Origin: Takakia lepidozioides
Taxonomy: Eukaryota; Plantae; Bryophyta
Assembly (NCBI GenBank): GCA_030704615.1
Contig: CM060733.1
Span: 57,722,001-57,786,000 of the forward strand
DNA length: 64,000 nt
Direction: 5' to 3'
A program made the translations under genes and the position numbers. Position 1 is the first letter of the stretch. Each line of letters starts with the position of its first letter. Shown here piece after piece: positions 1 through 64,000 of the stretch. The notes beneath the pieces are model-generated. The model ran no database searches. It was not told the DNA's origin and saw only the letters and a program-made list of their open reading frames with translations.

Positions 1-410
1 TCTCTAGCTTGCCAGGAATTTGATTCACTTAAAAGGGCACTCACAGCAGCACCAATTCTGATAAATCCAAGATGGGATTTACCATTTCATGTACACAGTG
101 ATGCATCAGGCATTGCTTTAGGGGCAGTTCTATCTCAGAATGTGACGGGCACAATAGATTCACCAATCTATTATGCAAGCAGATTGTTGACAGCAGCCGA
201 GAAGAACTATAGCACCACAGAAAGGGAAGCATTGGCAATGATTTATGTTGTTCAAAAGTTTCGGCATTATTTATTTGGCAATCGCTTTAAGTTTAGTGTT
301 GATCATCAGGCTCTAGTTCATTTAGCAAATCGACCACTAGCTAGTGGCAGGGTTGCTCGATGGTTATTACTTCTTCATGAGTATGATTTTGAAGTTGTTC
401 ATAAACAAGG
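1..410 (+). mobile_element. Ty3/Gypsy pol fragment (RT connection/RNase H), truncated before integrase
   Basis: Frame 1 reads LKRALTAAPIL..F.VHSDASGIALGAVLSQ..PIYYASRLLTAAEKNYSTTEREALAM..FRHYL..DHQAL..RVARWLLLLHEYDFEVVHKQG. Homology breaks off at ~410. Confidence 0.9.
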
Positions 411-580
411 TCCCGTATTTATTTGCGGCCATGTGGTATACAAAGTTGATTTTATTGCGACCGGTGGATTGACAAACTGCCACTGCGAGACAGCGTACTA
501 GACTATACATGTTCTTTGATATCCCAGACTTGTATATACGTTAAGGGCAGGACATCATACGGTTTGATGGAAACGACGAG

Positions 581-2205
581 GTGGAAGAAGGAGGAAAGGC
601 GGATGGAAACGACGATGTGGAAGAAGGAGCAGACCAACCTTCAGATTATACGCCGCAACAGGTCTCCGCAGTCGGGCCTTCAACGTCTGAGGTGGAGGGG
701 GGCGAGGTACGCTCTCCGTTGGAGGAACAGTTGGCCGCACATGAACAGCACATCAAAGACCTGCAGGACATTGTTCATTTGCAACGGTGGCAAATAGCGA
801 AGTTGCTGGAAAGAATGAGGTTGGGGACTCTTGACAGCGTACGTGGTGTGCTTCAGGACCCGAGGCCAATCACCAACGAGCAAGACATATTGGCGCGTTT
901 GAATATGCCACCAATGGACATTGACCGCGTCATCGACGGGGTTGACTCAATCGGGCATGGGAATGAAGTGCAAACATCTGAACTGGACCCGGCGAGGGTT
1001 GAGGAAGAAAGACTTGCGGCGGAGAGGGCAAGAAAAAGGAAGGACCCCATAGTGGAAACAGGGGAATGTTCAGCCGTGCAAATTACATCGGCCCAAGAAC
1101 AGGAATTAGAGCAACTTGTGGGGGAACGCGAGCAAGCTAGGGCTGTTGCATATCGGTACTCAAATGCCATGGAAATCCGATCGTGGCCATGGTTGAAGGG
1201 GAATTGGCGGAATTGGGTGACATGGGCGGGCCATCTAGCATCGCGGGAAACACGGATAGAAGAAGCGTTGTCCTTCCTCCAACGTGCAACACGTTTGTCA
1301 AATCGAAGCGTAGATAGCATCTATGCTAATTTGCAAAAGCACGACATTGTGCATGATGTATTCACGTCGAAGTACACTGGATTCACCACATAGGGTGATG
1401 TGGATGCCATGTTTGAGCACTGCGTGATGTATCGCCTTACGATTTTTTAAATTGGCAGCACTGGGGGGAGACAATGACATGGGATGCTCCAAGAGAGATG
1501 CACGCCTTGGATGCGAAGACGTTAACTAGGGTTAAAGATCCGGTGACATCCAACTGGGAAATAACCGTGCGTGCTAGAGGCATACGGGATCCAATTCAAA
1601 GGGAGTTTTTTTGCCGGAACTTGGGAGGGCATTGGAGCTGTACCAGACAAAGATTCTTCCGACTGCCTGAGGATCCGTGGGTGCCAGCGGAAAACGACCC
1701 ATACAATCGCGAACCGATTGGGAGAGACCTATTTCTGAGGGAGTTGGAGGCCGCTAGCATCCGTTGGGAGGATATGAATGAGATGTACTGGGTGCCTCGT
1801 CGGGATGAAAGGCCATTTCTTCTAGAGTTGCGCAGAGACCCCCAGCAGGAGGAGGTGTTGAACAATTTCAAGGCTGTCATCACGAGTGTTGTAAAGTATT
1901 GGCAGAACACATGGCATGACCAAGTTGCCCCTATTCCAGGGGTGTTCTTGTCACTTCCAAACATATCGGATTTAATTGAAAAATTGCATGTCGTCGTAGC
2001 AAGAGCGATACACCCGGCTCTGGCAAATGTGGAAGAGAGTCATCACTCGCCTAGAACGCTACGCATGATGGCAAGGGTGGACCACACAACACTGGGTCCC
2101 TCTGCTCTCCGTACTGGTGGAGGCACGTCCTCTACACCCGGAGAATCTTCATCAACATCTGGAGATGATGACAACGAAGTAATAAATCTAGATGAAGATG
2201 ACTAG
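581..2205 (+). other. Two consecutive ORFs of unknown function (270 aa, 581-1393; 243 aa, 1474-2205), probably transposon accessory ORFs
   Basis: Long intronless ORFs with acidic and coiled-coil-like segments directly after the Gypsy RNase H fragment. No domain recognised. Confidence 0.4.
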
Positions 2206-2219
2206 AAAGGCTAGAAATG

Positions 2220-5035
2220 TAGGGAGTAGGCCAAAGGTCTCAGGTTGCGAAAACTTAAATGTGCAACCCACTGTATAGTCTACGTAATTTTTTGAAATAT
2301 GAGGTTCATCATTTGAACCATTTTTGAATGACCTCATACTTGTTCGGTACCTGTTTAGGCATGTACAATATATTGGCAAAGTTTCAAAACAATAAAAAAT
2401 TGTTGAATGATGATACCATTGGTTCACCCATTGCAATATTTTAAATCGGACTCATACTTGTCCGGTACCTTTAAGAGGGCATGTATAATGCAATGGCAAA
2501 GTTTGAAAGCATTCAGAAATCGGCACATCAAGTCACCACTGGTTCCTCCTGTGAACCATTTTTTATTGATCTCATACTTGTCCGGTCCATGTAAGAGGCA
2601 TATAGAACATACTGGCAAAATTTCAAATCATTCAAATTTTTTTTGATCGAGGAACCTTTGGTTTATCCTTTTCACCACTAACGATTAATCACAAATAAAT
2701 GAACAGACGAATAAATCATTTGCCTCCAAATGATTTTGGTTCGCTTTGAGACTTGGCCAGTACATTCAATGTACCATGGAAGAGGCCCCAGAGTAATATG
2801 AGATCAATCGAAATTCGTTCAATGGGCCAACGGATGGTTGCCCATCCAAATGATTTTCGTTCGCTTTGAGACTTGGCCAGTGTGTTCAATGTACCCTCTG
2901 ATAGGTCCCAGTGTAATATGAGATCAATCGAAATTCGTTCGATGGGCCAATGAGGCATTCAGTTGTCATCTGGTTTTTGTTCATTGCGAAAAAGAAATCT
3001 TGCAATGCGTGCACGGCTATTGCACACATTGAACAGATGTGGTTGAAGCCCTCTTTTGCCCGCATGTGCTTGAACATGTGTGCGACACATGTGCAGAGAC
3101 ACAACAGACAAATAAATCATTTGTCTCCCCATCGACATCAAGCCATTCCATAATGTAATTGAATTTAAATTAATTTTAAGCCAATAAATAGGTTTGCATT
3201 GCCTTTCATTGGGGGTTTCTGGCACGTATCGATTTTGTATTTTGCTCAATTTTGTTCTGTGGCTTCCAGCATCCTACCACTACTTCCCCGCCAAAATTTG
3301 GACCAATCAAAAATTCCCCCAAAAAAAAGTGTTGTCTTTGCTCACTATTGTACAACTCTCTATGAATAGTGCATGAAGTTGAACACAAATCAAGTTTGGA
3401 GTGTAAAACAGGGAAGAAATTGTGGTTTTGGGTCCAAATGAATTATGTTTGCTCCCAAATTTGGCACGCACGTTGCATATGGCTACATTACACGCCCCAT
3501 TCAAAAACAGAATGAAAAAACAATTATGAGCACGCGAAAACACAGTCCAACAGGTCCCAAACCAATAGCAAATCCAGCGGAATACATTCAACGGGTGAAC
3601 GGATGGTTGCCCATCCAAATCATTTTTGTTTGCTTCCAAACTTTGCCAGTACGTTCGAGACACCCTCTCACAGGTCCCGGACTAATATCAGATCAATCGA
3701 AATTCATTCGATGGCTCAACGGATGGTTGGCCATCGAGATGATTTTGGTTCGCTTTGAGACTTGGCCAGTATGTTTGATGTACCATGGAAGAGGCCCCAG
3801 AGTAATATGAGATCAACCGAAATTCATTCAATGGGCCAACGGATGGTTGCCTATCCAAATGATTTTCGTTCGCTTTGAGACTTGGCCAGTGTGTTCAATG
3901 TACCCTCTTATAGGTCCCAGTGTAATATGAGATCAATCGTTGACGATTAATCATGAATCATCCAACAGGGGAACTGTTGGTTTACCCTTTGAACCATTTA
4001 ATATTGACATCATACTTATCCAGTAACTTTAAGAGGGCATATACAAGACACTCGCAAAGTTTCAAATGATCCAAAATCATTTGGCAGGGGAATGATTGGT
4101 TCACCCATAGCCAATTTTAGGGGTTGAAATTGCCATTTATGGGGCTCGAATTGCCAATTTCAGGGCCTGGACTTGCAATTTGAGGGGCTGAAATTGCCAT
4201 TCCAGGGGCTGCACTAGCAATTGTCATTTCACAGGCTACAGTTGCAATTTGAGGGGCGGGAATTGTCGTTTCAGGGGCTAGAAGTGCAATTTGAGGGGGT
4301 TGGAATTAAATTTCAGGGGCTTCAATTGCAAATCTGAGGGGTTGGAATTGACAATTTCAAGGGCTCAAATTACAATTTGAGGGGCCGCCGGGGTTGGTCA
4401 TTTTAGGGACTGGCATTACCAAATTTAAGGGCTTGAATTGCATTTTGAATTGTAATTCAAGGGTTACAATGGGCCATGAAAAAAACGTTCATCCTTTGCT
4501 CTATGCTCACTATTGCAGAACTCTCTATGAAGAGTGCATGAAGTTGAAGATAACTTCATCTTGGAGTACAAATGAGGGAATAAAATGTGTTTTGGATGCA
4601 GACGATGTCTGTTCATGGTGATATTTTGCATGCAACTCTTCATGTTGTTATCAAGCATATGGCTTTAGAATGGAATTAAAAATAATTCATGTGCAGGCGA
4701 AAGGTTGTTTCTCCTTATGAATTTGAATAACCAATTCAAACAACTTTGTTGAAGTTCAACTTTGGTCCATATGTGCTTAAGTACGTACAAATCACGTACA
4801 CAAAGTTGCAAGCGAAGAAATAATCATTTGCTCCCCGAACGACTCGTTAAATCTTTCAACCAATTTTCCATCATGAATCATTGAATAGGGGAACTATTGG
4901 TTTACCCTTAGAACCATTTTAGATTGACCTCATACTTGTCCAGTAACTTAAAGATGGCATGTACAACACACTCCCAAAGTTTCAAATCAATCTAAAATCA
5001 TTTGGCAGGGGAACGATTGGTTCACCCATTGACCC
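2220..5035. repeat. Complex degenerate tandem/subterminal repeat array (~120-bp units)
   Basis: Recurrent units CCAAATGATTTT(G/C)GTTCGCTTTGAGACTTGGCCAGT...GAGATCAATCGAAATTC at ~2726, 2846, 3735, 3856, and related units at 2330-2630, 4000-4110, 4910-5030. Confidence 0.75.
4120..4470. repeat. ~21-bp degenerate minisatellite (GGGGCT..AATTGC..ATTT)
   Basis: Repeated gggct/aattgc/aatttgaggg motifs at roughly 21-bp period. Confidence 0.7.
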
Positions 5036-5197
5036 GGTGTACACTATCACTCTTCAAGATTCGTGGGTGTGGTGCTTAATTATCCCATATGATGGACCCA
5101 GGTGCCATGGCCAAGTAACAAACCATTAAAACATTATGGTACGAGACAAACACAATTGAAAACAACATTTATTCAAACATGATATACAGTCAGAAAT

Positions 5198-6290
5198 CTA
5201 CAAGTTTCTATCCATCCTCCAGCAATTTTTGGGCTCAGGCCAATTGAATAGTCTCGTCATGAAACGCTTCACAACATTTTCTAGTTTGTACCGCAACTCT
5301 ACTGTGTCTACACACAAGTTTTCCAGAGCGGAAGCAAAACAGGTTCCAGTAGACATATCGTTGAACAGGCTTGCATCGAACGTGTTACCCCCATTTATTG
5401 CCAGGGCTATCTTCCCAATTGCAAAGGTCTCTGATGGCACGGTTAGAGGGGGCCTACAAGGTGTGCCATCTGACTGGTTGTTGGCTACATTATGAACAAT
5501 TGCAATTTTAGGTGCAATCCACCATCTATGTGCGAGAGTCTTTATCATCTTGTCTCTGCTCTCGAAAATGTACAACGTGGTTTTTGGGTCATCCGTCGAG
5601 AAGGCCATCCCCTAATCGCATACCCCTATGTACACATCTTTAGACCCTTGTGGAAAATGCAACAAGATGTTGTCGGGGGACATGTCGTTGTGCAAGAGGT
5701 GTGATTATGGACGTTGAGCATGATGTGCAAAAGCGCCCATGCCAATTGTGTGCGATTTTGTCGGAATCGAACCAGTCGGTTGACCTCCTGCATTTCCTGC
5801 TCCATCCCCCGTCGTTCCATTAACTCCCTGTTATCCCGATCATTCCCCCATTTCCTGTCAATACTCAACCATGATCGTATGGTCCCCCCATTCCACCAAT
5901 GTGTGTAACCTTCATTTCGACGTGGATGCAACGCAAAATACTTTATGATGCCAAAATGATGGAACTTTACAGCCAACGCCTCATTGTTGTGTTGGACTTT
6001 GGCAAGCTTATCATTTGTTTCCCTGGGCGTTTTCCCTGCTAGCTCCCAAGTGGAGGAATGAATTGATCCCCAACAATTCTAACCCTCCGAATTGTACCAT
6101 ACCCTCCCTGTTTGGGCGCATCGAGTTGTTGTACCTGTGCGTTTGTGGATATGTATCTCACGTTCAATGCCGCATCCGCGGAGGTGTCTATTTGGGAAGC
6201 CATGTGTGTTTGGTAGACAACGAGTAGGGACCCTCTTTTAGTAATAGATGCGGTGCGCCGGGAGGTGGAGTGGGTGTGGGAGTACATACT
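5198..6290 (-). pseudogene. Protein kinase pseudogene inside a MULE-like element
   Basis: Frameshifted minus-strand translation gives QGGYGTIRRV (Gly loop), LAGK, NEALA, LLHNDMSPDNILL (catalytic loop), CD*GMA (DWG with TGG>TAG) and RWWIAPK (APE-like). Confidence 0.75.
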
Positions 6291-8489
6291 CTTTAAGATC
6301 CTGCCTCTGCCGATGCGATAGCAGCATTGTACTCTAGAGACTCCGAACGGAGTCCTGTCAACACCACACTAACTACACACTCGGTAGATACAGGTGACAT
6401 CCACTAGACTCCCATCCGCCAGATTGTCCAGCAGACTCCCGTCCAGGAGACTGTCGCCCAGCAGACTCTCCTCAACCAGGGGACATAGACACCCATCCAG
6501 CAGACTGCTCCTGAGAATACGCCGGCCCACCAGACTGTGTTCCAGCAGACTCCCATGCAACGGACTACTGGCCAGCAGACTGTGGTCAGCCAGCGGACTC
6601 CCAGGCAGCAGACTCCCAATCTCATTTCCACCATGGGCCTCTTTGGAGTTTGGCGATCACCATTGCCGGCAATTGATCCAGAAGCTGTAGACCTCGGTGG
6701 CCATTTGTTCCCTTCCATTATTCTATGGATTTTAGTATTGGAGAAGCGAACCATGTTCTGGAAGGCGCACAGTCCGTTGCTCATGCAGCCACGAAAGTCC
6801 ATAATGTGCCGCCACTGCTTGTGCAGCTCATCCTCATGGATGACCCACGCCTTCAGGAGCTGAGACATATGCCCATAGCGCATCCAACCGTTGGGGTGCA
6901 GGGAAAGCACTTGTTTAGAATATCTGAAGAGTATTTTGATCGCATTGCAGCTTCCTTCCTTCAGCATCGATGGATTGATGCGGGTGAGAAGAGTGGTGTC
7001 GATGAGGCCTTGTAATGGTTTGCAGCGGTGATGGAGCGAGCAGTGTTCGACATTGTCTGGAACAAACCAGATGTCTTCAAAGTCCTCTGATGTGGTCCCC
7101 TTTTGAACACCGGCTGCCAGCAATTCGCCATCTTGATGGAGCATGCTTGGAACGTCAAATCAAAGATATTGGTCTCATTGGCAACCTCCTGGAAGGTAAT
7201 TTCCCGTTCTTTTTTTTCCGTTCTGAAGTCCATCGGGTTTTGGTTGGAGTTTGCTGTGAGGCTGACCTTTTGAAACCCACCTGTTTCAGGAATGTCCGAT
7301 GTGGACGGGCACGTGCAGTCCACTACAACAGATTGCGGCTTTTACGTCTCTGTGTTATGACTGCAAATGCAGTTATGGAAGCCATTTACGACTTCCTGAC
7401 TCTGAAGACGTAAAAGCCTAGTCAAATGTGACATGGCAGATATGACTCTCCAGGCTGGCTGTGACGTGGCACCTGAGCAGCTGTGGGGGTAGTCATACAC
7501 GCTGGCTTTTTAGAATGACTGAACGGACAGTGTAGTCCATGTCAACAGCTGTGCAAGAGTGGCACGTGCTTGATACAAGAAATGACACGTGGCAGAGTGT
7601 TCGCTCTCCATGACTGCAAACTATGACTACGGGCGTGCTAATCCGGTTGCAACATGTGGCACGTTGCAGTTTTTACACATGGTCCCTCAGCAGATTGACA
7701 TGTGTTTTTTTTGGGTGTATTGCTATTTTTTTACATATTTGTATTTTTGCCACGTGGTGTAGTACTATTGGAGAGTGAAAATATATGTAGTCATTATTAT
7801 GACTATGATAGCAGTCATGTACATGTCTATTACAACAATGAAATATAATATATAATACAAAGAGAACAAGGCAACAAGACATAACTGCAACAAGCTGAGC
7901 AAAACCAAGAGATTGTACACCATCTCTATTTACCAATCTATTTATCATTATCATTTTTGTCACGATCTAAAAATACATAAAATAGTCACATGTTCTCATG
8001 TGAATTATATTGTCTAACTATAACACTTTGAAAAGTGTTCACCCAGAATCTTCTAACTACTCATGTATTCCATCAATCTGCAACCTATCAAAAACTAAAG
8101 CTTGCATGGCTTTAAGAATTACTACAGCAAGGACATCTGTTTGTTTTCCAAGTTCTTGCATAAGATGCACCAACCAACATTGCATTGTGAGACACTCACT
8201 CACTATACTCCAAAGCGTCCAGGGAAGGTCACTGAGCAACCTGCCAAGGCGGAAATAATTAAGAGAATGATCTAATACCATATATGAAAAACCAATGCCA
8301 GTGTTGTTTATGGTAACTTCTATCCCATGGACTCGTATACAAACCAAAGCAAAAAGGTTGGTGTGTGTTGGCGAAGTCGTCAGATACTTCACAAAGAAAC
8401 ATGCACTAAAAATGAGAGCCAGGAGGATAGGAAGGTCACTCACGTGTATACAAAGACGTCTTGTCCATTGCCCAACACCCTGCGTCACC

Positions 8490-9710
8490 CACACTCTATC
8501 TCTACTCCTTCAGCTATCCATGCCTCTGCACAAATCAAGCATTCAACCTTGCCTTGCTGCTAGCAACTGACAATGACAACCTACATTTGTTCTAGGAAAC
8601 ACCCAACTCAGCGTAGCACACTAGTTCCTATGCTGAATTGCGTCTGCTACTCTCTGAAATGTAGCAGGCATTCACCTTTCTGCCCCGGTTGACACATCAG
8701 TGACTGGGCTCAGATAAGTATTCATTCCACAACTTCTCCTCATCTTTGTTACCTGTTTTTTGACACTTTCCTGTTGTCACATTGGCAGTATCATGTCAAA
8801 GTCACTCCAAACTAGATTCACTCAACCAGCTAACTTGCAGAATTGAACATGTAAATTTAGGGCCGATTCTGATAAAGAGGGAAAAACAGGGTGAAATGTG
8901 TTGAAGAAGATGCCTTCATTAGCAGTGCCTGATTTTATCACTTGTGCCGCTGCTGCCAGTTGACCATCTACCCATGCAGGTTTCTTGTAGCTATTGATCC
9001 ACAGGGAATCACAGGTAATCTTGTGCTTGAAATCTGGCCCTCTTGGATGAATCTGGACCCACACGAAATCCCTGCTCCTTCAGCTATCCATGCTTCTGCA
9101 CAAATCATGCATATATCCTCACCTTGCTGCTAGCAGCTGACAATGACAGCTTCGAATTGTCAAAGCAAACACTAGCAAGGAAAACAGGGTGAAATATGTT
9201 GAAGAAGGTACCTTCACCCCTTTCCCCATCATTTGATTTCAGGTGTCCAAAGCCCCATCTCGCACTCCTGCTCTGCACACCCTGCAAGCATCGCATTCCA
9301 CGACACCACATCTGGTTCAGCCATAGTGTTGAACACTCCCTTAGCATCCTCAATGCTCCCACATTTAGCATACATGGCCACCAGAGCAATGTTCAGGATG
9401 ACATCTGGTACAATTGCAGATTTGATGATGTCACCAGGGATCTCTTTGCCCTTTTCCAGGGCTGCCAGACGCATTGCAAACGCACACAAACGTTCTGTCG
9501 GCGGCCTTCACCCCTTCCCCCATCATTTGTTCAAAGGTTGGAGCCTCCATCCCGCACCCCAGCTATGCATACCCTGCAAGCATCGCACTCCACGACACCA
9601 CATCTCGTTCAGCCACAGTGTGGAACACTCCCTTGGCATCCTCGATGCACCCACATTTGGCATACATGTCCACCAGGGCAGGGGCAGTGTTCAGAAGGAC
9701 ATGTGGTAAT
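8490..9710 (-). pseudogene. PLS-class PPR gene fragments (leader modules plus L/S/P motifs) in CACTA-A
   Basis: [61 protein letters not shown], with frameshifts. Confidence 0.85.
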
Positions 9711-10021
9711 TTGACAGGCATTCACCTCCTGACTTGGCTGTTCCCAACCCATCCTGCCATTGGCAAGAGATTCCACAGAAACTGATAGTTGTCTATTTGA
9801 CTGTATAACTATGTATCTCTTGCTTTCTTACAGCTTGTACTGTGACACGCGTAATGCTCTTGCTGTGTTGAATCATTTCACGCCTTCAGGTTTCAAAACA
9901 AACATTACCGTCTTTCTTTATCAGACACGTGCACCAAGACAGAATCTCACCAAAAGACTGTTGGTGTTCAACAGTACCATACATGAAGATAACTAGCACC
10001 AAAAGGGCATATGAAGCTTAC

Positions 10022-10108
10022 ACTGCTCTCCACTGGTATTAACCTGCACCAGGACTTCAAATGGCTGTCTTCCAGTCCACCCACGGCCTGCTATAAATGG
10101 CTTGCAAC
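10022..10108 (-). pseudogene. Captured single exon of PLP homeostasis protein (PLPBP/PROSC/YggS)
   Basis: VASHL*QAVGG../GRQPFEVLVQVNTSGEQ matches the family motif V.VQVNTSGE. Flanked by ag| acceptor and |gtaagc donor. Confidence 0.75.
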
Positions 10109-11174
10109 CTACGCTGATTACCATGAAAATTTCAAAACTGGCTTTACCAACCTAATAATTCAAGCATAATCAGCATTCGAGCTAAGGAAGCTTTACAAGC
10201 ATTGTGTTGCGAGTAAAGCCTTGGCAATGTCACCAGGAAATCCCTGGCTGAATGGATGACACTGAAATAATGGAGCTTGAAATCCAGCCCTCTTGGAGGA
10301 ATCTAGGCCCACACTCTATCCCTGCTCCTTCAGCTATCTATGCCTCTGCACAAAATCATGCATACATCCTTGCCTTCCTGCTAGCAGCTGACAATGACAG
10401 CCTAGAATTGTTCCAGCAAACATCCCCAACCCTACTTATCAACGAGCAATGAGCTAACTTACAAAATTCAATATGCATCTCAGGGCCGAGTCTGATGAGA
10501 GGGCAAAATAGACTGAAATAGGTCGAAGAAGAAGGTGCCCTCACCACACTGTCCTTGACCTTGTGTCATGACCCATGGAGGATTTGACCGACAAAAGGAC
10601 CTCTTGTGTGCGATGCTTGTGTCTGTAGTCAGGGATTGGTCAGTGAGAACCTGCACCACGGTGCAGTTGAGCAGGCAGACATTGAAACACAGTCTGCTAA
10701 GACCAAGCTGACTCTCCCAAGAACCTTGTAAACATCAGGAAGAATATCAAATCATGGTACTAACAGGAGCCAACAGCCCACATTTGCAGGATGGACAAAC
10801 TTCTTCACATCGTACATTAAGAAAAAGCCACACCTTGCGATTGCGGTTGTCGCACCCTCGTGAAGGATCTTTAAAAAACTCATGCCAGCTCTGCTCCATG
10901 ATTCAAATTCAGGGCCGAGTCTGATGAGAGGGAAAAACAGACTGAAATAGGTCGAAGAAGAAGGTGCCCTCACCACATTGTCCTCGACCTTGTGTCATGA
11001 CCCATGGAGGATTTGACTGACCATGAACCCAAGAGGACCTCTTGTGTGTGCTGCTTGTGTCTGTAGTTAGGTAATGTCGGATTGGTCAGTGAAACCACCA
11101 CGGTGCAGCTGAGTGGGCAGAGATTGAAACACGGCCTGCTAAGATTAAGCTAACTCTCCCAAGAACCTTGTAAA

Positions 11175-11898
11175 TGTCGCGCACCTCACTTCGGTAAGCT
11201 CCCCTTCAAGTCATAGTTACTCGCTTTGATGCGCGCGCCTAACTCCCAACCTGGCCGCCGGGCCAACTCGGAGCTTCGGCTGCTCACCGGGACATAACGG
11301 TCCCCCTTTTCTCCCCCAACAGACCCTCCACCAATTTGGGCCTAGTGGAAATTCCCTTTGGTAGTTGGCAGTCCGGAATAGCTCCCCACTTCTTGGTCGC
11401 TTTCCGGCTCGCACGCTTACTCACTAGTTTTTGGTCACCAACGGGCTTGCCCCGTTCTCGGGGTTATTACTCCCTATATATACTTCTGTGACTGTCCGCG
11501 GGGGTTTCACAAACAACCATGCCATTTTATGGCGAACCACCACGAAGACCCTCGATTCCCGGTGATGAGTCGCGGTGAGTCTTGGCCCACCCACCACGGC
11601 CCCATTGGACCGTGGTGAGTCCCAAGACTCCCCACGACTCCCACCACAAGGTCTCCACCCCATGGTGAGTCCTATGCCACCCCCACTAAGTCCCACTAAG
11701 CTACCACCACCCCTTGTGGAGCCACCCCCACCGCAACCCAGTGTGCGGGTCCACCTAGTGAGCGCCTCCGCCTCCTTGAGTGCCTTGGGCATTGAAGGGT
11801 GCTTCAGCCCCCCCGTACCTATTGCTGCCACCGCCCCCACCACAAGGGCAGCCCCTCTGCGTCCCGACCCCGTGCCCTTAAGGCAAAGGGCCGCGACA
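11175..11898 (-). repeat. 3' LTR (TG...CA), with PPT-like GGTAGGGGTGTG adjacent at ~11899-11910
   Basis: About 97% identical to 25209-25935 (about 19 substitutions and 2 small indels by eye count). Confidence 0.95.
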
Positions 11899-12803
11899 CA
11901 CACCCCTACCAACAGGGAGTCGACGTCCTCATTGACTTGTGCATTTTGTAGAAACGAACATCCAAGTTGTGGCGTCCCACATCAAGGAGTTTGTTTCCGC
12001 ACCATGGCGTCCCATGGCAAAGAACCAAACCCCACACTTGACTCTACTCTCCACTAGCTAGTTCGGCCGACTTCTTCCAAGTCCCGGCCAAGGGTGGAGC
12101 CTCTCAAGCTCCACCCAGTGCACTCTTCTTGGCCTACTTCAAGGCCAAGGAACGATCCTCCCCGAGGATCGAATCGCCTTACTGCAACAACATTACTTGC
12201 GACTGCTCATGATGCCGCTTTTGGCATCACCTTGAGCAAGGGTTCACCTTGAACCCTTTTTGACTAGGAAGATAACCTTGAACCAACCGTGCGCCCCAAT
12301 CACTACAATTGGGTCCGCCTTGGAATGCTGGCTTGAGGTACGGGAATACGCCGAAGCCGCACTACGACTTCGTCCCGAGGCTACACGATTATTGTACGTG
12401 AATGGAAGCACGTAGCTTCCGCGTTAGCCCGCACTACAAGGCAACCCCCTCGGTAGCGCAGTTATAGTATGCGCACGCGCCAGATGCGCACTAGCACGTG
12501 AACTCCCAAAGAAGACACAAGTTTCTTTGCCCCTTGGATGGGAGTCACCCGATTTCGGCTCTGCGCAAACACACGATTAATCCAATTTACCTCTCCCACT
12601 TTTGTAAGCTAGCATGCATTCTACACACTAGCCAACCATACCATGCATCACCATTCCAAACAAAATAGGAGGCGCAACATTTGGAAACCATTTCATTTAT
12701 AACAAAATTTGTACAGCACAAGTTTTTGCAATCGGATTCTTGAGCTAGCTAAGCCGAGCTAAGCATGCATTTCCACCCCTACGATCCAAGGTCGATGTCC
12801 CCA

Positions 12804-12903
12804 TCAACGTTTCTTCCGCTTTTGAGGTCGCCCTTCGAAAGCTACAACCGCCACGGATGCGTTTCCCATTTCTGAGGCACGCACCCAAGATGCCTCCACA
12901 TGA
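12804..12903 (-). pseudogene. C-half of the Gypsy chromodomain, separated by CACTA-B
   Basis: Reads HVEASWVRASEMGNASVAVVAFEGRPQKRKKR*, the in-frame continuation of YLMKWKGYH at ~20690. Confidence 0.9.
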
Positions 12904-14104
12904 CACTATAATACAAACTAGGATTTTTTACTCTGTATTTGACTCATTTTTTAGTCATTTGCGATATTTTTACTCCCAGCCTCCATAGTCGAACATGCGT
13001 GACAAAGGTCAAGTCGTTTCAGTCAAGCAGTCGAATCCAGATGCCAGGTTCTGACAGTGAAATGTGACAGTAAAACCTAGGGGTGACGTGTAGGCAACAC
13101 AGTATGACGTGGATGGGACGTGGCTATGACGTGGCTATGACGTGTAGTAAAGTGGTTTAACTGAATTATAAGGTGGATGCATGACGTGCAGTAAAGTGGT
13201 TTAACTGAAGTGGAACATATTGACTATATTCCATGATGTTTAGTATACGATTTGACTGTAAATCAGTGATAGTGACTGTGAAGCAGTAAAAAATGACACA
13301 TTTTAGTAAATATGTTTCACTCTGAAGGTGTATATACATATATACATATAAATATAATATAATATATGAATTGGGAGGCTTTTTATTTAATATTTGGTTT
13401 TGTTTTGTTTATTACTGTTATTTGGTTTTTTTCATTTACTTTTAGTTTATATCTGTACGTATGTGAATTAGTGGATGTGAATTAGTGGATATTGTATTTA
13501 AATTGGTTTAACTGAATTATAAGGTGGATGCGTGACGTGTAGTGAGTGGCTTAAGGGCAGAGTGACGTGGATGCATGACGTGTAATAAAGTGGTTTAACT
13601 GAAGTGGGACATATTGACTATGTTCCATGATGTTTAGTATACGATTTGACTGTAAACCAGTGATAGTGACTGTGAAGCAGTAAAAAAGGACATGGAAGGC
13701 TTTTTATTTAATATTTGGTTTTTTTTGTTTATTACTGTTATTTCGTTTTTTCCATTTACTTTTAGTTTATATCTGTACGTATGTGAATTAGTGGATATTG
13801 TATTTAAATTTTTTAATTCGCTGCACTGCATTGAAAATATATTACAAATACAACAAAACATAGAATACAAATACAGGTCGGAACCAAAAACATTTGGATG
13901 GCCACATTCTACAAATGACCAACATGAGGGCCATGTTGCCATATCCATAGATCACTGCCCAACTGAAGTCATTGAGTAAGGATAATCTGCTGTGCAGCTA
14001 GGTCCAGCACTATCGTGGACATGTCAAGAGAACATTATAAATCATTTTGAGAATGAATTTAGGTAGTTCCAGAGAATGGTGGTGCCTACCTTGTCACCCA
14101 AACT

Positions 14105-15445
14105 GACATCCACTTCCAGGGCTGCCTTGAAATACATATCCACCAAGGCAGTGTTTAGAGTGACAACTCCAGCTTTGATGATGACATCATGGACCTTTGT
14201 GCCCTTTTGATGGCTGCCAGGCTCACATTTAACATAGATGTACACCAGGGGAATGTTCAGAATGACATCTGGTACAATTCCAGCTTGGATAATGTCACCA
14301 TAAACCTCTTTGCCCCTTCCCAGGGCTGCTAGGCTCGCATATGCATATTACAAAAACAAATGAACATGACGGCCTGGTTTGGCTTCATCCCTTCCCACAT
14401 CATTTGCTCTTATGTTTCCAAAGCCTTAATCCCATACCCATGCTGCACATACCTTGCAATCATGGCACTCCAAAATACCACAACTCGTTCAGCCATATTG
14501 TCAAACTCTCCCTTCACATCAGGCTTGCTGCACCCACATTTGGCATACATGTCCACCAAGGCAGAGTTCAGAATGACAATTTCCCCTTTAACGATCGGCA
14601 TAAGCAAGGGGAAGGAGACAGCAGAGCTGCTGCTCTCTCCCAGCGCCAAAAAAACCAAAAGAAAAAAAAATTGAGGGGCTGAGAGAGCCGCCATGGCTGT
14701 GAAGTACCAGTATGCTGCAACGTGATGTGGTTGGGCTTCACCCCTTCCCCCATCAATATTTGATCATGGGTCTCCAAAGCCTCCATACCATGTCCCTGCT
14801 GTGCATACCCTGCAAGCATCACCCATTCACAATCTCCAAAGCCTCCCTGCCAACCCAATATATAAACAGAGTACACATAAGTTCCTTGCTTTGCATCCTC
14901 AATGCACCCACATTGGGCATACATGTCCACCAGGGCAGAGTTCAGAATGACATCTGGTACAATTCATGCTTTGACAATGTCAACATAGACCTCTTTGACC
15001 TTTTCCAGGGCTGCCAGGCTTGCATAAGCATTGCAATCACACAAAAATGTGATGTGATTGGGGCTTCACCCCTTCCCCCATCATTTGATCATAGGTCTCC
15101 AAATCCACCATCCCACGCCCTGCTCTGCATACCCTGCGATGCTTGTGAGTGTGTACCTGCTTTCCAGCTTCCAAACCTTTTTGGCGTGAATCCACATCAT
15201 TTGTTGGCACTAGGAAAGGGTTGAGACTGAGCTGCTTAACTACTCCCTGGTCTTACATAGTGGGTTTACATAGTGTGCCAAGCACAACATCTGGAGCCAA
15301 AGCCTCCATCCAGTGCCCCTGCTGTGCATACCCTGCAAGCATCGAGTTCTACGACACCACATCAGCTCTGACAATGTTGCCATGGGCCTCTTTGCCCTTT
15401 TCCAGGGCTGCCAGGCTTGCACACGCACTGCAACCGCACACAAAC
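14105..15445 (-). pseudogene. Scrambled PLS-PPR motif fragments in CACTA-B
   Basis: Several partial L/S/P motifs ([31 protein letters not shown]) with frameshifts and filler. Confidence 0.85.
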
Positions 15446-18400
15446 CTGATCAGCCCAAAACCAATGGCCAGCCTCTCACTGTGGTGGCAAAGAGAAAATT
15501 CCTTTTCCTCCCCCACATCATGCAATACAAAGCGCGTATCAGACACATACCCCGCCTCCTTTCATCTGCCCAGACAATCTTCTCAGCTCAGCATGGATTT
15601 CCTTAATTGGGATGCAACTTGTCATCTACAGCAAGGTGTGCACCCTGTCGCCAACCCCAATGCAGCAGCGACCTGGCTGCTTTCTAAACCCCTCTGACCT
15701 TCATCATTCTTCTCACCTTTGCAGTATCATCCCACCTGCCAGCTGCAGCATACATGTTTGATACCAACACATAAGTCACGGCATCCTGTTCATCCCATTT
15801 GAGGATAGATGTTGCCGCACGTTCAGCCATCTCCACATTGCCATGGATTCTGCAGGCACCAAGCACGGCCTTCCACACCACAAGATCTGGATTGATTGGC
15901 ATCTTATTAATCAGATCCACTGCCTCATCCAGTTGTCCCGCACGTCCAAGAAGGTCCAACATACAGCCAAAGTGCTTTACTGTCGGAGTGACACCATGAT
16001 CTTGATTTCCTTCATTCAGTAGGCCAGTGTGGCTGCATGCAGAGAGAACACATATAAAGGTGAGACTGTCCGGCTTCAAGCCATTCTTTTGCATTTCCTT
16101 CAAATAGTTGCAGGACCTCCCTATGACCATGCTGGGCATATCCTGCGATCATCGCGTTCCATGACACCACATTTCGTTCAGCCATATTGTCGAACACTCC
16201 CTACGCATCCTCAATGCACCCACATTTGGCATACATGTCCACGAGGGTATTGTTCAGAATCACATCTGGTACAATTCTAGCTGTGGCGATGCAACCATGC
16301 ACCTCTTTGCCCTTTTCCAGGGCTGCCAGGCTTGCACACGCACTGCAAACGCACACAAACGCGATGTGGTTGCGCTTCACCCCTTCCACCATCATTTGCT
16401 CATAGGTCTCCAAGGCCTCCATCCCGCCCCCCTGTAGTGCATACCCTGCAAGCATGGCGTTCCATGACACCAAATCTCGTTCAGCCATATTGTTGAACAC
16501 TCCTTCCACGTCCTCAATGCCCACATTTGATATGTATGTCCCCGAGGGTGTTGTTCAGAATCACATCTGGTACAATTCCAGCTTTGACGATGCAACCATG
16601 GACCTCTTTGCCCTTTTCCAGGGCTGTCAGGCTTGCACAAGCATTGCAAACGCACACAAACGTGATGGAGTTGCGCTTCACCCCTTCCCCCATCATTTGC
16701 TCATAGGTCTCCAAGGCCTCCATCCCGTGCCCCGCTGTGCATATCCTGCAAGCATGTCGTTCCATGACACCAATTTCGTTCAGCCATATTGTTGAACACT
16801 CCCTCCACATTTGGCATACATGTCCACAAGTTATTGTTCAAAATCACATCTGGTACATTTTCAGCTGTGACGATGCGACCATGGACCTCTTTGCCCTTTT
16901 CCAGGGCTGCCAGGCTTGCACACGCACTGCAGACGCACAGAAACTTTATGTGGTTGGGCTTCACCCCTTCCTCCATCATTTGCTCGTAGGTCTCCACAGC
17001 CTCCATCCCGCGCCCCTGCTGTGCATATCCTGCAAGCATGGCGTTCCATGACACCATATCTTGTTCAGCCATATTGTTGAACACTCCCTCGGCATCCTCA
17101 ATGCTCCCACAATTGGCATACATGTCCACGAGGGTATTGTTCAGAATGACATCTGGTACAATTCCAGCTTTCGCGATGCAACCATGCACCTCTTTGCACA
17201 TGCATTGCAAATGCACACAAACGTGATGTGGTTGGGCTTCACCCCTTCCCACATCATTTGATCACAAGTCTCCAAAGCCACAATCCCCCCTTGCGTGCCA
17301 CGACACCACCATCTTGTTCAGCCATAGCGTTGAAAATGGCCTTCGCATCCTCTTTCCCCTTTTCCAGAGCTGCCAGGCTTGCACACGCATTGCAAACGCA
17401 CACAAACGTGATGTGGTCGGGCTTCACCCCTTACCCCATCATTTGATCATAGGTCTCCAAAGCCACCATCCCACGTCCCTGCTATGCATACCCTGCAAGC
17501 ATCGCGTGCCACGACACCACATCTCGTTCAGCCATAGTGTTGAAAACTGCCTTTGCATCCTTAATGCACTTACATTTGGCATACATGTCGACCAGGGCAG
17601 TGTTCAGAATGACATCTGGTACAATTCCAGCTTTCACGATGTCATCATGGACCTCTTTCCCCTTTTCCAGGGCTCCCAGGCTTGCACACGAATTGCAAAC
17701 ACAAACAAACGTGATGTGCAACATTTGCTCATAGGTCTCCAAAGCATTCCTACCACACCCATGCTTGGTAAATCCTGCCAACATTATATTCCACGTGATC
17801 AAAGATGGTCGAGGCATTCTGTGGAAAACCTGGTGAGCATCCATGATGCTCCCACACTTAACATACATGTTGACAAGGGTGTTGAGTAGAAAAACATTTG
17901 GCATTAATCACTTTGGATAATGTGAGTGTGCACCTGTTTCCAGCTTCCAGACCTTTCATCTTGATGCACTTAAGCAAGAGACAGAAGACGTATCTGAATC
18001 TGCTGAAATGCCTTGTTAGTTTAAAGTTGTAGAGCCTCTGTCAGTCTGCCTGCCTCACAAAGCATCTTCACATGCCCAGCATAAGAGGCATTGTGGACTC
18101 CCTCTCTTGATCCTCTTTCAGAAGCTGTGGTCATGGTTGAGGTGCTTGATTTTATCAACTGTGCCGCTGCAGCTGCTACCTTTACTTGACCATCTACCCA
18201 TGCAGGTTTCTTGTAGCTATTGATCCACATGGAATCATAGGTAATCTGGAGCTTGAAGTCCAGCCCTCTTGGATGAACCTGGACCCACACTCTATCCCTG
18301 CTCCTTCAGCTATCCATGCCTCTGCACAAATCATGCATACTGCATCCTTGCCTTGTTGCTAGCACCTGACAATGACAGCCTAGATTTGTTCTAGGAAACA

Positions 18401-18470
18401 CCTAACTCAACTTATCACACTAGTTCCTATGGTCAATTGCATCTGTTACTCTTTGTAATCCAACAAGCAT
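15445..18470 (-). pseudogene. PLS-PPR-E1/E2-DYW RNA-editing factor pseudogene (DYW truncated)
   Basis: Leader, then PLS triplets, then P2L2S2/E motifs ([55 protein letters not shown]). Then PG box KQPGRCCI and [27 protein letters not shown]. Multiple frameshifts. Confidence 0.9.
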
Positions 18471-19205
18471 TCACCTTTTTGCCTCGATTGTCCCGCCATT
18501 GCCTGGGGTCAGAAAAGTATCAGAATTCAACATGGAAATTTAGGGCCAATTCTGATAAGAGGGAAAAATAGGGGTGAAATTTGTTGAAGAAGGTACCTTC
18601 ATTAGCAGTGCCTGATTTTATCAATTGAGCCGCTGGTGCTGTGGCTTCCAGTTCACCATCTACCCATGCAGGCTTTGTAGCTATCCTTCCACATGGAATC
18701 ATAGGTAATCTGGAGCTTGAAATTCGGCCCTCTTGGATGAATCTGGACCCACACTCTATCCCTGCTCCTTCAGCTGTCCAGACCTCTGCACAAATCATGC
18801 ACACATCCTTGCCTTGCTGCAGCTAGTAGCTGAAGCAGCTGACACTGACGCCCTAACCCTACCTACAATAACATGTCAAAATCACTCCAAAACCACCATA
18901 GATCCACCAACGAGCTTCTCCTAATCTATGTTATCTGTTGTGCCGCTACTGCTGCGGCTTCCAGTTGACCATCTACCCATGCAGGTTTCTTGTACCTATC
19001 CTTCCACAGGGAATCATAGGTAATCTGCCGTCATATACCCATCACAGGTCCAATCCAAACAGCAGCCCTAACAGCCACTTTTGGCAAGACCAGACATTTC
19101 AAAGACTGCCCTACATAATAAGCTTACACATATACCACTTTTAGCAGCTCAATGAGAATCCTGTCAGCTTTGGAAGAACACAGAAGAAAAAGGAGTGAGA
19201 AGAAC

Positions 19206-19344
19206 CTCGGCAGGGGTCTGCTCAGCGCGAAGGCGTCTGCCATCGAAAAGGAAGGCGATCAACTGGCCGACGGTCGCAGTATGCATGCATCAGCTTTCGA
19301 AGTGTGGCTGTGGTCTTAATCCTGAAAAAAACCTCCCCGCCATC
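19206..19344 (-). pseudogene. SUMO: Captured SUMO exon
   Basis: [47 protein letters not shown] with one small frameshifting deletion. Bounded by ag| and |gt. Confidence 0.9.
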
Positions 19345-19529
19345 CTACACATTGCAGCATCTCCGGCCATCCGTTACTAGACCCATACAAATTCTCCTTC
19401 ACAACACCTTCTTCTCCAACCACCCGAAATTACCACAATTCTCGCAGCTTTCTTCACGAGGAGAATCTACTGAGAGTCCCTGACATTTGATATAACCAAA
19501 TATATTTGTGAACCACATAAGAGGTGTAC

Positions 19530-19637
19530 CTGCGGACCCAACCATTGTGGGGAAGTACGCAGCACATAACGATCCTGCTTGGGTTTCTTCAACGGGTCAG
19601 TCTCGTGCAATGCAGCAGCTGCCTTCATGTAAGAGCT
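19530..19637 (-). pseudogene. PAL: Captured phenylalanine ammonia-lyase exon fragment
   Basis: [36 protein letters not shown] followed by a |gtacac donor-like site. Confidence 0.9.
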
Positions 19638-20688
19638 TTGACCCATCGAGGATTTGACTGACCACCTCTTGTGTGTGCTGCTTGTGTCTGTAGTCAGGTA
19701 ATGTCGGATTGGTCTGCGAGAGGATTGGTATGCGAGAACCACCACGATGCAGCTGAGCGGGCGGAGATTGAAACACGGCCTGCTAAGACCAAGCCGACTC
19801 TCCCAAGAACGTTGTAAACATCAGGAAGAATACCAAATCATGGTACTAAGAGCCCACATTTGCAGGATGGACAAACATCTTCACATCGTACATTAAGAAA
19901 AGCCACACCTTGCGATTGCGGTTGTCCACCCAAGCTATTGCATATCCTGCAGATCCTCCCACGCAAACACAGCGAAACAATCAAGTCCCATAACTTACTC
20001 ATCGCTGAACGCAATCCCGCAACCCTAAATCCATTTTGAATTATTTGGATGAATGTATCGTAGATGGATGGATTTTGGGTTTTCCATCAATCTATCCATC
20101 CATCCATTTAATTTTCCGTTCATCCAATAGTTGCCAGCAAGGCATTTGCTTTATCGTTCATTCATACGTTCATCCAGTGTACACAAATTATATTTCATAC
20201 GTTCATCCAACAGCTGCCAGCAAGGCGTTTGTTTATCATTCGTTCAGATAATTCAGTTGTTCTGTTTCACTAACCTTTCATACGTTCATCCAATAGCTGC
20301 CTGCAAGGCGTTTGTTTATCATTCGTTCAGATAATTCAGTTGTTTTGTTTCACTAACCTTAATCAGCACACGATTAGTTTACTATTAATGTGCTGGGTCA
20401 GTGAAAAAATAGTTAAATGTTTTTACTTCTTCTTATTATCCACGTATATATTACTATATATAGTTTATATATTGTGATTACACATGCCATTGCTTAACTG
20501 GTTGTCTCAGTCAACTCATTTTAGGTAGTCAAAATCTCTCACTACAGTCAAAATTTCGCGGTTGTCTAGCACCTCGAATATTTTAATATAAATTTTGACT
20601 GCAAATGGTTGGAATAGTCGAAGTGACAACAGTCAACGCCATCGTCAAACTAAATCGTCGAAATTACATAGGGTGTGTTGTAGTGTGA

Positions 20689-23600
20689 TGATAGCCCTTC
20701 CATTTCATGAGATACTCCGTTTCTCGATTCTTGAACCTCCTCGACTTAAGCACTGTCTCCACCTCGTACTCAGGTTCATTTTCATGATCCAACAGCACAG
20801 GTGGTGGACGCAACACTTGATGTCGATTCGGACGCGCTTCATCTTTGAAGTAAGGCTTCAAAAGGGAGACGTGGAATACCGGATGCACTTTGCTGTTTGC
20901 CGGCAGCTCCAATTCATACACATCCTCATTCATAACCTTCTGGATGCGAAAGGGTCCCGCATACAGAGGTACGAACTTCGGGCTTACTTCCAGAGGTAGT
21001 CAGAAATTCTTGATGTTCAACCAGACCTCCGTGCCTGCCTCAAACTTAACTTCCCTCCGCTTCCGATTCGTCTGCTTTTCATACCGTTTCCTAGTTTTGG
21101 CAATATTGTACTTTGCGAACTTCAACAAACGCTCGCGTTATTCCAGCACCGCTGCTGTTGCTGGTTCCTCAACGTCTTGGGCGGCCCAACTTGTCGGCAC
21201 CAAAGGTGTTTTTCCATAGACCAATACGAAAGGGGAAACTCCCGTTGCGGAGTGTTTTGTGTTATTATAACAGAACTCTGCCGCATCCAAGTGCTCCACC
21301 CAGTCCGATTGGTCTGCCGACACGTAATTCCGCAGGATCTGCTTCACCACGGAATTCACCCTTTCTGTTTGGCCGTCCATCGTAGGTCGGAAGGCGGTGC
21401 TCATGTTGAGCCTTGTGCCCATTTTCTTCCAAAGTACCCTCCAAAATTTACTTGTAAACTTTGGATCGCGGTCCGAGATAATATCCTTCGAGAGTCCATG
21501 ATGCTTGAAGACGTGGGCAAAATAAAGTCGCACCGTCTCCTGCGCCGTTGCCGTCTCCTTGGTGGGGATGAAATGGCCCATTTTACTGAACCTATCCACC
21601 ACCACCATGATTGCATCGAATCATTTTGACAGCGGCATAGCAGTCATGAAATCCATCGAGACACTTTCCCAAGACCCCTCTGGAATCGGCAAGGGTTGTA
21701 ACAGTCCCGCCTGCTTTTTGTACTCGCTCCGGTTTTGTTGGCATGTGGTGCATGTCTTGACATACTCCTCGGCCTCCTCCCTCAGTTTAGGCCAGAAATA
21801 CTCTTTCTTCAAGAGTGCCGCGGTGCGCTTGGCTCCGCCATGGCCCGCAAGCGGGCCATCATGGCATTCTCTCAAGAGACTATCTCTGATCCCTCCCTTC
21901 GGCACGTACAGACACTTTTGCTTGTACCGGAGCAGTCCATTTTGCAAGTGGAACTGCGATTTAACCCCCATCCTCAAGTCCCGCATCACGGACTTCGTCA
22001 TCTCATCCTTCCGGTAAGCCTTCCGGATCTTCCTTTGGAGTGCCGTCTCACCCCTGTACACCAACATGAGCTGCTGCTTTCTACTTAAAGCATCGGCCAC
22101 CACATTGTCCCGTCCCGGTTTGTACTGGATATCCACGTCGAACCCCGCCAAAGTATCTTGCCACCTAAGTTGTTTTGGGGACAACTTAGGTTGCGTGGCA
22201 AAATACTTTACCGTGACATTGTCCGTGAATACCTTCACCGGGTTGGAACCAACATAGTGGCGCCAAAGCTCAAGGCAATGCACCACCGCCTTCATCTCTT
22301 TCTCGTGCGTCGGCCACCGTCGCTCCACTTCATTCAGTTTCTTACTTTCGTAAGCCATTGGACGTCCATCTTGCATAAGTACACCCCCAATCGCGAAGTC
22401 CGACGCATCTGTATGAATCTCAAACGGGCGGCCGAACTCCAAGATTTTCAAGACTGGAGCTTCCGCCATCCGCTGCTTCAACTCGGCAAAAGCTTGGCCA
22501 CAAAAGGTGTTCCATACCCATATCTTGGATTTACACAGAAGGTCTGATAGCGGCCCCGCGATCTTGGCGAAATTTCTCACATACTTTCGGTAATAGGAGG
22601 CGAGTCCTAGGAAGGATCGCACTCCCGGGACCGAAGTCGGAGGTTCCCAGTCCAAGATCGCCCTCACATTTTTGTCATCCATTTTGATCCCATCCTGTGT
22701 AATCACATGCCCTAGAAACTCCACTTTTGTGACCCGAATTCGCACTTTGAAGCTTTGGCATACAGCTTCCCTTCCCGCAATTTCTGGAACACCCTTTTGA
22801 GGTGCTCCAAGTGCTCTTCTTTTGTTTTCGAGTACACCCAGATGTCGTCGATGTACACGATCACAAAGTCATCCAGCCACTCCTGGAAAAGGCTGTTCAT
22901 TAGCGTGCTAAAGGTCGCGGGTGCGTTGGTGAGGCCAAAAGGCATCACCAAGAACTCATACGAACCATATCTTGTACTCTTGCACGCGGTTTTCTCCTCA
23001 TCTCCTTCCGCCCCGCGGATTTGATGGTAGCCGGAGCGCAAATCGATCCGGCTGAAATACTTTGCTCCTGCCAACTGATCGAAGAGGTCGTTGATTCTTG
23101 GCAAAGGGTACCAGTTCTTGATAGTCACCTTATTCAGAGCCTTGTAGTCGACACACATCCGCAACGTCCCATCATTCTTGTCTGCGAATAGCACCGGGGC
23201 TCCGTAAGGTGACTTACTCGGCCGAATGTACCCCTTTGACATTAGATCCTTGAGCTGGGTCTTCAGCTCGACCAACTCTCTGTGGCTCAACCGGTAGGGC
23301 ACCTTGGTAGGCGGCTCCGATCCTGGTATCACCTCAATCTTGTGGTCAACTCCCCTTCGCGGTGGCAAGCCACTTGGTAACTCCTCCGGCATCACATCCT
23401 GGTATTTCTTCAAGATCCCTTTGATCCAATCTGGGTTCGGCTCCCTATCGCCTTCTCCCTTCACTTGTCTTACGTAAAGCAAAAACCGGGGCTCGTATGA
23501 CTCCTCCACGGCCCACTCCCTTGCTGACAGAAGGTTTATTCGCCCTCCCACGGGGTTGGGCGTTTCCGACACTCATAAAACCTTGCCACCATTCCCACAC

Positions 23601-25153
23601 GGTAGCATGACTACTCTCTTGCGGCCATCTATGACCGGTCCGGATTTGCTCAAAAAGGTCATCCCCAAAATGAGATCCACTCCATCGATCTTGCAAATGG
23701 TGAAGTTCTCACGTCCCTCCCAACTCCCCAATTGAAGAGGAACATCGAACGCCAACCTCGTCGCCAATTGTGGTTCTCCTTTGGCAGAACGCACCTCAAT
23801 AGAGGCCCCCACATCACTTGTCGGGAGTCCCAGCTTCCGTGCTGTTGCTGGTGTCATGAAGGAGTGCGACGCTCCTGTGTCCACCAACAACGACACATTA
23901 GTTCCGGAGATTATCCCACTCACAAACATTAACTGATTCCCTTTACGCAAGGCGTCAGTTTCCTGATACAACTCACAAGAGTAGTTGCCTACCTTGCAAG
24001 TCTTGGCGACCACCGCCTCCACCAAGCGGCTGATGGAATCTTCGGACAACTCCGTGGTTGCCCGAGTCATGTTCAATTGTCGGGGTTTCGTGCATTTCTT
24101 GGCCATGTGCCCGGGCTCCCCACAATTGAAGCATACTCCATCGAAGGTCGCTTTTTGTCCGCCACAAGGCGTCGTACCTGATTTTCCTTTCGGAGCACCG
24201 GGTGTCGTCTTGGCGTGTAAAGGCCCTCCCTTTGATTTCCACGTGCCATTGTCGCCGCGTGGCCTATCCTACTTCTTTTCCGGTCGAAAGGAGTCACCCT
24301 CCCGCTGGGTCTTCTTGTGGTTGAGTTCCGTACGGCCTTGTCTTTCGCCCCTTGGGACATCCGAGAAACATTCAGCCCTCTCAATTGCCTCGTTCAAAGT
24401 CTTAGGTGGCTTCTCCTCCAACTTCCGCCTGGCCCATGGGGCCAGTCCCGCCACAAAGTTGAAGACCATTTCTGGTTCTGCCATGTCTGCGACTTCGAGC
24501 AACAACACATTGAAAGCCTGAACATATCCCCGAATGTAATCCGTTTGCTTCAAATTCCTCATCTTGTCCCGGGCGAGCCAGGACGCATTGAGGGGCACAA
24601 ACTGTCTCTTCATAAGTTCATTGAACCCACTCCAGTTCAAGGTTTCCGGGTTTGGATCTCGGTCGTGAAGGCGTTTCTGCCACCATTGTTGAGCATAGCC
24701 CCTCAAATAGGTGGGAGCCACTTCTACCCGATCCTCGTCACTCAACTTGGCCGCCCAGAAGTACTGCTCTAGCTCCAAGAGCCAGGTGTTGAGTGCCTTC
24801 CGATTTCGGACGCCCTCGAAGGTGTCGGGTTCCTTAGGCTTCACCTTAAACTTTGCCTTAGTGGAAGTGGCTTTAGCCGCCTTCAGCACGTCTTTCAACG
24901 TCCCACCAAACTGCGCCAACAACCCTTCCCAAAAGGCTGCTGGCATGGGAGACATCTGTTGGTCTGTCGGAGCTCTCAGGGATTCCTTGGGCTCCGACTC
25001 CTCAGATTCCTCCCGTTCTTAAGCGGCCTCATTTTCAAAAGCATGCATCGCTTCCTCAAATGGCCGCTTCGGTGACACGTCGCCCCCACCAGGCTCACCA
25101 GGATCATCATCTTTTGGGCCGTTCCGCTTTCGCTTTGGCTTGCCCGACCCCAT
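20689..25153 (-). pseudogene. Gypsy gag-pol (gag, CCHC knuckle, protease, RT, RNase H, integrase, N-half of chromodomain) with frameshifts and stops
   Basis: CFNCGEPGHMAKKC; LLVDTGASHSF; VYIDDI; TDASDFAIG; ECHD..GH..CTTCQ; SMDF/SDRD/GQTERVN; HPVFHVSLLKPY; YEVETVL..YLMKWKGYH. Confidence 0.93.
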
Positions 25154-25194
25154 GATGAGGCCGATCCCAAAGACGATCGCGTACTGAACTCTAA

Positions 25195-25206
25195 GCTCTG
25201 ATACCA
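25195..25206 (-). promoter_or_regulatory. Primer-binding site complementary to initiator tRNA-Met
   Basis: TGGTATCAGAGC on the minus strand, 2 nt inside the 5' LTR boundary. Confidence 0.9.
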
Positions 25207-25208
25207 AG

Positions 25209-25935
25209 TATCGCGCACCTCACTTTGCTAAGCTCCCCTTCAAGTCATAGTTACTCGCTTTGATGCGCGCGCCTAATTCCCAACCTGGCCGTCGGGCCAA
25301 CTCGGAGCTTCAGCTGCTCACCGGGACATAACGGTCCCCCTTTTCTCCCCCAACAGACCCTCCACCAATTTGGGCCTAGTGGAAATTCCCTTTGGTAGTT
25401 GGCAGTCCGGAATAGCTTCCCACTTCTTGGTCGTTTTCCGGCTCGCACGCTTACTCACTAGTTTTTGGTCACCAACGGGCTTGCACCGTTCTCGGGGTTA
25501 CTACTCCCTATATATACTTCTGTGACTGTCCGCGGGGGTTTCACAAACAACCATGCCATTTTATGGCGAACCACCACGAAGACCCTCGATTCCCGGTGAT
25601 GAGTCACGGTGAGTCTTGGCCCACCCACCACGGCCCCATTGGACCGTGGTGAGTCCCAAGACTCCCCCACGACTCCCACCACAAGGTGTCCGCCCCATGG
25701 TGAGTCCTATGCCACCCCCACTAAGTCCCACTAAGCTACCACCACCCCTTGTGGAGCCACCCCCACCGCAACCCGGTGTGCGGGGCTCCACCTAGTGAGC
25801 GCCTCCGCCTCCTTGAGTGCCTTGGGCACTGAAGGGTGCTTCAGCCCCCCCGTACCTATTGTTGCCACCGCCCCCACCACAGGGGCAGCCCCTCTGCGTC
25901 CCGACCCCCTGCCCTCAAGGCAAAGGGCCGCGACA
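25209..25935 (-). repeat. 5' LTR
   Basis: Direct repeat of 11175-11898. Its terminal TG is mutated to TA at 25209-25210. Confidence 0.95.
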
Positions 25936-27093
25936 GTAAACATCAGGAAGAATACCAAATCATGGTACTAACATGAGCCAACAACCCACATTTGCAGGAT
26001 GGACAAACTTCTTCACATCGTACATTAAGAAAAAGCCACATCTTGCGATTGCGGTTGTCCCACCATCCTGAAGAATCTTTAAGAAACTTAGCTCTGCTCC
26101 GTGTTGTAAAATCAGGGCCGAGCGGGTAGAGTTTGAAACACGGCTTGCTAAGATGATTCTGACTCTCCCAAGAATGGCGAGCTCCCAGCCGAAACCTCCT
26201 CGCACACATACCCTAGCGTTTCTAGAGTTGCTTGCTTGAGATGCAAAGGTTGCTCCAACTGCGGGCCTCCCATGCATGTTTGCCCTCCCTCCCGCTCGCT
26301 CGCTCTAAGTCCCAGCCCTCTCTCTCTCTCCCTCCCGCTTGCTCTAAGTCTGTTCACGCTACCGTGATGGGCTACTTTTTAAGTTTTTTAACCTTTTTGT
26401 AAACCCTAAAAGCCCCTTTTTGATTTTTTTTCTTTTCTTAAAGGAAACCACAGGCCCTTGAGGAGGGGGGGAAATTCACCCGCCTTCATTTATGGGCCAT
26501 AAGACCTACAGGACGATCAACGCCCAGACATACCGTCACGAACAATCCCACACACGGGATAAGGGCAGCGAGTTTGAACCCCAAACCACCAGGGCGACAC
26601 ACTGTGCACTTACTAGCCGATGTGTTTTTTTTTAAATCTTTTTGCACTTTGTTTTGTTTTGTTTTGTTTTTAATTCATTCTAGTGGTGAGAGTCTCCGTT
26701 TTTTCAAAATATAAATACTCAGATATTATATATATAACCAGAAAAGCATGTGTCGACACGTGCAGTCATGTAGTGATTCATCCATGTGATGATATGGCAG
26801 AATGCATTAGAGTGAGAGTCATGAAGTCATATGTCTGTCTAGCAATATGCACACGTCATTCCAGTTTAGCCATGACCGTGACTGGTAGTCATATCTGCCA
26901 TGCCAATATTCGTGGTCAAACGTGTTTGACCTGTGTTGCGCAGAGTCCGGAGCCATGCAGTCGCATATATGCCTTCCTCAGACCTGCATTATGACTTCAA
27001 AAGCATTTTACAACTGTAAATGGCATTTCTGCCACAAATCTGTCATGACTGCGCACCCATGGGAGTCATAAAAGCCGCAATCTGTTTGTAGTG

Positions 27094-30000
27094 GTTTGCT
27101 TTTGATTCCCTTGCCAAAGGTGCACGAGATGTTGTCTTGGCATTACAAGGAGTCCATGAGACCGGTCACAAGAGTGCACAAGAAGACATTGCTCAGCAGA
27201 CCGACCCATTGCAACAAACCGAGTATGGACAGCAGACTGTGTCAGTGCAACAGACCATGCAACAGACGGACCCAGTACAACAGACCGTGCAACAGACTGA
27301 CCCAGTGTAGCAGACTCAGCCAGTGGAACAGACTGTCCAGAGTATCTTAGCAACAGTCCAGCAGGCTGGGCGCACTACAGAGGAGACTGACAACATGAAG
27401 ACTGATGACCAGACTGTACCCCAGAACGTCCAGTGTACTGCCCACGACGCTGTCTACCAGACCGTCCATGGGACTGCGACGAGGCTGTGCACCAGACCGT
27501 CCAGCGGACTGATGAGCAGACCTGACATGGCACTGTTGACCTGGCTGTGCAATAGACCGTCCTGCAGGCAGAGACTACTCCGCACATTGAGGAGACTGTA
27601 TAGCAAATGGCCTGCACACTGACCCATCAACACTTCCTATCCACCAGTCTGGTTCAGGCTCGTTTCAACAGAGTCGGTTGGAGTGGCCTTGACAGGCCTG
27701 GGTGTCTGAATTTATCCGAAGTTCTATGAGGCAATTGACAGAGCCTAGTTTTGCCCCAGAGCCATCTACACACTTTGGCGCATCGATTGAAGATATAAAC
27801 CAGTCACCGGTTAATCAATCCTCGCCAGTAGCCCATGGCCTACCATCTATTTCCATTCAATTGAGCCCGATTTTAGTTTGTTCACTGGCAAAAGTCTTAG
27901 ATGATTTTTACATGAGCAAGCGTAATTTCAGAACTCAAACCCATATCATTGACCTTATTGAAGAACCAGAGGACGTACTTACGGTAGATGTCTAGATGCC
28001 AGGGCAGTAGACTGTCCAGACAGCAGACTGCCCAGACCAAGGCACAACAGACTGTCCAGATGCCGGGGCTGTTGCTCTTCTGCCAATGTTGACTTGGTCT
28101 TTTATGAAGATTCACGCGGACGGGCCACGTGAAAGGCTAGTGGAGAATTTGCATGGAAACTGGAGCATCCCTCGGCTGGGCAAAGACATAAAAGACTGCC
28201 ATCATATCATGGTTGCGCTTGTGGATGAGTAAGATCTCTACCTTACTGAGTCTGTTTGGTCTGGCCAATGTGCTGAGTCTTTGGAATCTTTGCAGTGTGT
28301 TGATTGCGAATGTGGTCTGAGTCCAGTGAGGCTGGTCAATATGTGCAGTTTGGTCCGTCTGCTCAGTTTGGCGAGTTTGCGCTGTCAGTCCGCTCGGCCA
28401 GTCTGCTCTGTCAGTCTGATTGGCCACTGTGCTCTGTCAGTCTGCTCGGCCAGTCTGCTTTGTCAGTCTGATCGGCCACTCTCCTCGGTCAGTCTGCTCT
28501 GCCACTCTGGACAGTCTGCTCAGTCTGGTGAGACCCGCGGGTCCGCAGAGTTTGGTCCGCCAGGTGAGTCTGCTAAGTGTACTGGATGAGTATGCTGAGT
28601 ATAGTAACCATGACCATTATAAAATTGCAGGGGGCACTAGAGTTTGATTGTCATCAACCTGCGGAAAGGCGCATACACTCATATGAACTCCAAGAAGGAT
28701 TTGCATCGTTGCCCATTTGTTTTTCCATGGATACGGAAGCTACATGTAGAGTGTTTGGGCTATGAGGTCGACACACCGCAATGGGAGGAGGTTATGGCGT
28801 TTCAGTTGAACTAGCCGGAAGTCCACCAACAGCCATTCAGCTGGGAATGTGGGTTTTACGTCATGTCATTCATCCAAGGATATTACGAATGGCTTCAAAG
28901 TGGCCATACTCGTACGTCTCCTAAAAAGCCAGAGAGAGAAGTCCCTTTTACGCACTTGGTTTACTTTCAAGTTTGCACTTGGGCAACGTCTGCAGTGTGT
29001 TAAGTACATCTTGAATGGTTTGGGCACTGCTGATAAAGCACTTTCTTGACAAATAGGAGGCACACCATAGGATGCATTTGTCATATACGTATGCTTCCCA
29101 GCATTTGTAACAAAATAAAAGATGATGTTGCCTTTCGTGAATGATGAGTACAATTTCGGACGTGTTCATCGGTCTGCTTATGCGCAATTATCTCATTCGT
29201 CTATTTAACATACCATAGGAGTCCAGTGCTCAGCAGACTGTCTCCAGTCAGCAGACTGCCATTCTGTCACAGACTCAGCAGACTGCCAGATACTCACCAC
29301 ATACCAGACTATATTCTGTGAGTTTGATTATGGGCAGACGGTCGACAGTCCGACAGACTGGCAGACTACATGAAGATTGTACTCTGGGTAATGGCATGTT
29401 TTGTTATAAGGTCAATTCTGGACCATGTTCAGTAGACTATCTCCATTAGACCTGACCTTCCCATTTAATACTCGACATGTACAGTTTTCCCAGGAAAGTA
29501 ACAAACGCGCACTGGTCAGTCTGTTCATCAGACTACAAGGGATGGAATTGTGAGCATAAGTTTGCCGCGTTTGTTGATGAGTGTGCTGGTCGCCTTCCGC
29601 AGTTGAGGAGTCTGCTGGGAGACGTACAGGTTGAACCCGTCCGTTGGTCCACTTAGTCTGCTCGACGGTCCGCAGGAGTCCATGAGTCCTTTTTATGGAC
29701 TGATCGGGGACCGAGTCTGTTCGTCCGTCTGCTGGGATAGGCAGTCTATTCAGCCGACCGAAGGGAGACTGCCATGAGTGGACTACTGCTGATGTGGTAT
29801 GTCCATTAATCAGTGGACATCGCATGCCAGCACACTAAAGGACTTTTATTTCACAAGAGAGAATGATAGCATAGCAATTGCTACATTATATTGTTTTTTT
29901 TGTGACGGAGAAACGATCTAAAACCTTGCGAATTTTGTCGTATATTTGTGATGCAAGTGTAGGGGCACACATCTTTTTGGTAGTCCTCCTTAAAATTCTA

Positions 30001-30502
30001 GGCCGCGTTTTCCACGCCTCCACAAAATCCCGTTTCCTTTTCAAGGACATGTTGTTATGGTCATTCACAAGACGGAAAGCCTTTGCTGCCGCAGGGTGCA
30101 ACATTCCCGGAGCACTTTTGGCCATAATATCAACGAGTTGACCTCTACAGATACGAAGACAGGAAAAGACATGTGCCTCCAGGTATTTGTCATCACCCAC
30201 AATCCGAAGTATATATGTGAATTCTTGCTCCGCAGATGCCTTCATATCAGCTGACCCTCGTCGTACGGAAAGTCGTCCGGAGCCTGTATGCCTGTTGCAT
30301 TTCTGGAATCCTCATCATCGGCTGTACTGCCCAACATCAAGTTCTGTAATCCTCCATGAGTGGTTCCCAACGAGGTGCCACAAGCGCGCACGATGAGGCC
30401 ATCCTGCAGGTCAGGGTGAAGTAGCTTGAGAACTCGAACTTGATGCTTACATAAGTTTCCCTTCATTGCCCACGGGCACGTGTAACAAGCCCAGGATTGT
30501 AA
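27094..30502 (-). mobile_element. Degenerate MULE-like host element with SWIM zinc finger (continues into ~5040-7320)
   Basis: SWACYTCPWAMKGNLCKHQ (SWIM) at ~30440-30500. Shared CAGACT-rich microrepeats at 6390-6620, 27200-27600 and 28340-28580. A reading frame runs across the empty CACTA-A site (..RESKQ/TARARPHRTFLKQVGFKR). Confidence 0.6.
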
Positions 30503-33500
30503 CACTACAACAGATGAGCGTTTTTATGACTGCACATATGACTATTTTTTCAGTCTTATATGCGTTCATGACTACATCACTCTGTAGTGAAAAAAGCCAT
30601 GTCATAGCGACTAGTATTTAGGACTGCATTTTGCAAGTCATAGCCGTGACTGCGTGCGTGGCACCTGGAGTCATGCATAAGAGAGTGATGTAGTTACAAC
30701 TCTATGACTTACATACGACTAACTATATGACTACATTGTCTGATGAGCGTTGCCTACATGGAGAGGCTTTAGAGGAACACGTGCACCATTGCGCAAGCGA
30801 CACGTCACGACACCTGTTGCACTTCAGATGTGACATGTGGCACTTAGACATAATATATGACTAGCATATATGGCAGGGTTTATGCCACGTGTCATCAAGA
30901 ATGTCTCTGAAAATAATTTAATAGTTATATTTGTAATTTTAAATTCTTAAATTTATATTTTATTTTTGAAAACAGAGGATAGTAGCTTGGAAAATTTTAT
31001 TAAATGGTATTATTGTTTAATTTAATAATTTTATATAAAAATAAAAATAGATTAAATGATTTAAATTCTTCATTACATGGTGAAATTCTGATATAAAAAC
31101 AGAATGGACCCCTCTTACATACTAGCAACCACAAGAACATTCAAAATAGACAAGTACAGGGGAATACACGCCCTATAAATTATATTACAAAAATCCAAAT
31201 GAGACCAATGTCCCAATGGACACCTTAGAGGCCACAAGGTCCAAAAATCCATGCCTGAAAAGGTCCAGTAAGCAAAAAATAAGCAAGCCCACACATGGGC
31301 TGAATTGTTGTAATACTAGTTTGTTCTGGTGCTACTAGAATCAAGGACCCTGTTAACAGTGCAATACTTACGGCCGATTTGATAAGAGGGAAAAACAGGG
31401 TGAAATGTGTTGAAGAAGGTGCCTTGATTAACAGTGCCTGATTTGATCAATTGTGCCGCTGCTGCTGCGGCTTCCAGTTGACCATCTACCCATGCAGGTT
31501 TCTTGTACCTATCCTTCCACAGGGAATCATAGGTAATACGGAGCTTGAAATCCGGCCCTCTTGGATGAATCTGGACCCACACATCTATCCAGGCTCCTTC
31601 AGCTATCCATGCCCCTGCACAAATCATGCATACATCCTCGCCTTGCTGCTAGCAGCTGACAAATGACAGCCTAGAATTGCTTGAGCAAACATCCCAACCC
31701 TACTTATCACACTAGTTCCTATGCTGACTTGCGTCTGCTTCCAACAGGCATTCACCTTTTGCCTCGATTGTTCCACCATTGACTGAGGTCGGGAACGTAT
31801 TCATCCTAGAGCTTCTCCTCGAGTCTCTGTTATCTATTTTTCGATACTTTCCTGTCGACCACATAGGCAGTAACATGTCAAAATCACTCCAAAACTACCA
31901 TAGATCCACCAACGAGCTAACTTGCAGAATTCAACATTAAAATTTAAGGACGACTCTGATAGCAGGGGAAAACAAGGTGAAATATGTTGAAGAAGGTACC
32001 TTCATTAGCAGCACCTTGTTTTATGAATTGTGCTGCTACCGCTGCTGTTTCCAGTTGACCATCTACCCACTTGTAGCCGCTGTGAGCTATTGAAGAAGGT
32101 GCCCCCTTCCCCCATCATTTGATCATAGGTCTCCATACCATGTCCCTGCTCTGCATACCCTGCAAGCATCGCGTTCCATGACACCACATCTCGTTCAGCC
32201 ATAGTGTTGAAAACTCCCTTCGCATCCTTAATGCACCCACATTTCGCATACATGTCCACCAGGGCAGTGTTCAGAATGACATCTGCTACAATTCCAGCTT
32301 TGATGATGTCACCATGGATCTCTTTCCCCTTTTCTAGAGGTCCCAATCTTGCACACGCATTGCAAACACAAACAAACGTGATGTGGTTGGGCTTCACCCC
32401 TTCGCGCAACATTTGCTCATAGGTCTCCAAAGCATTCCTACCACACCCATGCTTGGTAAATCCTGCCAACATTATATTCCACGTGATCAAAGATCATTGA
32501 GACATTCTGTTGAAAACTTCGTGAGCATGCATGCATGATGCTCCTGCACTTAACATACATGTTTGCTCCTGCACCCACATTTTGCATACATGTCCACCAA
32601 GGGTATTGTTCAAAATGACATTTGGTACAATTCCAGCCCTGATGATGTCGCCATGGACCTCTTTGCAAGCCCTTTTCCAGAGCTGCCATGGCTGTGTTTA
32701 TAATGACATTTGGTACAATTCCAGCTTTGATGATGTCACCATTCACCTCTTTGCCCTTTTCCAGGGCTGCCAAGCCTCCATCCCGCGCCCCTGTTGTGCA
32801 TTCACTGTGAGCATCGCACTCCACGACACCACATTTCGTTCAGCCCTATTGTTGATCACTCCCTTTGCATCCTTGATGCTCCCACATTTGGCATACAAGT
32901 CCACCAGGGCAGTGTTCAGGATCACATCTGGTATGATTCCAGCTCTGACGATGTCGCCATGCACCTCTTTGCCCTTTTCCAGGGCTGCCAGGCTTGCACA
33001 CGCACTACAAACGCACACAAACGTGATGTGGTCGAGCTTCATCCCTTCGCACATCATTTGCTCATACGTCTCCAAAGCCTCCATCCCGTGCCCCTGCTGT
33101 GTATACCCTGCGAGCATCGCACTCCACGACACCACATTTCGTTCAGCCATATTGTTGAACACTCCCTTTGCATCCTCGATGCTCCCACATTTGGCATACA
33201 AGTCCACTAGGGCAGTGTTCAGGATCACATCTGGTATGATTCCAGCTCTGTCGATGTCACCATGCACCTCTTTGCCCTTTTCCAGGGCTGCCAGGCTTGC
33301 ACACGCACTGCAAACGCACACAAACGTGATGTGGTCGGGCTTCATCCCTTCACACATCATTTGCTCATACGTCTCCAAAGCCTCCATCCTGCGCCCCTGC
33401 TGTGTATACCCTGCGAGCATCTCACTCCACGACACCACATTTCGTTCAGCCATATTGTTGAACACTCCCTTTGCATCCTTGATGCTCCCACATTTGGCGT

Positions 33501-34600
33501 ACATGTCCACCATGGCAGTGTTCAAGATCACATCTGGTACGATTCTAGCTCTGACGATGTCACCATGCACCTCTTTGCCCTTTTCCAGGGCTGCCAAGCT
33601 TGCACACGCACTCCAAACGCACACAAACGTGATGTGGTCGGGCTTCACCCCTTCCCCCATCATTTGCTCATAGGTCTCCAAAGCATTCCTACCACATCCA
33701 TGCTTGGTAAATCCTCCCAACATTATATTCCACGTGATCAAAGATCATTGAGGCATTCTGTTGAACACTTGGTGAGCATCCATGATGCTCCCGCACTTAA
33801 CATACATGTTGACAAGGGTGTTGAGGAGAAAAACATTTGGCGTGAATCCACTTTGGATAATGTGAGTTTGCACCTGCTTTTCAGTTTTCAGGCCTTTCAC
33901 CTTGATGCACTTATGCAAGAGACAGACATACGTATCTGAATCTGCTAAAATGCCTCCTTGGTTTAAAGTCTGTAGACTCTAGAGCCTCTATCAGTCTGCC
34001 TGCCTCACAAAGCATCTTCACATGCCCATAAGTGCCAGAAGAGACATTGTGGACTCCCTCTCTTGATCCGCTTCCAGAAGCTGTGGTCACGGTTGAGGTG
34101 CCTGGTTTTATCAACTGTGCCGCTGCAGCTGCTGCCTTCAGTTGACCATCTACCCATGCAGGTTTCTTGTGGCTATTGATCCACAGGGAATCATAGGTAA
34201 TTTTGTGCTTGAAATCTGGCCCTCTTGGAAGAATCTGTACCCACTCTCTATCCCTGCTTCTTCAGCTATCCATGCGTCTGCACAAATCATGCATTCATCC
34301 TTGCCTTGCTGCTAGCAGCTGACAATAACAGCCTAGACACCCAACTCAGCTTATGACCCTAGTTCCTATGTTGAATTGCGTCGTTACTCTCTATAATCTA
34401 ACAGACATTCACCTTTTTGCCTCGATTGTCTCACCGTTAACTGGGGTCACAAAAGTATCCATTCCACAGCTTCTCCTCATCTCTGTTACATACTTTCCTG
34501 TTATCACATTGGCAGTATCATGTCAAACTCGCTGCAAACTAGATTCACTCAACCAGCTAACTTGCAGAATTCAACATGGAAATTTAGGGCCGATTCTGTG
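30503..34600. mobile_element. Pack-CACTA element C (left end only; right end not found)
   Basis: CACTACAACAGATGAGCG at 30503 truncates the SWIM ORF. A TGAC-rich subterminal region and AT-rich tract precede PPR cargo, as in elements A and B. Right boundary is approximate. Confidence 0.75.
32100..34408 (-). pseudogene. PLS-class PPR pseudogene with three near-identical 303-bp PLS triplets
   Basis: ORF 32743-33741 (332 aa) of L-S-P triplets. Upstream motifs carry an in-frame TGA (probable CGA>TGA). No E/DYW domain. Confidence 0.9.
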
Positions 34601-35844
34601 ATTGGAAAGAGAACCCAGAGGGATGGAATGGAAGCAGCAGCATGGGTGTGTCTCTGATGCATCAACAGACAGCGGTCAGACCAAGTTCTATGACCCAAAC
34701 CCAGAGTGAGCACAATGGCTTTGTAAGGCCAATGCCTACATGGCATATTCAATACTACAATGAGGATACGCAAGCAACATATACCATGTGCAAATCAAAA
34801 AACAACAAAGGTGGTGAAGGTGCGCAACCTGCCAAAGAGAGGGCGGAGCTGAGGAAGGATGAAGCAATTACAGACATTGGGAAATGCTCTGATGCGGGTA
34901 GAAGGGAAGACCCAGGCCTTGTCGGGGTTCAGCTGGCAGAAGAACAAGCTGCTGACAGCAACAACATGGAAGCAGAGTGGATACACGTTGATTTTGACAA
35001 ACCTGAGTCCATCAGACAAGGCATCAGAAGGCCCAAACAAAGAACATTGTGCAAAATCTGTAATAACATGAGACACAGTCGTCACACATTAACCCTACAT
35101 GGGTCTTTGGCAAACTTTCAGCAAAGCTGAAACAATCACAAAAGCAAAAAAAGGGGCAGGACCTCAAGGGAAGATGTATGGAGTACCTTTTGCAGTGATC
35201 AATGAGTACGTGGAAGGAGGAGCTTACCCACTGCCAAGCACGGAATACATGATGCAACCAACAGCACAAGTATCATGTCAGTTCACTCATAATGAGCTGG
35301 AGGCACTGGATGAGTTGGAGGAGATATACCATATAAGTGATCACACTCCAATAAGACTACAACAACACCCCACATCAACATGTTGACACGGGGAAGTGCA
35401 AAGAAGGCCAAAATAGGGGATGGGATGCCTATTCTGTAGAAATCCAGCCAAGACATCAAGGATTTAGGGCAAAAACATGGATTTGGTGAAGAAGAATGCA
35501 TTGGCATGGACAACATCTACAGCTCAGCAGGGTTTGAGCGCCAACTAGAGATATTCATGGGAGAGGGTGACAATCCTACCTTGCCATATTTGCAGGCAGT
35601 TACTGCTAATGTGAGCTTCTTTCATGTTTTCACTGTAGGGCATTGAGGGCTGGATTTTGATGGCCAAACATAACCTAGTGAATGAATAATTCTTCAAAGT
35701 GCATATATGACGAAATTCTTTAGAGGATGACACCAATGCCGAGTAATTTTTTGTTCCCACGAGTGAATAAGAGTGAAGTATAGTTGAAGTCCAAAGGAAA
35801 TAACATTAAGTTATTGTAGTGACATCCCACATCCTACAGAAATG

Positions 35845-38319
35845 ACTAGCCCACTCCTTTGCTGACAGGTTTATTCGCCCTCCCACTTGGTTAGGCGTTT
35901 CCGACACCCATAACACTTCGCCACCATTCCCACATGGTAGTGTGACTATTCTCTTGCGGCCATCTATGACCGCTCCGGATTTGCTCAAAAAGGTCATCCC
36001 CAAAATGAGATTCACTCCATCGATCTCGCAAATGGTGAAGTTCTCACGTCTCTCCCAACTCCCAAGCTGAAGAGGAACATCGAACGTCAACCTCGTCACC
36101 AATTGTGGTTCTCCTTTGGCAGAACACACTTCAATAGAGGCCCCCACGTCACTTGTCGGGAGCCCCAGCTTCCGTGCCGTTGCCGGTGTCATGAAGGAGT
36201 GCAACGCTCCTGTGTCCATCGACAACGACACGTTAGTTCTGGAAATTATCCCACTCATGAACATTAACTGACTCCATTTACGAAAGGGGCCAGTCTCCTG
36301 ATACAACTCACAAGAGCAAGTCTTGGCAACCACCGCTTCTACCAAGCGGCTGATGGAATCTTCGGACAGCTCCGTGGTCGCCCGAGTCATGTTCAATTGA
36401 CGGGGCTTCGCGCACTTCTTAGCCATGTGCCCGGGCTCCCCGCAATTAAAGCACTCTCCATCGAAGGTCGCCTTTTGTCCGCCATAAGCCGCCGCACCTT
36501 ATTTTCCTTTCGGGGCACCGAGTGCCGCTTTGACATGTAAAGGCCTTCCCTTTGATTTCCATGTGCCATTGTCGCCGCGTGGCCTATCCCACTTCTTTTC
36601 CGGTCGGAAGGAGTCACCCTACCGCCGGATCTTCTTGTGATTCAGTTCCGTACGACCTTGTTTTTCGCCCTTAGGGACATCCGAGAAACATTCAGCCCTT
36701 TCAATTGCCTCGTTCAAAGTCTTAGGTGGCTTCTCCTCCAACTTTCGCCTGGCCTATGGGGCCAGCCCCGCCACAAAGTTGAAGACCATTTCTGGTTCCG
36801 CCATATCCGCGACTTTGAGCAACATCACATTGAAAGCCTAAACATATCCCTGAATGTCATCCGTTTGATTCTATCAAGTAGACAAATTCCATGACAGTTG
36901 AATTGGTTGACCAGGACACACCACTATGTTTCAGTCAAATTCCTCATCTTGTCTCGGGCGAGCCAGGACACCTTGAGGGGTACAAACTGTCTTTTCATAA
37001 ATTCCTTGAACCCACTCCAACTCAAGGTTTCTGGGTTTGGACCTTGGTCATGAAGGCATTTCTGCTACCATTGTTGAGCATAGCCCCTCAAATAGGTGGG
37101 AGCCACTTCCACCCGATCCTCGTCACTCAATTTGGCCGCTCGGAAGTACTGCTCTAGCTCCAAGAGCCAGTTGTTGAGTGCCTTCCGATTTCGGACGCCC
37201 TCGAAGGTGTCGGGTTCCTTAGGCTTCACCTTAAACTTTGCCTTAGTGGAAGGTGCATTAGCCGCCTTCAACACGTCTTTCAACGTCCTGCCAAACTGCG
37301 CCAACAACCCTTCCCAAAATGTTGTTGGCATAGGAGACATCTGTTGGTCTGGCGGAGCCTCTGGGAAGTTCTCGGGCTCCGACTCCCCAGATTCTTCCCG
37401 TTCTTGAGCGGCCTCACTTTCACAAGCATAAATCGCCTCTTCCAATTGTCGCTTTGGTGACACGTTGACCCCATCGGGCTCACCAGGATCATCATCTTTC
37501 GGGCCATTCCGCTTTCGCTTTGTCTTGCCCGACCCCATGATGAGACCAATCTCAAGGACAATCGCGTACTGAACTCTAAGCTCTGATACCAAGTGTTGTG
37601 CACCCCACTTCGGTAAGCTCCCCCTTCAAGTCATAGTTACTCGCTTTGATGCGCGCGCCTAACTCCCAAACTGGCCGCCGGGCCAACTCGGAGCTTCGGC
37701 TGCTTACCGGGACATAACGGTCCCCCTTTGCTCCTCCACAAGACCCTCTCTCAATTTGGGCCTAGTGGAAATTCCCTTTGGTTGTTGGCAGTCCGGAACA
37801 GCTCCCCACACCTTGATCGCTTTCCGGCTCGCACACTTACTCACTAGTTTTTGGTCACCAACGGGCTTGCACCGTTCTCGGGGTTACTACTCCCTATATA
37901 TACTTCTGTGACTGTTCGCGGGGTTTCACAAACAACCCAATCATTTTATGGCGAACCACCACGAAAACCCTCGATTCCCGGTGATGAGTAGCGGTGAGTC
38001 TTGGCCCACCCACCACGGCCCCATTGGACCGTGATGAGTCCCAAGACTCCCCACGATTCCCACCACAAAGGTCTCCGCCCCATGGTGAGTCCTATGCCAC
38101 CCCCACTAAGACCCACTAAGCTACCACCACTCTTAGTGGACCCACCCCCACCGCAACTCGGTGTGTGGGGCTCCACCTAGTGAGTGCCTCCGCCTCCTTG
38201 AGTGCTTTGGGCACTCAAGGGTGCTTTAGCCCCGTACCTATTGTTGCCACTGCCCCCACCACAAGGGCAGCCCCTCTTGTGTCCCGACCTCCCTGCCCTC
38301 AAGTTAAAGGGCCGCGACA
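35845..38319 (-). mobile_element. Truncated second copy of the same Gypsy family (5' LTR 37594-38319, PBS, gag, protease)
   Basis: LTR TG...CA homologous to 25209-25935. PBS TGGTATCAGAGC at ~37580-37591. gag/PR collinear with 23510-25200. RT onward is missing. Confidence 0.92.
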
Positions 38320-39362
38320 AATCGCTTGGCCGACACAGGATATTGTTTGGCACTCAACCACGATTGAAGCGTACCTCTTTGAGAGCTCCTGTTGCCTGCA
38401 ACCAAGCCCATACACAGATCCAAGCCTACTGACCCGGCCCAACTTTCAAACCCATGGATATCATCCAAATAACACACTCCACATTCATCCAAGGGGTAAC
38501 GACTCTTTTGCCCTATCCCTTTCATCCCCATTCACACCAAGAAACGAAATAGAAATGTATAATAAAAAAAATGCAAAAAAATTAAAAATTAAAATATTGG
38601 TAATAAAAATAATTCTCATATGTTGAGAGTTCGTATGTTCATAATACATAAACTGAAACCCAACAATATTACATATATACATACACTACTACGCCCAAAC
38701 ATACTACAAGCGCCTCGTATATACTGGATAATACCAAGCCCCCAAACCATTCGTGGCCATACGAAACCTAGCGCACCAACCCCAATACAAAATATGATTA
38801 ATCATCCCCCAAAGACGGCAAAAGCTTGAGGCCCTGCCGCAATTACTCTAAAGCTAGAACCACGCCAAATAATACCACAACCAACCATATGTTACACTCA
38901 CCCCTTCACAACTATTCAGCTGTACGATTCAGGAACGAATATTCTATAGCCGTTGTGACATGCAAAAATATAGCTCTCAGCAGCATAAAACAACCCACAC
39001 ATTCCCTACCACTATTCTCAATGAACAACAACAACTCCCAACTATCCCAAAAGGTAGAACAAATACTGATCATCCCATCTCCAAACAAGTTAAACGAAAA
39101 TTACAAAAATGGATGCACAACTATACAACTACACAATTATATATACTACTCATACGATGTGGAGATATTCACCCCAACCCAGGCCCTACAAACCGACATT
39201 GCTGCATAACACCACTAGTTATTAACCCAATCATAAATGTTGTCCATATAGCGGACCCCATTCAAAACATTGTTAAACGCATATCCAAAGCGGCCAAAAC
39301 AAGATATGGCATATACTTTTACCCCTCTACAATTACGTTAAAATTACAGTATAAACACCTTC

Positions 39363-41985
39363 GGGGATTGCTAAACCGTGAACAAAATCCGTGAGCAGAA
39401 AATTTCGTGAGCAGAATTCTGCTTACGCTTTTGGATGTGAGCACCTATAACCACGGACACCTATTCGGCTTAGAGGACCTATTACTGCGGGTAGTGTCCA
39501 GTATAACATGCATACCAATTCATCATTATGGATGAATGATGGATGAATGATGGATGAATGGGCGATGAATGTATGTTGGACGAATGGCATATGGATGAAT
39601 GTAGTTTGTGATTGAATGCAGAATTAAAAAGCATTTTTGAGTAGTGGTTGCCAAATCCCCCGAGCTCCAGAGTGAACCTCTGTCAACTGCAGAGGGTTGT
39701 GGTTGTCCTTTCACCAAGTATCCCAAGTCGAGAGAGATGCTGACATCCAATTGCAAAGAAGGTAGAGAGGCCATTTGGTGCTTTAATATAAATCGTTTGA
39801 AAACAGCCGATTCATTCCGACGAAGAATATCCACTGCTACTGGAGTCGGAGTCCAAAATGAAGAAGAGGATTTGTGCAGAGCTTTGTTGTCATGTCCTTC
39901 TTCCATGTGATCAAAAATCCATGTTGGGTAAACGCCAAGTCTTTTGCTTGCAAAGCAGGGGTTGGGTTCTTTGCAAGTTTTTCAATTTTTATTTTTATTT
40001 TAATTTTCCCCGAATGTGCCAGATTAAGGTGTCGTCAACGACACCTTAATCTACCTTAATCTGGCTAGTTTTCTGGTGTGTTATTTGGGGTGAATGGCAT
40101 CTACAAATTGCTCGGACCACATAATTTATGATTCGTTGTCATGTCATTATTCCATGTGACCAGAAATCCATGCTGGGTAAACGCTAAGTCTTTTACTTGC
40201 AAAGCAGGGGTTGGGTTCATTTGCAAGTTTTCCAATTTTTATTTTTATTTTATATTTTCCCGAATGTGCCAGATTAAGGTGTCGTCAACGACACCTTAAT
40301 CTGGCTGGTCTTCTGGTGTGTTATTTGGGGTGAATGGCATCTACAAATTGCTTGGACCATATAACTTATGATTCATTGTCATGTCCTTCTTCTATGTGAC
40401 CAGAAATCCATGCTGGGTTAACTGTCATTTGCTTGCAAAGCAGGGGTTGGGTTCATTTGCAAGTTATATATATATATATATATTATTTTGTTTTATTTTA
40501 TTTTTCCCTGAATGTGCTTGATTAAGATGTCGTCAACGACACCTTAATCTGGTTGGTCTTTGGGTGTGCTATTTGGGGTGAATGACATCTACAAATTGCT
40601 CGGACCATATAACTTATGATTCGTTGTCATGTCCTTCTTCCATGTGACCAGAAATCCATGCTGGGTAAATGCTAGGTCTTTTACTTGCAAAGCAGGGGTT
40701 GGGTTCATTTGCAAGTTTTCCAAAAAATAAAAATAAATAAATAAATAAAAATAATTTTATTATTATTTTATTTTTCCCCGAATGTGCCAGATTAAGGTGT
40801 TGTCAACGACACCTTAATCTGGCTGGTCTTTTGGTGTGCTATTTGGGATGAATAGCATCTACAAATTACTCGGCTTATGATTCGTTGTCATGTCCTTCTT
40901 CCAAGTGACCAAAAATCCATGCTGGGTAAATGCCAGGTCTTTTGTTGCAAAGCAAGGGCTGGGTTCATTTGCAAGTTTTCAAATAATAATAATAATAATA
41001 ATTTAATTATTATTATTTTCCCCGAATGTGCGAGATTAAGGTGTCGTCAATGACACCTTAATCTGGCTGGTCTTCTGGTGTGCTATTTGGGGTGAATGAC
41101 ATCTACAAATTACTCGGCTTATGATTCGTTATTATGTCTTTCTTTCAGGTGACCAAAAATCCATGCTGGGTAAACGCCAGGTCTTTTGTTGCAAAGCAAA
41201 TGCTGGGTTCATTTGCAAGTTTTCAAAAAATAATAATAAATTATTATTATATTATTATATTATTTCTCCCCGAATGTGCCAGATTAAGGTGTCGTTGACG
41301 ACACCTTAATCTGGCTGGTCTTATGGTGTGCTATTTGGGATGAATGACATCTACAAATTGCTTGGCTTATGATTCGTTGTCATGTCCTTTGTGACCAGAA
41401 ATCCATGCTGGGTAAATGCCAGGTTTTTTGCTTGCAAAGCAGGGGTTGGGTTCATTTGCAAGTTTTCCAAAAAACATAAAAACAAAATATATATATATAT
41501 ATATATTTTTTGTTTTTTCCCTTCTGAATGTGCTAGATGAAGTTGGCGTTGATGCCAGCTTAATCTGGCTGGTCTTCTGGGCCGGAATATTTAAGCTTCC
41601 GCCAAATTAAAATACACTTATTTAAACTCAACAACACATGGATCCTTGCGCACATGTTGTTGCAGTCATCCATGGTTCACTCATCTTGGCAATTTTTCAT
41701 CCGACACTCATCCAACATTCATCCAATGTTCATCCATTCCCTTTTACGTTCATCATAGATACATTCATTTGACAGTTTTTCATCGCACATTCGTGCCACA
41801 TTGTCGTCATGGAGTTTGTTTGTCATCGGTCCGATGGAGAGAAGATTGCGCCGTTGTAGTGGAGTTTGTGTCCACTTGTTCCCTCGCTTTTAGGGTCCAC
41901 ATCAATAATTTGCTCACGCTTGGGGGAATCTGCTCACGGATAAGGGAATCTGCTCACGGGTTCTGCTCACGCCTTTGCTGCCCTC
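39363..41985. mobile_element. Non-autonomous Mutator-like element inserted in the LINE
   Basis: Perfect 9-bp TSD AACACCTTC at 39354-39362 and 41986-41994. Imperfect TIRs with repeated CGTGAGCAGA / TCTGCTCACG. Removal restores the LINE frame LQYKHL|LDVFVPFLP. Confidence 0.88.
39880..41580. repeat. Seven tandem ~240-270-bp units, each with an 18-bp-stem palindrome
   Basis: GCCAGATTAAGGTGTCGT-CA-ACGACACCTTAATCTGGC at ~40018, 40268, 40517, 40786, 41030, 41278, 41532. A variable AT-rich microsatellite occurs in each unit. Confidence 0.92.
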
Positions 41986-44900
41986 AACACCTTCTTGATG
42001 TCTTTGTCCCGTTCCTACCTAAACCGCAATACATTCTTGACCCAAACAATCCAGATGCACCTCCATATGGTATAACCACATCCGAGCACCCACTTCTCGT
42101 TCATAATAGTTACAAACTCAGATGCTACCTCAAAGACCATGTACTTTTTACATATATAATATATATATCACCAAAACCGAAAAAATATCACTCTCTGAAA
42201 AACTGGAGACACGCATACTATCCACACTATCAAAACTCCAAACACTCCCTGATTAACACCTATCGCAATATAAAGCCCCGCCACACCCCATTCAACTGCC
42301 TTCACAACTCTCTTGATCTCCTCCAAGCTCCACCTAGGCAAATTCACCAACTACTCACAAAGTATCTGTTATCTTTCCTACCCACATCTTGCCATACCCT
42401 ACAACATATCACCATGAAGTTTCCTTTCATATCACTGGAGATCCTCTCTGCCACACTAAACACCCTCACATGTCTGCCTGGTTTTTGCACATCCAAACAT
42501 ACACCACAACCAACCACGTCGGTTAGTCTTGCTGACACCACACCAAACTCACCACTAGCTATACCCCTGCCTCCAACCAACCCTCCTCTTGATGAGCAAG
42601 ACTACCTACTAGATCAGCCCCTAATATGTTTCACATGGAACATCGGCTCCATCGCCTCTAGTGTCCCTACCCTATCACTTATACTCCAAGAGCCAACTCC
42701 AATTGCATACGTTTAATACGTACATAAATAAGATATTACATAAATATCATTTGATATATGGTAGCCCCCCCTCACCTGAAAAATACATCAGACGACGCGC
42801 CTTACCGTATCAACCAGCTCGGGGAGGAGTTGCAATTGGAATACACAAATCCATGCACTCGCAAGATACAACCTCCAAGATTACTATCCCAGCTCACCTC
42901 AAAACCCACCTGCAAATAGTGCAAATACATATCGGTCCCTATCCAAAATTCAGTATTATCCATCTATATATGCCCTCATATCTAGATGATGCACCAATTA
43001 CCCAAGATATACTACAACAAATTGCAGATTTCTCCAATAACCCAATTCACTCCTCATCTGTAATCTTTCTTGCGGGAGACTTCAACAGAGACCTAACCCT
43101 ACATGGCAAACAGTACATTCCTCTCCCTCGTTAAAAGATATAGAGTGGACATCCTACACCCAAAATCTTGGATTCCAGTACATCCCCTCAAACCAACCTT
43201 TCTCGAGGCAAGGAGGACTGGACTATACCTCACATAGTCTCATTGATGGCTACTATCTCAAAACACCTAACGACAATCCCACGCGATTACACAACACAAT
43301 ACTATATGACCCCATATATAACTCTGACCACTACCCAGTTCTCCTCCGCATTCCATCACATTTTATACCAATAGGTCCAATCTTGAACGACCTCTCTTTG
43401 GATACAAGACCTCGAATACCTACTCCTATCTCGCCCTTGTCCATCCTGGCTTTCCAGACTAAATTTAGATCCATATCCTCCACAACCATCTTGGAACTAC
43501 AAACAAGTCGCTTCTAAATTTGGAGGTCTAGATCACTTACCTACGATAAACCACATTGCCTGTATCCACTTGCCGCTCCTCGGAACCTTGTACATCCTCA
43601 AACACATGCATATTACTATTAACACATCGATACCTAATATTCTACTCCACACTTCACCCCCAGAAATAGCATGGGATACAAGTCCACAATAATGCCTCTT
43701 TGACCCAAATAGTAGACCCCACAAACAAACCACCCTAAAACTCTTTATGGAGTACAATATATCTATAATTTTGCAACTAACAGATGCAACTGGAACCAAG
43801 CTTATCAACCCACACGTTTTTTGCCTAACATACCCTAGGCCATTAACGCGTTCCCAACATATCCACTTAGGTCACCTACAAACCATTTTTTGGTACCCAC
43901 AACCGCCTGCCAAAATAATTGCCCCATAAACTGTGCGACTTCGCCCCATCATCCCTGCGAGCTTCTACCTCAGTATCGCTCCCAACCTACACGCCCCCCA
44001 CTCGCTAGACTGTTTGTCGCCCCCATATCTCATCCAAAAGCCGCTCAATCTATAACTGCCCAAACAACGGATCCACAACAACGTGACACAACCCAATCCG
44101 TACAAACCCTACTGGAACCCCACTATGAGCTTGAAGAAATACAAGGCATAGTTAAAAACATACGAGTAGACCAATATGGAGCCTCGTACGCTGATACTAT
44201 GTACTTGTGTAAATGGAAATGTGACCCCGACAAGAAAGCCACTTGGGAACATAATGACACCCTCTTTGATCGCCCATCAATACAACAATTGCAACACAAT
44301 ATCCAAATGATAGCTGATTACTACCGCAGGACCAACATTAACTATTTAACACATATTCATTATTAGCATATTGCGGAACTGCAAACTTCTGACAAACGTT
44401 TCATTAGCCCACCAAGAAATGTATCCAACCTACATATTTCCCTAGACGAGTGTAACCCAAACATTGATATTCTCTGTACCCACCCAAAGATCCAGATGGC
44501 TTTGCTTACATATATGGACCACTAGGCTGCTATTTGGAAGCATATCACTTGCTAGATTGAACTGGCTATGGAATATGTCCCATTTAAACCTCCTACCTAC
44601 CTTGCAACCCCAAATCCCGCCAACATTTGAGACAAAAGTTTCCACACTCCTCCAGCGCTATGCTCAAGATTTGCCCCCCCAAGTGTCCAACCACAACCAA
44701 CAAGCTCTTTCTCGCACGTTCCTATTCAACCTTACCCATGGCTCTCCTAGACTTTCTTACAACAGAACTTAAACTCACTCACTCATACTACTCTAACCCT
44801 CTCACATGCCCCATGGGGATGAAGAGTTACTCCAGCTTGTATAACGCAGATCAGTGTTTCGGCTCTCTAGGTTTGGCCAGATCTCATCATTGGCAAGGTA

Positions 44901-47900
44901 GAGGATTTGTGCACCCCCCGGACTATAGTACAGCTACCGAAGCAATCCATTGGGCAAGAATAGCTGCCCATATATCCGCAGAAGCCTTTACCGTATTGTA
45001 CATCCCGTACAATAATCACAAAAACACTAATCACCCTATGCTGGCCAGCCCCCCCGGAATGTTGACATTTGCTATATTTGACTCACGTACGATCATCTAT
45101 GAATCAACCCCACCATTATCGAAGTATATGAAATATCCAGAGCCATCCCTAACTAAACTAGTCTAGGTACACCACTTAGGCAGCCCACAAATACCATGTA
45201 CTTTCTTTTCACAATTAAAGCAAATACTAAACCAGTTGTTTGGCCCTACTGCCATAGTCTATGAACCGCAACAAGTGCCCCACGTCTACCCTCGCATCAA
45301 CCAAGACAAACCATGGAATATGGCCACCCCACAACCACCTTGGTCAGCCCAACAACAACACCCATTTGGACAAAAGCCAGATTTTACAAACTTAGCCCCT
45401 TTAAAATTCCCTCCCCACCAATGTGTATATACAGATGGCTCCCTAAAAGATGCACATGCAGGGTATGGTACATACTCTCCCGATAACAACTCAAGAACAT
45501 ACAACCGTATTTCAGGTCGTCAAAATATTTTACGTGCAGGACTCATGGCTATACATGATGCCTTGAAAGCACTGTCATGTCATCTTGGTTCGACCAGCTA
45601 CTACCTCTTTACAAATAGCTTAGTCTCTTTGTATCTCCTCTCTAACCAAAACCTTAAACCCTCCTCCCAAATTCATCACCCTGACCTTCATCTCATTAAG
45701 GCCATCACAGATATTGTAGACTCATCCCCAATACAAATTCATCTCCACAAACTCAGATCCCATATAGGTATCATGGGTAATGAGATAGTAGACAAACTTG
45801 CCCAACTTGGAACCATCCAACCTACTACTTACCCCACGACTGACCCTATTCACCTGACACACACATATCCATTCTGGCTGACATCCACTAAAGCTAGATT
45901 CCCGGACATAGCCCCATTCGGGACCTGCATGCATATATGACAGAAGAAACTATGGATCAAATCCGTGCATCGCCCACCTATCTAAAACCCTGTAACATAT
46001 CCAAATGGGTTACGCCACCTGAGCTGCTCCACCATATGTCTAATCACTTATGGAAATCTCCAATTATCAGTGATGCCCAAATTAAACAAATGCTCCGATT
46101 TCGATACGGACAATACATGGGCAATCAACGACGTAATTTATTTTGGCCTCTATTATATCCTAACAAGCAGTGTACGTTATGTTATTCCCAACCCCCTCGA
46201 GTGGACACATGGCCACATCTTCTTCTCCATTGTAAACATCCCATTATCCATGGACTTCACATTACTTGACATTATCAAGAAGTTTGGCAACTCCATAAAC
46301 TTCTTCTCACACACCCTAAAACTAGATGAGACAACCTCATTAATGCAGGCACAATTCAAGGTAGGCCACCGGACCACACAATACGTTCATGGTTGCTACC
46401 ATGTACATGCGCTAATCACCCATGCCTCTGTCTGGCAAGATTATGTCCAAATATTCTTCTTATCCAAACTCCCCATCTCGTCGGCAACACCAACATGTCC
46501 ACTCCCCTCCCTCACTATCCACATCATTGAATTTGCCTTCTGTCATGACAGAGATCCCGATCAATCCATTATGTTCAAACGTGAAAAATACGAACCCCTA
46601 GTTTTAGCCCTCCGTCAATATGGATGGAACACTGCCCCTCTGACAATTATCACCGCTGGTGTCAGAGGGGGAGCTCACTGTCACAATAGTCTAATCCTAA
46701 AAGAAAACCTTAAACTACCTCATAAATAAACCACCCCCCTATTACGAACATTACACCTCACGGCCATCACTTCAGTAACAGCCATTATTCTCAACAAAAG
46801 AAAGATTGAAAGTGGCCAGCTTGCCGCTTAGTAACTGGTTCTTGTTACCATAGAGCCCACCCCCGAAAGGGGGTAGCACCCACATGGGGAAGAGGCTCTT
46901 ATTTACGCTAGCTTCGGCTGGCGTCGTATATATATATATGGTCCACGTCGTCCGTATTGAACGCTTGCATTCGACCATCTCAAACTCTTTCAATGGCATC
47001 TTACTTTTCTCTTCATTGTCACATACGCGCAAGAAATGAAACTACATGAACAAAACCTGTAATTTGTCAATGCACATTCAATCTCGTGAGGTGAGCGTTG
47101 CAATCCTTTCTTCTACACAGTCAACACAAATTGTTTTATAGTGCTCCTCAGTGTTCAAAAAGGGGATTAAAATCAGTTTGATAGGATAGTGTTGATATTG
47201 AAGGCATGCAAATGATTGGAATTTACCAACGCTGATTTAGGGCAGTCTCCAATCGGGAGATCATTTTTTTCAGAAGTCAACTTGTTTTGGCAAGAGTACA
47301 ACTTCTGATTTGCCGCCCACAAAATTCGGCCATTCTTAGCACAAATAATGTTTTTGCTAATAGAGCTTACCCCAAAAGAGAGCACTAGACACAAGGTGAA
47401 GTGCTCTTAGTTACGCCAGCTTCGGTCCGAGTCTTCTTCTCTTGTTTATGCTAGCTACTAAATGCTATAGGCTGCAAATACTCGTTAACGACAAATAGAG
47501 ACAATTACATGTTGCCATGCACATTGCATGTACATAACAAATCTTCCATGATGGAAGTAACATTTTGTTTTTGCATTACCATGTGCCTAAACCAAACAAA
47601 GTCTGTTTCTTTCAAGGTCTACTATACGTCTGTTGAACAAGTACATAGGGTAGAGAACCCTATCACTGCCAAAATAACACTTTCAATGTGTAATTATACA
47701 TGTAAATGATCAATTTTTTGTTTATTGTTATGATTAATATTTTTGCACATAGCTAGATTATGTAATGTACTAGATGTGTTGCTAACTTTTAAGTTTTGTT
47801 CAAACATTTAAATAATGCAGAAAATTACATAGCACTTCCATCAAGACAACAAATTATATCAAATTTTTTAATGTTTAACGTCTAAGTGCCTATCTCAGCC

Positions 47901-48564
47901 AATATATGCCATATCATGATCGTGCCAAAGATCCTATTGGTAGTCATACTAACCCTATGAAAACCATTGAACTTATGAAATCTAACAACTGAGTAGTGAA
48001 CGCAGCTACATATGAAGTGCAAGGAGGTTGGATTAATCTTTGAGTTGCTTCTTGGAAATATACTATCTCACTATTGAAGAGGAAAAGACTCTTGTTGAAT
48101 GATGTTTGAATATGCAATACTTCAATGGGATGTTGAGGGGATGTTCAATCTCCACTGTACATAATTAATTATTATAAAGATCAAGATTCAAGAGATCACA
48201 AAAGGACAATAAATTACATGCAGCTTAAAAGATGGGATGCTTGGAAATAAAGGGTCTTATTGGATGGCCTTGGAGGCTCCATTTGTTCAGTTGTCCATGA
48301 CTTTGTTCTACTTTGCTTGTAAATGTGTTTGTTCTTGATTTACAAGTTCAGCCAAAACTTGACAACTCTGTCCTCATTTTTCAGATTTTGTTTCTCTTGG
48401 GAAAGGTAGACTTGCTCTTTTCTTGATCCTAATCTATAGTTGGTTTGCACATTACATAAATTACATGTGATTCTTTGCTGTATTCTTAGCTGGTGGAGTT
48501 CAGCCAAATATCCATATACTCGCAACAACATTAATTTTTCAAATTTAGCTCATATGGTTGTTGC

Positions 48565-49145
48565 CAGTATTGTGCAGCTAAATAATTTATCCGGTAGATA
48601 AATCAGGATAAAGACAAATGAGCTATTTGTATGTACTACTTTCATTTACCCTTACCCTTCATGTTGGATAAATAGTTTGATTCATGCTTATATATGAATG
48701 ATACCGTTTTGTAGATAAATACAGGATAAATAAGAAAAAGAGTAAATATGGAGTTCTCTTCTTCCGCATCCCACCTAGACCTATATACCTCCTCTAATGA
48801 GCCCTACTATGACACCCAAAATGATCACCTTAAGAAAGAAAATAGAGTTGAAAATGATAATAAACATATTTTTACATCCTTCAATACATCCTTGATTTAT
48901 GCTTTGCGTCTATAAAGGATAAACCATCCATTTATTTATATGTTTCCATGTTTGAAGAAAGGGAGGTAGATTTATTACTAAATTATAGTGAGAGTGAAAA
49001 AAAATCATTTATCTTTATCCTTCATTTACCTTCATATGAATATATTGGCAATATATACCCTTTACCCGGAGGATAAGTAGTTTTCTAATGTCTATTTACT
49101 CTTATCCAGTGGATAAGTAAAAATCTAATTATCCACACAACAACG
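48565..49145. mobile_element. Probable hAT-type MITE
   Basis: 8-bp TSD GTTGTTGC/GTTGTTAC (1 mismatch), imperfect TIRs (CAGTATTGTG../..CACAACAACG) and many GGATAA/TTATCC subterminal motifs. Confidence 0.5.
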
Positions 49146-49840
49146 GTTGTTACATTGTAAGGTTGATGATGTTTTTATTTATGTATTAAAAACCTGATTC
49201 AGATTTTGTGTTTTTAATCTTGCCAGTATGACTAGCCCTAATAATGTAGCCCAAGTTTGATTTCAAAAAAATTCAGCCAATAAGAAGATGACATGACCAA
49301 GTGGAGGGGCGGCGGAAAGGGAGGGGAAGGACATACAAACGAGAGGGAAAAGGGGCTGTTGATGAGTGGACAGGTTGGCCCGGGCTGGAGGGACGCGTAG
49401 AAAGAGGGGAGAGACAACGTTTCATTTAGGGAAGGTAAGAAATAAGCACCCCATTTGGAACAACCAGTGGTGGGTTAGGATTAGAGTTTTTTGGGGGGGT
49501 GCAATTAGTCAACACGTGTCAAATATTGGGGTTGCTTTGGTTAGGTGGTAGGGCGGTGGTGGCTGACGTAACGGAAAGGCATTTTTCGGAAGTGCCACAG
49601 CCACGGGTACATAGTCGCCAAGAGAGGTGAAATAAGGTGGAGAAAAGCCACGGGGGCAACAAAATGACCCGGACCTGCAACACAACCATCTAGCTGGGAC
49701 AAAAGCACTATACAAACGAGTTGTGACAAAGGCACGACACCAACCAGTTGTGACAAGGGGACAAAGCTTCCAAAGTGGTCACAGGGTCCGCTAAAAAAAA
49801 AACACTGAGTAAACAAAGTTGCAAACAAAGCACAGATAAA

Positions 49841-50400
49841 ATGTTTGAGGTGTCATGTACAGTGTGTATATGAGGATGCGATGTGGATCCGAAGCTGTTG
49901 CTCTTTTTGCAAAAATTCATTGAAGACCGATGTGTGGTTGTCTTAGTAGCAGTAAAACGTGGAGGAACTATGACACACTTACACTTTCAGATGATTGTCC
50001 GATTACTCGCGACCAGCCTTATATAGGTGAACAACTCGATCATGCCTATATAGGATGGGACTATGTTCCACCTGTTGTTCATACGGTGATGTGTAAAGAA
50101 TTAAGACAAGATCATTTATATACATGAAAAGGCCTATTGGGTTACTGTATGGAAGATTACGAGCAACCTCATTTCCAGCTTTTCCACAAAAACGTGAGTG
50201 CTATAGTTTTAGAAGACAAGGAATTGTATGCTTATATATATAGTTTTGCAAAGCTCAAGAATTGGGCATGTCTAACGTCAATAAATGTCTTGACTCGAGC
50301 TTAGCCCGACAAACACTTGTCCGGAACATTCGCTGGCTGTCTATTGTCCATGTTGAGAACAGGGAAATTTTATGTTTATGCTGCATTCTTGCAAAAACCA
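49841..50400 (+). mobile_element. Degenerate Replitron HUH endonuclease gene
   Basis: MFEVSCTV..DVDPKLL..VKRGGTMTHLHFQ (HUH at 49976-49984) / IGWD..VMCKEL..LYT*KGLLGYCMEDYEQPHF..NVS (Tyr at 50143) ..LLSMLRTGKFY. Contains stops and a frameshift. Confidence 0.75.
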
Positions 50401-53400
50401 CTGCCGGAAGTGCGAGACTACACTATAATGCTATATAACCTAACAATATCATTTTCAACGATGTGTTACGAATTTTGTTTTAGCGAGAACAAAACAGATA
50501 CTGCAATACATGTGTTGATAGAGATAAAGCTGTAGATGTAGATATGGATTTCAGTAACATGATTATACAGGAGTTTGCACATGTAGTTAGATCATAGGCT
50601 CCATATTTGCTAATACATAGTTGTCCAGTAAATCCTAATGTGTATATTTCGTAAGTAATATTTCATGCGTTCTATGTAGGTTTTTGTGTCCATGCATACC
50701 ATCAAAAAATTAATTAATTAAGCATAAGTAGAATGAATGAATATAATGATAGATTAGAAGTGAGAAATGAGTTCTCTGAGCTCTCCCAAACAATAGGTAT
50801 TCTAATTTTGAAGAACCACGCTGCTAGCTTGAGAGTTCTGAGATATGTTGTAGTCAGTAATAAGCTGCTAGCAAGCAGCGACTCAAACTTAACGAATTGG
50901 AATTATTTCAATTTCAATTTCAATTTTTCTAGAATTATTAAGATAATGGCTTTGGTAACATAATGCTTAGTTATCGAGTCGTGCTATCATGATCTCCTAG
51001 CATTTGTAATCATGCTCTCATTGGTAGTGTCGTGGCCGCTTCGTTGCAATAGAGAGTTTTTACTTTTTGGTCTCTCTGCTACATTTTCTCTTTGTAGTAT
51101 GCTAAGTTCTACTGTCCCTTTCTTCTTGGTTCAATCATTCAACATATGCCTTCAAACCGTCCATTGGCCCCTCGATGGGCCCAATATGTTGAGCAGTAGG
51201 CTTTGTAAATTCACTGGACGTTAAAGAAACTTCTTTCTTTAGGTGGCACTGCAGTTTTCTCTCAATGACTTTAGATGGTACTAAGCTTCATGCTCCTAGA
51301 TTTGGGATGACTCAAGGAACTTTTTTTTTTTCCTTTCTTTCTGTGTGGTTCTACTCATAAGTTTGCTAGCCTAAACTCATATGAGTATCATATGAATAGA
51401 ATATTCTTACTATTATATTAAAATATCATTACTCTGACTAAGCTACTAGTGCATAAGGTAGTGGTATCTAGAAGTGTGCTTTTAAGTGGTGTGCACTACT
51501 CCAAAGGATGCATTGTCACAAAAATTATGTGAGCAGAATAGCAAATGAACTAACAATCACTTGTGCAAAGCACATAATTTTCCAATCACGGATGTATTAT
51601 GTATGAATTATCAAAGTCAAAGTAACATATTATCCCACTTCTGCTCAATAGGTCGCTCCTGTAATGCCATATATTCCCCCCTAAGTGCACAAGGTGTGTA
51701 CCTATACCCTTCCCCAAAAATTACCAAAATCAGGCCATGTGTGGGCCCAAAAGTAGCTGCCTCCCAAAGCGGAATTCCCCAAAACTTTCCCTGCACGGAT
51801 GACGACCTCTACAAAATCTGACCATACACGTACCAAGTAGGACCCCTAAATCTGCCCTGAGTTGACCTACAACTCCTCAGACATGTCAATCTCAGAACCC
51901 TAAATGAGCCGACCCCGCAGACACAGCTGGAAGAGTCCGTGGCTCCCTCATTTCCAATTCTCTGGCAAATTGAAGCATGATAAAATGTGTGTACTGTTCT
52001 GTACCATATAAAGTGAACCATTGCATTCATGCCTGGCTGGCCATTGTCCCAAAACAACCGCCTCCACTTTCAAAAAATGAATGAGGAATTTGAAATAAAA
52101 ATCACTAAGCGGCTGTATAATTAGCTTCACTAATCCACCATTAATTAAGCCCCTCATACTCCAAAAACACCCCATATTGTACCTAATCCAAAGCACTACT
52201 TAACCTTGAACTGCCTCCATCGCAAAAGTGCACATTACTGGGATGAAAACAGTGACTTCATTAAACAAAAATAGGGGACAGAATAAGGCAACGCACACTT
52301 CTAGATGCCACTACCTTAATACACATCCAAGGCTTCAACATTCATCCAATGTCTAGAAGTGGGGTATTATACGTTGAGGTACATTCTACATTCTACATTC
52401 AAGGAGTATGAAGGAGGGAGGTACGGTTGGTTCAGCTTGGCTTTTATCTCGAGAGCGATGGATCGATCAGTGTGTGGTCCCTGCTGCGTGCTGCTTCCAT
52501 GTCAGTGTTGGCTGCTTGTGGGACTCTTGTGCTCCCTTTGCTCCACTGGGCAAGTCTGTCTGTGCATGGCCGATCGTCTCCACAAGTGCTGGATGACTTG
52601 CAGGTGGCGTGGAAGATGGGGTTTTCAGACTTGTTGGTGGACTGTGTGTGGTCCCAAGGCATTTGTGGACTTCAGAAAGCACCACACTGGGCCCGGACAT
52701 GGTGGTATCAGTAGGACTTACAAGTAGAAATTCACAAGCTTGTCTCGTGCAGCATGGAGGGTATATTAGGCTATGGGGCCTAAATCAGGATCGCCTCGGA
52801 TTGCAGCTCGGTTAAAGCGATATACACTATACCTTGGCAAATCCCAACTGTGGGCTGCAGCTGGTGAGAGACGCTGGACTAAGATGAACGAATAGATTGA
52901 TCAAGCTGCTTTGCAAGTAGAAATATTCTCAACTTGTTTGACTTGTGAAAACGCCAGTTTTAGTTAGTCACTTATTTGATAGTCGAATGCAGGGACGAGT
53001 CCTGACTAATCCCATTTTGTGAAATCCACAATCGCCCTTTGCTGCATCCATGCAAGCAACAGTCCACGGTTCTCTTGATCCGGGTGTCGGTCTCCATCTA
53101 GTTCAGTAGGTGCCAAACGAATCATAAGTCCTTGTTTTTCGACATATATACCGATGCAACATGTGCGGGGGCACCTTACATTTGTAAACCGGGACATGCA
53201 ATGAATGGTCATTGGTACCTAGAAGATGACCTTTCAGAAGAATTGGAGACTGTTGCTCAGCCCATATAGCTACGAGCTGTCAGTTTTCACGCTCGTACAA
53301 ATGGACACCTCTTAGCCACAATTTGCACCATATATATACAAGACTTGTGCACAGAACTGACCAAACAGGGAGGCGGACGTCGGTTGTTCGACCAAAACAT

Positions 53401-53684
53401 GGGTCTCAGTTCTTTACTTGAACATTTGTACAAAGGACACTGAGATTCAGCTCTTTACTTGACACATCTGTACACACTTCATCTGTCCTCAGCATCTAAG
53501 ATTCGAAATCTCTTAAGCTTACTTCCTTGAACACTCATGACACCAGATTTTACTCTGGACAACTCCACGAAAAGGTACCAGTTTATCTTCGATTTCGTTT
53601 CCCTATCCAATCTGTACTCCAAATACCAACTGGCTGAAAACACGTACATATAAGCGTGCATGAAACCCCCACCGTCAGGCAATC

Positions 53685-54796
53685 TCAGGAGCCACTGGCC
53701 AGGCTGCAATTGCTAACACGGAACTCCCATCCAGTGTTAATTTGGTGAGCAGCTGTCAGATTTCCACACCTTAGTAGATACAACTCAGTTTGAATTGTTA
53801 CTACATACATGTAGGGCTAAGAAGTTCACTCATTAATTACCTGCGCCACCTGGGCAAACGTGGAGGGGAGGACCAGTGCTCCAATCCATGTTCACGTTTT
53901 GGCCTCGACATGTTCCTTTCCAACAAGAAACTGGCACATGGGTACCATCAAAATCATGCTCAGCTATGCCCCCGTTGATGACATTCACTACAAAGTCAGG
54001 GACGTAGTTGTAGCCGATGATGTTTGGGATGATACTTGCAGCATCATATGGTGCAAGGTAATTGTAGCTACCACGCGCTCGGACGCCTCCAAAGTCTGTA
54101 ATCCAGGTTTCAAGCTTGTCCGATGGAAACATGGAAGAGACATTGGTGTTGAAGAGACTTCCAAACTCTGACAGAAACACTGCCGCTTCAACCTCCATCA
54201 ATTCGATTCTGTAATTGAAGAAGGCAAGGGGTGTAGTAGAGCATCGATCTGCGTGTGGAGAGCTGTTGCTTTCCGAATTTGCAAGACTGCAACCTGCTTG
54301 CCGCCAGCCGCAGCACTGATGACCACCCGGAGGTACCACCGCTTTGAAGGAAACGTCTGTAACTGGAAGCTGCACAAAATGGGCGAGAAGATTCTCTAAC
54401 AGTTACACGATATGTATATGTACAGAAGAACATGCATGCACTACCTATCCTGTGCTCTATGATTTGTACTTGCGAACTCCAAAATTCAGCAGCTGCACAG
54501 TAGAACAACAATTCACAGCAGACTCTCCAGGGCACTTTTACTGCAACTCCTAGGAAGTCTTCCTCCAGGTTCCTTTGTGCTTGCAAAATGATTGTTTGAT
54601 GCATATGCAACCCTCCGTCTCTCGAGCTCCAACTTGTCAGGTGACAATCGGTCCAGAAGCTCACCTGTAGTACTGTGATTTCATAGGTCGCCTCGTTCCA
54701 TACACAGTAAGCAGATGCGCCTTCAAGAGAGTATATTGCAACTAGCAACAGGCCCAACCATAGTGATGCCACTCTACCAGGAAATGTCCGTGCCAT
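53685..54796 (-). CDS. Secreted cysteine-rich protein of unknown function, 242 aa, 3 exons (54665-54796, 53841-54369, 53685-53752)
   Basis: Signal-peptide-like MARTFPGRVASLWLGLLLVAIYSLEGASA. GT-AG introns are phase-consistent and the frame is open to TGA. Confidence 0.75.
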
Positions 54797-55644
54797 TGCA
54801 AGTAACTGCTGATTTCCGTGCCTGCCCACCTCGGAGCCCCACAATCTCCTCCTCTTCTAGCACCGCCAACGAATGGACTGGGACCTCCGCCTCCCTAGTC
54901 TAGAACATGCGGAAAGGGAAGAGCGCTCCAAGACAATTTGGTGGTGGGAGAGTACGCAAGGCTCGCTCCCTTTGTAGTGTGCAATTCTGTTCCTGCATGA
55001 GCGTCGTCTTCCCCAAGTCGTCGATGACTTTAGGTGGCGTGGAAGATGACTTGTTGGTGGTACCTCGTGTGTGGGTCCCAAAGGCATTTGTCGAAAGCTT
55101 CCAAAAGCACCCTGAGTGGGCCCGGATATGGTGAGTGGGATCTCGCAAATCCACTTCGTTCTGGAGGGTAATACCTCCCCGTGGGCTCGAAAGGGGGTGC
55201 GATATTCTTTCACGGACAGCATCACGAGCCTGGGTCCCTCTTGACGATGATAGGGTCAGATGGGGTGACCACGTCCTTCTCCGTAGATCTACTTTATGAA
55301 AACACCTGTCGGTAGTAGTTGCCTGCAGGGATGTTTGAATGCGGGAAGATGACTGCGGATTTTAAGGAAACTTTTATCTTTGCATGGGAATCGATGACTC
55401 GTGCTGGAGGGTTTGTATGGTGAGTGGGATCTCGCAAATCCACTTCGTGCTGGAGGGTAATACCTCCCCGACTACTTTTACCCTCTTATCTATCAGAGTC
55501 AATGGCAGGCCAGGGGTATCAGATACTGGAGCCCCCAGACTGTGGGGGGTGCCTAGCTCAAAGATTGATTTTGTGGACCACTGTCACCCAGACAACTCCT
55601 TTGTGTATTCACACTTCAGCTCTTGTGGAAAGTATTCACACTTC

Positions 55645-56480
55645 CGCGATAGAGGTGGAGGCAAGAGAGAAAGTGCAGGTGATAGAGGTGATGGAGCTGG
55701 AGGCAAGACAGAAGGAGGCAAGACAGAAGGAGGCGATGGAGGGGGAGGCAAGAGAAAAAGTGCAGGTGATAGAGGTGATGGAGCTGGAGCCAAGACTGAA
55801 GGAGGCGATGGATGTGAAGGTAAGAGAGAAAATGGAGAGGCTGATGGAAGCAAGAGATAAAGCGCTGGGACAGGAGGACAGTAGAGAAACCTGGGTGCAC
55901 GGACATGATTACAGACTACGAAAGCGGTAAGAAGCGTCAGCGGGATGCGGACAACGCCAACAGCGTAAAGCGGCTGGGGGACTTGAGCACTGGCATCAGT
56001 GAAAGGCACCAGGATGTGGGTCCAGTGATGTTGAACCGCTACAGGTTTTTCACAGCAAGGCAGTTGCTTTCATCTCAAGTGCCCCATGCGCCCCGCTTAT
56101 GCAAACAGACCTACATACAGCTTTCACTACGCAAACACATTTCCTCACATGTTGGAAGATTGGAGCAAATGCGACGGCGGCCCTCGACGTTGCACAATCG
56201 AACAACACTTGAAGCCTGTGAAAGATCAGATTCCAGATTGGGTAGCCACTGCAAATGATCAGCTTCCCTGCTTTTTTGTATCCCTGAGAGATTGTTGCAG
56301 TTCCTTGGGAGTGGAATCTTCCATATGCCAGGCCCTTCTGTCTTGCCTCCAGCTCCATCACCTCTCTCACCTGCACTTTCTCTCTTGCCTCCATCTCTAT
56401 CGCCTCCTCCTTCTGTCTTGCCTCCACCTTCATCACCTCTATCACCTGCACTTTATCTCTTGCCTCCACCTCCATCACCC
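55645..56480. repeat. Inverted repeat built from ~75-bp purine-rich tandem units
   Basis: GGAGGCAAGAGAGAAAGTGCAGGTGATAGAGGTGATGGAGCTGGAGGCAAGACAGAAGG units at ~55645-55860, with their reverse complement at ~56333-56480. Confidence 0.85.
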
Positions 56481-57732
56481 CAGATGATGGTTTCTTTCAC
56501 AGAGAGAATATCTCAGTCTCAAGTTCTCAACAGCTGTAAGCTCTACAAAGTGGGCGCCCAGAGCTCAACCGTACACCCCGATCAGCTTCTTCAACCTTCT
56601 GATGAGGAAGCTACAGACTGCAGTCCTGTCACATAATTTATCGACGATTGCTGGGCTGCTACATTGAATCGACCTCCAGGGGAATTGTTGTTGCCGACGA
56701 GCAGGTGCCAGGAGGTGGCATATACAGTGTCCATAAGGAATGTGTGGTACGCTCTAGCTCTTCATTTCCCAAACTGGAAAATATTGATAGGAATACTAAT
56801 GGGCACATTCAGCCATGCAAGGAACACTCATCAGACTCACATCATTTAATTGAGAGGAAAGAAAGTCTTGAATACTTCGTGAGTGGGGTGTTCACTTTGC
56901 AGATCATTGGCAACCCCTGCAGACTGAAGTACACCAATTAATTGCAACTGGTGCAACGAATAAGTTCCAGGGAACTTGCCCTGTGAAGGCCCTCCAGACA
57001 CTGACTGCACACAGCTTCTGAGCTCCCAAACGGGGAAGAGGAATTTGTCTGACCCAGAAAGTACACAGGAACTTGACAAACCCAAGAAATTAGGTGAATG
57101 TCACATTCAAGTTGATCCATACTTGCAACCTCACACCACAGCTACACAGAACATGAGGGAAGTATGGCATATAGCAATTTGAGTAAGGAATTTCTGACTT
57201 ATATCTGTCAGATTGCATCTATGGGACAAACGGGTCGTATAAGCATGTTAGTCAATTGGACTAATAAGTTGTATAGAAGCATGGTTTGATTGATATACTG
57301 ATGCCACAACTCCAACCAATCCCAAAGATTGTCATGATGGAGGAAGACAAAAGCTATCTAGGGTTATCCTAAGATGAGACCATCATGCTGTATTTCTTGC
57401 AGCTGGAGTTTGTCAGTTTCTTTGTCAACCCAAAACGAGAAATTGTGAAATGACCCTACTGTAGACCTAAAACCTTTGAAGTCATTATATATGTCACTGG
57501 AAATCTTGTCCAAAAGGTGCAACATTCTTTGCCAAGCTCGCACCAGGCACAGCATCCAAGATAAGGCATCACAGCAGCGTGCTTAAGAAATTCCATGTGG
57601 ATAATATGGACCATCTAACCAACCAAGAGAACTTGTCCACAGAACAAAAGTTGAGGCAGATAAAGAGTCTTGGGGAATCACCCACTATTCTTGAGTATCA
57701 CCCAAATTCTACATATGTTGGTCAACTCAACT

Positions 57733-60700
57733 CTACCGTCGAAGAGATCCCCAGCTGTGGCGCCCCTGTCAGGAAAAGTAAGCCAAAAATAACATCAACC
57801 TAATTGCGTTTAGGAAACTATGCCATCTGAGCATCTCCAACATCCAGCTCTACATAGGAAATGAGTGCGATCACCATAACCTCAGACCATGACTAACAGA
57901 CAATTTTGCAGGAACCTCATACAAACATCCTATGCAATTCAGTGAGGAACTGTAGAAATCTCTTCTCCCAAAGGGCATCCAAACATGCACTTTCAATCAA
58001 GCTGGGACCCAAACTAGAAATACCTGTGAAGCGGAAGCTCCAGTTGATTTCTTGGGGTCTACTGTAGTGTCTTCATCTTCAACATCATCATCATCATCTA
58101 TAAACCTGGTCCTTGGCACTGGTGTGCTTGCTCCCCTGCCTCGCTTTGCGGCTGCAGCTCTCCCCCCCCTCTGCGACCCTGTAGGTGCTGGTCTCTTTCT
58201 TGCCGGGTAGTTGATGGGATCCTGCTTCATCACATGATTTATCATCCTCTCTTCTAGGTACAGGTGTGGCAGGATACTGGTGAATTTGAAACATATTAAG
58301 TGTTAAGCAGAATATATGTTCCTTCGATATGCTCAACTATGATCTGGTTGTCAGCTGTTATTAAACTGACAACCTCCTCCACATGCAATCACCTTTCTTA
58401 GTTGCTGTGTCCTCAGCTTGTCACAAAATACTGCAGATTTCAAATTAGGCAGAGACACACATTCAGGTGCATAGGCAGTATGACAGAACTGTGTTTAGCC
58501 AAGCCATCTAAATGAGTGTACCACAGATTTTCTCCATGCCATATTGGATTGAAACTGAATATACATGGTGAAGGATGTACCGAATCACTGTCTGGCTCCT
58601 CTGGCTCCTTGTCAGAGTTGTGACCACTAGGGACAGCTCCCTCCTCATCACTCTCGCTTATTCTCTGCAAAGCTGCAGAGGCAGCCCTGAACTCAAGCAC
58701 ACCTGAGAATTACATTCTGGAGCAATATTCACACCTGCCATGCTATGTAGACACTAGGAAATGGGTGGCTCGTTAGATTCTCGTATTCACCTTCTATCCA
58801 CTTCCAGATTCAAATAAATGCGACACAAGAAATATTCATCCTAGGAATTCATGAGAACAACTGAGCTAGAATTTGAGCAACTGCCAACAAAATCCACCTT
58901 CTGGAAGGACGTGGCTGCCGGATTACATCTAGTGTTGTCTGCGTTAGACTGCCCCGTGATCCTCGGCCTCTACCGCGGCTTCCTCTACCCCGTCTGCCAG
59001 AGATCTCAGCTTTATCTGTACTTCCCTGGCTAGAAGGCCTTCCACGTTTGGCTGGAGTAGCTGCTTTTGTTGCCAACACCCTTTGCCCTAGGACCTCATC
59101 ACCACTGAACTCTTCACTTCTGACAACTTTGCCACTGGATTTCCCTCCTGAGCTGTGGGCTAAGGCAGACTGGAAAACCCACAATCACATACAATTTCAA
59201 TTGTAAGTAACCACCAACCTTATTCCAACAGCTCAGAAGGTTGGACCTAGACAACTGCCAGTAGCTAAAGCCCATCAACATCCTGGATCACGACTCACAT
59301 CCTCCTGCTAAGACGACCTCCAAAATTCAGCAGTATTTCACATTAGTTCTTTAGGTTAAGGGAAACACGCCAGCACAGAATCAGTCTTTGCAAACAAGTG
59401 CACAAGGGATGTTGCCTGGGATCCGTGCCGTTCAACTGCTGAAGAAGGATCATTGTCAGGAGGAGATGATGGTCCTGCTCTATATTTGGGAATTGCCTGA
59501 TTCTCACGTTGCTGCACACTCAACACCAGAGAGCTTCAAACCCAAACCTGCCCTCTCAACCTTAACCAACTTGCCTCTGTAATATACCTAGAAATGGAGT
59601 TTTATGCTATCCCAAGTTCCAAACCTAGCACCAAGGTGGCAACATGTTACAGACAGTAATACAAACCAGTGTTTCATGTTCAAGGCACGTACACATTTGC
59701 AAAATCAGCTGGAAGACTTGCGTATACACCATGATTCCTTATTGAAACTTCTATTCAGCAAACGTTGGAAAAGGAAAGGGACTGACTTGCATGTGCTCAC
59801 TGACTTTCACTATGACATCTTTCTCCTCCTGTATTTGCTTAGGGTCAGCTTCCTGGGCAATCTTGCTCTGTACAACAGCACACAACAGTTTCAACCTTAC
59901 ATCCAGGCTCAATAGAAGTGTGCCTTGTAGGCTAGAAACACCAAGCGTTCTTTGATACATGAGAACCAAGTGTCTCATTCCATGGCAGAACCAGCCCTAT
60001 TTGATAGTAGTAAGCTGCTGCCACAACATGAGACATTGCCATCAAGGGCTCTGAAAGGCTTGATAATAAACAAGCCAGATAAGGTTCATATGTTGGCATT
60101 TTCCAATACATGGGAATAGAAGTGAATTACCACACTATGTGTAACAGCAATAACATCACTCATGGAGTAACACAAAGTATATGGTATGCCTGTGTCTCAT
60201 CCAAATTATGTTGAACACAGGCGTAGAATGCTTGTTTGTCATCTTTGTGCACAAAATCTTGTAGCGCCATGCCTAGATCGGAAACAGGTAAAATCTCCAT
60301 TTTCTGCAAACCCCATATCCCTCCTTGTAAATAGACAAGACAGAGGCCAGCCTGCAGCTAGAGAATTGCTTAGCTCTTGCAGTCTGTAGGCCAATTCTGT
60401 ATACCCAGCGTTCTAACAACAATGCCAAACCTTCCTTCCCTCCCAACCTGAAGAGGTAAGTCAATTCCGACGGATTTCTGGTGAGCAGAAGATTGGCCAA
60501 TGCACTTTACCCAAACCATACATTTAGGTAGCCTAGTAAGATGAGTTTTCAATGCTTGTTTCTCTCCAAAAAGTATTTGTGGAATGCCCAACCAGATTGC
60601 TCTCAGCAACAAGGGCTTCAATGTTTTGTTGGTTCAATTCCTCTGGCCGCAGCTTTTCCTTCTCATCAATCATGTCTGTTTCCAGCCCAACATCCCCGTG

Positions 60701-63700
60701 AAGGTCAATTGGGCACTTATTGCTCATGTGTCACTGAAGATGTACTAATTAACCCCTGAGGATAACAGGTGAAAGAACCAAACCATAAAACTGCAGGAGC
60801 AAAGAACTACTAAGCATGGCGTGAAGGTGGAAAATCTCCTTCAGGGAGAGAGAGTACCATTCCCTATAGCTCTCTTCTTTGCTGCTTTTGTAAAGAGAAG
60901 TATGTCATTTGGATTGGCTACCTGCAAGCACCATGGCAATCAACTTCACGTGATATGTGTTGAATTTCCTCATTCAAACACATCTTTGCATATTGATCTA
61001 AAAGAGGGGTATACTCCAGCAGAAGTTGAATCAATTGAGACTGGCAACAGATAAATCCTTTGCCTAAGTCTACAGTGTATCTCTATACCAGACTAAATAT
61101 GCTGGTAAACTGTTACTCAAGACATGGTTTTGTGTGGGCAAATTGTTGACCACACCTGGGAGTTCTACAATAATCCAACAGCAGAGCTGACCAAAACAAT
61201 GAATACAGACAGATATGTCCTCCACAACAAGTTTACAGACACTTGTCAAGGTTGTAATTGATGATTAACCATACACCTTCAGACCAGTCTTGTTTTTGGT
61301 TATTCCTTACGCCACATATGTATCTTCGAAATACAAGATGAGAACAGATTTGAACAGATGAGAACACTATTCCTATCGCGATTAGACAGGACATCTCACC
61401 TTACCAACAAACTTTTGGCCGAACCGCTGTGGATTGATTGTCGAGAAGCCTGTGTAGTCCACCTGCACTTCATGAAGAGAGCTCCTCTATCAACAACTAT
61501 TTCAATGAAACTGTTCAAAGCACTGATCCAGTCTGTATTCACAAGTTCAGCATTAAGAAGTGTTTAATTAAGTTCTGGTTGTCAGATGATGATAACGTTA
61601 CTAAATCTGCAATTTGTCCCGTAGCATTCATGAAGAATTTATAAAGTGGACAGAAAATACCTGTTGGGGTATATAAATAATCAAACAGAGAGAATGGCAT
61701 TGCGCTTCGAGACAGTTTAGCTCTGGTTTGGACTTTGGTCATCTCAATCTGGACAGATATCAGAGATAGCCCTTCGAGACTTGAATTGAAGTTTTAAGCT
61801 GTGCTTTGCTTGCTTGATGAATGTGATTGTACTTCGTAATATTTGTTCTAATTTTTCAAACCTCATCTTCAGACCCATCCTTAAAACAACAGGGCTCTAA
61901 ATTGTTAATGTCTGTCTCACACAAGACTTCGTAAACTGAGATGGGTGTTAGCAACCAATGTGGATGCACCATACAACTATGATGTGTGCAAACCATAGCT
62001 GGGGAGTTCAGAGATGTGACTCACCCGTACCCTGACCAAGGGCAGCACGGCTTCTGGTCGGCCCACAGTCTTCTCAGCCGCTTTTGCTATTAAGTCATTT
62101 ACCTGTCACCACAATTATTTTCTTCGTGGTAGTTATAGGTCTGCCTATTGCAACAATAGCAAAGAATAGTCATGGCATAGAGGTTTGAATGTATACTTTG
62201 GTAATTGACATGGCAGATCACATTGCAAAACTCGAGACTTAACTGACACACTAGAGCCTGGTGCTTTGGAGAATTAATGAAATGGGCTACTGAAACACTT
62301 ACCACTTTTCCCAAATGCCCAAGAACAGCAGTTTGATCATTAGGGTCCAGATCAGGCTCAACCTTCAGTGAAACCTAAAGAGCACGCCACAGCAGCAATG
62401 ACAAGAAGGTTGGAAAATATGGTCAGCTTTTAAAAAATACAAATTGCCAATCTTTCAAACTGTAAATTACACCAAAGCAAAACTATCAAAGAATACTTCA
62501 AGTGTCTGCCAATCTGGACTTCCTGTACAGACCGGACACAAAGGGGAGCAACAAAGAAAATGTGGACATCCAGCAGTATTAACACTTGTCCATCTCTGTC
62601 TCTGAGAATGCAGATATGTATGACTCACATCAGCAAATTCAAAAGGTCTCACAGATTGTAGTGGGATCTTTGTTGGGCGGTACTGGCTCCCCTGCATCGA
62701 CAGGTAAAGGGATCATGAGAGACATTGGATTCAAGTGACATCAAGCTCAATGTAACCCAGAGCCTTTAAATACATGTCTTCAATGCGATGATAGTGGATG
62801 GGCCGCCCTTGTCCTTTCATCCTTGTTTAATGCACGGTTCTTTTCTTTGCCCCAGAGACACTGCTACAGAAGCACAAACATCAGTCCATGATTCCTATGG
62901 AACAGGACCCCTGTCGTGTCACATATGCATCTAAGGTCTACATAGACATCACTCCACAACAATTTTCCTGATCAGTGCTTGAACTTAGGAATAATCAACC
63001 ATGGAGATGCAGACCTTGATCTCTAGAAGGAGAACATGCTTGGGCTTGGCTTCCCCATCAATGAGTGATGTAGCCACTGAGGAGCCTGGCTGTGTCACAT
63101 GGAAGCCCATTCCGAGCACTTCCTGCATGCTACCGCGATACTCCAACATTTAGAGCGCTGTTTTCCACTCCAATTGTAAGCAAGTTTGGAGATTAGCCTA
63201 GGCCAAAATCACCTGATCGTGAACATGCATAACACACCCAGTTAAGGCACACAGGATTGAATCAAAACAATCTCTTCAACAATGAAGATCCAACGGCTAA
63301 CTCTTCAATTTCATGGCACCCATTGCCTTCCCACCATATGCAAAGACCAAATCTTGGATGCTAGGACCCTGACCAGGTGTGCACTTTTCAACCTAGACTA
63401 ATCAATGAACATGCTTTCAAAAATTAAGACTACGCCTGAGGGAGTAAGCTCCTCACTTACTTGGAAACCAGCATGGACAAATATTTCATCAAATATGAAG
63501 GAAGACCTGCATAAATATTCTCTCCCATCCACAAGTAGTCCCCAATGTTCTCAGGGGGGCTATGTAGCTGAAGCAAAGAATAGTACCTGTGGATCTATAC
63601 GACACTCATGCTCATGGCCCCAGATGACAAAGTCCAGGAATCGTGCCAGAAAGTGCTCATTGATGGCGTTCCTTGGATTTGCCTTAACTCTGACAAAGAC

Positions 63701-64000
63701 AGCAATTTTGGGACAGTAGAACCTGATTCAGTGCCAAAAACTAACTCTACATTGATATGCACATCTCTTCTTGAGATCAGCCAAGCTGTTTGAGTCCACA
63801 CACATGTAGCATAAGAACACAGAGATTATGGAGACAGCCTCCACAGGTTCACAAGAATGTGTAGATGTCGGATGAAGAATGTCTGGCAGAAAGATGTCAC
63901 ATACTCTGATTGATGCATGACCCAAGGCCAGTGCAATTGATATCTGTGACCATCCTAAAGACCAGGTTGACATGCACATCCACCCTCTTCTTACTACCAA
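57733..64000 (-). CDS. MRE11: Double-strand break repair nuclease MRE11, 3' portion (5' exons lie beyond the window)
   Basis: Exons 63587-63689 (FLDFVIWGHEHEC), 63015-63122 (TQPGSSVATSL), 62629-62691, 62303-62374, 62025-62102 (LPLVRVR), 61400-61462 (INPQRFGQKFVGK), 60858-60921 (VANPNDIL), 60593-60675, 60190-60303, 59787-59867. GAR-motif exon at ~58900-59170. Last exon 57733-57765 (GRHSWGSLRR*). Confidence 0.95.

Follow-up and report, generated by a model that had tools for sequence, protein, structure and literature searches.

The 64-kb stretch of DNA analysed here (hereafter, the window) very probably contains three transduplicating (Pack-type) non-autonomous CACTA/EnSpm transposons, A, B and C, which fall into two families and carry copies of a PDF-PPR-E-DYW gene as cargo. 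As expected of CACTA/EnSpm transposons, the elements show 5'-CACTA TIRs, a 3-bp TSD (in B) and subterminal repeat arrays; as in Pack-TYPE elements, they are non-autonomous, their interior is derived from host gene sequence (mostly PPR, E, DYW and PDF), and B has moved with its cargo. The proposed elements, together with the retrotransposon nested between two of them, are as follows.

7321..27093, no strand assigned: element A, non-autonomous CACTA (TIR pair and AGTCAT clusters)
11175..25935, minus strand: Ty3/Gypsy chromovirus within the cargo of A (5-bp TSD, GTAAA)
12904..20685, no strand assigned: element B, non-autonomous CACTA of 7,782 bp in the Gypsy chromodomain (TIRs and TSD)
30503..34598, no strand assigned: element C, one-ended CACTA fragment (left TIR, AGTCAT cluster, then cargo)

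Transposon ends, insertion sites and nesting

Element B, whose ends read CACTATAATACA and CACTACAACACA, is flanked by the TSD TGA at 12901-12903 and 20686-20688, and the Gypsy chromodomain ORF '...EYLMKWKGYHHVEASWVRASEMGNA' is regained in silico once B and one TGA are deleted. Moreover, 32 contigs of the DNA run X1 join 12903 directly to the sequence following 20688 and represent the empty site in other (paralogous) Gypsy copies. The restored ORF and the empty-site contigs confirm the original prediction that B, with a clean TSD inside a Gypsy ORF, transposed with its cargo: B is a true insertion that moved together with its PPR sequence, and it is younger than the Gypsy insertion. The left end of B was also found with other flanks, in a 683-nt contig of run X7, in which 508 unrelated letters are followed by a B match starting exactly at 12904, and in a contig of run X5 that stops at 12902; both contigs are too short to reveal PPR sequence.

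The Ty3/Gypsy host of B has LTRs (11175-11898 and 25209-25935, 97.1% identical), a 5-bp duplication, gag-PR-RT-RH-IN and a chromodomain, and is itself inserted in A, so that the nesting order is A (7321-27093), then Gypsy (11175-25935), then B (12904-20685). Sequence belonging to A proper amounts to about 5.0 kb, the remainder being the nested Gypsy element and B. The TIR of A pairs 7321-7350 with 27063-27093 (30 nt, 90% over 31 nt, one indel), with the right end at 27093, one base past the end implied by the inverted-repeat arms. Its flanks are GTC and GTT, a TSD identical at two of three bases only, and no identifiable ORF or feature is broken by A at its insertion site. Element C has a left TIR (30503) related to that of A, and its similarity to A and B ends at 34598; neither a further AGTCAT cluster nor a matching right end is present within the 64-kb window. 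As a candidate right end, CACTACAATA at 35821 was rejected: its duplication does not match (TAA vs ACA), it has neither a subterminal motif nor homology, and it adjoins a truncated second Gypsy copy. The imperfect TSD of A and the absence of an identifiable feature broken by it, the single end of C and the TIR of B, only 12 nt of which are common to its two ends, are points that run counter to a Pack-type reading.

The word CACTAYAAYA starts all five ends (A left and right, B left and right, C left) and was found five times in the window for 0.65 expected, a count reached in 0 of 100 shuffles. Per 400 bp, AGTCAT occurs 6-8 times at A_L, A_R and C_L (6-7 at the A ends) vs a background of 0.34, and AGTCAA/TTGACT 4-5 times at B_L and B_R vs 0.2. 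Within the window these family-specific subterminal clusters are confined to the five CACTA ends, and every one of these motif-bearing ends lies 0.75-1.2 kb from PDF-PPR sequence. By their subterminal motifs, the elements form two CACTA families, one comprising A and C (AGTCAT) and the other B (AGTCAA). Hence, of the three CACTA elements with different TIRs originally described, the ends are real, but they do not represent three unrelated types, the TIR of A resembling the left TIR of C, and C is one-ended. As had also been claimed, a transposase is not recognisable: no ORF tested in the window gave a Pfam transposase match, and non-cargo sequence amounts to about 0.6-1.2 kb per segment in each element, which leaves no room for one.

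Could the window instead hold an ordinary PPR gene cluster, that is, local tandem (pseudo)genes hit by unrelated TEs, with CACTA ends present by coincidence? Three homologous PPR loci in one orientation within 27 kb would fit such a cluster, as would the single-ended C and the imperfect duplication of A. For B, however, this explanation is contradicted by the location of the element and its PPR sequence in a Gypsy ORF, the perfect 3-bp duplication and the empty-site paralogs, and the proximity of all five motif-bearing ends to PDF-PPR sequence, with no such end elsewhere in the 64 kb, also argues against it. We therefore regard a gene cluster as highly improbable.

Composition, remodelling and decay of the cargo

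The cargo segments of the three putative Pack-type elements are listed below.

8487..9160, minus strand: A cargo, PDF-motif units (repeat X; tblastn)
9211..9709, minus strand: A cargo, PLS-PPR fragment of about 1.6 triplets (tblastn PPR match 9241-9709)
10271..11174, minus strand: A cargo, more PDF-like units, X' and Y (split by the Gypsy insertion)
14045..15450, minus strand: B cargo, extra degenerate PPR fragments (tblastn, RNA-like runs)
15352..15561, minus strand: B cargo, open piece with the N-terminal part of a DYW deaminase (Pfam DYW_deaminase)
15687..18100, minus strand: B cargo, PPR N-terminus, PLS array and L2-S2-E1 (Pfam, tblastn)
18142..19931, minus strand: B cargo, N-terminal PDF-motif units (three X copies at 18142-19069, Y at 19639-19931)
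31355..32069, minus strand: C cargo, PDF-motif units 3' of the truncated PPR array (P0121 PDF comparison)
32008..33978, minus strand: C cargo, PPR N-terminus and PLS array (tblastn)
34098..34598, minus strand: C cargo, PDF-motif unit upstream of the PPR array (predicted GT-AG intron)

By tblastn, PPR sequence is found in the window at 9241-9709, 14123-17907 and 32008-33978 only, all on the minus strand and all inside A, inside B or behind the left end of C; both the shared orientation of the homologous PLS-PPR cargos and their restriction to the elements had been noted originally. The accompanying repeat X is a PDF motif: phmmer matched it to SSB-domain OSB-type proteins and to P0121, a natural protein with 3xPDF-PPR-E architecture from another species, whose PDF motifs match the A cargo at 9046-8954 (tblastn, E = 3e-11). 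Two contigs with PDF matches, L001 and L002, were discarded as relatives, as they belong to other species and lack nucleotide similarity to the window. The element said to include E and DYW parts is B, and neither domain is present in A or C. In B, Pfam E_motif matches residues 102-153 of the piece 15687-16148 (window positions of about 15690-15842, E = 2e-14), and DYW_deaminase matches at about 15427-15552 (profile positions 1-43 of 93, E = 2.3e-8); the PLS array and E1 are present, and E2 is mostly absent. Taken together, the domain matches indicate that the cargo represents one host gene family combining OSB-type PDF motifs, a PLS-PPR array, E and DYW, and that what was captured appears to be an intron-containing PDF-PPR-E-DYW gene type, not PPR pieces alone. 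The longest open piece of the C PPR cargo (333 aa, 32746-33744) had no match above 54% identity (Diphasiastrum, Sphagnum, Ginkgo) in a database without the proteins of this genome, and a 29-nt invariant cargo word had zero matches in a metagenome scan.

Hornworts, some mosses, lycophytes and ferns have thousands of PLS-PPR editing factors, and O'Toole et al. are said to have put forward, in 2008, a retroposition model of PPR expansion. Retroposition has likewise been proposed for the PPR expansions of hornworts, Takakia and lycophytes, where LTR elements lie near the dispersed duplicates (PMC13386178), and under such a model the PPR copies of the window would be retrogenes merely located near TEs; a Gypsy element is indeed adjacent. 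However, a spacer of about 178 nt interrupts the PDF motif, its GT and AG being conserved in three copies (in C, the predicted GT-AG intron spans 34235-34412), and the motif spacing around this predicted intron is in frame relative to P0121. The retention of the predicted intron in each PDF unit argues that the cargo copies are DNA-derived and not retroposed. In addition, the mobile unit has CACTA TIRs and a 3-bp duplication and no poly(A), and Gypsy is the insertion target, not the carrier. Thus, the phenomenon is the same as that addressed by the published model, dispersed PLS-PPR duplicates in PPR-rich early land plants, but the copies described here move as DNA, with predicted intron, TIRs and 3-bp duplication, and an origin by retroposition is barely conceivable for them.

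Several rearrangements were evident within the cargos. PLS triplets group by element (97/95 for B, 99/97 for C), which indicates tandem triplet duplication inside each element; the PLS array of C contains 303-bp triplet duplicates, and the DNA joint 14747>17718 corresponds to array-length variants. In A, the PLS-PPR fragment is fused to PDF-unit sequence at 'MMGKG'/GTACCTTCTTCAA, and unit Y resumes beyond the Gypsy element at 25936-26174. The A and C cargos share a seemingly identical dead PPR-to-PDF junction. In B, the DYW domain is cut after HSE, with the zinc-binding CxxCH and the C-terminus absent, and runs on into a PPR L motif, and the PLS array (15687..18100) has many stops and frameshifts. 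An intact PPR-DYW ORF with HxE ... CxxCH is found in none of the three; given their stops and frameshifts, all three cargos in the window are pseudogenes. The collinear first triplets of B vs C gave a dN/dS of 0.27, which suggests that part of the divergence arose under selection and, in that case, that a history of "one capture, then neutral decay" would be incomplete; codon-position and dN/dS tests were mixed overall (0.27-0.8) and are confounded by out-of-register repeat alignment, so that they constitute only a hint.

In the mechanism that we propose, each element carries one host gene type (PDF-PPR-E-DYW) as a genomic copy that includes its introns, and a transposase acting in trans would presumably move the whole unit by binding its CACTA ends and subterminal repeats, with 3-bp duplications as a result. 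B did move, into a Gypsy element already inserted in A. On the element the cargo then decays and is reshaped: tandem duplication multiplies PLS triplets within each element, PPR becomes joined to PDF or DYW pieces through deletions and microhomology, and the DYW deaminase becomes truncated. In this way, the elements may disperse PPR-DYW sequence through the genome at the DNA level.

Relation to known gene-capturing transposons

Pack-MULEs of rice and Tgm-Express-type CACTA elements of soybean are TIR transposons that transduplicate pieces of host genes, often transcribed and mostly non-functional. Pack-MULEs belong to another superfamily, with 9-bp duplications, and both kinds of element capture genes of diverse sorts, as opposed to a single expanded organellar RNA-editing family. 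The Pack-CACTA elements known from Arabidopsis thaliana and rice (Catoni et al. 2019, PMC6379663; Pack-TYPE survey, PMC8903248) likewise have CACTA ends, 3-bp duplications, no transposase, a host-gene interior and cargo rearranged among copies. Whereas those elements carry short fragments of several genes, here the cargo is one nearly whole intron-containing PDF-PPR-E-DYW gene, and one gene type is found on two CACTA families, in a bryophyte host. PPR cargo, mosses and bryophytes are not mentioned in PMC6379663 or PMC8903248, and our literature search found no description of CACTA elements carrying PPR genes, in agreement with the original suggestion that such elements had not been described. 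As in the PDF-motif PPR-DYW gene family (for example, P0121), OSB-type PDF units stand ahead of a PLS-PPR-E-DYW body in the cargo, but the copies in the window are broken and located between transposon ends.

The window thus offers a clean case of a route other than retroposition, in which an intron-containing PPR-DYW gene copy was moved by a cut-and-paste DNA transposon. The same gene type is found on a second transposon family, and the arrays are remodelled on the element. If the CACTA-PPR association holds genome-wide, transposon cargo would account for some of the PPR genes counted to date, and transposon biology would offer a way to test how new editing specificities arise.

Abundance, transcription and functional potential

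Sequence resembling the cargo is highly repetitive in the genome, with 82,400 X1 contig pieces on 6 kb; the read evidence consists of short contigs only, no single molecule spanning an element. It might be speculated that CACTA elements are not only carriers of decaying copies but the main engine of working PPR-DYW expansion, intact genes being copied and arrays recombining to yield new RNA specificities. In favor of this possibility, (i) the cargo comprises almost an entire gene, introns included, (ii) it is found on two CACTA families, (iii) the dN/dS of the collinear first triplet of B vs C is low, (iv) array length changes inside the elements, and (v) intact E2/DYW relatives, with at least 90% nucleotide identity, are present in RNA-like runs, reached through loose ends at 15446 and 15687 that lead into TPPGTPIRII and KKEPG..., respectively. 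On the other hand, all three cargos in the window are broken and no intact TE-borne copy was seen among them, the dead junction apparently common to A and C implies that non-functional cargo was propagated, and substitutions are almost even across codon positions. We consider such a functional role unlikely. It is similarly doubtful that CACTA transduplication, rather than retroposition, has been the main route to thousands of PDF-PPR-DYW copies, with working genes born on the elements and new arrays arising by triplet duplication and recombination. Accordingly, of the original proposal of CACTA as a vehicle that copies and recombines editing factors, the amplification and rearrangement of arrays within elements is retained, and the functional part is not upheld by three cargos that are all pseudogenes.

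Runs X6 and X7 contain near-exact B contigs and show strong depth on the cargo with none or almost none on the Gypsy flank; their label as RNA is a computed guess, backed by a splice joint. With this reading of X6 and X7, B-like cargo gives rise to spliced sense transcripts; the GT-AG joint in question, which skips 14528-14707, is present in the RNA-like runs only and absent from the DNA runs.

CACTA ends, families and nesting

Five copies of the motif CACTAYAAYA are present in the window where 0.65 would be expected, a count reached in none of 100 shuffles, and CACTACAACAGAT occurs twice against 0.09 expected. This excess, together with the ends of elements A, B and C listed below, indicates that the CACTA elements noticed in the original prediction are real.

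Elements and PPR-similar segments in the window
7321-27093: element A, with a 30-31-nt terminal inverted repeat, 90% identical with one indel
11175-25935, minus strand: Ty3/Gypsy chromovirus inside A, with gag, protease, RT, RNase H and integrase
12904-20685: element B, 7,782 bp, with ends CACTATAATACA and CACTACAACACA and TGA flanking both sides
30503: element C, left end only, related to the A end (CACTACAACAGAT..GCG.TTTTATGACT)
9241-9709, minus strand: PPR similarity in A
14123-17907, minus strand: PPR similarity in B
32008-33978, minus strand: PPR similarity in C

Element A has an additional 19-nt inverted pair (7429 and 26887), and its flanks, GTC and GTT, form an imperfect 3-bp duplication. 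The left end of C is clearly related to that of A. In their outermost 400 bp, A-left, A-right and C-left carry 6-8 copies each of the motif AGTCAT (background 0.34 per 400 bp), whereas AGTCAA/TTGACT is present in 4-5 copies at each 400-bp end of B (background 0.2). By subterminal motif, A and C form one CACTA family and B another; the three elements described originally as having different terminal inverted repeats thus stand as CACTA elements but reduce to two families. No AGTCAT or AGTCAA cluster was found elsewhere in the 64-kb window and, therefore, C has no right end within it. The similarity of C to A and B ends at 34598 and is followed by unrelated sequence (34599-35848). The Gypsy family of the element inside A is represented once more at 35812-38319 (89-92% identical) by a truncated copy that starts at 35849. 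At 35821, 28 bp away, lies an orphan CACTACAATA end for which there is neither a partner nor a subterminal motif nor a duplication. No transposase domain was detected on any tested ORF, and the non-cargo segments (0.6-1.2 kb each) are too small to encode one, in agreement with the earlier observation that a recognisable transposase is absent. Tandem duplications with units of 161 nt and 105 nt (89-96% identical) are found inside the left subterminal region of B (13127-13816), together with five TGACGT copies.

The LTRs of the Gypsy element are 97.1% identical and it is flanked by a 5-bp duplication, GTAAA. B lies within it, and removal of B plus one TGA restores the integrase/chromodomain frame '...RETEYLMKWKGYHHVEASWVRASEMGNA'. 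When public contigs were aligned to window positions 12701-18700, 32 contigs of the DNA run X1 passed from 12903 directly to TGATAGCCCTTCCATTTCA, the sequence following 20688, which indicates an empty site in other Gypsy copies and a duplication of exactly TGA. The sequence of events is A, then Gypsy into the cargo of A, then B into Gypsy. Frame restoration and empty-site contigs thus uphold the proposal that B, with a clean target site duplication in a Gypsy ORF, moved together with its PPR cargo. Furthermore, two contigs (X7 record 25 and X5 record 9, from public runs) join the B left end to foreign sequence at 0 or 2 bases from the CACTA terminus, which points to putative additional B-family copies at other places.

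Identity of the cargo and its route of copying

Within the window, no PPR similarity was found beyond the ranges listed for A, B and C, confirming that every PPR stretch lies in A, in B or behind the left end of C and in a single orientation. The 303-bp periodicity of these arrays corresponds to P-L-S triplets. B carries L2-S2-E1, with a Pfam E_motif match (E = 2e-14) and positions 1-43 of 93 of the DYW deaminase profile (E = 2.3e-8), the end of which is fused to a PPR L motif; the E and DYW parts originally attributed to one element are therefore present, the latter partially.

A repeat, X, common to the three elements encodes '...PRGPDFKHKITYDSLWINS.KKPAWVDGQL'. When one reading frame of X was used as query in a full phmmer search, 12 proteins were retrieved, nine of which were then Pfam-scanned; three of these nine combine an SSB domain with C-terminal repetition of the matched motif. 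OSB proteins have this architecture, and their 'PDF motif' has been described (PMC6963530). Another shared repeat, Y, the third, also carries PDF first halves. The best phmmer match to X is P0121 (1,371 aa, L001:455-4570), encoded on a contig of 4,755 nt from another species. Its N-terminus bears three OSB-type PDF motifs, which are followed by a long PLS-PPR array and then by an E motif. As P0121 is a natural protein of another species, the PDF-PPR fusion is a real gene architecture outside the Takakia genome; our literature search found no paper on it. Given P0121 and the OSB-type matches, the order X-X-X-PPR-E-DYW in B reproduces that of a single natural gene type rather than two genes patched together.

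In the elements, the PDF halves '..WWDNRGKK' and 'ILPRGPDFKHK..' lie about 178 nt apart. This spacer starts with AAG|GTGAATG and ends with ..CAG|, both sites being conserved in three copies, and taking it out gives exactly the spacing found in P0121; we consider it a predicted intron kept in the cargo. Retroposition has been proposed as a route of PPR expansions (PMC13386178). For the A, B and C copies at least, the predicted intron, the terminal inverted repeats and the 3-bp duplication argue against retroposition and suggest copying as DNA.

In the characters tested, the elements agree with CACTA/EnSpm and Pack-type transposons, and a Pack-CACTA reading is considered likely. In contrast to the Pack-CACTAs described, the cargo here is a single gene, nearly whole and intron-containing, from one expanded family, the same gene type is found in two transposon families, and the host is a bryophyte. 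In the original prediction, PPR-carrying CACTA elements were not known to have been described, and likewise our literature search found no paper connecting the two.

Abundance, expression and history of the cargo

The cargo-like sequence is highly repeated in the genome: X1 gave 82,400 contig pieces on the 6 kb at 12701-18700 (at least 90% identity), and the summed word depth, which is not a copy number, was about 100 times higher for cargo than for B's own terminal region. The RNA label of runs X6 and X7 is a guess, backed by depth, near-exact contigs and a splice-type joint. The abundant Gypsy flank had zero depth in X6 and a trace in X7, with strong cargo depth in both. Both runs contain near-exact B contigs (0-2 mismatches over 120-230 nt) between 13900 and 15256, and a minus-strand GT..AG joint skipping 14528-14707 (180 nt), present only in X6 and X7, excises a T-rich non-PPR insertion in a degenerate PPR unit of the B tail. 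These observations indicate that B-like cargo is transcribed in sense and spliced.

Judged by their reading frames, the cargos of A, B and C are all pseudogenes, the PPR arrays being riddled with stops and frameshifts (longest open piece 333 aa, with no start, E or DYW); the functional part of the original prediction is thus not borne out by these three. In the RNA-like runs, contigs diverge from B at 15687, passing into KKEPG... (E2), and at 15446, passing into TPPGTPIRII (DYW), indicating that B lacks those parts and that intact relatives exist at nucleotide identities of at least 90%. That such elements generate working editing factors seems unlikely.

The PPR-to-PDF junction is alike in A and C (MMG.G, then G(T/C)ACCTTCTTCAA) and looks identical in origin, suggesting that the cargo was already rearranged when it was propagated within the A/C family. 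In a tree of PLS units, the middle triplets cluster by element (support 97/95 for B and 99/97 for C), and two C triplets differ at 12 of 303 positions, which points to arrays that lengthened through tandem duplication while on the elements. Copies with shorter arrays are indicated by the joint 14747>17718, present in DNA runs. Substitutions between copies are distributed near-evenly across codon positions. For the first triplet, which is collinear in B and C, the comparison of these two gave a dN/dS of 0.27, indicating that part of their divergence arose under selection; this signal could reflect capture of different working paralogues on separate occasions or a functional spell on the element.

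Among other repeats in the window, tandem-repeat arrays of 120-bp period (79-96% identical) occupy 2720-3939, and an array of about seven units (period about 245 bp, 66-100% identical) occupies 39883-41580. A plus-strand ORF run at 41646-46729, with weak Pfam matches to endonuclease/exonuclease/phosphatase, chromodomain, PCIF1 WW domain and RNase H, resembles a non-LTR retrotransposon carrying additional domains.
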